Below, piece by piece: positions 1 to 64,000 of a DNA stretch of 64,000 nucleotides. Within the stretch, counting starts at the first letter, position 1, and each line of letters begins with the position of its first letter. The DNA comes from an uncultured virus (IMG/VR IMGVR_UViG_3300045391_005857). Taxonomy: Duplodnaviria; Heunggongvirae; Uroviricota; Caudoviricetes. Made by a program: the position numbers and the translations under genes. The DNA lies in IMG/VR virus record IMGVR_UViG_3300045391_005857; one strand, written 5' to 3'. The notes under the pieces are model-generated. The model ran no database searches. It was not told the origin of the DNA and saw only the letters and a list, made by a program, of their open reading frames with translations.

Positions 1-1
1 G

Positions 2-580
2 TCTAACGGTCGGCGGTTGGGCTGGCTTACTTACGGCGGGACGGAGTTGCCGCAGGTCGATTTTGCGAACGGCACCGCCTTGCACACGGCAGCCGAGTGG
101 GCTAGCGGGTGTGCATATCGCTCCCAGATGGACCTGAAGTTCGTTTTCAACGATCGCGAGGTCACCGTGAATCCGCTGACGACAGCAGCGGAGATCATGG
201 GTATGTGGTACGGCGAGGATACGGCGGAGGTTTTACAACCGCGGGGAATAGCGCTCAACGCTGTCAACCAGCACGGAGTGCCAATTACCGTGCAGAATCC
301 GACGCCCGGCGGTGTTATGGCCGACCGTGACGCAGCCGAAGAAGAAGCGGCCGATCGCGACTCAGCCGAAGAGGAAGATGTCGGCGACGTGCTCATGGTA
401 GCGGTGCCTACAGGAATGAATCGCCGCGTGCTTCAACAACTGGTCAGTCAGGTGATCGATATGTGGAACGTGGCCAAGATTCACGCCGAGGCCCAGCAGG
501 TGCGTGCCGAGACCGGTACGCCGCTGCCGACTGAGCGGACCCGTGCGATCGATCTGGGAGGTAGCGATGAACAGTCGTGA
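2..580 (+). CDS. Hypothetical protein, 5'-truncated by the window edge; C-terminal RTRAIDL tag
   Basis: Frame is open from position 2 to TGA 578-580; ends ...TERTRAIDLGGSDEQS. Confidence 0.7.
   Translation, partial: SNGRRLGWLTYGGTELPQVDFANGTALHTAAEWASGCAYRSQMDLKFVFNDREVTVNPLTTAAEIMGMWYGEDTAEVLQPRGIALNAVNQHGVPITVQNPTPGGVMADRDAAEEEAADRDSAEEEDVGDVLMVAVPTGMNRRVLQQLVSQVIDMWNVAKIHAEAQQVRAETGTPLPTERTRAIDLGGSDEQS
320..379 (+). repeat. Imperfect 30-bp tandem duplication (ADRDAAEEEA / ADRDSAEEED)
   Basis: gccgaccgtgacgcagccgaagaagaagcg followed by gccgatcgcgactcagccgaagaggaagat. Confidence 0.8.
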
Positions 581-1064
581 TGCCGATCTGATCTACCGCA
601 CGCAGCAAAGCCAGCTTACCTGGTACGAGCTGTGGGCCGCCGCCAAAAGCTGTGGCAAGGAGTTGCGGCAGGGCGCTGGCTGGACCAGCTACGGCGAGCC
701 GATCGGCACATTCATTTGCGATCCAAAAAACACGTACGCGCGGTTCACGCCGGGCGGCGAGGTGGATTTGCTGGTGATGTTGCAGCGGGTGCGCGATCAT
801 TCCATGGGGTCGGGCGTCAGCGTTATTATCGAGCTGCCGCTGATCCACTTGGAATTTCATCCCTGCCCGCACGCGCCGTCGGCCCAGCACATGGCTGGCG
901 AATACCGCAAGACGAAGGCCAAGCTGCGCGGCCGCGGCCTGGTGCCCGGCCGGCTACGGATGACGTTCGGCACGTACTCTCCCACGGGTTACAAAATGCC
1001 GCCCGGCGAAGCCGACGAGTCGCACCGCACCCGCGCGATCGACCTTACCAAATCTGGTACTTAG
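567..1064 (+). CDS. Hypothetical protein; C-terminal RTRAIDL tag
   Basis: ATG 567 preceded by GGAGG; ends ...HRTRAIDLTKSGT. Confidence 0.75.
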   Translation: MNSRDADLIYRTQQSQLTWYELWAAAKSCGKELRQGAGWTSYGEPIGTFICDPKNTYARFTPGGEVDLLVMLQRVRDHSMGSGVSVIIELPLIHLEFHPCPHAPSAQHMAGEYRKTKAKLRGRGLVPGRLRMTFGTYSPTGYKMPPGEADESHRTRAIDLTKSGT

Positions 1065-1071
1065 AAACCGA
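1056..1071 (+). promoter_or_regulatory. Dispersed motif GGTACTTAGAAACCGA, copy 1
   Basis: Spans stop TAG 1062-1064 and abuts ATG 1071; 20-nt identity with 14019-14038. Confidence 0.6.
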
Positions 1072-1601
1072 TGCCACGTAAGCACAGGTTCCTGTTGGAC
1101 CCCGAGCGGGCTGACCAAGCCGCGCGACTCAATGAGATGATTCGCGAGAGTCTGTGGGCTCCGTCCGGTGATCCGGACGATCCCTTACTGTTTGCGGCGG
1201 CCACGGCCTACAAACGCTTGAAGGAGCAACAGCTCCCGTGTCGCGACGAACAAGATGTGATCAACCAGCTTCGCCGCGACAACATCGAAGGGAAGGATTA
1301 CTTGGCGGACATGCCCAGCCCTCCGGCGACCACGGCCACGGCCGACGAGGTTCGCGAGCAGATCGAGGAGGCCTTCGCCCAGAAGGTCGCGGCGATGACC
1401 GAAGAGGAGGTCAAAGCCGAATATATCAAGCGGCGGACGGCCGCCAAGGTCTACGACGCCCGCAACAGTACCTCACTTGAGGAAGAGTTGCGTTTGTGCG
1501 TCGAGCAGCTCGCCGAGCACATGGCGATCGCCGCTATGCGGGACGAGCTTACCGACCCGGATTCACTGAATCAGACTTGTTTGAGCGAGTATTCATGGTA
1601 G
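1071..1601 (+). CDS. Hypothetical protein
   Basis: 176-aa ORF tiling between neighbouring genes. Confidence 0.7.
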   Translation: MPRKHRFLLDPERADQAARLNEMIRESLWAPSGDPDDPLLFAAATAYKRLKEQQLPCRDEQDVINQLRRDNIEGKDYLADMPSPPATTATADEVREQIEEAFAQKVAAMTEEEVKAEYIKRRTAAKVYDARNSTSLEEELRLCVEQLAEHMAIAAMRDELTDPDSLNQTCLSEYSW

Positions 1602-2392
1602 CCACGGCACCCCCTGCCGGCCGGGCCGAGCTGCAAGCTCTGCCGCCGGATTTCAAGTTTGGCCCCTACTACAACGTCCAGTCGGCGACGCGGCTGGTGT
1701 TCGGCAAGAAACATAGCTACGTCGTCGGGATCGCCGGCGGTTACAACGCCAACGGCCTGATCGGCACTGAGCACAACGGCATCTTCGTTCTCGACGACAC
1801 GCTCAAGCGCGTCGTTGTCGACGAAATCTGTTGTGACAGCGGCTGTTTTCAGGAAGTCACCCGCGACCAGCAGACGACTTACAACTGGCTGTGCCAGACA
1901 GGCTGGTCCGAGTTCCGTGATTTCATCAACGCCCAGGACAACCTGCGGTACAAGCTGGAGAACACGACGACGAAGCCCCGCAAGCCTAGCAAGCGATCGG
2001 CGATCTCGCAGTTCATCCGCATCGCTACCCGCAACATGGCGATCCACGCCTACGACGACGAGAATGCCGCGATCAAGCAGCAATTCCTCGAACTCGGCAA
2101 GCGGGTCATGGGCTACCTGGCGGAGATGCTCGATCTGGAGAAGGCCGATCGCGATATTTCGGTCAATGCGGGCGGCGTTGCTTGTTCCGGCGACATCTAC
2201 CTGCATAGCGACACGGTGTTCGTCAACTTCTGCCAGTCGGCCCTCGGGCCGGGCTACGGGTTCATGTATCGCAAGCCTAAGAACCGGAAGGATTCCTGCG
2301 GCGGGGCTAACCACTGGATGCAGTACGAGCAGTTGCGGGATATGGCGACTGCGGCGATCCAGATCAAGCGAGGGCTGGCGAGAAATGCCTAA
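1595..2392 (+). CDS. Hypothetical protein (contains NAGGVACSGDIYLH segment)
   Basis: ATG 1595 overlaps the upstream stop region; ORF tiles with neighbours. Confidence 0.7.
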   Translation: MVATAPPAGRAELQALPPDFKFGPYYNVQSATRLVFGKKHSYVVGIAGGYNANGLIGTEHNGIFVLDDTLKRVVVDEICCDSGCFQEVTRDQQTTYNWLCQTGWSEFRDFINAQDNLRYKLENTTTKPRKPSKRSAISQFIRIATRNMAIHAYDDENAAIKQQFLELGKRVMGYLAEMLDLEKADRDISVNAGGVACSGDIYLHSDTVFVNFCQSALGPGYGFMYRKPKNRKDSCGGANHWMQYEQLRDMATAAIQIKRGLARNA

Positions 2393-2885
2393 ACGCAAAC
2401 CCTACGCTACGCTCGATGACATCCCGCGGTACCTGCTCGACGAGGTCGAGCAGTTGGCGCGTGACAAGCAACTCGTGACCGCGGATCAGAAGCTGCGGTC
2501 CCTGCTCCTGAAGGTGCAGGACCTGAAGGATTTTGAAGCGCATCACTTGACGATCAAGATCGCCGAGCGATCCAAGCTGCCGCCGCGGCCGGTGTACGTG
2601 GTCGGCTTTACATCGGCCGGCCATGCTTACGATTACAGTAGCGGCCGGCGTGTGCCCGGGTTCGGCCTAATCCGGCTGAGCAACGACCGCGAGCTGCGCG
2701 TGCCCGAGGAGAAAAACTACTTCCGGGCGATGCTCGACTACGCCGACGAACACGGCTACGACACTACAGAAATGCGGCAACGTCTCGATGAGTGGGTGAA
2801 GACCGGGAAGTTCCCGCCGCCTGCAGAAAGGGAGAACGACAATGGCAAAGGGCGTGTTACGACGACCCAAGTTGTTGGAGGATGA
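2385..2885 (+). CDS. Hypothetical protein
   Basis: ATG 2385 (MPKRKPY...) coupled to the upstream stop. Confidence 0.65.
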   Translation: MPKRKPYATLDDIPRYLLDEVEQLARDKQLVTADQKLRSLLLKVQDLKDFEAHHLTIKIAERSKLPPRPVYVVGFTSAGHAYDYSSGRRVPGFGLIRLSNDRELRVPEEKNYFRAMLDYADEHGYDTTEMRQRLDEWVKTGKFPPPAERENDNGKGRVTTTQVVGG

Positions 2886-3141
2886 CGAGCTAGTCATCCC
2901 GCTCGTCAACGGCTGCAAACTGTGTTGCGGCGCCTGGGGCAGCCAGTTCGGCGGCGACGTCACGATTCGCGACGCCGACGGCAATGAGATTCTGCACTGG
3001 GTCGCTACCGAGTGGGAGGAGGAGCCCGAGCTGGTCATGGGTGCGATCTTCGGCGCTGCCTCTGCTACGAAGGAAGAGTTGCTGGCCGGCCGCGTCCTCG
3101 AAGACGGCTGCTGGAACTACCGCGGAGGCCACGTCGTATGA
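2842..3141 (+). CDS. Hypothetical protein, apparent paralog of 7926-8198
   Basis: GGGAG upstream; shares IPLxNGC...GD...D..G pattern with 7926-8198. Confidence 0.7.
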   Translation: MAKGVLRRPKLLEDDELVIPLVNGCKLCCGAWGSQFGGDVTIRDADGNEILHWVATEWEEEPELVMGAIFGAASATKEELLAGRVLEDGCWNYRGGHVV

Positions 3142-3968
3142 TCTGGCTGTTCGACAACCAGGATTGTCGCGTGGCCTTCGCGCGGGCATACGGCCATCAA
3201 AGTACGAACCACGTGCGGAAAGAGCACAATCCGCCCGGCTACGAAGCGATGCGGTTCAGTCGCTGGACGAAGCACCCTACGCTCGGGCCGTGCCTGGTGG
3301 GCTCGTTCCTGTCCGGCATCGGTATGTTCGACGTGCACTTTCCGATCATGGATGTCCGGGCAGCGACGCCCGAAGAGATGCACCATATCGTCACCGGCAA
3401 TTACGTCTGGGGCAGTGGCCGGGTAGATCACTACACGGCGACCGATTTTATCGGTATCGCCGAGCTGGGATTTATTCTTGGAACGGAGCACAAGCCGGAG
3501 TGCGAGGTCTCGCATCAGTACGATCCGCGACCGCCCGAGTTCGCGACGGACGACAGCAAGCACCTGCGGCCGTCGAAGCGTGCTATTCACCAGGCCGTGA
3601 GGAACGTGATGTACAACGAGCTGGGGCTTACACGCACCGGCATACGCGCGACGATGCAGATGATGGTCCAGCCGATCGCCGAGCAGTACATGGAAGAGCG
3701 GATGGCTTCGAAGTATTTCGAGGGCCTAATCCTAAACGCGCTGGTCGACTTGGTATGGCAGGAGCAACGACGGCCGGCGACAACGACTAGATATGTGCGA
3801 ACCGACTTCGCTGATCGGATTAGAAATCTAGTTGCCTCGACTGTCGCAGAGCTGGTGGGTAAGCACGTACGAATCGCGCTCAACATTACGCCCGAGCAAC
3901 TGGTCGAAGCCGGCCGGACCCGCGCGATCGATCTGGGCACCAACCGCGGCGAATCGGAAGGAGGGTAG
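3138..3968 (+). CDS. Hypothetical protein; C-terminal RTRAIDL tag
   Basis: ATGA overlap with upstream gene and GGAGG SD; ends ...GRTRAIDLGTNRGESEGG. Confidence 0.75.
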   Translation: MIWLFDNQDCRVAFARAYGHQSTNHVRKEHNPPGYEAMRFSRWTKHPTLGPCLVGSFLSGIGMFDVHFPIMDVRAATPEEMHHIVTGNYVWGSGRVDHYTATDFIGIAELGFILGTEHKPECEVSHQYDPRPPEFATDDSKHLRPSKRAIHQAVRNVMYNELGLTRTGIRATMQMMVQPIAEQYMEERMASKYFEGLILNALVDLVWQEQRRPATTTRYVRTDFADRIRNLVASTVAELVGKHVRIALNITPEQLVEAGRTRAIDLGTNRGESEGG

Positions 3969-3972
3969 CTCT

Positions 3973-4668
3973 AGGTACATTCAAATAACAACCAAGTGCA
4001 ATATGGCGTGTGCCCATTGTTGCTTCGGATGCCGGCCTGGCATCGGTCGCGACATGGAGATGCACACGCTCATCGCGGCCTGTGAGCTGGCCCGCGACCA
4101 CGGCGATCACATCTGCCTGGGTGGCGGCGAGCCCACGATCCACCCGCGGTTCTGGGAGTTCTTCTGGACGGCCAAGCGTTATCACGATGCCGCCAGCTCC
4201 GGGCTCTCCTACTTGATCATCACCAACGGGTCGATGACCGACATCGCGCTCAAGCTGGCCGATATGACGGTCGAAGGGGGCGATATCGAGGCGGTTCTGT
4301 CGCAAGACCAGTGGCACGATCCAATCGATCCGCGTGTCGTACGACGGTACGAGCAACTGAGGAATTACCGGAGTCGCGACGGCCACCGGCAGCATGAAGC
4401 TATCCGGACCAACGAGCGGATCACGCCGCACGGCTCAGCCTTGAAGAACGGCCTGAACACCAGCGACGACGAGTGTTGTTGCGAGGATATGCGGATTCAT
4501 CCGACGGGTCGTATTTACGGTTGTGGCTGCGGCAAAGTACAGTTCGGCAACGTCTTCCAGCCGGCGATCCCGGAGTGGTTCGAGTGGCGGGGGTGTGCCG
4601 TGAAACAAAAGAAAGCCCATGAGCAAGAGCTTAGAGCACAGCGCGGAAAACACACGGTGCCTGCGTAA
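3973..4668 (+). CDS. Radical SAM protein; start codon anomalous (AGG where ATG is expected)
   Basis: CNMACAHC CxxxCxxC motif, GGGEP, ITNG, Cys-rich C-terminus; SD GGAGGG at 3960-3965 precedes AGG-TAC-ATT-CAA. Confidence 0.8.
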   Translation, partial: RYIQITTKCNMACAHCCFGCRPGIGRDMEMHTLIAACELARDHGDHICLGGGEPTIHPRFWEFFWTAKRYHDAASSGLSYLIITNGSMTDIALKLADMTVEGGDIEAVLSQDQWHDPIDPRVVRRYEQLRNYRSRDGHRQHEAIRTNERITPHGSALKNGLNTSDDECCCEDMRIHPTGRIYGCGCGKVQFGNVFQPAIPEWFEWRGCAVKQKKAHEQELRAQRGKHTVPA

Positions 4669-4822
4669 AACGGGCTACGGCCATTATCGTTGCGGCGGAG
4701 CTTTGTTCCGCCCCGGCGACGGCGCCGATCGCCTGTCCGAGCGGATGGGTCGAATCGTCGTGCAGTGCGATCGTTGTGGCGAACGCACGAGCTTACCGGT
4801 GTCTAAGGAGGAGCAGCCGTAA
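4619..4822 (+). CDS. Small Cys-rich (Zn-ribbon-like) protein
   Basis: C...C and CDRC motifs; fills the gap between neighbours. Confidence 0.5.
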   Translation: MSKSLEHSAENTRCLRKTGYGHYRCGGALFRPGDGADRLSERMGRIVVQCDRCGERTSLPVSKEEQP

Positions 4823-5464
4823 ATGGCTAAAGTAAGAGATCAGCCGAGGCTACGGACTGCGATCGATCGGGCGTTGTCCGCGGTGGCGATCGCCAAACGG
4901 CGATTGCAATTCATTCGCGCCGAGACAATCGGCGATGACGTTGTCAATCCGTTGATAGCGCGTACGACGATGGAGCTGGTCGAGCAGATCGACAATTTGC
5001 GAGCCGAGTACGGTTTTGACCGGCTGGCTATCGAGGGCTCGACGCGCTACGCGGACGAACCGGCAGCGCCGGCGGTACCGGACCCTGCCCGCATCCGCGA
5101 CAGCGAAATTCTGCAAGAGGTGCTGTCGTTGGTGGAGGAATACCACATTCCCCAGGCCGCGATAACGGCCTTGTCGGATGAGGACTACTGGAGAGTTCAA
5201 GACTGGGCCGCGTCAAGCATCGCGGCAGCCAATGACAACGACGTCGAGATTCCACCGCGGCCCGCGTTCATCGCGCCGTACGCCGAAGCCCTCGCGGCCC
5301 TTAGACAACGCGAGGGTTACGCCGCTGCTTCAAGCAGCTTTGCGAGCTTTATCACAGCAGACCAAGCCAGTGCCCATGCGGGTGCTGGCGAAGCCGCTGG
5401 AGGTCCGGCCGAGTGTGCTGGCCCTGCGGGTGTTCCGCCTACGAACGATGGGCCTGGCGGATAA
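4823..5464 (+). CDS. Hypothetical protein; may be frameshift-linked to the winged-helix ORF that follows
   Basis: AAGGAGGAG SD upstream of ATG; last ~50 aa are low-complexity and overlap a wHTH-like frame. Confidence 0.6.
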   Translation: MAKVRDQPRLRTAIDRALSAVAIAKRRLQFIRAETIGDDVVNPLIARTTMELVEQIDNLRAEYGFDRLAIEGSTRYADEPAAPAVPDPARIRDSEILQEVLSLVEEYHIPQAAITALSDEDYWRVQDWAASSIAAANDNDVEIPPRPAFIAPYAEALAALRQREGYAAASSSFASFITADQASAHAGAGEAAGGPAECAGPAGVPPTNDGPGG

Positions 5465-5543
5465 GCCAGGCGACGAGCAATACGAAATTACCGACGCAGG
5501 GAGGCGGTACTTAGAAACGATCGGGATGAACTATGGCGGCTGA
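5301..5543 (+). CDS. Winged helix-turn-helix-like domain with no obvious start of its own
   Basis: LQAALRAL...MRVLAKPL...LRTMGLA...YEITDAGRRYL resembles the wHTH wing and terminal helix. Confidence 0.45.
   Translation, partial: LDNARVTPLLQAALRALSQQTKPVPMRVLAKPLEVRPSVLALRVFRLRTMGLADKPGDEQYEITDAGRRYLETIGMNYGG
5506..5520 (+). promoter_or_regulatory. Dispersed motif GGTACTTAGAAACGA, copy 2
   Basis: Exact 13-mer core, 12 nt upstream of ATG 5533. Confidence 0.55.
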
Positions 5544-5724
5544 TGAGTATCGACTGAGTGCCGAGGGCAAAGTCGAGGTTACAAAAGTGTTGCTCGCCGA
5601 GGGTTTGCAGACGCCTCGCGAGTACATCGATAAATACAAGGGTTCAGACGACCCCGTAGTACAGCAGCGGCTGATTATGATGGCGTTAGCCACGCCAAAG
5701 CCAGGCAATCGCGGTGCAACATGA
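5533..5724 (+). CDS. Small hypothetical protein
   Basis: 63-aa ORF with ATGA coupling to the next gene. Confidence 0.55.
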   Translation: MAADEYRLSAEGKVEVTKVLLAEGLQTPREYIDKYKGSDDPVVQQRLIMMALATPKPGNRGAT

Positions 5725-7718
5725 TCCTACCAATTAGCGTTTGCTGGGGGGTCGGCTGGGATAGCTCCGGCCTCCTCATCCGGATGCATCAGCTCGGCAT
5801 GCGGCCCGACTTCATCTCGTTCGCCGATCTCGGCGCCGAGAAGAAGCTCACCTACCGCTTCCAAGCGGAGATGACTGAGTGGATACGCGACGTCGACTTC
5901 CCCGAGCCGACGGTCTGTATCTACGAACCCAAGGACGTGACGACGCTCCGTTACAAAAATGCTGTGATCGAGGTCTTGGAGCGATTGAAGATCGCCGTGA
6001 CCGATCAGCAGCTCGTCCGCCTCTCGCGGATTTACGGCAACATGGTCGCCAACCAAACTCTGCCCGGCATCGCGTTCGGGCTGAAGAGTTGCTCCATCAA
6101 GTGGAAGCTGGAAGCCCAAGAACCTATATGAATCCGAGAAACGGCTTTTCGCCGCGCCTGGGAATCAGGTTTGAAAGTTCGCAAGTTCATCGGCTTTGAC
6201 GCCACTGAGGATCATCGCACATTCGCCGACGGCAAGGGCATCAAAATCTGCCCCGAGAAAGGGCTGCCCGACTACGGCGATCGCTACCAAGTAGAATACC
6301 CGCTGCGGGAGTGGGGCCTTGATCGTGCCGCTTGCGGCAAGCTCATTGTTGACGCCGGTCTGACGCTACCGCCGAAAAGCGCCTGTTTCTTCTGTCTGAC
6401 TGGCGAGACAGAGGTACTGACTGATCGCGGTCTGCGGAACATCGGCAGCTTGGCCGGTAAATCGGTCAAGCTGCTGGTGCCGATCAAGAACGGGCACTTC
6501 AAGGGCGGTAAGCACGGGCCACATCGATACCAGTCTACGGGGGCGTGGCGTCGCGTTGCGGTACGGTCGTTTGGCAAGCAACGCGTGTGGTTGTTGAAGT
6601 TGCGTCGCGGGCCGACCACTAAAGTTATTCGTTGTACCGCCGAGCATCGCTGGGTTCTTCCCGACGATTCGCTGGTTACAACTAATAAACTGAGGGCCGG
6701 CCAGCGACTACGGTTCTGCCATGTGCCCAGCATTACTTGCAGCGGTTCGCCAGTAGCGTTGTCGCCGCCGGCCGTGATGCAGGGATTTACGTTCGGAGAC
6801 GGCACCGTCCAGACTGGTCGACGGCCAGCGCGTGCTAGATTTTACGACGCAAAAGATTTCGATATGTTGCCGTGGTTTGCCAACTGCCGAGTGCAGTCGG
6901 ATCAGGTCAACGGCAAGGAAATCCCGGCAGTCAGCGACCTACCGCGATTCTGGAAGAAGTTGCCACCAATCACGGAGAGTCGATCGTTCTTACTCGGCTG
7001 GCTGGCTGGTTACTTCGCGGCCGATGGCCACGTCGACAAGAAAGGTGCGGCTAGTATCGAGTCTGTTGACCGCAAAGCGATGCAGTTCGTGCGCGATGTG
7101 TGTCACCTAATCGGTGTTCGCTGCGGACAGGTCGCCCCGCGATATCGCGTCGGGTTTAACGGCCGCGAGCTGCTCTATCGTGTCACGGTGTGTGTCGGCG
7201 ATCTACCGAGCTATTTTTGGTTGTTGAATTTCCATCGTGACCGTACGCTAGGTTGTGTTTTTCAACGTAATCGAAATGCGGCTTGGCGTGTTGAGTCCGT
7301 GAAAAGGACTCGTCAATCCGAGCAGGTCTTTTGCGCCGTCGTCCCTGGCGACGAGCGGTTCGTACTGGCTGACGGTTTGGTGACCGGCAATTGTCCAGCG
7401 ATGAAGCAACTGGAGATCGAGCAGCTCAAGGCTGACGATCCCGAGATGTACGCGCTGGCGATCGAGATGGAGCGGTTGTACCGGACCGGGCACCACTTCC
7501 GCGGCGACAATAATTGGACCGTCCGCGGCAAGCACAAGGTCACCAAAGAGGCGGTCGAGTACGAGGATGTCATCGCCGACTCTTCGGCCGAGGCTCGTAC
7601 CATTGTCCGCCGGCTGCTAGGCGACATCACGCGACCTTACCAGTGGGACCTTTCTCCGACCCGAGCCGTGCCCGGGCTCGGCCGCAACTTCAAATGGGAG
7701 GGACTACAACTCGCATGA
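5721..7718 (+). pseudogene. PAPS-reductase-like (adenine nucleotide alpha-hydrolase fold) gene with in-frame TGA at 6129-6131 and an intein
   Basis: WGVGWDS PP-loop-like motif, FADLGAE, SCSIKWK, IGFDATE, YPLREWG, KSACFF|CP; ORFs 5721-6131 and 6171-7718 are in the same frame, separated only by one TGA. Confidence 0.7.
6393..7391 (+). mobile_element. Intein with LAGLIDADG homing endonuclease (333 aa)
   Basis: N-terminal CLTGETEVLT, block B CTAEHRW, QGFTFGDG and LAGYFAADG motifs, C-terminal VTGN followed by Cys+1. Confidence 0.92.
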
Positions 7719-7933
7719 TTTGTGACACTTGCGAAAACGGCCTCGGTCAAATCTCCACGATCGTCTTAGTGCCGACCGTGGACTGCATTTCCGAACCCTG
7801 TCCGACTTGTCTCGGCGCGGGCTACATGTGCAATCGCTGCCTGGAGCCACCAGCCCACTGCGGCTGCGATGACGACGAGCAGGAGCCGCCGCGGGCCCGT
7901 AAGCAAAAGCCAGAAAGGTGGGACGATGGCTAA
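7715..7933 (+). CDS. Small Cys-rich protein
   Basis: CDTC, CPTC, CNRC, CGC; ATGA overlap with upstream gene. Confidence 0.6.
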   Translation: MICDTCENGLGQISTIVLVPTVDCISEPCPTCLGAGYMCNRCLEPPAHCGCDDDEQEPPRARKQKPERWDDG

Positions 7934-8198
7934 GACGCTGGAAGAGTGCCGCGACAGCGATGGCGCGATCAGCATTCCGTTGGCCAATGGCTGCTGCATC
8001 CGCAGCGGCTTCTGCGATCCGTACGATCCCGATGTCCAGATCGCCGGCGATTGGCTGTCGGTCACCGACAATCACGGCCGGCAGTTGTTCTACGTTGAGT
8101 CGGCCGACCTGGCTGATATGGGCGTCGTCAAGGTGCGGCGAGCCTTACTGGAGATGGTGTGCGCGTGCTTAGGAGCAGCATGTCCGGAGACAGGTTAA
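7926..8198 (+). CDS. Hypothetical protein, apparent paralog of 2842-3141
   Basis: ISIPLANGCCIRSG...GDWLSVTDNHG. Confidence 0.65.
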   Translation: MAKTLEECRDSDGAISIPLANGCCIRSGFCDPYDPDVQIAGDWLSVTDNHGRQLFYVESADLADMGVVKVRRALLEMVCACLGAACPETG

Positions 8199-8491
8199 TA
8201 CACCGCATCGTCGCAAGCTGCGACGAGTGCCCATTCAAGAAGCTACAGCCGCTCGATCATTTGATGGATGGCGAAGATGACCACTGGCGGTGCAATCACT
8301 GGGATAGCGGTGGTTTTGTCATTGCAGAGGTCGGCACTGCCGAGGAGCTGGACCGGTGTGGCGACAGCGTGCAAATGCGGATCGGGAAGCCATTTCCCGA
8401 CCAATGCCCGCTGCCGCTAGCGAGTCCGGCGCTTACCGAGCCTATCGAACGGAGCCGGGTAGTGTCGCTACCGGACACCGATGGTGCGTGA
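8180..8491 (+). CDS. Cys-rich hypothetical protein; variant C-terminal tag RSRVVSL
   Basis: AGGAG SD; CDECPF...CNH...CPL. Confidence 0.65.
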   Translation: MSGDRLIHRIVASCDECPFKKLQPLDHLMDGEDDHWRCNHWDSGGFVIAEVGTAEELDRCGDSVQMRIGKPFPDQCPLPLASPALTEPIERSRVVSLPDTDGA

Positions 8492-8506
8492 TATGCTGGC
8501 CGGGCC

Positions 8507-9382
8507 ATGTCCGACGTAGCTTTCCGTTGCCTGTACGTGCCCGACAGTTTTGCCTCCCGAGCCCAGCGACAAGCTGTGCTCTACCCGCTGGTGCCGCCGA
8601 TGAAGGAGGCTCGCGGCATCGAGAACGCCACCAATCACCTGGTGGAGATATGGCGGGCTCGTCTGTCGACCATGAAAGACGAGGGCTGGCTGCCGCGCGG
8701 CGACAAGAAGGCCCTGCAGCTCGTCCGCAACTGTCGGCCGTCGTTTTACCAAGCAGCGCCGGCGACATGGTTCTGCCGACTGGCGGTCTGCCCGTTCTGC
8801 TACGCTCGCCGCGTCGGCGAGGTTTGGCAGCTTGTGCAGCATGTCTTCCACCAGGAAGACTACGACCCTAAGTGGTACCGCGAAGACCACGGCAACGAAT
8901 TGTCGACGGTCGATTCGCCGGCGTGCTGCCGACTCAAGCTGGTCGAGCGATACATCAGCTATCGAACGCCGATGTTCGTCCCTGACGTAGACACCGGCGA
9001 GCGGTTGCGTCGAATCCTAAAGGGGATCGCCTCGATCCGCGGCAAGGCCTTGCGCGAGACACGTGCGGCCGGCGGCTGGCAACACTCCACGGTGGAGGCC
9101 AGTCGCGGTGAGTGGCGTGTGCGGACCCGGCAACTGCTGGTGTACCGCGAGCACGACGCCATACCGGAGATGATGCGCGTCCCCCAACGGGGTAGAAAGA
9201 TGAAGATCCATGATCTGCCGTCGCGATCGGTATTACTGGGCGTAGTCAGCCGCGCGTGTCGCTATCCAACCTTGTGGCTGCGTGGCGATCCCAAGCTGAC
9301 GGCCTTACTGTTTCAGGTCCTGGGTGAGTCGCGAGCTAAGCTCTCTGCGACTTTTGGGGCCTTCCGAGGAACGCTGCTATGA
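8507..9382 (+). CDS. Hypothetical basic protein with Cys cluster (WFCRLAVCPFCYARR)
   Basis: 291-aa ORF; the Cys cluster recalls the Zn site of rolling-circle Rep-like proteins, but no catalytic HUH motif was seen. Confidence 0.6.
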   Translation: MSDVAFRCLYVPDSFASRAQRQAVLYPLVPPMKEARGIENATNHLVEIWRARLSTMKDEGWLPRGDKKALQLVRNCRPSFYQAAPATWFCRLAVCPFCYARRVGEVWQLVQHVFHQEDYDPKWYREDHGNELSTVDSPACCRLKLVERYISYRTPMFVPDVDTGERLRRILKGIASIRGKALRETRAAGGWQHSTVEASRGEWRVRTRQLLVYREHDAIPEMMRVPQRGRKMKIHDLPSRSVLLGVVSRACRYPTLWLRGDPKLTALLFQVLGESRAKLSATFGAFRGTLL

Positions 9383-9801
9383 GCGAAGTCAATCGCGAGC
9401 TGATTCGCGAGAAGGTCAAGGCGCGGGAGTTAGCACTGGCGACACTGACTTTGGTGGAGGACGAGCTGCGGCCGTTCTCTGACGAAGCCAAGCAGGCCTA
9501 TCTGGAACAGCTTCGCGAACATTGCGATCGGTTGTTACCGCCCAAGCCGCCGGTCGTACCGGCGACGGGTCTGCAAGAGATAACCGAGATCGAAGCGCGT
9601 CGCTTCGAGCGGCATACGCTGCCGTTCGGTAAATACGTCGATCGGACGATCGGTGCCGTGGTCGAATTACGCGGTGGCGCCAGCTATCTGGCGTGGCTGG
9701 CCGACCAGCGATTCATCGATCAGCTCCGGCTGTACCTCAAGCGTCCCGAAATCAAACGATTGATTGCTGACGATGTCTCGGATATACCAGTCCGCGAGTG
9801 A
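9379..9801 (+). CDS. Hypothetical protein with LPFGKY...YLAWL (DUF3820 / ExoX C-terminal-like) module
   Basis: Motif recognition; ATGA overlap. Confidence 0.65.
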   Translation: MSEVNRELIREKVKARELALATLTLVEDELRPFSDEAKQAYLEQLREHCDRLLPPKPPVVPATGLQEITEIEARRFERHTLPFGKYVDRTIGAVVELRGGASYLAWLADQRFIDQLRLYLKRPEIKRLIADDVSDIPVRE

Positions 9802-10651
9802 CGGCAACCCCGCACTGCACCTCGGCGAGTTCTGGGAGGTGTTACCGGGCGAGCTGTGTCGCCCGACCGACGGCCTCGACCTGCGTCGCAGCTTCCGCTT
9901 CGGCACGAAGACCGAAGAGGGGCTTTACCAGGGCGACACCGATCTGGTGCCGATCGAGGTAGCTCCCGAAGTAGAAGTCATCTGGGCGTTCAATCCGGAT
10001 ATTGACCCACCGGCCGGCAAAACGCGACTGGAGCGGTTGAAGCCGGGGCAGTTGTTTTACTTCGAAGACGATGCGTTAAACTTCCAGCACGATTGGCGAT
10101 TGCAAGAGGCAGTCGAGCAGGGAGCCTTGCACACCGCACACCGCGACTGGATGGCTCCGCGTTTTGACCAGGCCCCTGTCACGCCGAGCCCGTTTGATTC
10201 GATCGTGGTGATCGTCCCGCAAATCGTGCCGCCGGATGAGGCCGGCGTGTGCGACGGCTGCGCCAACACCGGCTGGTACTACGACAACTGGAGCGGTGTT
10301 GCCGAGCGAATGCGAGAAGGCGCTCCGGCGATTACGTATTGCTCGGTTTGCCACATCGTCGAAAGTGCTACTGCGGCGGCGCGAATCGCCAGAGGGTTAG
10401 GGCTGGGTGCGACGTCGCCGGAGGTAGAGCCATTTCGCCAACGGCGGCGTGTGCATTACAGTTACACCGCCAAGATCAGTTTCAAATCGGATAACCCGCT
10501 AGGTATACCGGCCGTCGCGGTCGAACAAGCGATCTGGGACTTACTGTCGGAGAAATATCCGGAAGACATCCAGGTGTGCGTGCGGGCCGATCAGCCTACC
10601 ACCCCTCTACCACCGCCGACCGAGCGCAGTAGAGTAATCTCGCTCGACTAG
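9764..10651 (+). CDS. Hypothetical protein; C-terminal variant tag RSRVISLD
   Basis: 295-aa ORF with CDGC and CSVC; exact start uncertain. Confidence 0.65.
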   Translation: MLTMSRIYQSASDGNPALHLGEFWEVLPGELCRPTDGLDLRRSFRFGTKTEEGLYQGDTDLVPIEVAPEVEVIWAFNPDIDPPAGKTRLERLKPGQLFYFEDDALNFQHDWRLQEAVEQGALHTAHRDWMAPRFDQAPVTPSPFDSIVVIVPQIVPPDEAGVCDGCANTGWYYDNWSGVAERMREGAPAITYCSVCHIVESATAAARIARGLGLGATSPEVEPFRQRRRVHYSYTAKISFKSDNPLGIPAVAVEQAIWDLLSEKYPEDIQVCVRADQPTTPLPPPTERSRVISLD

Positions 10652-10681
10652 GCTACTCGTTTCCAACTACAAGGATTTTGC

Positions 10682-11779
10682 ATGTCGCAAGTAGAATCAA
10701 TGCCCGGGCAGACCAACTTCCTGGAGCCACAGCAAGCAGCGCAGCCGCGACCGGTGATGGAGCTGCTGAAAGAGTTCGCGAAGACGCCCGGCTTGGAAAA
10801 CTACGCCAACGCCGGCGATCGCATCGAATTGCTGACGACCTATCTCTGGGTCCGCCAGCTTACCCCCGCGCTGCCGTTCGAGACGTTTCTGCAGCTATAC
10901 GCACCACTGGCCGATTACAACCCGGAGAACTGCAAGCATCCGGCTGATGCCATCAAGTCGCACTGCCCGCGTCGCGCTGCGGATGTCCCGGCCGGCCAAC
11001 ATCAGTGGACCGCAGCCGAGATCGTCGACTTCACGGTGTTGTACGTCGACATGATCCGTGAGGCCGAGCGAGTCGGTCAGCCCGTGCCGCTGGTCTACGA
11101 GCAGTTCCTCGCTCGGTTGAAGGAGGGCTACCTCCGCGGCGACTTCAAAGAGCCCGAGCCGGCGCCGACTCCCAAGGTCGAGAAACCGAAGAAGACCAAG
11201 ACGACGGCACCGACGGAGACAGTGGCCGTACGGCCGACGGCCGCCAACCAACGCGTTCTGTATACGATCGCCAATGAGGGCAATCGCCAGGTGCGCGGCG
11301 TCGTGCAGGCGATCACGGCCGACGAGGGAAGCGATCGCAAGTACGTGACGTTCATGTCCGACGCCGGCGAAATCTTCAACGACGTCAATATCCTGCATAC
11401 GCAGGTGATTGACGATCCGCTCTGCCCGGGCGAGCCTGACACCCAGGGGCAGATCAAGCAAGAGGCCCAGCGACAGACGCTAACGATCCCCAAGTCAGTC
11501 GCCCCCGCCGTTCGCGACGCACTCAAGCTAACGACGGCGATGGCCAACATTGCTCCCGACGCGGCGTTGTGGACCTACGCGGCGTCGTTCGGCGACGCTT
11601 ACGAGGCGCTGGTGGACGTGGTCAACGATCCCGGCGGTCCTTACGTCGATGCCCGCCTGGTGCAAATCCCCGGCGACAAAATCGTCGCGGAGCTGCCGCC
11701 GCGGAAGAACATCGAAGGTGAGTATCGGTTTCCGCTGGAGCACGCTGTGCTGATCTTGGATGTGAAGGTGCGTGAATGA
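10682..11779 (+). CDS. Hypothetical protein
   Basis: 365-aa ORF; AAGGA SD. Confidence 0.75.
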   Translation: MSQVESMPGQTNFLEPQQAAQPRPVMELLKEFAKTPGLENYANAGDRIELLTTYLWVRQLTPALPFETFLQLYAPLADYNPENCKHPADAIKSHCPRRAADVPAGQHQWTAAEIVDFTVLYVDMIREAERVGQPVPLVYEQFLARLKEGYLRGDFKEPEPAPTPKVEKPKKTKTTAPTETVAVRPTAANQRVLYTIANEGNRQVRGVVQAITADEGSDRKYVTFMSDAGEIFNDVNILHTQVIDDPLCPGEPDTQGQIKQEAQRQTLTIPKSVAPAVRDALKLTTAMANIAPDAALWTYAASFGDAYEALVDVVNDPGGPYVDARLVQIPGDKIVAELPPRKNIEGEYRFPLEHAVLILDVKVRE

Positions 11780-13230
11780 GTACGCAGCCGCCTCACATTC
11801 TATGTATCGGCGACGCGATGCTCGATCGATGGGTAGAGGGCGATATGCGTCGCATTTCGCCCGAAGCCCCGGTGCCGATCGTCTTGCAGAAGCAAGTTAC
11901 CGATTCGCCCGGCGGCGCTGCCAACGTCGCGATGAACATTAAGTCGCTCGGCGGCAACGTGTTCTTCGCGGCCGGCGTCAATGAGCAGCAGGAGTCCGCC
12001 CAGCGACTGCAGCAATTCTTCCAACAGGTCTGGCCGATCCCGGTGGCGTGGTGTCATTGCTCGCGGCTGTACACACCGACCAAGACACGGTTCTTGGTCG
12101 GCGGCAAGCAGGTCCTGCGGGTCGATGACGAGCGGCCGGTACATTCGCCCAGCCACGGCGACGCTATGCTGCGGGCGATCTACGGCGTGTCCGGCGAGGA
12201 GAGCAACGTCAAGGCCGTGGTTGTTTCCGATTACAGCAAGGGCAGCATTACGCCCTCGCTGCGGCAACAGATTCGCGAGCTGAGCGTGCTGAGGGGTTGG
12301 CCGATCTTCCTCGACTGCAAGCCGGACTACTTTCGCGACTGGATCGATCCGCAGCGACGGGCTCAGATTCACCTGAAGGTCAATCTGTCCGAGGCGCTGC
12401 AGTTCTCCAAGCAAGAGGGCAACCTGCATCCCGGGCTGTCGATGGCGGATTCCGCTGCCGAAGTCGCTACTGAGTTCATCAGTCGCGCCAGCTTTACGAC
12501 CGTCACGGTGACGTGCGGGTCGCAAGGCGTGGTGTACTGGGAGCGCGGGCAGCTCCACCGGATTCCCACCACCCCGCGGTATGTCTACGACGTGACGGGG
12601 GCGGGCGACATTTTCATGGCGGCTATGGCTGTCGGCTATGTCGAAGGGCACACCCTGCACGAGGCCTTGCTGCGAGCCAACATCGCGGCCGGGCTCGCCG
12701 TTCAACGCACCGGCCTCAAGCGTATCCTCCGCGACGAGTGGGAAGATGGCGTGGTGGAGCATCGCGGCTGGGCCGGCAAGATGATGGGGGTCGATGCGGC
12801 GACAGCCTATGCGACGCGGAAACGCAACGCCGGCAACGTCGTTGTCTTGGCCAATGGATGCTTCGATGCCCTGCACGTGGGGCACATCCAGACGCTGGCC
12901 TTCGCCAAGCAGCAGGGCGACGTTCTGATCGTCGCTTACAACGATGATGATTCGGTTAAGGCCTTGAAGGGGCCAGACCGGCCGATCATCGCCGAGGCAT
13001 TCCGCGGGGCGCAGCTTGCGATGCTCGGCTCAGTGGATTGTGCCGTGCGATTTGGCGGCAGTGTCGAAGACCTGGTGCGGCGGATTCACCCCGACGTGCT
13101 CGTCAAGGGAGCCCAGTACCGCGATACCGTCGTGCCGGGTGCCGACTACGTCGCCAGCCACGGCGGTGTGGTCGCCTTCGCGCCCATGATTCCTCGGGTC
13201 AGCACGACCGGAATCGAGCAACAACGCTAG
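11776..13230 (+). CDS. hldE: Bifunctional heptose-7-phosphate kinase / heptose-1-phosphate adenylyltransferase
   Basis: IGDAMLD...RISPEAPVP, PGGAANVA, SDYSKG, DVTGAGD (PfkB kinase); NGCFDALHVGH, LKGPDRP, PDVLVKG, STT (nucleotidyltransferase). Confidence 0.93.
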   Translation: MSTQPPHILCIGDAMLDRWVEGDMRRISPEAPVPIVLQKQVTDSPGGAANVAMNIKSLGGNVFFAAGVNEQQESAQRLQQFFQQVWPIPVAWCHCSRLYTPTKTRFLVGGKQVLRVDDERPVHSPSHGDAMLRAIYGVSGEESNVKAVVVSDYSKGSITPSLRQQIRELSVLRGWPIFLDCKPDYFRDWIDPQRRAQIHLKVNLSEALQFSKQEGNLHPGLSMADSAAEVATEFISRASFTTVTVTCGSQGVVYWERGQLHRIPTTPRYVYDVTGAGDIFMAAMAVGYVEGHTLHEALLRANIAAGLAVQRTGLKRILRDEWEDGVVEHRGWAGKMMGVDAATAYATRKRNAGNVVVLANGCFDALHVGHIQTLAFAKQQGDVLIVAYNDDDSVKALKGPDRPIIAEAFRGAQLAMLGSVDCAVRFGGSVEDLVRRIHPDVLVKGAQYRDTVVPGADYVASHGGVVAFAPMIPRVSTTGIEQQR

Positions 13231-13325
13231 TCCCGTGTTGACCCTAGTGCTAGCCGGGCCTATATTTACGAGTGATCTCTGACGCTCTGCCCTCTTTGCG
13301 CCGGGCGGGCTATGCTTGATCTTCG

Positions 13326-13361
13326 ACAACGCCCTAGCGGGAGGCTCCGCAGGGCGTTTGT
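13326..13361. terminator. Hairpin between convergent hldE and csrA
   Basis: ACAACGCCCT...AGGGCGTTTGT arms with an inner GCGG/CCGC stem. Confidence 0.45.
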
Positions 13362-13365
13362 CATT

Positions 13366-13581
13366 TCAGGACTTGGTTTTCGACCGCGGCTTTTTGGTCC
13401 GCGGCGTGTCCACCTTCTCACCGGACTTGATCGCGTCGTAGACTTCCTGACGATGCACACCCACTTCATCCGGGGCGGTGATGCCGATCCTTACTTTGTC
13501 GCCGCGGATGTCGGCGATCGTGATTGTGATGTTGTCACCGATGCGGATCGACTCGCTGCGTTTGCGTGAGAGCACGAGCAT
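13366..13581 (-). CDS. csrA: Carbon storage regulator (RNA-binding translational regulator)
   Basis: [18 protein letters not shown]...[25 protein letters not shown] on the minus strand. Confidence 0.95.
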
Positions 13582-13669
13582 GGCGTCACTCCTTTGACTA
13601 CCCTAAGATTCCTGTATCAAGCGAGGCTGGCAATCGTAGCGAGAAGGCCAATTTGCGGAAAGGCGAACC

Positions 13670-14029
13670 GTGCCAGATTTCTTTGATGACCTGTATCGCA
13701 AAGCCATGCGGCGCGAGCACCCCCGGCTGGTGATGCATCACACCCTGAAGCATCACGTGGGGATTACCAGCGGCGACCTGGCTCTTGCCCGTCTGGCCGA
13801 CGGGTTACTGTCTCTGGGAGATGAGTTCGAAGACCGGATGCGAATCGTGGCCAACCAAAATCGCATTCGCTTACGAGATGTGAAGTACCTCTGCCCGATC
13901 TGCGAGCAGAGCAACTGTCCGGCGGCGGTGGCGATGATGCCCATGCCGGCCCACGTCAAACAGTTTGTCGCCCATCTGTTGAGCGGGGGGCAGGCTTATC
14001 AACATGAAGACGACGATCCTGGTACTTAG
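13670..14029 (+). CDS. Hypothetical protein (CPICEQSNC)
   Basis: GTG start, divergent from csrA. Confidence 0.6.
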   Translation: MPDFFDDLYRKAMRREHPRLVMHHTLKHHVGITSGDLALARLADGLLSLGDEFEDRMRIVANQNRIRLRDVKYLCPICEQSNCPAAVAMMPMPAHVKQFVAHLLSGGQAYQHEDDDPGT

Positions 14030-14036
14030 AAACCGA
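14021..14036 (+). promoter_or_regulatory. Dispersed motif GGTACTTAGAAACCGA, copy 3
   Basis: Spans stop TAG 14027-14029 and abuts the sbcD ATG at 14036. Confidence 0.6.
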
Positions 14037-15166
14037 TGGCTAACATCACACCCCTGGCGATCGCCACTGGCGACACGCATCTGCGGAAGAATACCTGGTC
14101 CAAACATCCGACGCTGAGCGGCGACGCTTACCGGGCGTTCAACGAGATCGTAGATATCTGCATCCGCGAAAAGCTGCCGCTACTCCTGCTCGGCGACATC
14201 ATGGATAGCCAGCGACCCGACTCGGAGACCGTGGCCGTGTTCTGCGCGGCGATGGACGCGATGAAGCGGGCCGGGCTGTCAGTCTACTTCGTGCAGGGCA
14301 ACCACGACTTCGCGATGCCTCCGTGGCCATGCGTGCATCCGTGGCCCGAGCCGGTGCATCGTAAATACTTCAACCTGGGGCCATTTAGTTGCTACGGCAT
14401 CGATTACACGCCTCGCGACAAGCTGCAGGCCGAACTCGACCAGGTGCCGCCTACTACCCAGATTCTATGCATGCATCAGGCGTGGTCCGACATGCTGACG
14501 ATCGGCGCCACCGACGGCGAGTTCGCCCAGATCAAGCACGGCCGTTACTTACTGACCGGCGATTACCATAAGCACGGCATGTATCGCAAGCCGGGCTGCA
14601 GCATTGAGTATGCCCTGTCGCCCGGCTCGACGACGATGCAGGCCCTCAATGAGGACCAGCAGAAGTACGTCTTCAAACTCGGCGTCGACACGTCTGGTCA
14701 ACTGGCTTACGAATCGGTGCCGCTCTACAGCAATCGCGGCTTCGCGGAGCTGGCTGTGCGTACGCCGGAGGAGTTGGCCAGCGTCGTGCGGTTCATGGAG
14801 GCCCATCGCACACTGGACGACGGACCTACCTCGCTGCGGCCGATCGTACGGATCAAGATCGCCGACGACGTGCCCGGTGCTTACGAGCAGATCGCGGCCG
14901 TTGCCAATGGCGTGCATCTCTTTCCGGAGCTGCAATCGACTGCGGCGGAAGACGTCGTGGTCCAGATCGGCGAGACGCCCCAGAACGTCGACTTCGAGAC
15001 GCTCGAAAGCGGCCTTATCGCTATGCACACGCAGGGCAAGATCAGCGACGAGTCCTACAGCATCGCGATCAACCTCCTGCGGTCTGCTACCTTCAACCCC
15101 CAAGCCATCTACGAGGATCTGTGTGCGAGGCTCCGCCTCCAGACACAACAAAAAGTATGCACCTAG
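14036..15166 (+). CDS. sbcD: SbcD/Mre11-like metallophosphoesterase nuclease
   Basis: GDTH, LGDIMD, GNHD, MHQ, GDYH, PGS motifs; adjacent to SbcC. Confidence 0.88.
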   Translation: MANITPLAIATGDTHLRKNTWSKHPTLSGDAYRAFNEIVDICIREKLPLLLLGDIMDSQRPDSETVAVFCAAMDAMKRAGLSVYFVQGNHDFAMPPWPCVHPWPEPVHRKYFNLGPFSCYGIDYTPRDKLQAELDQVPPTTQILCMHQAWSDMLTIGATDGEFAQIKHGRYLLTGDYHKHGMYRKPGCSIEYALSPGSTTMQALNEDQQKYVFKLGVDTSGQLAYESVPLYSNRGFAELAVRTPEELASVVRFMEAHRTLDDGPTSLRPIVRIKIADDVPGAYEQIAAVANGVHLFPELQSTAAEDVVVQIGETPQNVDFETLESGLIAMHTQGKISDESYSIAINLLRSATFNPQAIYEDLCARLRLQTQQKVCT

Positions 15167-17628
15167 AAACGCTGGAGCTGGTGAACTTCTGCCAGCATCG
15201 TCACCTGTTGCACAATTTCTCGCAGGGACTGACGGCCGTGATCGGGCCCAATGGCTCCGGGAAGTCCAATCTCCTCGGGGCGGTCCGCTACGCCCTTACG
15301 GGCACAATCCCGAACGTCGGCGACAAAGCCGAGAACATCTGCCAGCTTGCTCCGCCCGACGAGAAGTCGTATGTGCGGATGGTGTTTACCCACGGGCTCA
15401 ACACCCGCTTGGAGGTAACGCGCTTCCTGCGGCCCAATACGAAGACCAAGCTGAGCGTTACGCACGACCCCGGCATGCCGGCGCCGGCACAAGCCAACGA
15501 GCACGTTCACGGCGACAACGCCGTCAACGCCCGCATCCGCGAGCTACTCGGCCGCGAGTTCGACACCATCAGCGACATGGTGCTCGTGCCGCAGGATCAG
15601 TTGTTCGGCTTCCTCGACCAGATTCCGTCGGAGCGGGCCAAGTCGTTCCAGCGGCTGTTTCGTACGGAGGCGGCGCAGTCCATCCATCAAGCGCTGGGTA
15701 CGTTCCTGGCGACGGTGCCGCAGCCTGGCGAATCCACGGTCGACCTGGCGAGGGCTCAACTGGAGCAAGCGCAGACGACGCTGGAGGGCTGGGAGGCGGC
15801 GGTAGCTCCGCTGCGACCCGCGGCGACGATCCAGGCTGAACGCGACAACGCGGTGAAGGTCATCGGGGCTTACGAGTCTCGATCCGGAGCTGCCTCGGTT
15901 ATCCAGCAAGAGCGGCAGCAGCTTGAGACGTTGCTCAATGATCTGCAGATGGTCGAGCGGCTGCGGGTCACTTACAGCGAGCAGCACGTCGCGCTACAGA
16001 AGCAATTGGCCGGTATGCAGTCGCTGAGCGATCAGGCCCGCGCTGCGCTGACGAACCTGGCCAACTATCGCAAGATGGATGTCGCCCGACAGCAGATTCG
16101 CGAGGGCAAAGCGCGCGATCAAGCGGAGCTGGACGGCCTGCAATCGATGCCACGACCGATGGAATACCAGGAGCTGACGGTGCGGCGGACTGCCTTGCAG
16201 GATGCCCTGCATAAGCTGACGTCGCTCCAGGCAGTGCTAGGGTCGCTGACGTTGGCCCAGGCTGAGCAATCGGTCAAGAACATGCAGGCGGAGCTGGCGG
16301 CGCTGGTGCCGCCAGTGATTCCGGACGCGTATCTACCGGTCAGCGAGCGCGAGCAGATGGTTAGCCAGCTCGGCGGCGCTTTGCAGCGTGAGACCGAGTT
16401 CCTGGCCGCGTTCGAGACGACTGGCGTGGCGGAGTGTCCGACTTGCCATACGCCGGCCGCGTCGCTGGCCGATCGGGTGGCGGCGGTACGAGCGGCGATG
16501 CCGACCAGGATTGCGGAATACGCGAATGCCAAAGCGTTCCGCGACGCCTGCGAGCGTTACGACCTGGACATGTCGCAGTATCGTGTCCGCAGGGAAGGGC
16601 TGGAGCAGCAGTTGCCATATTGGCAGGAGCAGATCGCCAAGCTGCGACAGCTCCCGGACCTGCAACAAGCCCACGCGCAAGCGCAGTACGTCCACGACAT
16701 CTCGTTGCGGTACGACAACTGGATGACCGCCTACAACGATCGGAAGACGCAGCTCACCGAGGCGATCGCGAACTGGACGCGGCAAGAAGCCGCGCTGCAG
16801 ACGATTGATCAGCCAGTGGCGAATGAGGCCGAGCTGAACGAGATCATCAACAACCAGACGATCTTGGAGACGACGCTCAAGACCGCTGAGCGAAACGTGC
16901 AGACGCAGCAACAAGAGGTGTCGCGACTGCAAGGGCAGATCGGGCAGCTCCGGTCTAGTCTCGCTGCCCGCGAGGGTACGTTGGCTGGGCTGACGGAGGT
17001 CACCGTCGCGCAGCATCAGCAAGCGGTACAGGCTCAAGCCCTGCTCGACCAGGAGTTGCAACACCGCCAGCAATCCGACACGCACCTGGTCACCGCCCGG
17101 CAAGCCGTGGCGTACTGGCAGCAGCAGCTCGCCGCGGCGCAAACCGCCGAACGCGAGGCACTGATCGTACGGGCCGCCCTCGGCCAACTGCAGTCGGTAC
17201 GCGAGTTGTTCCACCACTCGAACCTGCCGCGGTTTACCGCCCACCGGAACCTGCAACGGTTGCAGCTCCGGATCAACGATTTCCTGGCGATGTTCTCGAC
17301 CGACTACCGCGTCCAGGCGGATGAGGGTCTGAGCTTCGTCGCTAACTTCCCCGACGGCCGGCGTCAACCGGCGGAGCGGCTCTCAGGCGGGCAGAAGGTC
17401 ATACTGGCCTTGGCTTTTCGTCTGGCAGTCAATGTAATGTTTGCAGAGAACGTCGGCATGCTCGCACTCGACGAGCCCACGGCGTTTCTCGACGAACACC
17501 ACATCCGCGGCTTCGAGCCCGTGCTGGCCCGCTTGCGAGAGTATTCCCACTCTCGCGGCCTGCAGTGCGTGATGATCACGCACGAGCGGGGCCTGGCCCC
17601 GCTCTTCGACGCGGCGATCACGCTGTAA
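15157..17628 (+). CDS. sbcC: SbcC/Rad50-like SMC ATPase
   Basis: Walker A GPNGSGKS, coiled coils, Zn hook CPTC, signature LSGGQ, Walker B LDEPT, ITH. Confidence 0.93.
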   Translation: MHLETLELVNFCQHRHLLHNFSQGLTAVIGPNGSGKSNLLGAVRYALTGTIPNVGDKAENICQLAPPDEKSYVRMVFTHGLNTRLEVTRFLRPNTKTKLSVTHDPGMPAPAQANEHVHGDNAVNARIRELLGREFDTISDMVLVPQDQLFGFLDQIPSERAKSFQRLFRTEAAQSIHQALGTFLATVPQPGESTVDLARAQLEQAQTTLEGWEAAVAPLRPAATIQAERDNAVKVIGAYESRSGAASVIQQERQQLETLLNDLQMVERLRVTYSEQHVALQKQLAGMQSLSDQARAALTNLANYRKMDVARQQIREGKARDQAELDGLQSMPRPMEYQELTVRRTALQDALHKLTSLQAVLGSLTLAQAEQSVKNMQAELAALVPPVIPDAYLPVSEREQMVSQLGGALQRETEFLAAFETTGVAECPTCHTPAASLADRVAAVRAAMPTRIAEYANAKAFRDACERYDLDMSQYRVRREGLEQQLPYWQEQIAKLRQLPDLQQAHAQAQYVHDISLRYDNWMTAYNDRKTQLTEAIANWTRQEAALQTIDQPVANEAELNEIINNQTILETTLKTAERNVQTQQQEVSRLQGQIGQLRSSLAAREGTLAGLTEVTVAQHQQAVQAQALLDQELQHRQQSDTHLVTARQAVAYWQQQLAAAQTAEREALIVRAALGQLQSVRELFHHSNLPRFTAHRNLQRLQLRINDFLAMFSTDYRVQADEGLSFVANFPDGRRQPAERLSGGQKVILALAFRLAVNVMFAENVGMLALDEPTAFLDEHHIRGFEPVLARLREYSHSRGLQCVMITHERGLAPLFDAAITL

Positions 17629-18533
17629 TGCTCACGGAAGACAACTACCTGAAACTCTACACGGAGCGTGATCGCGACGTGGTCTGGATGGCCGACGGCT
17701 TGCGCACACCTAAATGTGCGGAAGTCTCGGTGTCCCGGGTGTTGGAGCAGGTGCGTGGGCGACAGCTCGCGATTCGCGTGCTGGGATTGCCGCAGAACGC
17801 CAAGCTCTTGGCCGGGCTCTGTGATTTTCACGAGCACGGCCAGGTGCATCGCTTGGAGATCGCCGGACCACTGGTCTGCGAGACGGACGCCGAGCGGGCC
17901 GATCCCGCCAAGACGCTGTTTCGCATGCGGCAATGCTTGCTCAGTCCCAGCCTCGGCGGCTGGCACGTGGCGAGTCAAGCCGACACGGCGATTTATCGCT
18001 TGATCGCCCAGCGGCAAGCGAAGCCGGCGGACGAGGAGAGCGACGAGCTAGTTCGCCAGCATCCGGTGTGGCGGGATTTATCGTTCGTCGGCCGCGTGCG
18101 TCTGCGCGCGGCCGGCGAGGTCCTGGTCCACCTGATCGATCCGCGCTGGTACATTGATCCCCACCACCCGGACCGTACGGCCCGGGCGGAGTCGTTCATG
18201 GGCGTCCAGCGAACGCGAGGTAATCGCGACGAGCGGGACCCGCGGTACGAACGGTATCTGACGGTGCTGCGAGCCTGGAAATGCGAACCACCGCCGGAGC
18301 CGGCCGACATGGAGCGACCGGAATACTTTTTGTGGCGAATTCACCGCGAGCAGGAGGGGGACTGGCGGGGCGACCTGCGAGCCTCCAGCATGTTCCTGCG
18401 GTATTTGCTGCGTACCTGGCTGCAGCGGATCGTTGATCTGACGCCGCGGCCGCAGAAGCTGTTTTCACCGTCCGCCATGTTCCGGCCGTACGAAGCGGCC
18501 GCTTACCGGCAGCACATCGCCAGCGTGCCGTGA
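17628..18533 (+). CDS. Hypothetical protein with possible IS110/Nop-like domain
   Basis: HPVWRDLSFVGRV...AAGEVLVHLIDPRWY...AESFMGV and FLRYLLRTW resemble the HhH/Nop region of IS110-family proteins; TAATG coupling to sbcC. Confidence 0.45.
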   Translation: MLTEDNYLKLYTERDRDVVWMADGLRTPKCAEVSVSRVLEQVRGRQLAIRVLGLPQNAKLLAGLCDFHEHGQVHRLEIAGPLVCETDAERADPAKTLFRMRQCLLSPSLGGWHVASQADTAIYRLIAQRQAKPADEESDELVRQHPVWRDLSFVGRVRLRAAGEVLVHLIDPRWYIDPHHPDRTARAESFMGVQRTRGNRDERDPRYERYLTVLRAWKCEPPPEPADMERPEYFLWRIHREQEGDWRGDLRASSMFLRYLLRTWLQRIVDLTPRPQKLFSPSAMFRPYEAAAYRQHIASVP

Positions 18534-18547
18534 GGTTGGGTAGAGCT

Positions 18548-19099
18548 ATGCAGGAGGTAATAGCTCGCTTGCAGTTCATCCGGCCAGCGCTCGGCTATGC
18601 GGAGCGACGAGCCCGGTCCGAGCAAGTCGTCTACACCTGGCCCCGCGATCCGCAGCAGCGGTTGATGTTCTTGTCGTCCTGGTGGCACGAGCGGATGAAC
18701 TACGCCGCCAAAGTGCTCAGTCGCTACTCCGCACTGGTGGCCCAAATCAGTTGGGACCAGGCGATCGGTTACGACGGAAATATCAGCCAGTTTCGCCGCG
18801 ACGTGTGGAGAGAAAAACAGGGCTGTATGGTAAGATCAGGCTATGCCGAGCATGAGGCGATTCGGGCAGGCGCTGAGATCACTGTGCGTGCTGTCCTACC
18901 CAGCAATTTACCGCTGGAAGCGTTCCGCGAATTATTGGATATCGTGGGCCGCTACAAGGGGATTTCTCCTTACCGATCGGACACGGAGGCGTACGGCACC
19001 TTCGCTGTCCTGACCGTGCAACCCGTGATGCGGGTAGTGGCCGATCACGCCGTTGAAGGGACCCAATGCAAATCATCATCCGCCGCAGCGGAACCTTAA
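18548..19099 (+). CDS. Stand-alone RAMP (Cas7/Csm3-like) fold protein, putative
   Basis: N-terminal strand VIARLQFIRPALG; HEAIRAGAEITV...LLDIVGRYKGISPYRS...YGTFAV glycine-loop-like C-terminus. Confidence 0.5.
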   Translation: MQEVIARLQFIRPALGYAERRARSEQVVYTWPRDPQQRLMFLSSWWHERMNYAAKVLSRYSALVAQISWDQAIGYDGNISQFRRDVWREKQGCMVRSGYAEHEAIRAGAEITVRAVLPSNLPLEAFRELLDIVGRYKGISPYRSDTEAYGTFAVLTVQPVMRVVADHAVEGTQCKSSSAAAEP

Positions 19100-20571
19100 T
19101 CGACGTCAGTCCCGACGGGTTCAGCCCGTTGCCTCGGCAGATCGGCGAGTTGTTGATGCCGCTGCTGACGTATCAGTACAAGAAGCTGCTGCGTGGTGCC
19201 GAGGCCTTCGATTACGCCACGGGCGATCGGCACCACATTCAGATCGAGAACCGCTATCTCTACACGATGGAGCAAGGCCGGCTGACGACGGGCTACGGGT
19301 TTATCCCGGCGTTCATGCAGACGCTGCAGCGGTATGGGCACGAGGTTCATGTCGTGGACATCAGCCCGCCCCGCGAGCGACCCAATTGCTATGAGCCCGA
19401 CTGGGATGCGCTCTACAAGGCCTTCCAGTTCCGTCCGCGACAAGAGGAGTGCATCCAATTGATTGCCTCGCTGGAAGGCGGTGTGATCAAAGCGGCGCCT
19501 GGTTTCGGCAAGACCGAGATCATCGGGATGGCGGGCATCTTGTTCCCCAACGCCAACATCCACGTCGTCGTTAAACCGGTGGACGTCGCCAAGCGCATCG
19601 TGCGACGGTTGACGCGGTTCTTTCCCAACGTGGGGCAGGTCGGCGGCGGCAAGCGGACGATGGGGCGAGTCACGGTCTTCACCGGCGACAGCTTGCACCT
19701 GTCCGATTGCGACGCAGACTTCCTGATGGCGGACGAAGGGCACATGTTGATGCCCGACACCTACGCCGAGCAGCTCTCGCGGTATCGGATCACCAAGAAC
19801 TTCACGTTCTCGGCGACGCCGCATACCCGCATGGATGGCACGAGCGCTCGGATGCAGATGTTTTTCGGGCCGGTCATCTTCGATCTGCCGTATGCGGAGG
19901 CCGTGGCTCTCGGGCTCACGGTGCCGATCAAGGTGCGGTGGCTTGACATCGCCCTCGACCACAATCCGGCCGACGAAAAGACCGGCACGGCCAAGGATCG
20001 TTGGGGCATCTGGCGGAACGCTGATCGCAACGCAATCATCGCCCACGATATCCATACCAACAACGGCGACCCCAATAAGCAGGTCCTCGTGCTGTGCGCC
20101 ACGTTCGAGCACGCGGTCAATCTCTGGCAGCACTTGCCCGAGTTCGAGCTGTGCTACGCCCCCAAGGACGAGGCCGAGATCGAAGGCTACATCCGTTCGC
20201 GGATGCTGCCCCGCGGTTTCATTCCGATGACGCCGCAGCGTCGCGACGCGATGCGGGCCGGCTTCGAGGCGGGCACCTTGAAAAAGGTGATCTGCACCGA
20301 TGTCTGGTCAACTGGGGTCGATTTCGAACAGCTTCAGGTGTTATACCGAGCAGACGCTCGCGAGTCCGAAGACCTCGACACACAGGGTCCCGGCCGCACG
20401 TCGCGTATTTTCGAAGGTAAGGAGTACGGCGAGGTGGTCGATTGTTTCGATCGTTTCGATACGGGGTATCGCCGCAAAAGCGAAACCCGTCGGCGACACT
20501 ACAAGACCAACGAGTGGGAGCAGGTGGATTGGCCGCTCGGACGCGGCCGTCGCCAAATCAGCCATGCCTAG
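19066..20571 (+). CDS. Superfamily 2 helicase (UvsW/XPB-like)
   Basis: RPRQ, APGFGKT, DEGH, SATP, STGVD, QGPGRTSR. Confidence 0.88.
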   Translation: MQIIIRRSGTLIDVSPDGFSPLPRQIGELLMPLLTYQYKKLLRGAEAFDYATGDRHHIQIENRYLYTMEQGRLTTGYGFIPAFMQTLQRYGHEVHVVDISPPRERPNCYEPDWDALYKAFQFRPRQEECIQLIASLEGGVIKAAPGFGKTEIIGMAGILFPNANIHVVVKPVDVAKRIVRRLTRFFPNVGQVGGGKRTMGRVTVFTGDSLHLSDCDADFLMADEGHMLMPDTYAEQLSRYRITKNFTFSATPHTRMDGTSARMQMFFGPVIFDLPYAEAVALGLTVPIKVRWLDIALDHNPADEKTGTAKDRWGIWRNADRNAIIAHDIHTNNGDPNKQVLVLCATFEHAVNLWQHLPEFELCYAPKDEAEIEGYIRSRMLPRGFIPMTPQRRDAMRAGFEAGTLKKVICTDVWSTGVDFEQLQVLYRADARESEDLDTQGPGRTSRIFEGKEYGEVVDCFDRFDTGYRRKSETRRRHYKTNEWEQVDWPLGRGRRQISHA

Positions 20572-21280
20572 AGAGCATCGTGCGATCGATCTTGATCCTA
20601 CTCTGGCTGGGACGGCTGAGCCGGTTCCGGAGAATGGGATCACCGAACAACTTGGCAGGTACGTGCGATCGGTCTATATCGGCTGCTATCGCGAGTACAC
20701 TGGGAAGTTCGAGTACGGCCTGACCCACATGGCGAGCTGGGATGGCGGGGAAGACAGCTTCGGCCGTCGCCATCGTCCCGTCTGGCCAAAAATCGCCGAG
20801 AAAATCATCCACCTGGGTGTGGACCCGATCCTGTTTATTCGTGGGCAATTTTGGTGTCGGCGGGATGACACGCGTCCCCCCTTGCCGACCTACCTCTTGA
20901 GCGATGAGGCCGAGGCGCGTTATCGTGCCTACCTTCAGCAGGCTCCCGCCGTAGCGCAAACTGAGTACGAGGCGGACCTGCGGATGGTACAGACGGAAGT
21001 TCTGCTGCTGACCTCACGGTTGGGATGGGAGTACAAGCGGGCGCTGCGTTACGCATTGAGTAGCGTGGTCACGGTGCAGGCCTCTGCATTGTTCAGATTC
21101 TGCTTGGCTGCCGCCGAAGGATTGTGGGATTTAGCGCAGCACTTTCACGATCAAGCGTTGCTACAGTACGTCTTCCAACAGGAGGTTTTGGATGTGGCCT
21201 GGGGTGCCCGCATTCCGCTCGCGCTGCGCGAGGAATGTCTGCGCCTGCGAGCCGCCATCCTGGGGAGGGCAATAGCATGA
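20564..21280 (+). CDS. Hypothetical protein; N-terminal REHRAIDL tag
   Basis: ATG 20564 overlaps the helicase stop; begins MPREHRAIDLD. Confidence 0.7.
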   Translation: MPREHRAIDLDPTLAGTAEPVPENGITEQLGRYVRSVYIGCYREYTGKFEYGLTHMASWDGGEDSFGRRHRPVWPKIAEKIIHLGVDPILFIRGQFWCRRDDTRPPLPTYLLSDEAEARYRAYLQQAPAVAQTEYEADLRMVQTEVLLLTSRLGWEYKRALRYALSSVVTVQASALFRFCLAAAEGLWDLAQHFHDQALLQYVFQQEVLDVAWGARIPLALREECLRLRAAILGRAIA

Positions 21281-21296
21281 GAAGGATTCAGGGATC

Positions 21297-23000
21297 ATGT
21301 CTCAGCCGCTGCGCCAAGGACAACCGGCCGATGCGTTCTTAACTGCTCAACGGCTGACGGAAGTCGCTCAGCCGATTGACCCGGTAGAGTTGGATTTGCT
21401 GTTTAACTGCTTCTGTCAATTCCCGAGCTTCTTCGCGGAAGCGCGACGGATTGTCCAGGAGTATCACTTCGACCCGACCGCAGAGCTGCAATACGCACTG
21501 ATGTGGCGTTCGATGTGCGCGATCGCCGATCGGCACGGCCATCCGAACAACGATACGTTGATCGCGGAGGTCATGCAGCATCTCAAACCGTTGCAGCAAA
21601 CGCTCCCGCCCGATTTCGTTGACGGCTTGCTCCGGCAAGACGGCCACGGATTGATTTGGGCTAGTACTTTTACACCGCCCAGTGAGACGACGCTGGCTTA
21701 CGGCCGCGAGAAGCTGCGGAAGTTTCTCCACGAGCGAACCGTTGTCTACCCATTGCGGCGAATGCTGTCGCAAGGGCTCGCCGGCACTTACTCGGTCGAG
21801 CTGCCGAAATTGCTCGATTTGGTCAACGTCCAACGCGGGGCAATCGATTCACTCCAGGCCGTGCCGCGCGTTCTCTGTCGGCCGCCCGGAGCGCCGATCG
21901 ACAGACCGGCCCAGATATTTCGCTCGACCGGAATCGGGTTCTTCGACCGGATTCTGGGCGGGCAGCGTGTCGGCGACCTCAACGGGTTCATCGGGGCGAT
22001 CGGGGCCGGCAAAACCACCACGGGCTGCCACATGGCGACAGCGTCAGCTAAGCAGGCTTACACCGAGTGGGAAGCGGCCGGCGTGCCTAATACTCGGCCG
22101 GACCTGACGCTCTTTATCACCGCCGAAGAAAGTGGCGATCGCGTAATGCCGCGTCTGCAATCCGCTGCGTTCCAGATTCCCCGTGTGAAGCTGGAGACCA
22201 TGACGGATTGGAGCGCACTCACACACCCCGGTGCTACGGAGGCTTACGAGCAGGCGCTGGCTCCGACGGCCCCCGAGGTTTTGTCGGAGATGGATCGTTA
22301 CTACATCAACTACGAGTGGTTCAACAGCAGCCTGGAAGTCTTCGACATGTCGGGCTCACAACAATTCCCGCACGCCGGCGAAGGCTTCGTGCCCGAGATT
22401 GTGGCCAACATCGAGTCGACGTTGAACGCTCGCGGCCAGCGGCTGCGGACGGTGATCATCGACTGGGTCGGGATTCTGGTCGAACGGTACATGGGTGCCA
22501 ACGGTATCCGCCAAGACAACCTGCGGTACTACATTTCCAAATTCTTGAGCGACTGTCGCCGTATGGTCGCGGAGCGATTCGGCTGCACGGTCTGGGCGAT
22601 GCATCAGCTCAAGACGTCATTGGGCTCGTCCTCGCCTACGAAGTTGTTCCATCACTCCGATGCGGCCGAGGCTACAAACTACGCGGCCGAGCTGGCGGTG
22701 TGTGCTTGCATGGGCGTGCCGGACAATGAGACCGGTTGCCGCCGCATCAACTTCTCCAAGGTGCGATACAAGCCCAATGAGGAAGTGCAGCCGGTGATCG
22801 TTAAGATCCACCGGATGTTTTCGTTGCTGGAGGACGTCGGTCACCTGTATGGTGTGGATGATTCCGGACACAAGTTTGCCTTGCTGTCGGATTTGACGCG
22901 CGTGCAGGGTTCACCGACGGCTCAGGTTCGTCCTGCCTCGAACGGCCCGCCAGGGATGCGTCGTACTGACCCGATTGATGATTTAGGGATTCAGAATTAA
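21297..23000 (+). CDS. DnaB-like (RecA-fold) replicative helicase
   Basis: STGIGFFDRILGG, Walker A GAIGAGKT, FITAEE, VIIDW, HQL, KVRY; directly upstream of primase. Confidence 0.8.
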   Translation: MSQPLRQGQPADAFLTAQRLTEVAQPIDPVELDLLFNCFCQFPSFFAEARRIVQEYHFDPTAELQYALMWRSMCAIADRHGHPNNDTLIAEVMQHLKPLQQTLPPDFVDGLLRQDGHGLIWASTFTPPSETTLAYGREKLRKFLHERTVVYPLRRMLSQGLAGTYSVELPKLLDLVNVQRGAIDSLQAVPRVLCRPPGAPIDRPAQIFRSTGIGFFDRILGGQRVGDLNGFIGAIGAGKTTTGCHMATASAKQAYTEWEAAGVPNTRPDLTLFITAEESGDRVMPRLQSAAFQIPRVKLETMTDWSALTHPGATEAYEQALAPTAPEVLSEMDRYYINYEWFNSSLEVFDMSGSQQFPHAGEGFVPEIVANIESTLNARGQRLRTVIIDWVGILVERYMGANGIRQDNLRYYISKFLSDCRRMVAERFGCTVWAMHQLKTSLGSSSPTKLFHHSDAAEATNYAAELAVCACMGVPDNETGCRRINFSKVRYKPNEEVQPVIVKIHRMFSLLEDVGHLYGVDDSGHKFALLSDLTRVQGSPTAQVRPASNGPPGMRRTDPIDDLGIQN

Positions 23001-24131
23001 ATGACCCGTCCCTTCGTACCGATGCAGGTGGTTAGCGGGACAGGCACGCAGCAGGCGTACAATGTTCCGGCCGGTATTCTATGCCCCGAACTCTACGCCT
23101 TGCTGATGCAGCGATTTGGCTCGGTCAAGATCGCCAGTCATGGTGAGCCGTTTATTCCAGCCGCCTGGATGCCGGACCCGCGCAGTGGTCGTTTGCGGCC
23201 GTTGTTGTCATCGGCCGGCGAATACTACAGGGTGTCTTGTCCGTACTGCAACGATACTAAGTATCGTCTCTGGGTGAACCACATGTTCTCCCGAATCGGG
23301 CCGGACAACCGGCAGATGACCTACCTGGCACATTGCTACAACGAAGACTGTCTCGCGAAGTTTGAAAATCGCACTGCCTTTGTGGAGGCGGTGCTCGGTT
23401 TTCGCAACGTCAGCGAGCGCCGCCAACTCCATGTCAATCAGGCAACGATGGAGCCTGCCGAGCTGCGCGCGGCGAAGTTGCCGGATTACACGATCCCGCT
23501 TCTTGATCTCCCGCACGACCACCAGGCCGTGCAGTATCTGTGCGGCACGCGACGCTACACAGCGGCGATGATTCACAAGTACGGGGTGTGCTTCGCGAAC
23601 GGGATCGACGCCCGTTATCCGCCGGCATTCGGCCGGATCATCTTCCCGATCTACTTCAATCAGCAGCTCGTCGGGTGGCAAGGTCGCTATCCGTCGGATG
23701 AGGTGAACTGGAGTGGGTCGGGGATCGCCAAGTACTATACCCTACCCGGTTTCCGCAAGACGCAGGCGCTCTACAACTTCGACGTTGCGAAGCACAAAGA
23801 GTTCGTCGTCGTCTGTGAAGGCGTCACTGACGTCCACGCTGGCGGCGATCATTTCGTCGCGGTGTTTGGCAAGAACTGCCACTTCCACCAGCGGATGCTG
23901 CTCAACTCCCTCGACCGATCGAAGACGGTCATCTTCCTCCTGGACCCCGATGCCCGCGAGGAGATGGATGGTATTGTCGCTTCGTTCACGGAAGGCATCG
24001 CGGCCCGTGCCGTGTTACCCATTTACCTACCAGACGGTTTCGACCCCGGCGACTATGATCGCTATGCCCTGTGGAACTTCATCACAGTGGAGGCTGCCAA
24101 GCGCGGCTTACAGTTACGTTTTACGTCGTAG
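23001..24131 (+). CDS. DNA primase (Zn finger + TOPRIM)
   Basis: CPYC...HCYNEDC, RIIFP...GWQGR, KYY, CEGVTD, LLDPDA, DPGD. Confidence 0.9.
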   Translation: MTRPFVPMQVVSGTGTQQAYNVPAGILCPELYALLMQRFGSVKIASHGEPFIPAAWMPDPRSGRLRPLLSSAGEYYRVSCPYCNDTKYRLWVNHMFSRIGPDNRQMTYLAHCYNEDCLAKFENRTAFVEAVLGFRNVSERRQLHVNQATMEPAELRAAKLPDYTIPLLDLPHDHQAVQYLCGTRRYTAAMIHKYGVCFANGIDARYPPAFGRIIFPIYFNQQLVGWQGRYPSDEVNWSGSGIAKYYTLPGFRKTQALYNFDVAKHKEFVVVCEGVTDVHAGGDHFVAVFGKNCHFHQRMLLNSLDRSKTVIFLLDPDAREEMDGIVASFTEGIAARAVLPIYLPDGFDPGDYDRYALWNFITVEAAKRGLQLRFTS

Positions 24132-24134
24132 TTT

Positions 24135-24752
24135 ATGCGATATTCGGCAAAGTACCCCGGCAAGCGACGCTGCAGTAAACGGCTGTCGTCCGTTTGCCGC
24201 GATGCGGCTGGGTGGCGGCCGTTGTCGCGTTTCGGAAAAGGTAAGACAAATAGTGATGGGTTGCATTCACATTGCTTGGATTGTCGTAACGCGATTTACA
24301 CTGCTTGGCGAGTGAAGAACAGGGAACGTCGCCAACAGTATCAGCAGGCATGGCGAGCCAAGCACCCGGAACGCTACAAGTCGTTGAATGATAAGCACCA
24401 TCGCGACCACGCTGATCACGGCCGGGCTTACACGCGGCGTTGGAAAAAAGAACACCCTGTACAACACCGAAGTCATCAGCACGAGCGGTACCGCCGATTG
24501 AAGTTTGCCGGCGGACGAATTACCGATGCAGATTGGGAAGAGGTGTTGCAGGCTTACGGCCGGCGGTGTCTCAACCCGCTGTGTCGTTCTACAAAAGATT
24601 TAACCATTGATCATGTCGTTCCTGCGCCAGAAGGCCGTAACGATAAGACCAATGTTCAGCCGCTCTGTCGCAAGTGTAATGCCAGTAAAAAGCGGAAAGT
24701 GATTGACTACAGACCCGACAAAGGGGCTCGTTGGAGACGCGAGAAACGATGA
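24135..24752 (+). CDS. HNH endonuclease (free-standing)
   Basis: LTIDHVVP...GRNDKTNVQPLCRKCNASK; looks more AT-rich than its flanks. Confidence 0.88.
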   Translation: MRYSAKYPGKRRCSKRLSSVCRDAAGWRPLSRFGKGKTNSDGLHSHCLDCRNAIYTAWRVKNRERRQQYQQAWRAKHPERYKSLNDKHHRDHADHGRAYTRRWKKEHPVQHRSHQHERYRRLKFAGGRITDADWEEVLQAYGRRCLNPLCRSTKDLTIDHVVPAPEGRNDKTNVQPLCRKCNASKKRKVIDYRPDKGARWRREKR

Positions 24753-27700
24753 GTGCTGAGCTATTCAATGCCATCTGGCGGGATCAATTGACACCGGATG
24801 TTGAAGCGGCCTTGGATCGGGAGTTCCCGTTCTACCCGCTTACTTCGCCTGGCATGCCATTGCCGGGCCCGAACTTCATTGCCAACGCGGCGCGATGGGG
24901 TGAACCGCCGCCAACGATTGTCGGTACCAAAGACACTCGACGGATTCAGGAGTGCGGCAAGTGGCTGCATTACTACTACCGCCGGGCGCTGTACGACGCC
25001 GATTTCCGCATCCACGTGAATGTCCGCGGCAATTGGGTCGAGGCGGCACTGGTCCAGGGTCACGATCTGGGTGGCACGGCGGCCGAGTTCAGCGGCGGCC
25101 CACGGCCGGCGAAGATCATGATCATCGGCAAGCACCCCGGTATGGAGGAGCTGCAGTATCAGACCAACTTCGTCGGTCCGACTTCCCAGGAGTTCTTTGA
25201 CGCCCTCGACGAGCTGGGCGTGACCGAAGGGGAGCGGGCTTCGTGGTATTGCACCAACCTCTGCAAATGGACGCAGCTTGATCCGCAGTCGGACTCCCTA
25301 TCGTCGGCCTGGAAACAGGACAACGCCATCTTGCTGGAGCAGGAGCTGCGGCTGGTGAAGCCGGATTACATCCTCTGCCTCGGCAGCGACGCCTCCAAGC
25401 ACGTGCTCGGCGGTTCGCAGTACGGTGTGCAGTCGATGGTCGGTCGCGTGGTCCCTAAAAAGATCATGATCTCCGACAACCCTGCCGATCCGACGTATCA
25501 CACGGCCAAGGTCATGTCGGTGACGCACCCGGCCCAGGTGTATCGACACCCCGAGATGTTCGATGACTTCAAGGCGCAAATCGCGCTCTTCATCTCATTG
25601 ACCAACGGGGCCGACGTCGGTGGTCGCGAGTATTTCGTCAAGCACAAGAACGTCTACAAGCTGCGGGAACTCAAGGCGATCGTCGACGAGATTCGCAGCG
25701 ACCCCGACCCGCTCCGCCGCATCATCGCGGTGGACGGCGAATGGGAGGGCGATCACCCGTCGGATGAAGGCGCCTATCTGCGGACGGTGCAATTCAGCAG
25801 CCAGCACGGCGAGGGCATTACCGTGGTGCTGCGGCACCAAGGCGGCATGCCGGCGTTCAAGCCGGATATTCCCTCCGCGATGAAAGAGCTGTCGCGATTG
25901 CTCAAGTACGATCCGGAAGGCGGGTGGATGCCGCGTGTCGGCGGTCACTTCTTCCGGGCTGACTTGCCGTGGTTGCTGCACGAAGGGCTCGATCTGCGGA
26001 CCGAGTATCGGCCGCCGTTGGAGCTGGAGAAGTGTCGCGACGAAGGTGGTTGGGACACCAGCGTGATGTATCACTCGGTGAACGAAGCCGCCTCGTATGG
26101 CTTGGAGGATATGACCGCCAAGCTGACGACGGTGCCGCGGTACGACGAGCCGCTAATGAAGTGGCGACAGCAGCACTGCAAGCGGCTGGGCATCAAAGAG
26201 AAGGACCTCGACGGTTACGGTGCCTGCCCGCCGTGGATCTTGCACCCCGAAGCCTACGAGGAGAACCCGAACTACGCCTCGTACGACCCGGACACCACGC
26301 GACGGATTGCCATCCGCTGCATGGAGCCCGGCGGTCTGCTCGATCGCGACTGGTTCGGCAATCCGTCGTGGGAGCCGTACTGGATCGCCCACCGAGCCAG
26401 TGTGGGCTTCCTCGAAATGGAAATGAACGGGATCACGCTCGACAAGGATCGAGTGGACCAGCTCACTCGCAGTTTCATGGAGGGCCACGACAAGCTGCTG
26501 AACTACTTCCGGCAGCAGATCAACTGGCCGGACTTCAACCCGCGATCGCATCCGCAGTGCCGCGTGTTCCTATTCGGCGAGCAGTACTCGGGCAAGATCG
26601 ATAAACAGACCGGTCGGCCGATTCCAATCATGCCGGCCGGAGCCCTGTCGCTCGGTCTGCCGCCGGAGACCAGCACCGGCAAACGTCCCAAAGCCTGGGC
26701 CACGCTCGTGGCTCGCGGCGAAGCCCATTTCCATACGCCCTCGACCAACAAAGAGGTGCTTGGCATTCTGGGCCACCAGCATAAGCTGGCAATGATCTTG
26801 CGCGACATCAAGTTTCTCGCCCAGGTGCTCAGTACCACGCTTCGGCGGCCGGAAGTTGCTTCCGACGGCCAGGTCGATCGCGACGACGATGACAACTACG
26901 TCTACTCGGACGGCGTGCCGTCGATGGTGCATCCGGACGGGAAGATTCATACCCATCTGTCGCAGCTCAAGGAAACGCGGCGGGCCAGTAGCTACAGACC
27001 CAATCTGCAAGCACTGTCCAGCCGTCGCGAGGCGGATTACGCTCGCATCTTGGGGCAGATTCGCGACGACAAGCGGTATGGCGACTACTTGTTTGGCGGG
27101 AACCACCCCGTGTTCGAGCAGCCGCTATATACGCAGTCGGTGCGATCGATCTTCCGAGCTGACGACGATCACGCCCTGGTCGAAGTGGACTACACCGGCG
27201 CCGAGCTGGCGATGCTGGCTTGGTTGTCGGGCGATCCGCAGATGATCGAGGACGTGCGTCGCAACAATCTGCCCGAAGATCACCCGGATCACTTCGACAT
27301 CCACTCCAACCACGCGGTGACGGCGTTTCGGTTGAACTGCGAGCCCACTAAAAAGGCACTAAGCAAGGCCGGCCTGAGCCACATGCGTGTGGCGGCGAAG
27401 AATCAAATCTTCGGCACGCCATACGGTCGTGAAGCTCCGGCGATCGCCCGCCAGTGCCGCGAGGAAGGTGTCAACATCACCGATGACGACGCCCAGAAGT
27501 TGATCGACGGCTACTTCGCCCGCTATCAGCTTGTGGGTCCGTTCCTGGATGAGTGTGAGTCGAGGTCGCAGGAGGAGAAGTGGATTTGCGGTTGGTGCGG
27601 CGGCCGGCGGCGGTTCATCAGCTCACGCGATCGCAGCGTGGTTGGCGAGCAGCAGCGGCAGGCCCGTAACTGGCCGATTCAGAACGGCGTGGCAGACGCG

Positions 27701-28024
27701 GTCAACATCGCGATCTTCAACTTCGATCTGTACCGGTGGGAACACCCGGGGTTCGTGTTCTATCGTTTGATGCAGATTCACGACTCGCTGTTGTTCATGG
27801 TTCCACGGGAAAACGTACGGCGGTTCGTTCTCGGCGAGAACGGCGGCCGGAGCGTCATCCACGAGTGCATGATCGATCGCGTCCCGGTCTGGCCGAGACG
27901 GCTGGACGGCACGCCGATGCGGGTGGCTGAGCCTTACCGCTTCGGCGTCGACTTCAAAGTCGCGCTCAACTGGGGTCAGAAAATGACCAAAGAGGAGAAA
28001 GAGCGCTTTGGGATCGCGGCGTAA
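24749..28024 (+). CDS. polA: Family A DNA polymerase with N-terminal uracil-DNA-glycosylase-like domain and 3'-5' exonuclease
   Basis: UDG: IMIIGKHPG.EE...FVGP, ELRLVKPDYILCLG, THPA; Exo: AVDGE, GHFFRADL, YASYD; Pol: PNLQ, DYTGAEL (A), RVAAKNQIFGTPYG (B), NWPIQ, QIHDSL (C). Confidence 0.93.
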   Translation: MSAELFNAIWRDQLTPDVEAALDREFPFYPLTSPGMPLPGPNFIANAARWGEPPPTIVGTKDTRRIQECGKWLHYYYRRALYDADFRIHVNVRGNWVEAALVQGHDLGGTAAEFSGGPRPAKIMIIGKHPGMEELQYQTNFVGPTSQEFFDALDELGVTEGERASWYCTNLCKWTQLDPQSDSLSSAWKQDNAILLEQELRLVKPDYILCLGSDASKHVLGGSQYGVQSMVGRVVPKKIMISDNPADPTYHTAKVMSVTHPAQVYRHPEMFDDFKAQIALFISLTNGADVGGREYFVKHKNVYKLRELKAIVDEIRSDPDPLRRIIAVDGEWEGDHPSDEGAYLRTVQFSSQHGEGITVVLRHQGGMPAFKPDIPSAMKELSRLLKYDPEGGWMPRVGGHFFRADLPWLLHEGLDLRTEYRPPLELEKCRDEGGWDTSVMYHSVNEAASYGLEDMTAKLTTVPRYDEPLMKWRQQHCKRLGIKEKDLDGYGACPPWILHPEAYEENPNYASYDPDTTRRIAIRCMEPGGLLDRDWFGNPSWEPYWIAHRASVGFLEMEMNGITLDKDRVDQLTRSFMEGHDKLLNYFRQQINWPDFNPRSHPQCRVFLFGEQYSGKIDKQTGRPIPIMPAGALSLGLPPETSTGKRPKAWATLVARGEAHFHTPSTNKEVLGILGHQHKLAMILRDIKFLAQVLSTTLRRPEVASDGQVDRDDDDNYVYSDGVPSMVHPDGKIHTHLSQLKETRRASSYRPNLQALSSRREADYARILGQIRDDKRYGDYLFGGNHPVFEQPLYTQSVRSIFRADDDHALVEVDYTGAELAMLAWLSGDPQMIEDVRRNNLPEDHPDHFDIHSNHAVTAFRLNCEPTKKALSKAGLSHMRVAAKNQIFGTPYGREAPAIARQCREEGVNITDDDAQKLIDGYFARYQLVGPFLDECESRSQEEKWICGWCGGRRRFISSRDRSVVGEQQRQARNWPIQNGVADAVNIAIFNFDLYRWEHPGFVFYRLMQIHDSLLFMVPRENVRRFVLGENGGRSVIHECMIDRVPVWPRRLDGTPMRVAEPYRFGVDFKVALNWGQKMTKEEKERFGIAA

Positions 28025-28244
28025 CACTTGGAATCAACAGCTTGTCGTCTGCTACACCCGCGGTGTCCACGCGCGGCGGGCTGGAGAGGGTAGGGATTGC
28101 TGCCCGTACGGAGACCCTCGGCGGACCTATTCTGGCGGCAATTTGCAACGGCAGCGTCGCAAGATGTGGCTGGAGGGATGGGATGCAGAGGACGTCATAC
28201 AAAAAGAAAATGACCCTAGTGGACAGGGTCCAAACCGTACCTAG
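28008..28244 (+). CDS. Rmf/CrpP-fold small protein (ribosome-modulation-factor-like)
   Basis: YTRGVHARRAG...CPY...RKMWLEGW pattern; start uncertain. Confidence 0.55.
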   Translation: MGSRRNTWNQQLVVCYTRGVHARRAGEGRDCCPYGDPRRTYSGGNLQRQRRKMWLEGWDAEDVIQKENDPSGQGPNRT

Positions 28245-28260
28245 AATGTTGTTCACTATT

Positions 28261-28310
28261 GGGTATCGTCATGAGGAATCACCTCGCAGATGCCCCCGTT
28301 TTTGCTTTTC
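28261..28310 (+). terminator. Probable intrinsic terminator after the polA block
   Basis: GGGTATC...GATGCCC hairpin with inner GAGG/CCTC, followed by a T-rich run. Confidence 0.5.
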
Positions 28311-28361
28311 GGTTTCTTTGTTTTAGTTGAGTTACTTCGATAACTCGGAAGGAAGTGTTTG

Positions 28362-30356
28362 ATGGCTACTCGCGATTCGTCGCTGCGCGCCGGTACCCGG
28401 CGTGCGTACAGGATGTCTGAGTTCGGGTACAGCGATGTCGGAGGCCTGCAAGGACGCAAGGTGCTCAAAGACGCCCGGGCTGACCATTGGTCGCTCGGTT
28501 ACAATCGCGGCCCGACCACGTTCCGGGCTCTCCCGGTGCGTTCGTTGGATAACCCGCAGGCCTGGGACCCGTATCGGTTTGGCTTGGAGCCGAACAACTT
28601 CGGCGATTGGATTCGTCGATACCCGGGCGTACGGAATATGGGCGCTAACGGAAACGGCGTCACGTTCATCTCGATTGACCCTGCCAACCCGCAAGCGCCG
28701 GACATCAATTCGACGCCCGGCGCGATGCTCTACAACGCGATCAACCGCGCTGTGGACTCGGGACAGGAGCGACCGGGCTGGGCGGCGATGCTCAAAGGCG
28801 CTCGTGGTCGAAGTGCAGCTCTCTCGCGGCCGACGGACTTCTGGCTCTGCCAGTGCTTCCTCGCGCAGCACGGCGGCAAGGTGTATATGCCGCCCAAGGG
28901 TTTCGGCGAGAACGACAAGCCGATCGTGATGGAGATTTCCCATCAGGCCGGTACGACGCTCATGTCCGAACTCAATCGTCCCCGGGACGGCTTCCAGGGC
29001 GATCCCAATAACTGGGAAGAGAGCATGGCTTGCGGCGACGTGGTCTCGTTGCAGACGGGTCGTTGGATCACGTTCTACACGCTCGGCGAGGGCGATCCTC
29101 GCACGCAACGGAACGCTCAACACTCCGGCTGGCAGCAGCCGCAGCAGATGGGAATGGGTCAGGCCAACAACCAGCAGGACTCGCAAGCTGGTTATGGTTG
29201 CTTCGTCGAGCCGATGTTCGGTCAAGTCTCTGCGCGCTTGGCGGAGTACGAGGGTATCGTGCAGGCGAAGACCATGGCATGGGACGACATCCTGTGGTTC
29301 CCCACGCTCGAAGAGCAGGCAGCTCTCCTGGCCGACAAGTTCCCGGCCGAGATGATCGTGTACGCTTGGCGCGATCGTCAGGAATGGATTCCCGAAGCGG
29401 TGAAGCAGCGTGCCGTCGGTGCGCAGCAGTTCGGCATGTATCAGGGCGTGCCGGGTCAGCAGCAAGGTTGGGGTGCTTTGGTGCCTCCGGCCGGGCCGAT
29501 GATGCCGGGCATGATGCCGAACCCAGGGTATCCGATGGGTCCGCAGGGCATGGGTGGCTATCCGCAACAGCCGGCTTACGGAATCGATCCGTATACCGGT
29601 CAGTCGGTGCCCATGGCTCCGCCGCCGCCACAGGTGGACCCAGCGTCGATCTACGGTCAGCCGGCTCCAGCAGGCTTCTCGCAGCCCGCCCCGGCTCCGC
29701 AGCCGACGATGCAGGCACCGCCGCAAGGTGGTGGTTGGGGTGCTCCGCCGGCCGGTATGTCGCATCCCGCGGCACCGTCGGTTCCGATGGCTCCGCCCGC
29801 GCCGACGATGGTGGCTCCGCCCGTCGGCGGTGGTTGGGGTGCTGCGCCAGCGCAGGGCAGCGTGCCCTACACGCCGCCCCAGGCTCCGCCGCCTCAGCAA
29901 ATGGGTCCGCCGATGTCGGGTCCGCCCGGCATGGGTGGTGGTTGGGGTGCTCCGCCGCAAGCGCCGCCGCCCCAGCAAGCCCCGCCGTCGGCGTTTGTGC
30001 TAGTTCCTGGCACACCCGGCGCGCAGCACGCCATGCCACCCCAGGGCGGCCCTCCGGCCGGCATGGGCGGTTGGGTGCAGCAGGGCAATACGGCTGCCGA
30101 TCCGTCGGTGCCGAGCGGCATGCCAGCGCCGACAGGTCCGATGGTGCCCCCGCAAGGTCCGCCGGCCGGTTATCAACCGCCGCCGCAGACCATGCAGGCC
30201 CCGCCAGGACCGCCGCCACAGGCCCCACAGCCCCCGCAAATGGCTCCGCCGGCGGGACCGCCGCCTGGTTACAATCCTCCGCCTCCACCGCAAGCCGGGG
30301 CTCCTAATCGGGCTCAGGCGGCGTTAGCAGCGGCTCACGCTGCTACGGGTCGGTAG
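28362..30356 (+). CDS. Probable ssDNA-binding/recombination mediator protein with long P/Q/G low-complexity tail
   Basis: Globular N-terminal ~350 aa (TTFRALP) then ~300 aa P/G/Q/M-rich with GGGWG repeats; lies between polA and recA; function inferred from context. Confidence 0.5.
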   Translation: MATRDSSLRAGTRRAYRMSEFGYSDVGGLQGRKVLKDARADHWSLGYNRGPTTFRALPVRSLDNPQAWDPYRFGLEPNNFGDWIRRYPGVRNMGANGNGVTFISIDPANPQAPDINSTPGAMLYNAINRAVDSGQERPGWAAMLKGARGRSAALSRPTDFWLCQCFLAQHGGKVYMPPKGFGENDKPIVMEISHQAGTTLMSELNRPRDGFQGDPNNWEESMACGDVVSLQTGRWITFYTLGEGDPRTQRNAQHSGWQQPQQMGMGQANNQQDSQAGYGCFVEPMFGQVSARLAEYEGIVQAKTMAWDDILWFPTLEEQAALLADKFPAEMIVYAWRDRQEWIPEAVKQRAVGAQQFGMYQGVPGQQQGWGALVPPAGPMMPGMMPNPGYPMGPQGMGGYPQQPAYGIDPYTGQSVPMAPPPPQVDPASIYGQPAPAGFSQPAPAPQPTMQAPPQGGGWGAPPAGMSHPAAPSVPMAPPAPTMVAPPVGGGWGAAPAQGSVPYTPPQAPPPQQMGPPMSGPPGMGGGWGAPPQAPPPQQAPPSAFVLVPGTPGAQHAMPPQGGPPAGMGGWVQQGNTAADPSVPSGMPAPTGPMVPPQGPPAGYQPPPQTMQAPPGPPPQAPQPPQMAPPAGPPPGYNPPPPPQAGAPNRAQAALAAAHAATGR

Positions 30357-30381
30357 TTGTAATTTCTGATGTTGGAGTTTA

Positions 30382-30419
30382 GACCCGCTGGCGATACAAC
30401 CGCCAGCGGGTCGTTTTTT
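30382..30419 (+). terminator. Rho-independent terminator
   Basis: Perfect 12-bp stem GACCCGCTGGCG/CGCCAGCGGGTC followed by GTTTTTT. Confidence 0.88.
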
Positions 30420-30437
30420 GCTTACGAGGAATTTTTT

Positions 30438-31850
30438 ATGGCCAAGCGGCGTACGATCGGTTGGGCGGGGGCGCAACGCGAGCCCCAGTTGGATGGTTTG
30501 TTTGGGAGCATGCGGAACTACGTGCAGGAGCGCACCGGCCTGACGGGCTCGATCGGTGCGGAGGCGGAGACGTTGCTGGTGGGTTTGCCGCTCCCAGCGC
30601 TCTGTTTGCAGTACGCGTTTCAAAGCACGGTGTTTCCGCTCAGCCGCGTGGTGCAGATCACCGGCGAGGAAGGATCGGCAAAGTCGGCGCTACTTTATGA
30701 GATTATGCGCTGGCACATGACGTACGGCGGCGGTGCGGTCTTGGCTCAGAACGAGCTGAAGGACTCGCCCGACCTACGTGCGTCGCTCTTGCAATGGAAC
30801 AAGCAGTGGTTGGCTCGCTGCGACGTCGTCGACACCCACTCGATGCAGGAGTGGCAAAAGGTGTGGACGTTCGGTTCGCAGTTCATGCGGGGCATCATGG
30901 ATCAAGCGGGGGGCCCCGGTCGCACCGTGCCCGTGGTGATCGCCTGCGACTCTCTCACGGCGACGGCGCCAGAGGAAGAGATTGCCGAGATGATGAAGGA
31001 TGGTTGTGCCAAGCGTGGCTTCGCCTTGCTGGCCAATCTGATCTCGCGGTACATGCGGACGATCCCTCGGCAGATTGAGGGCTATCCGTTTACCTACATC
31101 GGCACCAACCATTTGAAGCCGGCCACGGACTACATGGGCCGGCCCACCGCGAACATTCCCGGCGGCAAGTCGGTGAAGTTCATGGAGACGTTCGAGATCG
31201 AGATGCATCGGCATCACATCCCGGACATCGATCGGCTCGACTACGGCGGATTGCGACTGGTGCTCAAGCTGCGGAAGAACAGCCTGGGTCCATCGCGTCG
31301 CCAATTTGCGGCCGAGCTGCTGTGGTGGACGGGGCAAGACCCGGAGACGGGTTTGCTGCGACAGGAGACGGCTTGGGACTGGCACGCGGCCTCGATCGAC
31401 TTGCTGCTGCGGTTTGAGACCGACAAGGGCAAGAAGACGCTCTACACGGCGCTGCGGGACATCTGCGACATCAACGTGGTGTCGCGGACCGATCGTACGT
31501 GCTGGAGCAAGGCCCTGCAGATCAGCAAGGACGATCCGCTGCCGTATCGCACGGCCGGGGCCATGCTGGAGCAGCGAATGGATCTCAAGCTGCAGATGTT
31601 CCCACTGCTGGGCATCATTCAGCGACGGCCGTTCCAGCCCGGCGTGGACTATCGCGATCTGCTGGAAACGGCCCGCGAACAGGCCACGGAGGAAGCACGC
31701 AATCTCTACACCACGCCGGTGGCGCTGCCGCACGCGACAGGCGATGAGAGCGACACCAGCGAGGTGCCGGTCGATTCAGCCAATGTTGTGCGTGCGGAAG
31801 AGCGCGAGGACGCGAACGAGGAGTCCAGCGAACCCACGGAGGCTTTATGA
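30438..31850 (+). CDS. recA: RecA/UvsX-like recombinase
   Basis: FPLSRVVQITGEEGSAKS (variant Walker A), IACDSL, TNHLK, PGGKSVKF, KNSLGP; GAGGA SD. Confidence 0.82.
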   Translation: MAKRRTIGWAGAQREPQLDGLFGSMRNYVQERTGLTGSIGAEAETLLVGLPLPALCLQYAFQSTVFPLSRVVQITGEEGSAKSALLYEIMRWHMTYGGGAVLAQNELKDSPDLRASLLQWNKQWLARCDVVDTHSMQEWQKVWTFGSQFMRGIMDQAGGPGRTVPVVIACDSLTATAPEEEIAEMMKDGCAKRGFALLANLISRYMRTIPRQIEGYPFTYIGTNHLKPATDYMGRPTANIPGGKSVKFMETFEIEMHRHHIPDIDRLDYGGLRLVLKLRKNSLGPSRRQFAAELLWWTGQDPETGLLRQETAWDWHAASIDLLLRFETDKGKKTLYTALRDICDINVVSRTDRTCWSKALQISKDDPLPYRTAGAMLEQRMDLKLQMFPLLGIIQRRPFQPGVDYRDLLETAREQATEEARNLYTTPVALPHATGDESDTSEVPVDSANVVRAEEREDANEESSEPTEAL

Positions 31851-32446
31851 GCGGGGCAGATCAAATCTTCACGGCCATGCGGGAGAGCAACCTCTCCCGC
31901 GAGGGGCAGGCCCACCTGCAACAAGCCAACTTCGAGGCGACGATAGTCAAGAAGTTGCTGCGGGCCGCGAAGATCGAGTTGAACGTCAAAGCCGCGGTGC
32001 GGGAGTCCTGGGAAGGATTTCAGGCCACCAACATCAGCTTGGCCTGGTTCAACCAGAACTGGCCGAGGTTCCCCGTGCAGCTCGGCACTCACAAGCTGCG
32101 CTTCACGTCGGGCTCGAACATCGGCTGGACCGATCTGTTTGGCTCGCACTTCATGAAGCTGCCGTGGATGGAGGCGTACATGAAGCTGGTGTCGCAGATG
32201 AATTGGGACGTCCACACGTCGCGGATCGGTCTGTGCTTCAACGTGCCGCACGCTCCCGGAGCGGCGATCATGGTCTTGCACAACCAGCCGATCCAGGCCG
32301 ACAATGCCAACCTTGTGGTGGACCCTGAGCGACGCGAGGAGACGGAGACGCGGATCATCCGACCATTCGGCAATCCGCGTGTGACCTATGTCCTCGAATC
32401 GCTCACCAGCTTTATGACGACCGTCGGCACGGACTGGGCGATGTGA
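31847..32446 (+). CDS. Hypothetical protein
   Basis: ATGA overlap, GGAGG SD. Confidence 0.7.
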   Translation: MSGADQIFTAMRESNLSREGQAHLQQANFEATIVKKLLRAAKIELNVKAAVRESWEGFQATNISLAWFNQNWPRFPVQLGTHKLRFTSGSNIGWTDLFGSHFMKLPWMEAYMKLVSQMNWDVHTSRIGLCFNVPHAPGAAIMVLHNQPIQADNANLVVDPERREETETRIIRPFGNPRVTYVLESLTSFMTTVGTDWAM

Positions 32447-33603
32447 ATGCAACTCTGACAACCATGCGCGGGGAGCGGCAACTGTATATGCCGCCCCCGC
32501 TCAAACGGTTTACTAGCAACCAACATTCTCTTCTGATCGACGCGCTGGCGGAGTGCGAGAACGTCACGCAGATCGAATCGATCACAGCTCCGGGTGAGCT
32601 GAAGATCAGCAACGATTGCCGGACGGCGATCGGCGGCTATCGCTATACCACCGACGGCTTTCGGCAAATCTGCCATTTGCTGGGCCCCGGTATCTGGCGG
32701 TTCGTCCCCGATCTGGCTGGCACCCGTAAGCGGAACATGCCCGACGACTTTCTCGACGGGCGGATGGCGATCGGCGTTTTCAACTCGCTGATCGACCTGC
32801 GGTTCCCGGTCTTCAGTCCCTACAAGCTGGTCAAAAACAGCCTGACGGGCATGATCGACGGAGTCGTCGGCACCCTCCACCGGCAGCTCAACAATCTGAC
32901 GTTTTTCCACAGCATTGAAGAATCACTCGCCCAGCTCCCTGATCCGCCCAAGCTGAACGGGGCGTTGATGGTGGGCCGGCGACTGGTTACCTGGTGGAAA
33001 GCGTCACAACCCTTCCTCGCCCTCAGCGGCGGCCCCACGCCGTGGTCGTTCTATACGGGGTTTTACTTTCGTAATGATGAGATCACGGGCTCGGCCGCGA
33101 GAATGACAGCGGCGATCTACAGCCGCGGGGGCGTCTGTCTGTGCCCGTTTAAGACGATGGGCGCTTGTATCTCGCACACTGGCAAGGACTTCACGATTCG
33201 CCTGGCAGGGGAGCTGAATCGTGTGGTCACGCAAACGCTGCCGCTCGATGAGTGGCGGCCGAAGATTGTCGAATCCCTCCCTCAGCCCTTGGGTTTCACC
33301 GCCGACGGTGACAACAAATCCAGACGGCAAAGGTTCAAGGTGCTTGCTGGCAACCTACACCAACTGGGGTTAGACTCCAAAATGGCAAAGGAAGTGGTGA
33401 CGGCCGCTCAGTTATACGGCCGACAGATCGGACAGGTGTTGCCCGAGGAGATGGACCACATACGGCAGGAGGAACTCTTCGCCTCCCGTACCGTAGTCGA
33501 CCTGTTGATGTGTTTGCTACATTTAGCTCGCGGTCGTGACTCAGTCCGACAGGAGCTATTAGCGCAAGCCGCTTTCCACTTGCTTGTCGGTAAATTCTTC
33601 TAG
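32443..33603 (+). CDS. Hypothetical protein (possibly DUF932-like)
   Basis: 386-aa ORF; GTGA overlap; GFYFRNDEITG...C...H pattern. Confidence 0.65.
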   Translation: MNATLTTMRGERQLYMPPPLKRFTSNQHSLLIDALAECENVTQIESITAPGELKISNDCRTAIGGYRYTTDGFRQICHLLGPGIWRFVPDLAGTRKRNMPDDFLDGRMAIGVFNSLIDLRFPVFSPYKLVKNSLTGMIDGVVGTLHRQLNNLTFFHSIEESLAQLPDPPKLNGALMVGRRLVTWWKASQPFLALSGGPTPWSFYTGFYFRNDEITGSAARMTAAIYSRGGVCLCPFKTMGACISHTGKDFTIRLAGELNRVVTQTLPLDEWRPKIVESLPQPLGFTADGDNKSRRQRFKVLAGNLHQLGLDSKMAKEVVTAAQLYGRQIGQVLPEEMDHIRQEELFASRTVVDLLMCLLHLARGRDSVRQELLAQAAFHLLVGKFF

Positions 33604-33612
33604 TACTTCTTC

Positions 33613-34545
33613 ATGGTTACACGTCAAAGGAGCATCCGCATGGGTCGATCCTCTCTACGTTCGCGCGCGATGAAAGCCACGATTCAGCCGTCGGCAGTCA
33701 TCGCCAGCCGCAAGTCGGCATTGAGACTGATGAATAAAAAGCTGCTGGCCAAGCTCCAGCAGATCGAATCGGGCATGGCAAGTGCCCGTACCAACAACCT
33801 CCGCTGGTATTACGAGTTGGGCGAGGTCGTTCGCACGATCCGCGACAACAACGACGAATATGCCGGCACCGACGGCACGAACGGCTTGAAGCTCATCGAG
33901 CAGGCGCTGTCGACGCAGGCCCGCACGTTGCGGCGGGCGGCGACGTTCCGCGAATCGTTCACCGCCGCCGAGTTCGAGCGGCTGATCGGTTTGGAGAACA
34001 CCGAGACCAAGTTCCAGTTGCACTGGGGTCATATCAACTACCTGCTGACCGTCGAGGACCACGACGATCGCTGGCGATTTGCCGTCACGGCCTGCGAGAA
34101 GATGCTTTCGCCGCCCGAGCTGCACGCCCACATGAAGCGGCGCCTGGGCCGTAGCCGCGGCCACGGCCGGCGGCACAAGGTGCCGGAGACGCTCCGCGGT
34201 CAGCTCACTCAGGTCGAGCAAGCCACGACGACGTGGAACACCAAACAAGCCCAGGTGTGGGATGGTGACGACGTCAACGTGATGTCGAACCTGATGAAGG
34301 CCAGCCCCGATGACGTCGATCAGGAATTCGTCGATAACTTGAAAACAGCGCGGGCCGGCTTCCAGGAGATGGCCGAGAGCGCTGCCAAGAACGTCGAGCG
34401 GTTCGACCGCATCATCGAGCGGTGCGAGAAGATGCTCAAGACGAAGCAGCAGCAGGCTGTCGCGACGGCTGCGGCCGAAGCGAACGCCGGCAAACGCACG
34501 CGGGCGATCGACATCGGTAGCTCGCCGCGTCGCAAAGCCAGTTAA
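33613..34545 (+). CDS. DUF1016/YhcG N-terminal-like DNA-binding protein; C-terminal RTRAIDI tag
   Basis: WYYELG and LHWGHINYLLTVEDHDDRWRF...LSPPEL pattern; start may be 33640 (AAGGAG SD). Confidence 0.6.
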   Translation: MVTRQRSIRMGRSSLRSRAMKATIQPSAVIASRKSALRLMNKKLLAKLQQIESGMASARTNNLRWYYELGEVVRTIRDNNDEYAGTDGTNGLKLIEQALSTQARTLRRAATFRESFTAAEFERLIGLENTETKFQLHWGHINYLLTVEDHDDRWRFAVTACEKMLSPPELHAHMKRRLGRSRGHGRRHKVPETLRGQLTQVEQATTTWNTKQAQVWDGDDVNVMSNLMKASPDDVDQEFVDNLKTARAGFQEMAESAAKNVERFDRIIERCEKMLKTKQQQAVATAAAEANAGKRTRAIDIGSSPRRKAS

Positions 34546-34557
34546 GGGAGGAACCCT

Positions 34558-35064
34558 TTGCCGTACGAACAGAAACTGGCGGTTAGTGCATTTCCGCCAG
34601 TGATCGATCCTGTCGTCGCGGTGCTGGAGGTGCAGTCCGGCCAGACCGTCAGCGAGTCTGGCTGGACCCAGTGGCCGCGAATCGACATTGCCGAGGTCTC
34701 GAAATACATTGTCCTGCCGCCTGGGGTGTGCCACTGGTTTGGCCCCTCGGCGGACATGGATAAGTGCCCGATGATGCTCGGCTACGACGTCGGCGGGAAG
34801 TTGAAATACTTCTCCGCCTATGACGCGGTCGATGGCTGGCTCTTGCACGAGGCTCCGGCCGAAATGACCGGACGTGCGGAGCTGCGTCCGAGCATGCGGC
34901 TCATCTTCGACAACGAACGGTCCTTACAGGCCTTTCATCGTTACTTGCATCAAGTGGTCACCGGCAAGATGCCCAATCCGACCCTGGAGATGCTACTAAA
35001 GCACCTGCCGGTGCAGCCGACGATGGGTATCGCCGGCGTTATGAAGGAGGCACCCATTGGCTAG
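34558..35064 (+). CDS. Hypothetical protein
   Basis: GGGAGG SD before TTG start. Confidence 0.65.
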   Translation: MPYEQKLAVSAFPPVIDPVVAVLEVQSGQTVSESGWTQWPRIDIAEVSKYIVLPPGVCHWFGPSADMDKCPMMLGYDVGGKLKYFSAYDAVDGWLLHEAPAEMTGRAELRPSMRLIFDNERSLQAFHRYLHQVVTGKMPNPTLEMLLKHLPVQPTMGIAGVMKEAPIG

Positions 35065-35860
35065 GGACTTTACGATCGGCGTTCTGCTCTACGGCGATCA
35101 CTACGACCTGGCGGTTCGCTGTCTGCAGTCGTTGATGCGGTGTTTCACCGAGGAGCAGGTGGAAATCCGGATCGCGATGAACGAGGCCTGCGAGAAGACT
35201 CGTGCCTACGTCAACGAGATCGCCCGCCACAGCATGGTCACGGTGGTGCTCGACAATCCGACGAACATTCATAAGTACCCGGCAATGCGGCACCTAATCA
35301 AAACCGCCCCGCTGTCGAAGTATTTCATGTGGTTCGACGACGACTCGTACCTCAGTGGGATCGACACCTACGGGGGCGGGCAGGCGTGGTTGCAGCTCAT
35401 CTGGGATACCTTCGATCAGCCCAATGGGCCGGACATGCTGGGAGCGATCTATACGATCAATTTCCAGGGCCAGCAGCGGGAATGGATCATGCGGCAGCCG
35501 TGGTACGGCGGCCAGGTCCCACAACTGCGGAGCCATATCCGGTTCTGCACGGGCGCCTGGTGGACTATCCGCAGCAAGATTCTGGAGAATCTGGACTATC
35601 CGTGGGCCACACTCGATCATCGCGGCGGCGATACCATGCTGGGCGAAGCGCTCTACCAGCGTGGACACGCGCTGCAGATGTTCCGTCGCAATGTTGCTAT
35701 CAATGCGGATGCCGACGGCAACGAATGCCGTGCTGTCAAACGCGGTTTCGATCAGAAGCCGATCGGCTTTGAATTGGGCAACGCACCTGTACTGACACCG
35801 GCTGCGCCGGTAGTATCAACGCCCAGACAGCGCCGTCCCGTTTTAGAGCTTGATATCTAA
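35057..35860 (+). CDS. Glycosyltransferase family 2-like (GT-A)
   Basis: RCLQSL, FMWFDDDS DxD motif, TGAWWTIR, GGD; AAGGAGG SD. Confidence 0.72.
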   Translation: MARDFTIGVLLYGDHYDLAVRCLQSLMRCFTEEQVEIRIAMNEACEKTRAYVNEIARHSMVTVVLDNPTNIHKYPAMRHLIKTAPLSKYFMWFDDDSYLSGIDTYGGGQAWLQLIWDTFDQPNGPDMLGAIYTINFQGQQREWIMRQPWYGGQVPQLRSHIRFCTGAWWTIRSKILENLDYPWATLDHRGGDTMLGEALYQRGHALQMFRRNVAINADADGNECRAVKRGFDQKPIGFELGNAPVLTPAAPVVSTPRQRRPVLELDI

Positions 35861-35861
35861 C

Positions 35862-36245
35862 ATGGAAGTCACCCACAGTCGCATTGATGTTGCCGCCATG
35901 CTCGCCGCCAACCAACGCCCGGCGGCGATCGTTGACCGAGCCCCTGGTGAGTCGTGGTTGGTCTCTTACGACGCCATCCGCATGGAGAGCCCAATCCAAT
36001 GGGCGAACACCGTGCGGGAGGCGGAAGTGTTCATCCCGATGGCTCGGTACATCCTCAACCCGGAAGCGGACCTGGCGCTGGCCTACATCATGCAGCTCGG
36101 CATTCGCGTGTCGATCGACGTGGGTCGGCCCGTCAAACGCTTGCACCTGGCGACAGGGTTTCCCGTGGATGACGTCACCGACCCACACACGAATGAGCGG
36201 CTGCATTTTCGCTACTGGCTAGGCTTTGGAATCGTTCTTGAATAA
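35862..36245 (+). CDS. Hypothetical protein
   Basis: ATG immediately after the upstream stop. Confidence 0.65.
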   Translation: MEVTHSRIDVAAMLAANQRPAAIVDRAPGESWLVSYDAIRMESPIQWANTVREAEVFIPMARYILNPEADLALAYIMQLGIRVSIDVGRPVKRLHLATGFPVDDVTDPHTNERLHFRYWLGFGIVLE

Positions 36246-36256
36246 AGGACTTACGA

Positions 36257-36625
36257 ATGTCGAAACTGTCGGATTGCAAGGAACGCGTCGCGACTGCGAT
36301 TGAGCAGTTGAAACAGGCCGAAGACGGCTACCGGCTCGCCAAGGGTCTGCAGACGGCGCTGGAGACTTCCACCGAAACCCCGGACCTGAGTGGTTTTGGG
36401 TTGACGTTACGTTTGCCGGATGGGGCCACCATCCCGCTACCGATACCTACTGACAAAGAGGCACTCTTAATCATGCTGGATGACGCCTGCACGTTTCTCG
36501 GCAACGAGATCACGCGGGTCTGGGCCGATATCTACACCCAGGCCGGCGCCGCTCGCGACCATTGTCTGGCCGCAGCGCGGCAGCTCGCTCAGCAGCAACA
36601 GGCCGGCGCAGTGCCGCCTTCCTGA
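36257..36625 (+). CDS. Hypothetical protein
   Basis: AAGGA SD; helical 122-aa ORF. Confidence 0.7.
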   Translation: MSKLSDCKERVATAIEQLKQAEDGYRLAKGLQTALETSTETPDLSGFGLTLRLPDGATIPLPIPTDKEALLIMLDDACTFLGNEITRVWADIYTQAGAARDHCLAAARQLAQQQQAGAVPPS

Positions 36626-36626
36626 C

Positions 36627-36812
36627 ATGCCCAAATACGTTTGCAACAGATGTAACACTCCGCGAGGCAGTACCGGGACGCCTTGCGGAACCTGTGGTTC
36701 CCCGGAATTTCGCATAGAGAGAGATCCTCATGAAGTTGCCCAGCAACGTGGCCGTGCGGCCGGAAGCCGAAGCGCGAGCGAAAGCCGCCGACAAGGCCGA
36801 AAAGAAAAGTAA
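36627..36812 (+). CDS. Small Zn-ribbon protein
   Basis: MPKYVCNRC...PCGTCGS. Confidence 0.55.
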   Translation: MPKYVCNRCNTPRGSTGTPCGTCGSPEFRIERDPHEVAQQRGRAAGSRSASESRRQGRKEK

Positions 36813-36996
36813 GCGCAAGGCCAAACGCTCGCCCAAGAAGGCGGCCAGCAAGAAGCGGGCTCCTCGGCGATCGCCCAAGCGTGCCGCCAAAAAGCAGACC
36901 AAGAAGGCTGCCAAAAAGCCGGCCAAGCAGCAGGCTCCTACCAAGGCCGCCGCGCAGCACAGGCCGGGCAGCGGCCCGCCCGGATTCAAGCGCTAG
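36730..36996 (+). CDS. Histone H1-like Lys/Ala-rich basic protein
   Basis: KRSPKKAASKKRAPRRSPKRAAKKQTKKAAKKPAK. Confidence 0.7.
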   Translation: MKLPSNVAVRPEAEARAKAADKAEKKSKRKAKRSPKKAASKKRAPRRSPKRAAKKQTKKAAKKPAKQQAPTKAAAQHRPGSGPPGFKR

Positions 36997-36999
36997 ATC

Positions 37000-37851
37000 G
37001 TGAGCGATCTGCCGCGCTACAACCTCGCACGTATTGAGACGCAGCGCGACCACATCCACAGCATGCTCTCCAGCCACTACGGCGGGCAGACGATCGGTCC
37101 GGAAATCTTCCCCGATTTTCTCACCCGCGTTCGCGGGCTGCTACCGAAGGCCGTCGGAGAGAATGCTGCTTTTGAGTCTTGTCGTTCCTTGCTGGGCAAA
37201 GTGTTCACGCCGGCGGAGTCGCTGCACTTCGCCTGGCGACTCGCCGGCAACGGGACCACGCTCAAGGAAGGTCGCCCGGTGCTGCCGTGGGCGGTCCAGC
37301 GATCGGATGAGTGGGTGCCGGCCCAGGTCCTGCGGGCGATGCTCACGAAGAACTATCGCGATCAGCGCGGCGTCGATTACACGTTCCGCATTATCGCCGG
37401 CACACCGGCCGGGATGCGGATTACGCAATTCTTCAAGCCGCCGGTGGTGCGGCTAGTCGCGAACACGCTGGGTTTCAGCCGCGGCAATTACCCGTATCGC
37501 AACTCACGCGAGCTGGTGGGGCTACGGTGCTACCTGTTCATCGAGCGGGAGCGGAGCGAGAAGGCTCCAGGGTTCTTCCAAGTGGAGTGCCCGGGCTCGC
37601 TCGTCAAATGGAACCGCGACCAGGTGCTCAAGATGCGGGCTCGGATCATCCCGTGCCCCCAGAACTTCATGCACCCCTGCTATCGCTGTGCGGTTGGCTA
37701 CAACGATTGTCCGGCGGGGACACACCGCCTGACGTACACCAAGGGCTTCTGCACGCTGTGCGGCCAGTCCGAGGCGGTATTCGACCCGGAGGACGTCTCC
37801 GTTTACTGCATTGATTGCACCTTCAAGGAGAGAATGAAACATGCTACCTAA
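37000..37851 (+). CDS. Hypothetical protein with Cys-rich C-terminus
   Basis: CP...HPCYRC...CP...CTLC...CIDC. Confidence 0.7.
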   Translation: MSDLPRYNLARIETQRDHIHSMLSSHYGGQTIGPEIFPDFLTRVRGLLPKAVGENAAFESCRSLLGKVFTPAESLHFAWRLAGNGTTLKEGRPVLPWAVQRSDEWVPAQVLRAMLTKNYRDQRGVDYTFRIIAGTPAGMRITQFFKPPVVRLVANTLGFSRGNYPYRNSRELVGLRCYLFIERERSEKAPGFFQVECPGSLVKWNRDQVLKMRARIIPCPQNFMHPCYRCAVGYNDCPAGTHRLTYTKGFCTLCGQSEAVFDPEDVSVYCIDCTFKERMKHAT

Positions 37852-39151
37852 CGATTTCGCCGTGTTCGCGATCGACGATCTGCCGCCCGAGGCGATCGCC
37901 ATGCTGCAGGCGCTATACTCCCGCGATCCTCGTAGCGTCATGGTGCACCTGGAGCAGGTGAAGAAACTCGGCCCCGAGAAGTTCATGTCCACGTTCTACG
38001 TGGGCTACGGACACAGGTCGATTGGCGACTGCGGGACGACGTCGTTCTTTATCGAGAACGTCAGCATGCTGGCCGCCAAGGCGATCCAGGACTGGCCGCT
38101 CTACAACGGACAGGAGGCTTCGACACGTTATCTCGACATGTCCAAGCAGCCATTCCTCAATCCGCTTGGCACAGCGGGAGGAGCAAAGATTCAGGACGAG
38201 TGGCGCGCGTTCTACTCGTACGTCCTCGAAATGCTTGTGCCGCATCTCAAAGTGCGGTTTCCGCTCCAGGAGGGGCAAGAGGAGAAGGTATACGAGAAGG
38301 CTATCAAGGCCCGGGCGTTCGACATCGCTCGCGGGTTCTTGCCGGCCGGCGCTACTACGTTCGTTAGCTGGCACACCAACCTGCGGCAGGCGGCCGATCA
38401 TCTTAAAGGCATGCGGCATCATCCGCTGGGCGAGGTCCGCAACATTGCGGAGGTGGTGCTGGGAGCGGCGCAGCAGAAATACGCCGCCAGCTTCCTGCAC
38501 AAAAAATACGATGCTGAAGAAGACTACGTGTCGCAGTCGGAGGCGGCGTTTGCATATTTGCAAGACGTCGGGCCGGCCGGCGCTTTCTTGTACAAAAGCC
38601 ATCTCGACGTGCAGGCGCTTTGCGACTACCCCATCAACAAGTTGCTCAACGATCGACCGCCGAAGGCCGAGCTGCACCATCGCTTCCGGCAGTACGGTAC
38701 GATCGACTTTAGCTTCCCGATCGATTTCGGTTCTTATCGCGATCTCCAACGGCAACGCTCCTGCGTGCAGGAGATGCCGCTACTGACGACGAAATGGGGC
38801 TTCCACGAGTGGTACCTGGAGCAGCTAACGCCCGCATTGCGAGAGGTATCGACGGAATTCATCAAGCAGCAAGCGATTAGAATTGCTGGCTTGGACGCCA
38901 CCGATGTCGTCAAGCAGTACTACGTCGGCATGGGCTACGTCGTGCCGGCGAAAATCTCCTGCACGCTGCCCTCGGCCGTCTACATCGCTGAGCTGCGGTC
39001 CACCGACGCCGTGCATCCGACCCTGCGTGTGCAGGCACAGCGGATGGGCGACGCCCTGGAGGAGGCCGTTCCCGGTTTGAAGATGCACCACGACCGGTCG
39101 CCCGGCACGTGGAACATCCGCCGCGGTACCCACGACATCGTGAAAGTCTGA
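37841..39151 (+). CDS. thyX: Flavin-dependent thymidylate synthase (tandem ThyX domains)
   Basis: YGHRSI, QEASTRY, DIARGFLP, NLR, HPLGEVR; second domain YRDLQRQRS, ELRS...HP. Confidence 0.88.
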   Translation: MLPNDFAVFAIDDLPPEAIAMLQALYSRDPRSVMVHLEQVKKLGPEKFMSTFYVGYGHRSIGDCGTTSFFIENVSMLAAKAIQDWPLYNGQEASTRYLDMSKQPFLNPLGTAGGAKIQDEWRAFYSYVLEMLVPHLKVRFPLQEGQEEKVYEKAIKARAFDIARGFLPAGATTFVSWHTNLRQAADHLKGMRHHPLGEVRNIAEVVLGAAQQKYAASFLHKKYDAEEDYVSQSEAAFAYLQDVGPAGAFLYKSHLDVQALCDYPINKLLNDRPPKAELHHRFRQYGTIDFSFPIDFGSYRDLQRQRSCVQEMPLLTTKWGFHEWYLEQLTPALREVSTEFIKQQAIRIAGLDATDVVKQYYVGMGYVVPAKISCTLPSAVYIAELRSTDAVHPTLRVQAQRMGDALEEAVPGLKMHHDRSPGTWNIRRGTHDIVKV

Positions 39152-39152
39152 G

Positions 39153-39644
39153 ATGAGTCGGCCTGAATCGATTTGGATGATCTGCACGCCGGTCAACGAA
39201 GCTCCGGCGATGCAGGATGGCAACTACGCGGCGGTCAGATTTGACCACCGTTACCTAAAGTTCGTGCTGGAGCGCATACAGCACGCGGCCGACACCGAGA
39301 AAAAGTGGTCTACTTTCTACCGCTCCGAATACACCGACAGCCAACTGTTCTGGTTGTCGAACGTCGCCAACGAGGGTGATGTGGCTGCGGAGGATGTGGC
39401 CGATCAGGCTGTGGATTTAGCAGGGCTCGGCAGTGCGTGGTTTGAGATGCCGCAGGGCTGGGAGCCCGAAGAGGCCTGGAAATGCCGGCAAGAGCTGACC
39501 TTTATCGGTGTCGGCTCCAAGGACATCATGTATCAGTTCGGCGAGGTGCATCTCGATTTCACTTTTGAGACGCCTACGTTGTCGAGAGAAGTGCTGGGGG
39601 CTATGCTGGCTCGCGTCTCAGTTAAGTCACGGAGGGCGAAATGA
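39153..39644 (+). CDS. Hypothetical protein
   Basis: 163-aa ORF tiling with neighbours. Confidence 0.65.
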
Positions 39645-40081
39645 GCCTGCTGCCACCACCCAGACCACCCGCGACGGACGTGCCGGACAGTAATCTTGGA
39701 GATGCCGTGTGTCATGGCGGTGCCCATGCGGTAGCTGCCGCGGTCAAGAAGGCCAAGCCGCCGGAGATTCATTACTCGGTCGCGGGCACCGGCAAGGATC
39801 GTCACATCGTGCACGAGATTGTCGGCACGCTCCGGGGCTCCACGCGAGCCGCCGGCCGCAATGATCCCTGCCCTTGTGGGTCGGGGAAGAAATACAAGAA
39901 GTGCCACGGCTCTTCGAAGCCCAAACCGCACCAGCCACCGCGGCGGAAGCAAGACATTCTCGTCCCGAACATCTCGGGGGCGAGGGTCATACCAATCAGG
40001 ACTACGTTCGAGGTGATCGACGATGCCGATAACGGCGTTCCCGCTGCACCTGAAGGTGAAGGACATCCGGGAGGCAATTGA
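39641..40081 (+). CDS. SEC-C metal-binding motif protein
   Basis: [19 protein letters not shown]. Confidence 0.8.
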
Positions 40082-40367
40082 AGGCTACCCTGATGAAGCC
40101 ACGTTTTACTTGGCCTACGGCGAGGTGGAGACCGAAAACATTTTTGCTCGGGTTGACGGACTGACCCGATATACCCCAGAAGACGGCAATGACACGCCGG
40201 GGCCGCTGATCACTATCTCGTTGATGGATGAGAGTGCCCCGCACGCTGGCGAACACTGTCCGGACGACAACTGCCCGGGTGTGATTGACGAAGACGGTGA
40301 CTGCTCTCACTGCGGCATCGATTACCAAGACCTTGAAGAGGATGACAATGAAGACGATGACAGATAA
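40023..40367 (+). CDS. Acidic hypothetical protein with Cys cluster
   Basis: GAGGTG SD; CPDDNC...CSHC. Confidence 0.55.
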
Positions 40368-41388
40368 ACAAATGCAAACGATGCATGGTGGCGTCGCTCC
40401 GCACGAACGTCGCGTTATGGCGATGATGATCGGTTTTGGGCAGAACGTGCCCGACGGTCCGACTGTCGCGAGTGAGAAAGACCGTATCACGCGGGCCAGG
40501 CTCATTCTGGAAGAGGCCTTGGAATACGTTGCCGCCGCCGGTCTGAAAGTCGTCGTCGATAATTGCGACGACAACATTGCGATCGATCTGGACAATCCCT
40601 TTGGAAAGGGTCCGGGCACGCTTACCATCTCTGCCGACGGTGAGGCGACACCTGACCTGACCAAAATCGTTGATTCGCTCAGCGATATCTCCGTCGTCAA
40701 CACGGGCGGGTTTGTGACGCACGGCGTGCGGATGACGCCCATGCTGGAGCTGACCGATCAGAACAATCTGATGAAGATTGCGAATGGTAAGCTCGATGAG
40801 CACGGCAAGTTTCAGAAGCATCCTAGTCATCCTGTGCCGAACTATACGTTTGAGTTGCGGCTCCAGGGCTACGACTCGCAATACGACGAGCATTTGGAGG
40901 GGAGTGCTCACAACGATGTGGTGAATCCGATCGACGAGCCAGTCGCACCGTACGTTCCGGTTCGCACTGGCAATCCGGTACCGGCGGAGTTGCTGCCGGT
41001 GTTCCCACCAAAACCGACGGAGCGGACCAGCTCGGCTGAGCCAAATGAGGCGGCCGTGTCGAAGCCGACGCCGTTTGCAAGCGGCAGCTCGTTCGAGTAT
41101 TGGCCGGAGCTGGAGAAGGGCAACGTACTGCACTGCCCAGCGCAGAATACAATCCGCCCATCGAAGCATGATCAGTACTCGCTGGTCTACAGCGGGATGC
41201 TGGTTGACGTTATCCTGGCCGCGGCGCGGCAGTTTCATCCCGGCTTGCTCACGGCCTTGCTGGGGCTGGGCTTGAAAGCCGCCGGCTACGAGAAGAAGAT
41301 TTCGGTCGATCTCAACAGCGCACGCGTTACGCAGGCCGGCGAGCCTGGACCGCGCGGCGTGGTTTTCAGTTATCGTCGTCTCGAATAA
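40348..41388 (+). CDS. MazG/dUTPase-like all-alpha NTP pyrophosphohydrolase with C-terminal extension
   Basis: RARLILEEALEY...IVDSLSDISVVNTG...NNLMK...GKFQKH. Confidence 0.72.
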   Translation: MKTMTDKQMQTMHGGVAPHERRVMAMMIGFGQNVPDGPTVASEKDRITRARLILEEALEYVAAAGLKVVVDNCDDNIAIDLDNPFGKGPGTLTISADGEATPDLTKIVDSLSDISVVNTGGFVTHGVRMTPMLELTDQNNLMKIANGKLDEHGKFQKHPSHPVPNYTFELRLQGYDSQYDEHLEGSAHNDVVNPIDEPVAPYVPVRTGNPVPAELLPVFPPKPTERTSSAEPNEAAVSKPTPFASGSSFEYWPELEKGNVLHCPAQNTIRPSKHDQYSLVYSGMLVDVILAAARQFHPGLLTALLGLGLKAAGYEKKISVDLNSARVTQAGEPGPRGVVFSYRRLE

Positions 41389-41399
41389 GGAAATTCGTT

Positions 41400-42149
41400 A
41401 TGGCCGGCCGTAATGTCATGCAGCTTCGTCCCCGTGGCGACACCGGGGCGATGCCGTATAGTCCCCAGCGGGACTTGGCCACGCTGTACGTGCCGGCCAT
41501 GCGCGAGGCCTTGATGGGCCTCGACCAGGTCAACTGGCGCCCGTTCTTCCAGGAGTGGATGGCGGGCTGCAATATCACCCAGGACGACCTGGCAGAGGGC
41601 ATTAAACGGTTCGTGGAGGCCCACCGCCTGTTCACAGGCGTGCCCTCGATCACGGAGCCCGTACAGGCTTTCGAGCGGAGCGGATTCAACGCGCTCAGCC
41701 CGGCCATCCAGGCGGCGATCTACTTCCGCATTGGCGAGGTTATCGCAGCCGGCTTCTTCATCGCAATTCGTGACGTCACGATTCAGGGGCAGCTTCCTCC
41801 CAATGAGGATGAGATCGCCCGCACGGTCGCCGCGGCCCGTAAGATGGCGGAGCGGCTGACTGGCGTGTTGAAGACTCCTACGACTTCTCAGGAAGAGCTT
41901 GAAACGACAATCGAGGCTCTTAAAGTGGAGTGCGAAGATCGGAAGGCGGCAATGTGTCGCCTGCACGATATGGTCCACGATCGCGACCGACAGCTCGCTA
42001 TTAAGGCTGGCGAGCTGCATGCCGCTGTCAGCGAGAAGGAGGGCGCGCAGTGGCGGATGCAACGACGCAAACTATGGCAAACTCTCAAGGATTGGTGGTC
42101 CTGGCGGGTCCACCGTCGGCGTACGAAGGTGACCTCGTCGCCGAGCTGA
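41400..42149 (+). CDS. Hypothetical protein
   Basis: AAGGA SD; 249 aa. Confidence 0.7.
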   Translation: MAGRNVMQLRPRGDTGAMPYSPQRDLATLYVPAMREALMGLDQVNWRPFFQEWMAGCNITQDDLAEGIKRFVEAHRLFTGVPSITEPVQAFERSGFNALSPAIQAAIYFRIGEVIAAGFFIAIRDVTIQGQLPPNEDEIARTVAAARKMAERLTGVLKTPTTSQEELETTIEALKVECEDRKAAMCRLHDMVHDRDRQLAIKAGELHAAVSEKEGAQWRMQRRKLWQTLKDWWSWRVHRRRTKVTSSPS

Positions 42150-42937
42150 AATTCATCGGCAACTTAATGGACCACACCTTCTTCCCGGAGGCGGGTCTGT
42201 TTGGCGGGCAGCGGCGACGCTTCTGCCTACCCCACAACTACATCGTCTTCGACATTGAGACCAGCGGTTTCAGTCCCCAAGAAGACGTCATCGTCGAGTT
42301 CGGCTGGGCGATCGTGCAAGATCACCAGGCGACTGACTACGGCGGCGTCATGCTGGACTGGAGCCAGTTCGACCCCGACAACGCCAACTTCCACGAGTGG
42401 CTGCGCTGGCGACTGGCTAAGACGGCCGCGGACTGCGCCAAGCAAGGTCGGCATTACCACTTCACCTACGACCGGTTGAAGGCCGAGGGAGTGCATCCGC
42501 TCGCAGCGGTACGCGACTTCTCGGAACTCCTCAAAGCGTTTCTAAGTACCAACGCCTACCTGGTTGGGCACGGGGCTTGGAAGTTCGACCGCGTGCGGAT
42601 CGACAATATCACAGAGCAGTTCCTGGGCTACAAGCTGCCCTGGGATAACTCGCCACTGTTCGACACCGGCCTGGTGGAGAAAGCGTGCCAGCTCAACAAG
42701 GTGCCTTGCGACAGCGAGACGCTCAACGAGTGGTACCAGCGCGTGAATGGCCAGTGGTCGAAGAAGAAGTGGAACCTAGACGGCCACTGTGCCAGCAAGT
42801 ACAACTTGGCCGAGCGGTTCAATCTCGATCTGCGATATTCGCACACAGCGGGCTTCGATTGCCTGCTTACCCACTCGCTTGCGGAGACGTATCGCCAGAT
42901 CGGCGAGGCGTGTCGCGGCCTTGAGTACGATTCATGA
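42056..42937 (+). CDS. DEDDh 3'-5' exonuclease (DnaQ-like)
   Basis: FDIETSG, VGHGAWKFD, FDT, HTAGFDC; start uncertain. Confidence 0.85.
   Translation, partial: DATTQTMANSQGLVVLAGPPSAYEGDLVAELKFIGNLMDHTFFPEAGLFGGQRRRFCLPHNYIVFDIETSGFSPQEDVIVEFGWAIVQDHQATDYGGVMLDWSQFDPDNANFHEWLRWRLAKTAADCAKQGRHYHFTYDRLKAEGVHPLAAVRDFSELLKAFLSTNAYLVGHGAWKFDRVRIDNITEQFLGYKLPWDNSPLFDTGLVEKACQLNKVPCDSETLNEWYQRVNGQWSKKKWNLDGHCASKYNLAERFNLDLRYSHTAGFDCLLTHSLAETYRQIGEACRGLEYDS
42537..42550 (-). promoter_or_regulatory. Dispersed motif GGTACTTAGAAACG, copy 4 (antisense, inside the exonuclease gene)
   Basis: CGTTTCTAAGTACC on the + strand. Confidence 0.5.
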
Positions 42938-43884
42938 CCAAAAAGAAAAAGCAAACGCCCAAGACGCCGCCGGCAGACGATAAGCCGGTCTCACCATTGG
43001 TGGATGGGCATCCCACGCAGTGCGTCGCCGGCGGAGAGCATGAGCCAGTCGAAGACGAGGTCGACGGCAAGCGGGAGCGATATTGCAAGAAGTGCAAAGA
43101 TCCAATGCCGCTGGAGGAGTCCAAGCCAGAGGCTGGCAAAGCTAAGAAAAAGAAGGACAAGAGCGACGAGGCAAAGTCCAAGCCGCAAAAGCGCGACCAG
43201 GCACTCATCGTTGGCAAGTTAGCCAGCTCGCGAGACCCTCGCATCTACCGGACGATTATTTCGCGAGCGGAGCCGCCGTTCAAACGCTTCGTCGGCATCG
43301 ATCTAGGGACCAACTGCGGTATCACCTATGCCGATATTGTCCCGGGGCAGCCGGTTACCAATGCGCGATTATTGATGGGTCAGTGGGACTTGTCCATCAA
43401 TCAGTACGATAGCGGCATCTTGCGGCACGTGCGGTTGCAGCAGTTCCTGTCGATCCTGTCGCCCGATCTGATTTTCTTCGAGGATGTCAAGTACGACGCC
43501 CCTACTGATTCGTTCAAGGGTCTGCCCCTCGGCGCTATTGTGGCCCGTGTATCGCCCACGGCCGAGTTCTTCGGTGGTTTGAAGACCACGCTTGGATTCT
43601 GGGCGACGAGCCACAATATCCCGTGTCAGGGGATCGCTATTACGGAGGTCAAACGCTGGATCACCGGGAAAGGTAACAGCAGCAAGGTTGACGTGATCAA
43701 AGCAGTCAACGCGCGCTTCTCCGTCAACCTGGACCCAGAAGGCTACGAGTCCAGCGGCGCTGACAACATCGCCGATAGTGCCGCATTATGCGGGATGGCG
43801 ATCGAGACTTACTCGGATGGACTGACTGGCCATCTGGCAACCCACGACGAAGCAGGGGGCGCGGATGAATCTGTTGCTGAGTGA
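42934..43884 (+). CDS. ruvC: RuvC-like Holliday junction resolvase with N-terminal extension
   Basis: VGIDLG, FFED, VKRWITGKGNSSKVDV, DNIADS. Confidence 0.85.
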   Translation: MTKKKKQTPKTPPADDKPVSPLVDGHPTQCVAGGEHEPVEDEVDGKRERYCKKCKDPMPLEESKPEAGKAKKKKDKSDEAKSKPQKRDQALIVGKLASSRDPRIYRTIISRAEPPFKRFVGIDLGTNCGITYADIVPGQPVTNARLLMGQWDLSINQYDSGILRHVRLQQFLSILSPDLIFFEDVKYDAPTDSFKGLPLGAIVARVSPTAEFFGGLKTTLGFWATSHNIPCQGIAITEVKRWITGKGNSSKVDVIKAVNARFSVNLDPEGYESSGADNIADSAALCGMAIETYSDGLTGHLATHDEAGGADESVAE

Positions 43885-44422
43885 CGTCGCGACTGTCATC
43901 AGTTACCGGCCTATACCGGGCTATCCGCATTATGAGGCGGGCAGCAATGGGGCGATCCGTACGTACTACGTGTGGCATAGTAAAACCAGGCGCGTTGCGG
44001 CGACACCCCGCGTGGTGCGGCCTCATTTCAACAAGAGACTTGGTTACTACATGGTCCCCGTTATTCGGGGAGATGGTAAGTATACAAACCAGTATGTGCA
44101 TGTTCTGGTTGCGCTAGCGTTTCACGGGTTGCCGCCGAAAGGGCAAGAGGTGCGGCACGACAACGGCGTTAAAACAAATAATCGATCAGACAATTTGATC
44201 TACGGTACGCGGCTAGACAACAATCGCGACAAGCTGCGGCACGGAAAGCAACCGCGAGGTAGCCGCCATCACTGGGCCAAACTTTCCCATCGACAACTTA
44301 TGTCGATTTTCCAGATGCGCGGTCGTGGAAGACTACAGCAAGAGATTGCTGATCGACTCGGAGTGAGTCAAGGTTATGTGTCGCACGTCTTGAAAAACGG
44401 ACAGGAGTACTATGTCGTATAA
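43865..44422 (+). CDS. HNH homing endonuclease (NUMOD4-like + HNH + HTH)
   Basis: YRPIPGYPHYEA, YVHVLVALAFHG...VRHDNGVKTNNRSDNL, QQEIADRLGVSQGYVS. Confidence 0.88.
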   Translation: MNLLLSDVATVISYRPIPGYPHYEAGSNGAIRTYYVWHSKTRRVAATPRVVRPHFNKRLGYYMVPVIRGDGKYTNQYVHVLVALAFHGLPPKGQEVRHDNGVKTNNRSDNLIYGTRLDNNRDKLRHGKQPRGSRHHWAKLSHRQLMSIFQMRGRGRLQQEIADRLGVSQGYVSHVLKNGQEYYVV

Positions 44423-45245
44423 ATGGAATATGGTAGTGCAGGGGGACTGCGCGGTCGAAATCGCCAAGTTGCCGACCAGTGTCTGCGACTTAGTGGTTTG
44501 TGATCCCCCATATAACATCGGATTCGACTACGGCGACGGTGAATACGAAGATAGCAAAGAGGCCCATGAATACATCGATTGGTGCAAGCTCTGGCTGACC
44601 CAGGTCAAGCGCTTGCTCAAGCCTGATGGATCACTCTGGCTGATGATTGGCGACGCCTTCGTGTCGGAGCTGGATATCCTCTGCAAGAAGATGGGCTTCC
44701 ACAAACGCTCGCAGGTCGTGTGGCACTTCACCTTCGGGGTGAACTCCGTCAAAAAGTTCACGCCCTCGCATACACAGCTTCTCTACTACGTCTGCAACCC
44801 GAAGAAATTCACGTTCAATGCCGAGTCGGTGCGGGTGCCGTCGGCCCGGGCTCTGCAGTATGCCGACAAGCGGGCTCACCCGGACGGCCGGCTGCCTGAC
44901 GACACGTGGATTATCCGGCCCCAAAAGGCTCTGGATTACTTCCCGGCCGAGGCGGATACCTGGCTGTTCTCCCGCATTGCTGGCACGTTCAAACAGCGTG
45001 CTGGCACTCCCAATCAAATCCCCGAGCAGCTCCTGGGGCGGATTATCCGCACCTGCTCCAACCCTGGCGATCTGGTCTGCGACCCCATGATGGGCAGCGG
45101 ATCGACGCTGGCAGTGGCAAAGAAGCTCGGCAGACGCTACCTTGGTTTCGATATCTCCCCCGCTTTCGTCCGCTGCGCAGAGCGGCGGGTTGATGAGGCC
45201 AAAGAGGGTGAAGCACTCGACGGCCCGCTGCCACACGGAGGGTAG
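44412..45245 (+). CDS. DNA N6-adenine/N4-cytosine methyltransferase (beta class)
   Basis: Catalytic DPPY precedes SAM-binding DPMMGSGST; no cognate restriction enzyme seen. Confidence 0.92.
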   Translation: MSYKWNMVVQGDCAVEIAKLPTSVCDLVVCDPPYNIGFDYGDGEYEDSKEAHEYIDWCKLWLTQVKRLLKPDGSLWLMIGDAFVSELDILCKKMGFHKRSQVVWHFTFGVNSVKKFTPSHTQLLYYVCNPKKFTFNAESVRVPSARALQYADKRAHPDGRLPDDTWIIRPQKALDYFPAEADTWLFSRIAGTFKQRAGTPNQIPEQLLGRIIRTCSNPGDLVCDPMMGSGSTLAVAKKLGRRYLGFDISPAFVRCAERRVDEAKEGEALDGPLPHGG

Positions 45246-45269
45246 AGCGGGTAATGACAGGGAGGTCAC

Positions 45270-45692
45270 ATGGGCAACAAGAAGTTGGTGGTGCCAGGCA
45301 ATCAGCAAGCGGCACCGAGCCCATACACCGAGGATGATCTCAACAATGCCGCCAAAGACGCGGCCCTTCTGCTCAAAGACAGCCCCGCGATTGCGGTGTG
45401 CATGAACGTCGATATCACGGCCCGGCGATTGTTCATCGTCGCCCGTGGGCAGATGGATGCCATACTCGAAGAGGGCTGGGAAATCGAAAACCCGGCCCTC
45501 GTCGTACAAACCCTGGTTGTTAGTGCCCAGGAGAGAGCAGCCCGTACCCAATTCAAGGTGGCGGAGCTAAAACGGACGCTTGTAGAAGACGTCCTACCTT
45601 TTCTGAACCTGCTCGTGGAGCGGGAACAGCAACTAGACGCAGAAGAAGCAAAAACCAATGACAGCAAGCAAGACACAGCCGTCGCCGACTGA
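45270..45692 (+). CDS. Hypothetical protein
   Basis: GGAGG SD. Confidence 0.7.
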   Translation: MGNKKLVVPGNQQAAPSPYTEDDLNNAAKDAALLLKDSPAIAVCMNVDITARRLFIVARGQMDAILEEGWEIENPALVVQTLVVSAQERAARTQFKVAELKRTLVEDVLPFLNLLVEREQQLDAEEAKTNDSKQDTAVAD

Positions 45693-46344
45693 GCGTTACT
45701 TCATCGGTATGACGACAGTCGCCCGCGAGCACTGGCTCTCCTTTGTGCGGGAGCCCGAAGCCACGCGGTCGAGCAAGCCGGAGTCCGTACAGAAGGAGCG
45801 CGACGCCAAACGGGCGAAGCAAGAGGAGAAATCCGCCAGTACGCCGATCATGGCCACGGCGTTACACATCGTGATCATCAACCAGACGGGCGAGATCGTT
45901 TTTGAAATCCACCAGCCCGAGAAAGAGATCGAGGGCAATGCCAGCTACAGCGCGATGCGGTTCCTGGCGAATGCACTGGCCGAGACCGGTCTGGAGGTCG
46001 GGCACAACAAGCTCGTCGATACCAACGTGCGACTGTTCGGTTTCGATATCCGCGAGCGACTCCGCCTGATGTCGCTCGACGCGATGCGGTTCGCCGTTAT
46101 CAAGAAAGTTCCGTTGCGGATTCCGATCGGACTGTGGTATCACCGCACGTTCGAGGCGGGAGCCTACCTCGATCCGTACGAGGCTTTTATACCGAGCGAG
46201 TTGCGGGGCGACATCGACTTCTCCTGCCTCTGCGACTTCCTCAATATCCCATCGACGGCGGTCAATCTCGACGCCGCTCCCCATGTCCAAGCCGAACTCG
46301 CGCGACAGCTCGCGATCATCGGTCAAATGTTCATTGCGGAATAG
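45658..46344 (+). CDS. Hypothetical protein
   Basis: 228-aa ORF tiling with neighbours. Confidence 0.65.
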   Translation: MTASKTQPSPTERYFIGMTTVAREHWLSFVREPEATRSSKPESVQKERDAKRAKQEEKSASTPIMATALHIVIINQTGEIVFEIHQPEKEIEGNASYSAMRFLANALAETGLEVGHNKLVDTNVRLFGFDIRERLRLMSLDAMRFAVIKKVPLRIPIGLWYHRTFEAGAYLDPYEAFIPSELRGDIDFSCLCDFLNIPSTAVNLDAAPHVQAELARQLAIIGQMFIAE

Positions 46345-46346
46345 CC

Positions 46347-47006
46347 ATGAATCATCCCACTGCCGAGCAGCGGCCTATCGACGTCAAAGAAACGCGACAG
46401 CCCTTTGACCACGAGACGGCACAGCAAAAGCCAGCCGAGAGAACCTTGCTCGACTGGAGCCGGGAGTTGGAGTTTTTCACTCCGGCCCTGCTCGTGCAGT
46501 TCGGGAAGTTCGACCGCGACCCGGTGATCGAAGTCATCAAGCACACCGGGATCGCGGCTTCCGCAGTCAACTGTGAGTCGCCGCTCTTCTCCGGTCTGGG
46601 GAAGGGCATGCTGCTGGGCCAAGAGGTCAATTGGGACCATCGCCTGTACTGCGTGCCCACGGAGCACTGGACACCATTCCGCGACACGCTTAACGGCATC
46701 GCCTGGCGCGATGTCGAACGCGGCACCTATAATCGAGCCATGTTCCACGAGCTGGACGTGTTCGATCCGACAACCTTCGCCAAGCGGGGCGGATTGCTCG
46801 CCGAGCTGCCGTTTCTTACGATCACGGTCTTTGGAGTCTCTAACAACAAGGGACAGGTCTATCTCGAACCGGCCTCCAGCCCGCCACAAAACCGACCGTC
46901 CCCCAAAACGATCGGTCCGCGGCCGGAGATGGTTCAGGAAGCCGCCAAGATGCTTGGCCCTATCACGGTCGAGACGTTGTCCCGCCACCGAAAGGATTCG
47001 CAGTGA
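46347..47006 (+). CDS. Hypothetical protein
   Basis: ATG 46347 just after the upstream stop. Confidence 0.65.
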   Translation: MNHPTAEQRPIDVKETRQPFDHETAQQKPAERTLLDWSRELEFFTPALLVQFGKFDRDPVIEVIKHTGIAASAVNCESPLFSGLGKGMLLGQEVNWDHRLYCVPTEHWTPFRDTLNGIAWRDVERGTYNRAMFHELDVFDPTTFAKRGGLLAELPFLTITVFGVSNNKGQVYLEPASSPPQNRPSPKTIGPRPEMVQEAAKMLGPITVETLSRHRKDSQ

Positions 47007-47347
47007 AAATCAATGTTAGTCTGCCCGGCCCGATGGAGGCCGAGGTGACGATCGACGACAAGCGGAATGTGGTCGATCTGACACCATTTTTTTACTCGGG
47101 CGTGACGGCCGTCCCGGCGATGCGAATCAACGTCGAGAACGGCAAGGGCGTTAAGCGGCAGTTCGCGATCATGCTCAATAGCAAGACCGGCGGCGTGACC
47201 GTACAGAGCCTCGATCGCAAGGTCGCGGCGGCGTTTGATACGCTGACGCCGGAAGAATTCAAGGCCAAGCAGGCCAAGGTCAAGACGAAGAAGCCCAAGG
47301 CAAAAGCAACCGAGCCGCCAGCACCCGATGCCAAGGTACCTCACTAA
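47003..47347 (+). CDS. Hypothetical protein
   Basis: GTGA overlap; AAGGA SD. Confidence 0.65.
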   Translation: MKINVSLPGPMEAEVTIDDKRNVVDLTPFFYSGVTAVPAMRINVENGKGVKRQFAIMLNSKTGGVTVQSLDRKVAAAFDTLTPEEFKAKQAKVKTKKPKAKATEPPAPDAKVPH

Positions 47348-47732
47348 AACTTTCACCGAATCTCGCTATTGGGAGCGCAGTGAATTCGACCCGTTGTATA
47401 AATGGGTGGAAATCCCGCGCGTCACGACCGGCGAGATTCCGCTTGACGCGCAGATACGAGAATGGGTAGAGCGTACACAGGCTGTGATCGTGCATCCCGG
47501 GCAACTGGGCCTTTACAGCCAGATGATGGATGATCGGAATCGCTTGCGTTGTACGACGTTTGGTCAAACCGTGTTGTATGTAGAAGCTGATACCAATGCC
47601 CAACCAGAATCGCCCCCGCCCAGTTACGGAAACGACCACGGCCCAGAACGCAGCCGAGCAGAGCCAGCGGGAGTCACTATCACGCCTACCCAACCTCCCC
47701 CAACCAACCCCGGCGCCCCCTTCGGCACATAG
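47328..47732 (+). CDS. Hypothetical protein
   Basis: 134-aa ORF; 3' end overlaps the next gene. Confidence 0.5.
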   Translation: MPRYLTKTFTESRYWERSEFDPLYKWVEIPRVTTGEIPLDAQIREWVERTQAVIVHPGQLGLYSQMMDDRNRLRCTTFGQTVLYVEADTNAQPESPPPSYGNDHGPERSRAEPAGVTITPTQPPPTNPGAPFGT

Positions 47733-48534
47733 CGTGTTCGCAACGGGTCCTCGGCGAAGTGCCGTTATGCCAGCCCTATCTGACGACCCGAATGCACCTG
47801 TCCCCGAGCCCCCGCCGCCCAAAGGCCACGTGGGCGGTGCCTTGCCCAAAACCGAAGAGGAAGTCACAGCGCTGGCTACGGTCGCCGCGCTGGAGCCCGT
47901 ACAGCCGCCTGGTCCGCCACCAGCGCCGCCACCGCCGCCGGAGCCAGCACCTTCGTTGGAGGGTTTACCGCCCTCCACGATCCCAGCTCCGGCGGCGGAG
48001 TCGCCGGCCGTAGTCGCCCAGCCCGTGGTGCAAGCGCCGAAGCCGCCGCAGCTTGTCGCTCTGCAGCCGGCCCCGATGAATCTAGGCGTGCCAGCGATGC
48101 TCGAAGTGGCCAAGCAGTTCTTGAACCATACGGCGATGGAGCAGTCCGATCGGTTCTACCTGGTGGCCATCCCCGACGACGGCGAGCCCGACGTCCATGA
48201 GTTCGAGAAGATCGACACGCTCATCGACCAAGTCATCGCGTCTCAAGGTCAGAATACAACCTTATTCTGTTTCGTGGGCAAGTGGATGTATATCGCCGAG
48301 GCAGCGAATAGTCCCGGCCTGCAGTATTTGAATACGCCGGCCGGCAATGTGCCTCTCTTCAAGATGCCCAAGCCTGGCGAGCTGAAGGTCAATCGCACCG
48401 GCTGGATGGGCAAGGGTCCGCGAGAGCTGACGATCCCCAAAGAGGCTCCCAAGCCTGCGGATAAGCCGGCGGAGGCAGCAGTACCTGCCAAGGAGGAAGA
48501 GATTCCTCTCTTCAGCGGTGGTCACGGCCCTTAA
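47596..48534 (+). CDS. Hypothetical protein with Pro-rich N-terminal half
   Basis: 312 aa; globular C-terminal half. Confidence 0.7.
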   Translation: MPNQNRPRPVTETTTAQNAAEQSQRESLSRLPNLPQPTPAPPSAHSVFATGPRRSAVMPALSDDPNAPVPEPPPPKGHVGGALPKTEEEVTALATVAALEPVQPPGPPPAPPPPPEPAPSLEGLPPSTIPAPAAESPAVVAQPVVQAPKPPQLVALQPAPMNLGVPAMLEVAKQFLNHTAMEQSDRFYLVAIPDDGEPDVHEFEKIDTLIDQVIASQGQNTTLFCFVGKWMYIAEAANSPGLQYLNTPAGNVPLFKMPKPGELKVNRTGWMGKGPRELTIPKEAPKPADKPAEAAVPAKEEEIPLFSGGHGP

Positions 48535-48576
48535 AACTCGGCCGATTTGCGCCAGGTAATATGAGCCTCACAGCTT

Positions 48577-48604
48577 AGCCATCGGATTCCCCGATGGCTT
48601 TTTT
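48577..48604 (+). terminator. Rho-independent terminator
   Basis: AGCCATCGG/CCGATGGCT stem followed by a T run. Confidence 0.8.
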
Positions 48605-48630
48605 CGTTTGTGCGGAGCAAGCAACGACCA

Positions 48631-48849
48631 ATGCTCGTGAAGCGTTATCGTGGTCGTGTCGTCCAAAGAATGCGGCGGGCTACGCCCGGCCACATCGAGC
48701 TGATCTATCCCTCCGAACGTGAGAACGACCCGCGCGAGCGGGAGGTAATCACGCAAGCAGAATGGGATCAGCACGGTTCTGAGAAGTACGAAGACGGGAA
48801 GTCCATAGCCGACTTCCGTCCTACGGCGGTTCAAGGCCACGCCGCCTGA
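48631..48849 (+). CDS. Small hypothetical protein
   Basis: ORF between a terminator and the next gene. Confidence 0.5.
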   Translation: MLVKRYRGRVVQRMRRATPGHIELIYPSERENDPREREVITQAEWDQHGSEKYEDGKSIADFRPTAVQGHAA

Positions 48850-48888
48850 TTTTTTAAGTTGGCCACAGCTTCTGTTTAGGAGTTAGTC

Positions 48889-50340
48889 ATGTCGCGAAAG
48901 CACTCTTCGCAACCCAAGCACCCGCTGTCTGAGCGTCACTTTCGGCAGATTGTCTGTCGAGAACGCCACACCACCCACCGCATGCGTTCGGTGTGGGGCG
49001 TGGGCTGGCGTCCTGGCGATCAGACCAGCAATTTCATCGGTAAGTTGTTTCGGCCGCTGGGCTCGGCCGTGATGATGGTGCAGGTGCCCTACGAGCGTCC
49101 CGACGCCGATCGCCCGGGCCTCGGTCTGTTCGGTGTCGCCGCCGAGGTCGATCCGGCTACGGCTACTGTGTACTACACGGACCTGCGGTTGCATCACGAG
49201 TTCCATTTCGTGCCGCGGCCTGGTGCGCGTGGCACGGTGCTCGATCCGACCGAAGGCGAAGGCGGCAACGCCACATGGGTCCTGCTGGGGCTCGAAGTCG
49301 ATCATGTGCGGCAGCGGAATACGGAGCGCAACTACCGGTTGCCGGCCGTGCCGCAAATGCCTGTGATCTATTTCGGCTACGCCAGCCAGGATCATATCAA
49401 CAACGCGTTCTCCGAAACGCCCACCCTGCGGCAACTGGCCGTCGGCGGCACCGAGATCAATTGGTCCGGCGATTCGCTGGGAGGCCTCGCGGCTTTCCGC
49501 TCGGAAGCGACGCACGCCAAGGAGAAGGTGTTCAATAGCTGGTCGGCTGACGTGCAGCAGGCCAAGATGCGGGAAGCCTGGGACAGTCAGGTGCTGGCTC
49601 CCACGCATGAGATGAACACCACCGGCCTGTACCTGATCCCGCACGAGCTGGTTACCTCGGCGTTCCGCACCACGCGGATCTTCGAGTACTTCGGTGGCCT
49701 GGTCGGTGCTCACGTCTACAACCCGGCCCGCAAGCTGGAAGGCAAGAGCATCCCCAACCCGGCGATCGAGGCGGCTCAGGAAGCCGGTGTCGACCTCGTC
49801 GCGGAGCTGACGAAGATTAAGGACAGCACGGAGAGCGGCACGCCCGAGTATGCTGAAATCGAACAGAAGCTCATAGCGCTATTGCCCGCTTATCGGGCGA
49901 AATGCAAAGCCTCTGAAGATATCAGCGACCAGAGCCTGCTCAGCGATCTGTGCTCGCCGGCTCAGGACGTCCAGATCGAGCTGCCGATCGCCAAGCTGCC
50001 CGAAGAGGCCCAGATTGTGGAGATGCGGCAGCGGCTGCGTCCCCATATCAGCGAGGCCTGCACGGACCAGGACATTCTCGACGCGGTCCGCAATCCGTCG
50101 CAGCCGCTTGTGGCGAGTGGTCTGGCCACCATCCAGACCATGCGTCGCGACGTGCATATTCCGCTGGCCGACTCGATGTCGTTCACGGCGGAGGTGCTCG
50201 GCCGCGAGCGGATGGCCGCGCGGTTCTGGTACGATTTGCCTGCCCCCAAACCTCGTCAGCCGCAGCAAAAGCGGATTGAGGAGCCAGCCGAGGAAACCGA
50301 TGCCAGCCAAACCCCTGCTGTTGCCGCTGCAGCCGCCTGA
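48889..50340 (+). CDS. Hypothetical protein
   Basis: AGGAG SD; 483 aa. Confidence 0.78.
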   Translation: MSRKHSSQPKHPLSERHFRQIVCRERHTTHRMRSVWGVGWRPGDQTSNFIGKLFRPLGSAVMMVQVPYERPDADRPGLGLFGVAAEVDPATATVYYTDLRLHHEFHFVPRPGARGTVLDPTEGEGGNATWVLLGLEVDHVRQRNTERNYRLPAVPQMPVIYFGYASQDHINNAFSETPTLRQLAVGGTEINWSGDSLGGLAAFRSEATHAKEKVFNSWSADVQQAKMREAWDSQVLAPTHEMNTTGLYLIPHELVTSAFRTTRIFEYFGGLVGAHVYNPARKLEGKSIPNPAIEAAQEAGVDLVAELTKIKDSTESGTPEYAEIEQKLIALLPAYRAKCKASEDISDQSLLSDLCSPAQDVQIELPIAKLPEEAQIVEMRQRLRPHISEACTDQDILDAVRNPSQPLVASGLATIQTMRRDVHIPLADSMSFTAEVLGRERMAARFWYDLPAPKPRQPQQKRIEEPAEETDASQTPAVAAAAA

Positions 50341-50611
50341 AGACAGCACGCCTGAAGCGTGGCTAGCGCGGATGGATGAATCGCCGACGATTCTGCCGAA
50401 CTGGCCGGAGTCCAAGCGACTGGCGATCGTGATGGTGGAGAAGCAAGCCAAGACCGGTTACACCGAGGCTTGGGTCGTATTGAGCGAGGCTGGTTTGGAG
50501 CTGACGTTCACCCGCAATTTCGGGAATCGTCTGTACTTCAAAGTACCCCGCCAATCGTTGCTTAAATCCCCTGACGTTTGTCCGGAGCTGGCGGCTGAGT
50601 CGTGGCATTAA
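50300..50611 (+). CDS. Hypothetical protein
   Basis: GAGGA SD before ATG 50300. Confidence 0.55.
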   Translation: MPAKPLLLPLQPPEDSTPEAWLARMDESPTILPNWPESKRLAIVMVEKQAKTGYTEAWVVLSEAGLELTFTRNFGNRLYFKVPRQSLLKSPDVCPELAAESWH

Positions 50612-50641
50612 ATGAAACCTCCTCGGGTTGACGGCCCGGGC

Positions 50642-50682
50642 AGAGCTGGTTGCGGCCTTCGGGCCGCAGCCGGCTCTTTTTT
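50642..50682 (+). terminator. Rho-independent terminator with cUUCGg tetraloop
   Basis: AGAGCTGGTTGCGGCC-TTCG-GGCCGCAGCCGGCTCT followed by TTTTT. Confidence 0.88.
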
Positions 50683-50755
50683 AGTAATTGGTGGTCGTGG
50701 TTGCTCCGCTTTGGCGATCTGGCTAAGCTGATGGCAACTCCAGGGAGGGAAGCGT

Positions 50756-51070
50756 ATGGCAGTTGCCACCCAGTCAGCGGTTGTGATATTCGACATGACT
50801 GTGGACGAAGCGAGGCAGCGCTGTATGTTTCGCTATTACGTGGATGGAGTCTATCAAGAGACTCGTTCGCTCGACCCCAATGAGCGCACGATCTCCGGAT
50901 TGCACGCCCCCGCCGGCGCGCTGGTCCGCATTGAGCTAATCGACGACGCTGATCGCGTAGCTCAACAGTGCTCCTTCACTGCCCTCCGTGAGCGACGTAC
51001 GATCGAACACGACGGACTCACAATTCAAATTCGTGGCGACCTGTTCGAGGCCGCCAGCCAGGCTTCTTAG
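50756..51070 (+). CDS. Hypothetical protein
   Basis: GGGAGG SD. Confidence 0.65.
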   Translation: MAVATQSAVVIFDMTVDEARQRCMFRYYVDGVYQETRSLDPNERTISGLHAPAGALVRIELIDDADRVAQQCSFTALRERRTIEHDGLTIQIRGDLFEAASQAS

Positions 51071-51078
51071 GACTTATC

Positions 51079-52014
51079 ATGACCGCCGCAGCCCCCGCCC
51101 AGCGTTTTGCTCTCGACCCGTTCTTTGATGGTGATGGCGGCAACGTCCGCACGCCTCTCGGCGCCCCTGTGCCCGGCACGGAGAACTACCGCGACATTTC
51201 CACCGAGCGACTGGCCAACGATCGTACGATCGCCGATCGGATTCCCCACCGTAACGATGGTATTCGCGGAGTGGTCATTCCGCACGCTACACCGGGCGGC
51301 ACGGTACGCGGTATTCGCCCCAATGATCTCAACGGCGTGCAGATCGTCGTGGACCCGCATATCGAAGGGCAGAGCGCTGTGCTCGACTTGGGCCAGATGA
51401 CGCCCGCGTTGATGGACCAGGCCACCAACATGGCGGCCCAGATGACGCCCGAGCCCGACTCGATTCAGACTCAGCGGCTCCGCGGCTCGGCGGCGATGCA
51501 CGGCGTCGCGGCGCTCAACGGCGGCAGCCGGCGAACGATCTCGCAAGGCCCGGCCACGATTCCCTCGCCCAACCTGGGGCGGATGGGTCAGCCAGTGCCC
51601 CGCAACGTGCGGCCGCTACAGGCCTTCGCACAGCAGCCGCAGCCAGTGTATGAAAACGGCAGTCGCGAGCTGCGGGCGATCGACATCGGCGCGCCAACCC
51701 GGCAGATTCCTACGATCGCGGCGCCGACGATGCAGGTCTTGTTCGAGATCGAGCACTTCGGCACGCACGAGGCGGTCTACCACGATGTGCTGGTGGGCGA
51801 GGCGTTCATCGTGCTGATCTATCGCACGGATTATCAGGGCAGCAAGTATTTTCCCGAGAATCGGGATGTCAAAGCACCACCCCTGGCGCTTATGATCCAG
51901 GGCCAGAGCAAGGCTTATCTGGTGCATACCACCGGAGTTCGCTATGTTTACGAGGGCAATGAGCACTGTGTGCTCCTCGTCGAGCGTGTAACAGACATGC
52001 CACCGGAGGGCTAA
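51079..52014 (+). CDS. Hypothetical protein; internal RELRAIDI tag in a linker
   Basis: AGGA SD; 311 aa. Confidence 0.75.
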   Translation: MTAAAPAQRFALDPFFDGDGGNVRTPLGAPVPGTENYRDISTERLANDRTIADRIPHRNDGIRGVVIPHATPGGTVRGIRPNDLNGVQIVVDPHIEGQSAVLDLGQMTPALMDQATNMAAQMTPEPDSIQTQRLRGSAAMHGVAALNGGSRRTISQGPATIPSPNLGRMGQPVPRNVRPLQAFAQQPQPVYENGSRELRAIDIGAPTRQIPTIAAPTMQVLFEIEHFGTHEAVYHDVLVGEAFIVLIYRTDYQGSKYFPENRDVKAPPLALMIQGQSKAYLVHTTGVRYVYEGNEHCVLLVERVTDMPPEG

Positions 52015-52176
52015 ATGGAGAAGCGTGGAGTCGTGGACCGCGATAACACTCGCGACACGGAAAAGCAGTTGCCGGCCGGACAGAAGCAAGCCGACACAAA
52101 AACCGCAGCCGATCGCCTGGACGATGACTTTACGAAGCGGGCCTCCGACGCGGCGGCCGACAAATTGAAGCGGTAG
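52015..52176 (+). CDS. Small 53-aa protein upstream of the portal gene (not in the ORF track)
   Basis: GGAGG SD, ATG 52015, MEKRGVVDRD...DKLKR, TAG 52174-52176. Confidence 0.6.
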   Translation: MEKRGVVDRDNTRDTEKQLPAGQKQADTKTAADRLDDDFTKRASDAAADKLKR

Positions 52177-52192
52177 TCGGTTTCTAAGTACC
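52177..52192 (-). promoter_or_regulatory. Dispersed motif GGTACTTAGAAACCGA, copy 5 (intergenic, before the portal gene)
   Basis: TCGGTTTCTAAGTACC on the + strand. Confidence 0.6.
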
Positions 52193-52211
52193 AACCGCAG
52201 GGAGGCGCAGC

Positions 52212-54248
52212 ATGTCGGACATGATGGTCCATACCCTTGGCGAAAAGGCCATGGGTTCCCGCGCCAACGAGCACTTCCCCAGTCCGTGGTACGACTATGC
52301 GTCGATGGTGTTCCCCAACACCATTCAAGACGCCCTGCGGGCTTGCGAGGACATCCTTTCCGCCAACGGTACCTACCGCGAAGCGCTCCGCCGGATCATC
52401 TCCTATTTCGTCACCGACGTCGAAGTCACCTCGACCAGCGGCGACATCCTGGGCACCGACGAGAAGGATAAGTACGAGACCTTTCTCGATGACATCATTG
52501 GCGTCAAGAAGGTGCTGATGACGGTGGCGATGGACTTCCTGACCTATGGGAATTCCTTCACCAGCTTGATCATCCCGTTTCGTCGCTACTTGAGCTGCCC
52601 GTCGTGCGGTCTCGAAGCGCCACTCCGGCGTATTTACAATACGCCGGAATTCAAATTTAGCTGGGTCAATTTCGAGTTTCACGCCGAATGCCCACAGTGC
52701 GGTCACCACGGCAAGTTCAACCACATCGATCGTCGCTCACACGAGCAGGACTCGATCCACGTCAAGCGCTGGAACCCGCACGAGATCGACATCCTGTGGG
52801 ACCCGTACACCGACGAGACGTCGTACATCTGGAAGATCCCCGAAGAGTATCGCTCGCTGATTCGTCGCGGCCATCTCTTCCACCTGGAGCGAGCGAGCTG
52901 GGAGATCATTCAGGCGGTCAAGAACAACCAATACCTGTTGTTCGACAAAGACGTCGTCTACCACATGAAGGAAGAGGCGCTGGCCGGCATTCGCAACCGC
53001 GGCTGGGGTATCAGCCGCGTGCTGGCCAACTTCCGTCAAGCGTTCTACGTGCAGGTGCTGCATCGCTACAACGAAGCGATCGCCCTGGACTACGTGATTC
53101 CATTCCGCGTCATCACTCCGCAAGCGCGGCAAGGTGAGGCAGGCGGAGCAATGGACCCGGCCCTCAGTATCGGCATGGGCGGCTTTGTCTCGCGGGTGCA
53201 GAGCATGATCGGCCAACGCCGACGTGATCCGGCTCGCTGGAACATCCTGCCCTTCCCGATTGAGTACCAGGCCCTGGGTGGCGATGCTACACAGCTCGCC
53301 CCCAAGGATTTACTTGAGTTCGGCATGAACAACTTGCTGGCAGCCGTCGGCATCCCGGTCGAAATGTACCAGGGCAACATGTCGATGCAGACCGCCATGC
53401 CGATGATGCGGATGTTCGAGGCGTATTGGGCTCAGCTCACGCACTATCTCAACCAGTTCCTGTCGAAGCTGGTGGAGAAGATTGCTCAGCTTATGTCGTG
53501 GGAGCCCGTGACGTGCAAGCTGCAGCGGACCAAGCACGCCGACGACCTCAATCGCCAGATGGCTCAGCTCCAACTCATGATGGGCGGCCAAATCTCCAAG
53601 ACGACGGGCCTCAAAGCTCTCGATATGGAGTTCCTCGAAGAAGTGCGTCGCAAGTTGCAGGAGCAAAAACTGGAGCAGGAAGAGACGCAGAAAATCCAGA
53701 AGCAAATGGAGCAAGCCAGCGTCCAGGACGAGATGGCGCAAGGCGGCGGTCAGCAGCAACAGCAGCAAGGTATGCAGCAGCCTGGCATGCAACCAGGCAT
53801 GGACCCCTCGCAACAACAGCAAATGGGTCCGATGGGTCAGCCTATGGGCCCGGGCGGAGCTGCGCAAGGCTTCGCGGCGATGCAGCCCACGCCGCCCAAT
53901 CAACCTACGACGCCCGAAGAAATGCAGAACAAGGCACAGACGATCGCCGAGCAGGCGATGATGATGCCCGAGAGCCAGAAGGATTCGTTCCTCATCCAGC
54001 TAAAAAAGACCGATCCTACGATGTCGTCATTAGTCCGCTCGATTCTCGAAGGGATGCGACGCGACGCAGCACGACAGGGTCAGGATATGGTTATGCAGCA
54101 GCAGTTTGGCCAGGGCGGCGGGGGCGGCGATCCTTCGCAAGGCGGCGCCAAGCAAGGTGCGGCCCGATTGCCAAGAGGCTCTGCGCGCCGTTTGTATCAG
54201 TGTGCCAGGGAAGCCGGGACTCGCGAACTTCGTTCGATCGAGCTATGA
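52212..54248 (+). CDS. Probable portal protein with Zn-finger insertion, Q/M/G-rich tail and terminal RELRSIEL tag
   Basis: DFLTYGNSF, CPSC...CPQC insert, RWNPHEI, GWGISRV...NEAIALDYVIPFRVITP, AVGIPVE pattern of large-phage portals; GGAGG SD. Confidence 0.62.
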   Translation: MSDMMVHTLGEKAMGSRANEHFPSPWYDYASMVFPNTIQDALRACEDILSANGTYREALRRIISYFVTDVEVTSTSGDILGTDEKDKYETFLDDIIGVKKVLMTVAMDFLTYGNSFTSLIIPFRRYLSCPSCGLEAPLRRIYNTPEFKFSWVNFEFHAECPQCGHHGKFNHIDRRSHEQDSIHVKRWNPHEIDILWDPYTDETSYIWKIPEEYRSLIRRGHLFHLERASWEIIQAVKNNQYLLFDKDVVYHMKEEALAGIRNRGWGISRVLANFRQAFYVQVLHRYNEAIALDYVIPFRVITPQARQGEAGGAMDPALSIGMGGFVSRVQSMIGQRRRDPARWNILPFPIEYQALGGDATQLAPKDLLEFGMNNLLAAVGIPVEMYQGNMSMQTAMPMMRMFEAYWAQLTHYLNQFLSKLVEKIAQLMSWEPVTCKLQRTKHADDLNRQMAQLQLMMGGQISKTTGLKALDMEFLEEVRRKLQEQKLEQEETQKIQKQMEQASVQDEMAQGGGQQQQQQGMQQPGMQPGMDPSQQQQMGPMGQPMGPGGAAQGFAAMQPTPPNQPTTPEEMQNKAQTIAEQAMMMPESQKDSFLIQLKKTDPTMSSLVRSILEGMRRDAARQGQDMVMQQQFGQGGGGGDPSQGGAKQGAARLPRGSARRLYQCAREAGTRELRSIEL

Positions 54249-54257
54249 TCTGCGGGC

Positions 54258-55100
54258 ATGCGTGCCGATTTAGCGCCTATTGGGCTCCTCACTCGCAACC
54301 GCCATGTCTACCTGGACGCTACGTTGCGATCGCTGTCGGCCACCGGTTTGCCAGCTAAGCAACCGGTCATTGTTTTCGATGATGCTAGCGACGAACAAGC
54401 AACGGTCGCTTATCTGTACGGTTCCAGTCTGATCCCGGCCGGCGATCCGTGGCCGCGAGTGCCCGCCTGGGGACCGCTGGGGCTCGATATCCTGTGGAAA
54501 CAATATCGCTCGCCCCACGGCCTGCTTGGTAAAGTCGCCGTAGAGCGGCTCGGAGGCACGCCCCTGGGCGTGGTTAATGCCTCCTGTCAGATGATCTGCC
54601 GGCTGTTTAAGCGTTATCCAGACGCCCCGGGCGTGATCCTGTTGCAGGATGACGTGATCTTCAACCACGACTGGTACATGCAGATGCTGATTAACGCCGG
54701 CCGTACGGAAATGGGGCCGATCGGGCTGCTATCAGGCTGCCGGCTCAATAAGCCGCTGAAAACCGAATACGCCAAGATGTCCTTGTTGCGGCTCACTCAC
54801 TCGACGACGGCCCAGTGCTTGTACCTGGCCCGCGAGGCTTATGAGCGCGAGAAGGAGTGGTTCTCCTCGGAACATAACTTACGATCGGGGTTTGATAATC
54901 ATCTTTGTACGACGGTCCGTCGCAGCGGGCACGTTGTGTGTATGACCAATCCGGCCGTGTGTCAGCATACGGGCCTGCTCTCACTCGTACGGCCCAAGCT
55001 GGGCTGGCACGCACGAGGCAAACGCGGACGGATCAGTTACGAGGCCAGGCCGCCGTATGTCCTGGCTGACCGAATTAAAACATTTGCACCATGCGAGTAA
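54258..55100 (+). CDS. Glycosyltransferase family 2-like (GT-A)
   Basis: TRNR..YL..TLRSL, VFDDAS, LLQDDV, CQHTG. Confidence 0.72.
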   Translation: MRADLAPIGLLTRNRHVYLDATLRSLSATGLPAKQPVIVFDDASDEQATVAYLYGSSLIPAGDPWPRVPAWGPLGLDILWKQYRSPHGLLGKVAVERLGGTPLGVVNASCQMICRLFKRYPDAPGVILLQDDVIFNHDWYMQMLINAGRTEMGPIGLLSGCRLNKPLKTEYAKMSLLRLTHSTTAQCLYLAREAYEREKEWFSSEHNLRSGFDNHLCTTVRRSGHVVCMTNPAVCQHTGLLSLVRPKLGWHARGKRGRISYEARPPYVLADRIKTFAPCE

Positions 55101-55948
55101 CACTTCCCACGCATTCGCGGTTTCAAGATTTGACCGGTCGTGATTTTAATGACTGGCACGTCTTGCGGTACGACGGCAGACAAGGCCGACACCACTACTG
55201 GTGGTGCCGCTGCCGATGCGGTGTCGAACGGCCGGTGCAGGGCAATCACTTGCGCAGCGACGGCAGCCGTAATTGTGGTTGCGTAGCTCGCGATAACTGT
55301 CGTCAACTTCGCACGACGCACGGGATGTCCAGGTCGCCGACTTATGTGTCCTGGAAGAGCATGATTCAGCGTTGTTACGACACAAACAGCGACAACTTCG
55401 CGGATTATGGTGGTCGCGGTATTTTAGTGATCTCGCGGTGGCATCGTTTTGAAAACTTTTTTGAAGATTTGGGTGTGCGACCATTGTCTCGTACGCTGGA
55501 TCGAATCGATAACGATTTAGGTTACTTTCCCGGCAATTGTCGCTGGAGCACTGCGCAAGAACAGGCCAGGAACCGGCGATCGACCGCGTTTTATGAGTTT
55601 GAAGGGCAGAGCAAGCCGCTAGTTGCGTGGGCCGAGACTTTCGCAGTGCCTTTGTATATTCTGCAGAGCAGACTCGGTAATGGTTGGCCCCTGGACTTAG
55701 CCTTCCGCCAGCCGGTCCGCAGTTTCGCTCCGTTGTCGGCTGAAGATAAACGACAGCATCGCGCAGCATGTAATGCCGTGCGAAACGCGATTCGGCAAGG
55801 AATTCTTTTTCGACCGCACGCCTGTTCGTTGTGTCCGTCAGTGGAGGATATTCAAGCTCATCACCATCGCGGCTATGCCCCCGAGCACTGGCTCGATGTG
55901 TTATGGGTTTGTCGGACTTGTCACAATCGTGTCTGCGTTCACGTATGA
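55091..55948 (+). CDS. HNH-family homing endonuclease-like protein
   Basis: DLTGRDF...WWCRCRCG, WKSMIQRC, YGGRGI, TLDRIDNDLGYFPGNCRW; second motif AHHHRGY...LWVCRTCH. Confidence 0.85.
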   Translation: MRVTLPTHSRFQDLTGRDFNDWHVLRYDGRQGRHHYWWCRCRCGVERPVQGNHLRSDGSRNCGCVARDNCRQLRTTHGMSRSPTYVSWKSMIQRCYDTNSDNFADYGGRGILVISRWHRFENFFEDLGVRPLSRTLDRIDNDLGYFPGNCRWSTAQEQARNRRSTAFYEFEGQSKPLVAWAETFAVPLYILQSRLGNGWPLDLAFRQPVRSFAPLSAEDKRQHRAACNAVRNAIRQGILFRPHACSLCPSVEDIQAHHHRGYAPEHWLDVLWVCRTCHNRVCVHV

Positions 55949-56976
55949 CTGCAATTGGATTCTGCACACGTTATTACAGTCACGAAGCCACCTACGCAGC
56001 GTTAATCCTAGCGAACTGGGCAGCAGCACAGCACCACGACGTTTCCTTCTTCTCGGCTACCCGTAAGTTCGCCGGTATCGACAGTCGCTGGGACCCTGTC
56101 GTGCGCGCGTCGCGAGGCAAGCCCTTTACGACCTGGGCGGACGCGCAAGACGTCGTAGTTTGGACGCACTGCCCGCATATTGAGCAGCTCGAATGGTGTC
56201 GTAATGAGGGTAAGCACACGGTTCTGTTTTCGCTGTGGCACGAGTTCGAGCCCTGGCAACGCGACACCTTTCGGGCGGCCGACGTTGTGCTCTCGCCCAG
56301 TGAGATAGCGGCCCACATGCTGCAAAGCCGTTGGCAGGTGGGGCGATCGATACCGCTCTGGCTTGACCCCGGTCTGCCGCTGTTCAACAAGCACGAAGAA
56401 CGCACCGCTCCCAAGCTCTTGCTGCCGCTGTGGGATGGTGCGGCGCGTCGCATTGAGATGACAATGCTGGAGCTGCTCGATCGCATGCTGGAGCTGCACG
56501 ACGTAGGTCTCACGGTGACTTACAGCTCCAGCACGCTGGCTGGTCACGCTTATGAACGAATCAAGACCCTGCGTCGCAAATATGGGCCTCGCGTCCAGTC
56601 GCTAGCTGGCACACCGTGGCGAGACCGGCCGCTGGTCTATCAAACGCACGATCTCACGCTCTGGCCGGCCCACGCCGAGAGCACTTGCCTGACGCCGCTG
56701 ATCTCGCTGGCGATGGGGACGCCTCTCATTTGCTTCGCCGTGCCGCCCATGCACGAAATCTTGAATCAGGGGAATTCCTACTTGGTGCCCTGCGGCGTGG
56801 ACTATACGCCGGCCGGGGCCGCTGTGTGCCATCCGGACTACAGCCGGTTCGAGGAAACCCTGCACGAAGGGTTGAAAAACGAAACAGGGCTGCGTATGCT
56901 CCAACAGTGTACGGGGGATGGCTTCGCGGTCCGCCGCGGTCTATTCTCGGAAATACTGACACGCGTTTTTTGTTGA
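55945..56976 (+). CDS. Glycosyltransferase GT-B (GT4-like), putative
   Basis: ADVVLSPS; YQTHDLTLWPAHAESTCLTPLISLAMGTPLI...PMHEIL resembles the GT4 C-terminal motif, in degenerate form. Confidence 0.65.
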   Translation: MTAIGFCTRYYSHEATYAALILANWAAAQHHDVSFFSATRKFAGIDSRWDPVVRASRGKPFTTWADAQDVVVWTHCPHIEQLEWCRNEGKHTVLFSLWHEFEPWQRDTFRAADVVLSPSEIAAHMLQSRWQVGRSIPLWLDPGLPLFNKHEERTAPKLLLPLWDGAARRIEMTMLELLDRMLELHDVGLTVTYSSSTLAGHAYERIKTLRRKYGPRVQSLAGTPWRDRPLVYQTHDLTLWPAHAESTCLTPLISLAMGTPLICFAVPPMHEILNQGNSYLVPCGVDYTPAGAAVCHPDYSRFEETLHEGLKNETGLRMLQQCTGDGFAVRRGLFSEILTRVFC

Positions 56977-56987
56977 GGGAGTAACAA

Positions 56988-57395
56988 ATGAGTCAGGTGA
57001 AACACCGGCAGCGGCTTCGCGAGAGACAGGGATTGGGTGAGGAGCCGCAGTTCGATCCCTCATTTGTCCCGGTGGCAGCCGCACTGCCGCTGCCGCGACT
57101 GGAGCCCGAAGATGAAACGCCCCTCACTATGGACCAGGGCGAGGAGACAACTCCAGAGGTACCAGCAGCAGTGCCGCCGGCAAATAGCCCTGGCCCGATC
57201 TCGACGGCCCATCCAGCGGTTCAACCGAACTCGGTAACGCCGTACAATCCCGAGGCAACGGCTATCACCGTCACCCCCAAAGCACCGGATGCTTCTTCAC
57301 CCGGCCCCTCGCAGCATCCAGCCATGCACCCATGGCCAGAGGGCGAGGACGACGGCTACACGCTCAGCCCCGAGATCGTCGCGGGCAAGCAATAG
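56988..57395 (+). CDS. Pro/acidic low-complexity hypothetical protein
   Basis: GAGGGAG SD. Confidence 0.6.
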   Translation: MSQVKHRQRLRERQGLGEEPQFDPSFVPVAAALPLPRLEPEDETPLTMDQGEETTPEVPAAVPPANSPGPISTAHPAVQPNSVTPYNPEATAITVTPKAPDASSPGPSQHPAMHPWPEGEDDGYTLSPEIVAGKQ

Positions 57396-57422
57396 CCGTC
57401 GGCCATAACCAGGGATGGTTCT

Positions 57423-58118
57423 ATGCCGGCAATGGACAGCAGTCCGATTCCGTTTCCCAGCCGCAAGGTCTGCCGGGAGTATGCAGCGCGCTACGCCCAG
57501 TTCGTAACCCGCTGCAAGAATTGCTTCATGCAGCAGACGCTGGCGATCGGCGACATGATTGATTCGCTGCTGACCGATTACTACGTCTATATTAGCGGCT
57601 TAGTACTGCCGCCGCAGCGATACATTATCGAGAACGCCTATTGTGCCGGTCTCCTGTATCCAGTGCTGCAGGTCGAGCCACACGCTTGCTTCGATCGGAT
57701 TGCGGACCTGGCAAATCTGGAGACGGCTCGCCTGGTGAGCTTAATCACGCCGGACTGTCGATTGCCGGGGCCGCAGCGACATCGCGAGCTGACGAGTCGA
57801 CTGTATGATGCTCCGCTGCCAGCCCAGGCGATCGCCTTTGCCCAGATCATCGTGCAAGCGCAGGAGGTCGTGGACTACGTCAAGGGTACCAAGAAGAAGA
57901 AAGAACTCCGTAATCACCGCGACTGGTTGATGGCTCAGATGGAGGTGATGGCGGCCCTGCGCAAAGTCAGTGAGGAAGAGTTTTTCCAGACTCGCTGGCA
58001 ACGATTCTATGTCGAGCTAGGCACTCTCGTCAAAAAATGCGACCATACGACTCAGCACGAGCGTCTCAAAGCCAACGTAAAAGCCAACCGTGAACGATCT
58101 CGACGTCAGGGCGCCTAG
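57423..58118 (+). CDS. Hypothetical protein, possibly a degenerate HD-domain (Mesh1/SpoT-like) fold
   Basis: CAGLLYPVLQ...ARLVSLITPD; HD residues absent. Confidence 0.55.
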   Translation: MPAMDSSPIPFPSRKVCREYAARYAQFVTRCKNCFMQQTLAIGDMIDSLLTDYYVYISGLVLPPQRYIIENAYCAGLLYPVLQVEPHACFDRIADLANLETARLVSLITPDCRLPGPQRHRELTSRLYDAPLPAQAIAFAQIIVQAQEVVDYVKGTKKKKELRNHRDWLMAQMEVMAALRKVSEEEFFQTRWQRFYVELGTLVKKCDHTTQHERLKANVKANRERSRRQGA

Positions 58119-58518
58119 AAGGGAAGTCGTGCTCTGCCTGTCAGAGCTGCGGACGATCCTTCTCAACACGTTTGCGCTTGCCGGTTACTATTTCCGCGAC
58201 CCCGGGCAGCTTGGTTGGCGAACGACCATTGAAGACGATGACGACGAGCGGGGGCTGGCACTGACGGTGCGGGTAACCCACCCAATCGAATCGCGAGTCG
58301 TTGCTTGCTGGGTCACTGATCGCAGGGCTGCCGAGCACGTACTACGGTTCCACATCGACACGATGGAGTATTCGTATCGTGGCGAGAACCCGTTGGTGGG
58401 GCCGCCTACGACGCTGCTGCCGCCGGATATAATCACCGTCGGCGAGATGCCAGTGCGGCAGGCGGATGTAACTCGCGACGACAATGGCGGCCGCGAGCTG
58501 CGGTCGATTGATTTATGA
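58090..58518 (+). CDS. Hypothetical protein; C-terminal RELRSIDL tag
   Basis: Ends ...NGGRELRSIDL-stop. Confidence 0.7.
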   Translation: MNDLDVRAPRREVVLCLSELRTILLNTFALAGYYFRDPGQLGWRTTIEDDDDERGLALTVRVTHPIESRVVACWVTDRRAAEHVLRFHIDTMEYSYRGENPLVGPPTTLLPPDIITVGEMPVRQADVTRDDNGGRELRSIDL

Positions 58519-59486
58519 CAATGACAGAAGCCGTGATCAGCTTGGCGGCGATAGCGGGCGCTGCTGCCATATTGTTTTGCCTGTTTTCAGATTTGCCGCT
58601 GCGTTGGCTTGCGCGTCGTAGTCTCGATGCAGCCACCGATGCCGCGGTAGCACGCGACGCGGCCAGACTGCCGATTGTCGATCAACGCCTGCGACAACTG
58701 GATAATAGCCTGACTCAGTTCGCCGGCGACGCGCTCTCGCGAGTGGATCAACAGATGGGCGAGCTGGAGCGGGTAATCGAGCAGAACGTGGGTCAGCAGC
58801 TCGCCACGATGCTGACACCGCCCCAGCAAATCTCGGTTATCACATCGCACCCAGAGCCGGTCTCGGTGATCACATCGCACCCGCCGGCGATGACCACGCT
58901 GGCATCCGGGACTACGTTCGTGCGGGACTTGTCGCCCCAGGTATTGGGCCGGCCGTTCGAGACAGCCCACGTTACCGGCCGCGTGGTCGCCACACCGCCG
59001 GTGTCCGTCCAGCCGCCCTGGAACCCGCCCGGGATGCGACTGCCGAGCCCGTTCAAGACGGCCTTTGACTCCGACGCCATCTTCAAGCAGCAAAAAGACA
59101 TGCGGACACACGACATTGGCCTGCAGTCCCTACTCGACGCTGTCTTCCAGGCATTGTGGGACCTGCACCAGGTGGGCGGCGATCGGTTCGGGGATTGGGA
59201 CCGCACTAAGTTCGTGGTCAATTTTGGCACTCCGCCCAAGGAGTCCGAGCGGCGATTCGTGTTTACCTTCACGTTCCCCGTCATCGATCGGTTCGAGGTT
59301 TTCCGCACGACCACCCCCGACTTTGGCCCGGCCTGGCATATCACCTCGCAAAAGCTCAACCTTGCGGTTACAGTATCTGGCAGTAACCCGCGGTTGATGG
59401 TTCCGGCGTCCCTCTCGGACACGCCAAATAGCGAACCGACGGTTGATACCGACGGTCGCGAGCTGCGGGCGATCACCTTGGATTAA
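58515..59486 (+). CDS. N-terminally membrane-anchored protein; C-terminal RELRAITLD tag
   Basis: Hydrophobic AVISLAAIAGAAAILFCLF, then coiled coil; ATGA overlap. Confidence 0.75.
   Translation: MTMTEAVISLAAIAGAAAILFCLFSDLPLRWLARRSLDAATDAAVARDAARLPIVDQRLRQLDNSLTQFAGDALSRVDQQMGELERVIEQNVGQQLATMLTPPQQISVITSHPEPVSVITSHPPAMTTLASGTTFVRDLSPQVLGRPFETAHVTGRVVATPPVSVQPPWNPPGMRLPSPFKTAFDSDAIFKQQKDMRTHDIGLQSLLDAVFQALWDLHQVGGDRFGDWDRTKFVVNFGTPPKESERRFVFTFTFPVIDRFEVFRTTTPDFGPAWHITSQKLNLAVTVSGSNPRLMVPASLSDTPNSEPTVDTDGRELRAITLD
58831..58890 (+). repeat. 30-bp imperfect tandem duplication (SVITSHP x2)
   Basis: tctcggttatcacatcgcacccagagccgg / tctcggtgatcacatcgcacccgccggcga. Confidence 0.8.
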
Positions 59487-59489
59487 ATC

Positions 59490-59990
59490 ATGGACGAACA
59501 GGTCACTCCGGGCGGGATTGTCATCCCAGGCACCGAAGAACCGCTGCCGTCGATCCAACAGACGGTCAGCGCTCTGGATGAGATCGGCCCCAAGCGAGCC
59601 GAGCATGCGGGTAAAGCTCTCCGCATCCTCTGCGAGCGACTCATAGGCACGGTCTGTGAGGTCGACCGCGAGCTGAATGTCTCGCAGTACCTCAACTCCG
59701 TCACCATCTTGGTCAAAGGGACCGGGAGCTACGTGCTGCAGATCGACGATGCCAACACGGGCGTCGATAAGAGGCAGATCGAGCAGGACGTCGCAGAGCT
59801 GTTCAGCCGAGGTGAGCACGACAAACTTCTTCGTTCCATTAACATCGAGCCCAGACATGGCCAAGTCCCCACTCCCCTCGAACACATCCCCACCGGCCCC
59901 TGCAGCCCTCTCCCAGCCGAAGGACCTGCTGGATCTCCTGCTGATGAAGTGGCAGGAGGCTGGGAGCGATTCCGAGGGACCGAGCCCTGA
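59490..59990 (+). CDS. Hypothetical protein
   Basis: 166-aa ORF; 3' part overlaps the next ORF. Confidence 0.6.
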   Translation: MDEQVTPGGIVIPGTEEPLPSIQQTVSALDEIGPKRAEHAGKALRILCERLIGTVCEVDRELNVSQYLNSVTILVKGTGSYVLQIDDANTGVDKRQIEQDVAELFSRGEHDKLLRSINIEPRHGQVPTPLEHIPTGPCSPLPAEGPAGSPADEVAGGWERFRGTEP

Positions 59991-60231
59991 GTGCAAGGAG
60001 TATTTGGCGGCGTTCATCGACTACAGCCGCCGCATTCTCCAAGACAACCAGCCGATCGCCACCGACAACCTGCACGGTGTGCTGGCGATCCGCTTCCAGG
60101 ATATGACCAGCGTGCCCGTGCTGGAGCTGCCGCAGGGCGTGATGATGCCGCCCACGGTCTCGCTTAATAAAGGCGGGCCTGGTGGTGTCGTGCCGGGCCG
60201 CTCGTGGGGCGTGACAGGGGAGAAGAAATAG
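59857..60231 (+). CDS. Hypothetical protein
   Basis: ATG 59857 (MAKSPLP...). Confidence 0.55.
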   Translation: MAKSPLPSNTSPPAPAALSQPKDLLDLLLMKWQEAGSDSEGPSPECKEYLAAFIDYSRRILQDNQPIATDNLHGVLAIRFQDMTSVPVLELPQGVMMPPTVSLNKGGPGGVVPGRSWGVTGEKK

Positions 60232-60536
60232 TGCCTGTCATCGTGAAGATGCAGACGTTGACGCGACTGATCTATGCCGATGGCTCGGGGATCACGCTTC
60301 AAACGAACTACGAGAACCTCGATCGCGGGCAAGGCGACAAGGGCGTGCTCGCCAAGATGCAGTCGCAATCGCGGCAGATTCTGCAGCAGTTCGCCAGCGA
60401 GCAGGGCGCTGAGGGCATCTACAAGAAAGCCAAGACCACGCGCCGCCTGATGAAGGAGCGCGACCTCCGAAATCTAAAAAAACAACAGATACTCGAAAAC
60501 CCGGCCTCTGATCCGCCGCCACCGTCTGGCGGCTAA
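60231..60536 (+). CDS. Hypothetical basic protein
   Basis: GGGGAG SD; GTG coupled to the upstream TAG. Confidence 0.6.
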   Translation: MPVIVKMQTLTRLIYADGSGITLQTNYENLDRGQGDKGVLAKMQSQSRQILQQFASEQGAEGIYKKAKTTRRLMKERDLRNLKKQQILENPASDPPPPSGG

Positions 60537-60555
60537 GGCCGCCAATAGGTGATGC

Positions 60556-61221
60556 ATGCTTTTCTTTGTGTTCGAAGGTATTGATGGCAGTGGCAAATCG
60601 ACCCAGCTAGAACTCTTCAAGCAATTCGTTGAAGAGAAACTCAAGCGGCCCACGTTCTACCTGCGAGACCCGGGTGCCACAGAAGCCAGCACGGCGATCC
60701 GGAGAATCCTCCTCGACCCTAAGTTGCCGTTGACGCCGCTCGGGCAGACGCTGCTCTTTACGGCCGCACGCTGCGAAGCCTGCCAGCTCATAAAGGAGCT
60801 GGACCCCAGCACAATCATTCTGGCCGATCGCTGGGTCTGGTCGACGCTGGCGTATCAGTCGGAAATGGGCAGTGTCTCCCCAGACCTGATCAAGGACCTG
60901 CACCTGCAATACTGCCGTGAGCCCGAGCCCACAATGTGCTTCTTGATCGATTGTGACCCCGCGATTGCTGGCCAACGCAAGATCGACGCCTGCCAGAAGG
61001 CCAACATGCCTCGCGATCGCTTCGAGTTGAAGCCACTGGAGTGGCGAATGGAGCTACGCAGCGCATACGAGCGCGTCGCCGGGCGGTATTACGACTGGCT
61101 CCCGATGATGTATAAGATCGATGGCGAGAAACCGGCCGACGTCGTAGCCGCCTATGTCCGCAGCGCTGCGACGCAAGGCTCCAACGAATTTGCTCAGGCC
61201 CTAGCCCAACTATCGTTATGA
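60556..61221 (+). CDS. tmk: Thymidylate kinase
   Basis: FEGIDGSGKSTQ, RDPG, LLFTAAR, ADRWVWSTLAYQ, DRFE. Confidence 0.93.
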   Translation: MLFFVFEGIDGSGKSTQLELFKQFVEEKLKRPTFYLRDPGATEASTAIRRILLDPKLPLTPLGQTLLFTAARCEACQLIKELDPSTIILADRWVWSTLAYQSEMGSVSPDLIKDLHLQYCREPEPTMCFLIDCDPAIAGQRKIDACQKANMPRDRFELKPLEWRMELRSAYERVAGRYYDWLPMMYKIDGEKPADVVAAYVRSAATQGSNEFAQALAQLSL

Positions 61222-62135
61222 TCCACCTCGCGATCCGCACGCTCACCTCCATCGTCACGATTCCGCTGGGCACGTTCTCAGTGAAGCCGGTAGGCCCTTT
61301 CGGTGTGCCAGTGGCCGGAGTCCCCTATCACGCCTGGCAGCGAGCCGCCACCTGGCTCTTGTTGATGGAGGCCAACCCTGACGACGGGCCGGCTGCATTC
61401 ACTACCGGGCCATTCGTCATCGCGTCGCTGTTTTCCGAAGAAGCCGGGCATAAGATCCTCACCCGCATCTGGTCACAAGTATCCGGCTCCGAATCCCATA
61501 TCCACGATCGTACGATCTGCGTGGGTATCGAGGACCTTATGAGTGTCGATCGCGAGGCGCGGATGGCGTTAATCGAGGCCAACGCACGCCTCAACCAGGA
61601 ACGCACGCGAGCTATCGACCTGGGTGGCGACAAAGACGAATCGCCGGCCGCGGTTGCGCCCATCACCGACGGCATTCCGATGGTGAGCTACCACGACTGG
61701 CACCGCCAGCAATATACCAAGGCTACGGCAGAGGACGCTCTATTCGACGGCACGGGCCCAATGACTGGTAGCCGCGTTTACGCTGGCGATGCTCCGCCTG
61801 CCGGAGCCCGCGGACGCCGGCTGGGCACCGTGTCGATGGGCAGCGCCCGCGCTATGGAGTCGCCCGGCCGAGCGATCAATGACTTCGTAGGCGTCACCGC
61901 GATCGGCGCTGGCGGCGGCATGCCCAACGCCAATGAGGACGTATTCGTAGGCGGCGGTGGTGCCGGCGACGGCGGTATGGGTGGCGGTGCCAGCGGTGGT
62001 AGCAATGGCTTCGCCAGTCTAGGCGGTGGTGGGTTCGTCGGCACAGAGGCAGGCTACGCTGAAACGATGCAGCCCGCGCGGCACGAAGACCCGGATATGG
62101 CCCCGATCTTCACAGGGCCGCCCCATCAGCCTTAA
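61218..62135 (+). CDS. Hypothetical protein with Gly-rich tail; internal RTRAIDL tag
   Basis: ATGA overlap; 305 aa. Confidence 0.7.
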   Translation: MIHLAIRTLTSIVTIPLGTFSVKPVGPFGVPVAGVPYHAWQRAATWLLLMEANPDDGPAAFTTGPFVIASLFSEEAGHKILTRIWSQVSGSESHIHDRTICVGIEDLMSVDREARMALIEANARLNQERTRAIDLGGDKDESPAAVAPITDGIPMVSYHDWHRQQYTKATAEDALFDGTGPMTGSRVYAGDAPPAGARGRRLGTVSMGSARAMESPGRAINDFVGVTAIGAGGGMPNANEDVFVGGGGAGDGGMGGGASGGSNGFASLGGGGFVGTEAGYAETMQPARHEDPDMAPIFTGPPHQP

Positions 62136-62386
62136 TTGGCGTTTAGCATCGCCAGCTCGGCGACCGCTTCCGCCGAAATCTCGTCGAGCCGCTGAATCTT
62201 CAGGGACGACTGCCGGCCGTTGGGCGACATCACGAGGATCGTGACTTCGTCCTCACCCTTCTGCTCGGCCTTATCGAGAGCGGCGCCCAAGGCGCGCACG
62301 GCCGACCGGTTCAGCGCGAGCCGGGGCTCAGCGCAGGCGTGACCAGCGTCTCGCAGGTCGACCAGAGGTGTGAGGGTTGCGGACAT
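62132..62386 (-). CDS. Hypothetical protein
   Basis: AGGA SD on the minus strand; convergent overlap of TAA stops. Confidence 0.55.
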   Translation of the reverse strand: MSATLTPLVDLRDAGHACAEPRLALNRSAVRALGAALDKAEQKGEDEVTILVMSPNGRQSSLKIQRLDEISAEAVAELAMLNAN

Positions 62387-62471
62387 GGTTAGATCATCCT
62401 ATGCAGGTTGGTGTCGCCTCCCTGCTGGATTGGTTTCAAAGTCTATGCGGCCGCACGAGTTGTGGCTAGAC

Positions 62472-63278
62472 CTACTCGGCCGGCTTGTAGTCCACGATGC
62501 CCATCGCAGCCAGCGCTTGACCGCGACTGATCATGCCACGCTCCTGGATTTGGGAGAGCGCTTGCATCTGCTCGTGCGACAACTGCGACGCGCGCGGGGT
62601 GGCAGCCACATGAGCCACAACCTCCAGTGAAGGTTCGGCCACATTCGCCAGATCGGGCTCAACGATGAAGCTCATCGGCTGCACGGTCTCGTGGTCCCAG
62701 TTGCCCCATTCGTTGCGGTAGATGCCGGGCGGCAACGACAGCGGATAGTCGGGCTGCGCGGACGGTGTTCCTACGATCGGTTCACCCAATTGGTGGTTGT
62801 AGAACTCGTTCGCGGCTCGCTGCCGGGCGACCTCGTCCACCAGGCCGGTATAGTCGCGGGTCCACCGGCGATCTCGCATCGTCCTATTGGTCCCGGCCGC
62901 CGGAGCCGAAGCTCCTGGCGGCAGGCCCAGTGGTTGAGGAGCTGCGGGAGCCACGCCGCGGGCTCGATCGGCCGCCTCTTGTTGCCGCTGCATCTCCTGA
63001 ACGAACGCCTGCTGCAGAGCACTTGCCGTGCCCGTGGGCTTCGGCGGCATTGGCTTAGAGGCCACGGGCGGCTTATCACGCCGCTGGAGCGATTCACAGC
63101 CGCAATACCGGCACAGGCAACCCTTTAGGCTCTCACCAAAGGGGGCTGGCGTCCCCTTTGGAATCTCCGCACCCGCCTGGTCGCCACAGTTGACGCACAG
63201 GGTGACAACCTTGTAGGTCGTTTGCTCGTCATTGGCCCCGCCGCTGATGTCGATCGACCGCAATTCTCTTTCTGCCAT
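62472..63278 (-). CDS. Hypothetical Zn-finger protein; N-terminal RELRSIDI tag
   Basis: AAGGA SD; MAERELRSIDIS; CVNC...CRYC. Confidence 0.72.
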   Translation of the reverse strand: MAERELRSIDISGGANDEQTTYKVVTLCVNCGDQAGAEIPKGTPAPFGESLKGCLCRYCGCESLQRRDKPPVASKPMPPKPTGTASALQQAFVQEMQRQQEAADRARGVAPAAPQPLGLPPGASAPAAGTNRTMRDRRWTRDYTGLVDEVARQRAANEFYNHQLGEPIVGTPSAQPDYPLSLPPGIYRNEWGNWDHETVQPMSFIVEPDLANVAEPSLEVVAHVAATPRASQLSHEQMQALSQIQERGMISRGQALAAMGIVDYKPAE

Positions 63279-63325
63279 GACAAATTCCTTTGTGCTTCGC
63301 AGCTAACTCCTTGCTGCACAAACCT

Positions 63326-63892
63326 TTAGACCTCTTCGCCCGTCACGATATTTTCCGCTTTTATCCGCGCATCCAGATCGGCGAAATTGTCGTTAAGTGG
63401 CTTATCCTCAACGACTTGCGCCACGCTATCCACCACATTATCGGTTCCTAAGTACCGTTTCCAGTCCCAACTCTCGGGATCGCGAGCCCCAATCACCGCA
63501 TGCGTCCCAGTCGCGACCAGCACCGCGGCACTCCCCTTCGGTACCGCAGCCAACGCCTCCTCCACCGTCTCGAATGGCGCCTCGTACGACCCGTTGGGCG
63601 TCTTCTTCGCCCCACGCTTCCCGACGTACCAGGTGTAGGCGTCTGGACCCATGGGGCGACGTACCATCTCGCCCGCCCCAACCTCACCCATCTGCCCTAC
63701 CTCACGCCACAGACCACTCTGCCATTCATAGTCGCCACACCGCTTCAGCTCCCCGATCCGCACCGGCCTCCAGACCATGAACAGAACAGGCAGTCCCTCC
63801 CCGCTCACTTCGTCGCCATCACCCCACGCACCCTCAGTTAGCTCACCAGCTGCTGCGAGCTGCAGCACGGGATCGACCGGTTTCCTGGGCAT
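63326..63892 (-). CDS. Hypothetical protein
   Basis: AGGGGA SD; 188 aa. Confidence 0.65.
   Translation of the reverse strand: MPRKPVDPVLQLAAAGELTEGAWGDGDEVSGEGLPVLFMVWRPVRIGELKRCGDYEWQSGLWREVGQMGEVGAGEMVRRPMGPDAYTWYVGKRGAKKTPNGSYEAPFETVEEALAAVPKGSAAVLVATGTHAVIGARDPESWDWKRYLGTDNVVDSVAQVVEDKPLNDNFADLDARIKAENIVTGEEV
63441..63456 (-). promoter_or_regulatory. Dispersed motif copy 6, one mismatch (GGTACTTAGGAACCGA)
   Basis: TCGGTTCCTAAGTACC on the + strand. Confidence 0.45.
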
Positions 63893-64000
63893 TAGAATAA
63901 TCCCCTAAATTTCTAACGTGAGCAGGACACTTTAGCAGAGTTGCTGTTGACACGCCTACACGTTCCTCCGGACATTGAGCCCATGCACACGCCCACACCG

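Follow-up and report, generated by a model that had tools for sequence, protein, structure and literature searches.

The window, a 64,000-nt stretch of DNA from an uncultured large phage, encodes 13 otherwise unrelated proteins, the portal protein among them, that carry a shared short peptide tag. Thirteen copies had been listed in an earlier note made from the same DNA, and translation of the window returned each of them with the same peptide, coordinates and strand; all but the last one given below are on the plus strand. The form RTRAIDL is found four times. Three copies lie near a C-terminus: at 536..556, 7 residues before the end of the protein at 2-580 (230 aa in full length, with the 1.7 kb that the contig adds upstream), at 1026..1046, 5 residues before the end of a 165-aa protein (567-1064), and at 3915..3935, 10 residues before the end of a 276-aa protein (3138-3968). 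The fourth, at 61602..61622, covers internal residues 129-135 of a 305-aa protein (61218-62135). The 165-aa and 276-aa proteins generated no family match. RTRAIDI lies at 34495..34515 and is followed by the 9 C-terminal residues of a 301-aa protein (33640-34545) with a weak match to DUF1016_N. Two variants, RSRVVSL (8450..8470) and RSRVISL (10625..10645), also lie near C-termini, with 6 residues left to the end of a 103-aa protein (8180-8491) and 1 residue to that of a 292-aa protein (9773-10651), and are preceded by a Pro/Thr/Glu linker and a Pro-rich linker, respectively.

The remaining copies have one more residue between the arginines. REHRAIDL (20570..20593) occupies residues 3-10 of a 238-aa protein (20564-21280) encoded downstream of the helicase, and RELRAIDI (51664..51687) lies inside a 311-aa protein (51079-52014), where it takes up residues 196-203. 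The portal protein (52212-54248) ends in the 8 residues RELRSIEL (54222..54245) and a 129-aa protein (58129-58518) in the 8 residues RELRSIDL (58492..58515). In a 321-aa protein with a hydrophobic N-terminus (58521-59486), a single residue follows RELRAITL (59457..59480), and RELRSIDI (63246..63269), the single minus-strand copy, spans residues 4-11 of a 268-aa protein (62472-63278). A weak candidate for a fourteenth copy, RNRHVYL (54294..54314, plus strand; residues 13-19 of a 280-aa protein at 54258-55100), fits the loose pattern only and may be a chance match. PolA, primase, SbcCD, ThyX, Tmk and HldE carry no copy in the window, in agreement with the earlier note, and a literature search found no publication on such tags.

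Nine copies end 0-10 residues from the C-terminus, two begin at residue 3 or 4, and two are internal (at 196/311 and 129/305), so that the terminal bias suggested before holds for 11 of the 13 copies, all within 10 residues of a terminus. The 17 residues upstream of the tags consist of P/G/S/T/D/E/N/Q/K/A at 71%, against 58% proteome-wide. In the predicted structure of the portal protein, the core is folded with confidence up to residue 633 (pLDDT >90), and the tag closes a low-confidence tail of about 45 residues behind it (residues 634-678, pLDDT 33-55).

The pattern R.{1,2}R[AS]I[DET][LI] had 11 matches in the six-frame translation of the window, 11/11 in the frame of a long ORF and 0 off-frame, as had been claimed for every listed copy. 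The bare core R[AS]I[DET][LI] returned the identical 11 matches, and thus R-x(1,2) stands before each core. The earlier note had left the excess over shuffled and off-frame controls to be checked. In a gene set of 75 window proteins (19,373 aa), 10 matches were observed for both the core and the strict pattern, against 0.21 and 0.03 expected by chance, and 2000 per-protein shuffles reached maxima of 3 and 1, respectively; the 11th strict copy falls outside this count because its ORF was called there from a later start codon. Among 35 [AS]-I-[DET] tripeptides, 10 were flanked by both R before and L/I after (about 0.34 expected), 3 by L/I only, 22 by neither and none by R only.

The window as a whole is rich in CGATCG (127 occurrences vs 21 expected, about 6-fold) and in GATC (2.3-fold). 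This bias may favour the A-I-D codons GCG-ATC-GA, and the flanking R and L/I are not explicable by it. Codon usage differs between copies, as previously reported: R is written with four codons (CGT 3, CGC 2, CGG 5, CGA 1), D with two (GAT 4, GAC 5) and the final residue with six. DNA repeat families D3 and D8 span just the tag and a few upstream codons. Because the tag occurs only in frame, varies at third codon positions and is where DNA similarity ends, it is a peptide-level short linear motif.

In related phages of about 110-226 kb, orthologues keep the tag at the same end in a flavour specific to the genome. Three relatives (G001-G003) are syntenic with the window and have portals 52-64% identical to its portal, while the related fragment G018 and the ATPase homologue P0128 (see below) are tied to the window by tag flavour only. 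For the N-terminal tag at 20570, the G003 orthologue begins MREHREINL and the G001 orthologue MEYQRSVIL. The tag at 34495 is in place as RSIRM in G001, RAINL in G002 and RQIDL in G003, and is absent from the orthologues in G006, G007 and G009. The internal tag at 51664 is replaced in G003 by an N-terminal one (MTERNRIVQLD), and the G003 relative of the protein tagged at 59457 has the C-terminal end REHRVIQLDDIEVEK. The tag is therefore retained while flanks, and once even position, change, which supports selection at the protein level and bears out the expectation that homologues would keep the tag as their flanks diverge. Tags in relatives are also found on a DnaB-like helicase and on SbcD.

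Counts of the loose pattern at C-termini exceeded expectation in the window (9 vs 0.36), G001 (12 vs 1.55), G002 (8 vs 0.35), G003 (9 vs 0.79, plus 7 N-terminal matches) and G005 (6 vs 1.13); there was one match in G006 and none in G004, G007 or G009. The flavours are R-A-I-D-L in the window and G018, R-x-I-x-L-D in G003 and G002, R-I-V-D-T in G005 and R-P-V-D-T in G004 (portal included in both), R-R-I-V-P-V in G007 and R-R-V-M-R-L in G009. Tag identity over 4 positions was 0.79 within and 0.69 between genomes (permutation p <= 0.0002), a small effect obtained with a loose, noisy regular expression that admits chance matches.

The same peptide is the C-terminal signature of a family of AAA+ ATPases, labelled SpoVK/Ycf46/Vps4-type in sources. 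R-x-[IV]-x-[LIVMF] was present within the last 15 residues of 83 of 120 ATPase homologues, with the consensus R-[AS]-V-D-[VL] and N as the final residue in 67 of the 120; P0128 ends RARAIDLGNN. The ATPase is predicted to be two-tiered and Cdc48/p97-like, with a degenerate D1 and an active D2: its model (mean pLDDT 91.7) aligned over its full length to Cdc48/p97 D1-D2 in Foldseek (TM 0.66), and the best PDB matches of its profile were VAT, Cdc48 and p97. The ATPase's own tail blocks had pLDDT values of 81 and 65, above those of the portal tail, a weak hint in the model that this tail may pack on the ATPase itself.

Proteins encoded beside the ATPase share the ending. Across 51 ATPase loci, a neighbour of about 336 aa was recognised at 30 and carries the tail at 25 of these, and DUF1257-like (41 loci) and ~64-aa (39 loci) neighbours lack it. 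In G018 (GC 0.603), the ATPase ends RERAVDLDN and its neighbours end GRECRAIDLG, GRELRGIDI, TRELRAIMLD, KEARAIDL and GRTRSIDLAP, which represent both sub-types seen in the window. The ATPase gene is absent from the 64,000-nt window, which the sole matching public contig extends by 1.7 kb, and so the link between window and ATPase rests on relatives; with the module outside the window, this identity was not visible to the earlier note. The ATPase tail (R-A-V-D-L/V plus final N) differs from client tags and from portal tails of the same lineage (R-S-I-x-L). As the ATPase and its tailed neighbours are also present in a clade with untagged portals and other proteins (G007, G009), the module alone does not explain the spread of tags.

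Bacterial and archaeal homologues of the ATPase end GGRTLDF, GERKLEL, GGRLVDF or YQRMEF. A like ending occurred on a neighbour at 9 of 79 cellular loci, a figure based on crude ORF calls and to be read against a background of 33 such endings among 2457 ORFs of at least 80 aa, ATPases included. At one locus of a rumen bacterium, the ATPase and a DUF2997 protein are accompanied by seven membrane HHH_3 proteins with the C-terminal pattern ER-x-[ILV]-D-[LIF].

Since the window tag matches the tail of the ATPase family, it most likely docks all 13 proteins to one partner. We consider it somewhat more probable than not that the tag serves for docking to a single reader, one associated with the Cdc48-like ATPase module, whose tail was copied onto client proteins. 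The docking motif would have the core R-x-[IV]-x-[LI], with R-x(1,2)-R-[AS]-I-D-[LI] as this phage's version, and, as R, I and L alternate, it would probably bind as an extended strand with these side chains sharing one face. The motif would not be this phage's own invention, since it is the signature of the ATPase and of the proteins encoded beside it, and in the window's sub-lineage of ~200-kb phages the tail would have been copied onto about a dozen more proteins in each genome. These would be the portal, proteins of replication and recombination, and numerous small ones without an assigned function. Tagged proteins would thereby be addressed to whatever reads the tail of the ATPase module, which is the strongest lead to the hub. 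The ATPase ring itself is a plausible but tentative candidate for the reader, in which case clients may be tethered for remodelling or unfolding and its own tail may act as a competitor or a ring-to-ring contact. That the reader is a small module protein without a tag, of which there are two (DUF1257-like and DUF2997-like), is rather doubtful, and the rest of the probability goes to another phage protein or a host protein. The recruitment motif proposed in the earlier note is thus upheld as a peptide-level motif on flexible ends that may serve one hub, and the particular hubs that it offered found no support.

Other readings of the tag fare less well. A host hub, either the substrate or adaptor domain of an AAA+ protease or else a chaperone, may read it (candidates are the ClpX N-domain, Lon, DnaK and a small heat-shock protein), with the phage timing the degradation or folding of many of its own proteins. 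Placement at either terminus or in loops resembles that of degrons and chaperone sites, the basic-plus-hydrophobic character recalls ClpX-binding tails such as the SspB XB and MuA C-terminal motifs, and flavours varying among phage lineages could follow different hosts. We nevertheless regard this as improbable: the same tail is found in archaea and in widely differing bacteria, on members of the ATPase family and on the proteins encoded next to them, so that a single host reader would need to be conserved across domains and yet vary among close phages. Slightly less probable still is a capsid-incorporation signal binding the scaffold or inner capsid surface, through which the procapsid would take up the portal and other proteins as structural parts or as contents, in analogy with the T4 capsid-targeting sequence and encapsulin cargo-loading peptides. 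The portal's tag, which closes a long flexible C-terminal tail, would suit it, as would the large structural-looking genes that adjoin the ATPase module in G018, G019 and G001 and the several small tagged proteins without assigned function; however, DnaB-like helicase, SbcD and the AAA+ ATPase, all tagged in relatives, are poor capsid cargo, the tail is also carried by homologues of cellular, non-viral origin whose partners are membrane HHH_3 proteins, and no scaffold or capsid protein was identified.

That a maturation or prohead protease recognises or cuts the tag to trim many protein ends is very unlikely. Prohead proteases process portals in some phages, and terminal placement with 0-10 residues after the tag is compatible with trimming, but four copies (54222, 58492, 59457, 10625) lie at the stop codon or one residue before it, where cleavage after them would remove almost nothing, N-terminal copies begin at residues 3-4, and no protease family was detected in the 75 window proteins or in the 135 of 268 G001 proteins scanned. 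A DNA- or RNA-level signal, such as a regulatory site at gene boundaries or a product of the CGATCG bias, or chance, is close to refuted: the over-represented CGATCG and GATC, the gene ends near most copies and the 12 identical bases common to three RELR sub-type copies are outweighed by the single codon register of the 11 strict copies with variable third positions, by the minus-strand copy encoding the same residues with other codons (AGA GAA TTG), by the enrichment of R and L/I flanks independently of the DNA core, and by the persistence of the peptide pattern in orthologues across genomes of 47-65% GC.

The docking tag can be compared with known short-motif systems. In small heat-shock proteins, the alpha-crystallin beta4/beta8 groove is bound by the IXI/V motif, which has a like I-x-[IL] core, sometimes with Arg before it, on flexible C-terminal extensions; the phage motif, in contrast, tracks an AAA+ ATPase family, and as a search of the 75 window proteins and of 5 related records (2 complete genomes) gave no HSP20 domain, the groove of a phage small heat-shock protein, raised in the earlier note, is without basis as the reader. 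Client peptides of sliding clamps (T4/RB69 gp45-binding C-termini; the bacterial beta-clamp motif QL[SD]LF) would be analogous as short terminal or linker peptides that bring many DNA-handling proteins to one ring-shaped hub, whereas the phage tag has no Gln, spaces its hydrophobic residues i, i+2 after Arg and also occurs on portal and membrane proteins; the window's proteins matched no clamp family. HbYX and GQYL, the docking tails of proteasome-activating ATPases, offer a possible parallel as conserved C-terminal tails of AAA+ unfoldases common to alternative partners of one docking site, but the phage motif lacks the penultimate Tyr and does not require a free carboxyl end, with 0-18 trailing residues and N-terminal and internal copies, and no proteasome or peptidase partner was noticed in the ATPase module.

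ESCRT-III subunits carry MIM motifs on their C-terminal tails, which the MIT domain of Vps4 reads; one AAA+ ATPase and several unrelated or paralogous clients, each addressed by a short flexible C-terminal motif, may be a counterpart of the phage arrangement. MIM1 is helical and its reader is an N-terminal three-helix domain; no MIT-type domain was seen in the phage ATPase model, and the phage motif alternates R/I/L in a strand-like manner and also occurs at N-termini and in loops. The p97/Cdc48 system shares an AAA+ ATPase of the same fold (the whole phage model aligns to D1-D2), many unrelated partners with short Arg-containing linear motifs, and a C-terminal tail on the ATPase, which is functional in p97. 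VIM, VBM and the SHP box bind the N domain of p97, and PUB/PUL domains read its C-terminal tail. The phage ATPase differs in having no Cdc48-type N domain, its N half being a degenerate D1, and in that the partner motif and the ATPase's own tail appear, as judged from their sequences, to be one peptide.

Each of the 13 short peptides listed in the earlier note, which had described a shared tag of the form R-x(1,2)-R-[AS]-I-[DET]-[LI] and two R-S-R-V-[VI]-S-L variants on proteins of the window, was confirmed at its position. Six-frame translation of the window yielded 11 sites matching the strict pattern, all in register with a long ORF and none off-frame, in agreement with the claim that every copy is in frame. 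As a search of the six-frame translation for the five residues of the core alone (R-[AS]-I-[DET]-[LI]) returned the identical 11 sites, each core has a second arginine ahead of it. In a gene set of 75 proteins (19,373 aa), 0.21 core matches and 0.03 strict matches were expected, and the shuffle control suggested earlier gave maxima of 3 and 1, respectively, in 2000 shuffles. Nine copies, both variants counted, are located 0-10 residues from the C-terminus, two begin at residue 3 or 4, and the remaining two lie internally. The linkers consist of 71% flexible or polar residues vs 58% proteome-wide. About one protein in six of the window region bears the tag, and the carriers share no common protein family. 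A 39-kb metagenome contig matching the left end of the window added 1.7 kb upstream and completed the first ORF; no tagged gene was found in this extension beyond that ORF. With the right end of the window, an exact-match search of viral contigs gave no hit.

Short palindromes are overrepresented in the window: CGATCG occurs 127 times vs approximately 21 expected (~6-fold excess), GATC occurs 522 times vs 228 expected (~2.3-fold excess), and GCGATCGC is present 18 times. The excess of CGATCG may favour the codons GCG-ATC-GA, and recurrence of the tag could in principle originate from the DNA. A DNA-level cause is disfavoured, however, because third codon positions vary (four codons for Arg, two for Asp, and six for the last residue), the codons of the minus-strand copy are quite unlike those of the other copies, and the DNA repeat families that include tags (D3 and D8) end a few codons upstream of the tag. 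In a test of the flanking residues, on which the DNA bias at the core has no bearing, 10 of the 35 [AS]-I-[DET] tripeptides were preceded by R and followed by L or I (~0.34 expected). The CGATCG/GATC bias is genome-wide and recalls HIP1-type palindromes or a methylation/restriction-related signature; the window also carries a DNA N6/N4 methylase gene (44412-45245).

The window has a GC content of 59-63%, with nearly all coding sequences on the plus strand, and represents the genome region for replication and nucleotide metabolism of a large, highly divergent phage. The products that could be recognised are SbcCD, two helicases, primase, PolA, a UvsX/RecA-like protein, ThyX, a DNA methylase, Tmk, an HldE-like protein, and CsrA. 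A domain of the uracil-DNA-glycosylase superfamily (residues 117-275, E 5e-17) lies in the N-terminal part of the family-A DNA polymerase (24749-28024, plus strand), and the CsrA homologue (E 2.7e-25) is encoded at 13366-13581 on the minus strand. In a 515-aa ORF (6171-7718, plus strand), residues 273-315 matched LAGLIDADG_3 (E 3.9e-6), which probably reflects insertion of a homing endonuclease or an intein into a gene of unassigned function. In the related phage genome G001 (210,569 bp), inteins of the LAGLIDADG/Hint type are present in an RNA-polymerase-like gene and one other ORF. Imperfect repeats of ~100 nt (29609-29959, plus strand) within ORF 28362-30356 encode a Pro/Gly/Trp-rich low-complexity stretch (GGWGAPP-like) of a 664-aa protein without a family match. 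Genes for an HldE-like heptose kinase/adenylyltransferase and glycosyltransferases (11845-13230, 35057-35860, and 56101-56976) suggest sugar modification of DNA or virion proteins in the clade, and many more genes of this kind are present in G001 (loci L005 and L009).

Among the carriers, the portal protein (52212-54248, 678 aa) was identified from a weak match to phrog_64 and from tblastn similarity to the annotated portal of Salmonella phage Arash (E 1e-54). All listed Foldseek matches of its structural model were phage or archaeal-virus portal or neck structures. An identical portal is encoded on a contig of approximately 119 kb represented in the protein collection. In this model, the only one made for a carrier, the 45-residue tail with the tag at its end (residues 634-678) has a pLDDT of 33-55, and the preceding helix exceeds 90. 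No convincing family match was obtained for the other tagged proteins of the window. The remark that the recognisable enzymes lack the tag holds for the window only, because SbcD and a DnaB-like helicase are tagged in G001.

No close phage record was found when 12 kb of the window was searched by megablast against 50,697 phage records. IMG/VR and protein collections contained a large clade of uncultured relatives, the longest records being ~190-230 kb, from which ten genomes or fragments (G001-G007, G009, G018, and G019) were examined; G001 is syntenic with the window at 8-58 kb. As single-protein queries for related loci (PolA and the G001 ATPase) returned G001 alone, alignments were used instead. 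Tags within 15 residues of the C-terminus were counted with the relaxed pattern R-x(1,2)-R-x-[IV]-x-[LIVMF]. The observed and expected numbers were 9 and 0.36 in the window, 12 and 1.55 in G001, 8 and 0.35 in G002, 9 and 0.79 in G003 (which has an additional 7 N-terminal tags), and 6 and 1.13 in G005. There was no enrichment in G006 (1 observed) or in G004, G007, and G009 (0 observed in each).

The tag is also retained in homologues, a point that the earlier note had proposed to check, with changes in sequence or position: orthologues of the portal and of the proteins starting at 20564, 33640, 51079, and 58521 are tagged. The N-terminal tag of the 20564 protein is also found in the G003 and G001 orthologues, and the C-terminal tag of the 33640 protein is kept in G001, G002, and G003 and absent from G006, G007, and G009. 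The internal tag of the 51079 protein corresponds to an N-terminal tag in the G003 orthologue. The portal tag is present in G001-G006; in a large sister clade the portal is untagged and ends in QQFGQGQPPG. Overall, R-x-[IV]-x-[LIVMF] occurs in the last 15 residues of 53 of 120 portal homologues. The tag thus has the properties of a short linear motif, being short, enriched, situated in flexible segments (as modelled for the portal alone), carried by non-homologous proteins, and kept in orthologues.

Within each genome, one version of the tag is common to unrelated proteins: R-A-I-D-L in the window and G018, R-x-I-x-L-D in G002 and G003, R-I-V-D-T in G005 and R-P-V-D-T in G004 (the portal included in both), R-R-I-V-P-V in G007, and R-R-V-M-R-L in G009. 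Tag identity over four positions, collected with a loose and noisy regular expression, was 0.79 within vs 0.69 between genomes (permutation p ≤ 0.0002). Such concerted change over non-homologous proteins is the signature expected of one co-evolving reader, that is, a partner binding the tag.

A similar tail was found on an AAA+ ATPase of the relatives. The ATPase of G001, split by contig ends, terminates in ...RTRAIQTDGGEKEAALN, and the protein beside it in RQLRYLNI. R-x-[IV]-x-[LIVMF] is present in the last 15 residues of 83 of 120 homologues of this ATPase, with the consensus R-[AS]-V-D-[VL] and a final Asn in 67 of the 120; among the relatives, tails of the basic-R-x-[IV]-x-hydrophobic type were seen in G001-G003 and G018. 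The AlphaFold model of the ATPase (mean pLDDT 91.7) aligns over its full length to the D1-D2 tiers of Cdc48/p97 (TM 0.66), with the N half as a degenerate D1 and the tail blocks at pLDDT 81 and 65. The best PDB sequence matches of the ATPase profile were VAT, Cdc48, and p97, and a Protein Atlas search with the N half returned unnamed clusters only. A second, different AAA ATPase of 452 aa is encoded in G001 (L012:11071-12937, minus strand) next to a SEC-C-motif protein; the matching position of the window is occupied by ThyX and MazG-like genes.

BLAST clustering over 51 ATPase loci recognised three recurrent neighbours, a DUF1257-like protein (41/51 loci), a ~64-aa protein (39/51), and a ~336-aa protein (30/51). 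The tail is present in 25 of the 30 copies of the ~336-aa protein and was not found on the DUF1257-like and ~64-aa proteins in these loci. Neighbours with the same tail occur in G018, G003, G002, G004, G005, G007, and G009. In G018, a 59-kb fragment with the GC content of the window, the ATPase terminates in RERAVDLDN, and five of its neighbours terminate in GRECRAIDLG, GRELRGIDI, TRELRAIMLD, KEARAIDL, and GRTRSIDLAP, which are the window sub-types G-RELR-x-ID-[LI] and RTR-x-IDL. G018 and G019 also encode small proteins near their ATPase modules with N-terminal sequence similar to the window CsrA homologue. No match to PF00004 was found among the proteins of the window, and the closest link of the module to the window is the flavour match in G018 and in the ATPase homologue P0128. 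A predicted complex of P0128 (residues 17-528) with the last 45 residues of the tagged protein encoded at 3138-3968 scored 0.00 in a run without controls, a result that speaks neither for nor against binding. The module corresponds to no listed defence system, because PADLOC matched IetA and TRIP13 through the AAA domain only and the module partners matched nothing. In the portion of the literature reached by a full-text search, no publication on the function of the module or its tail was found.

Bacterial and archaeal homologues of the ATPase are 31-37% identical and often terminate in GGRTLDF, GERKLEL, GGRLVDF, or YQRMEF; a neighbouring ORF has the same ending in 9 of 79 cellular loci. A rumen bacterium contig (L330) encodes at 284-8363 seven paralogous membrane HHH_3 (ComEA-like) proteins, all ending in ER-x-[ILV]-D-[LIF], followed by a Fer4_12/radical-SAM protein, the ATPase (GGRTLDF), a 175-aa protein, and a DUF2997 protein. 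Similar pairs are present in Microbacterium (L291) and Dactylosporangium (L317).

Judging from sequence comparison, the window tag appears to be a local form of an ancient signature at the tails of the ATPase family and its partners, one that probably spread to many more proteins in the sub-lineage of the window. The most economical candidate for the reader is a constant member of the module, either the ATPase ring or the untagged DUF1257-like/DUF2997-like proteins. We tentatively propose, as a possibility still open to considerable doubt, that a protein-remodelling network encoded by the virus is built around the Cdc48-like unfoldase and uses the tag as its address label, with the same logic in cells. 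In this scheme, R-x-I-x-L tags on clients such as the portal, replication/recombination proteins, and many small proteins would be recognised by the two-tier unfoldase, either directly or via the small DUF1257/DUF2997 partners. The unfoldase would extract, unfold, or hand over these clients at a defined time in infection, with its own tail serving as an intrinsic competitor. In cells, the Ycf46-type modules of cyanobacteria, actinomycetes, and archaea, for which we know of no substrate-selection rule, may combine tag and machine in the same way. It is also possible that the tag loads proteins into the capsid or that it is a degron, but neither reading agrees as well as an address label with the occurrence of the tag in cells and on the ATPase.

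A peptide on the portal and other phage proteins is also the tail of an ATPase family that phages, bacteria, and archaea widely share. Identification of the reader would reveal a rule by which an uncharacterised Cdc48-like machine selects its substrates, would yield a ready list of the clients of this machine across hundreds of uncultured large phages, and would supply a portable tag to recruit proteins to it. The tag is also an aid to annotation, gathering proteins of unknown function in one functional network.

Of the known peptide systems, the IXI/V motif of small heat-shock proteins, which the earlier note had likened to the tag, needs an alpha-crystallin (HSP20) reader, and no HSP20 domain (PF00011) was found in the 75 window proteins. 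The domain was also not found in five related records (0/5), in a search whose control detected it in 12 of 14 genomes. These results do not support the likeness. Peptides binding the beta-clamp or gp45 have a consensus of the QL[SD]LF type; the window tags have neither the Gln nor this hydrophobic pattern, and none of the window proteins matched a clamp family. The HbYX proteasome docking tail is a hydrophobic-Tyr-X sequence at the extreme C-terminus, whereas the window tags have no Tyr, lie 0-10 residues from the end, and also occur at N-terminal and internal positions. The T4-type capsid-targeting sequence is N-terminal, is removed by the prohead protease, and is borne by packaged proteins; the window tags are mostly C-terminal. 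Wiring of many proteins to one hub through a short tag is textbook biology, and in this respect the tag would resemble the hub-and-peptide systems of p97 cofactor motifs, Vps4 MIT-MIM, and clamp-binding peptides.
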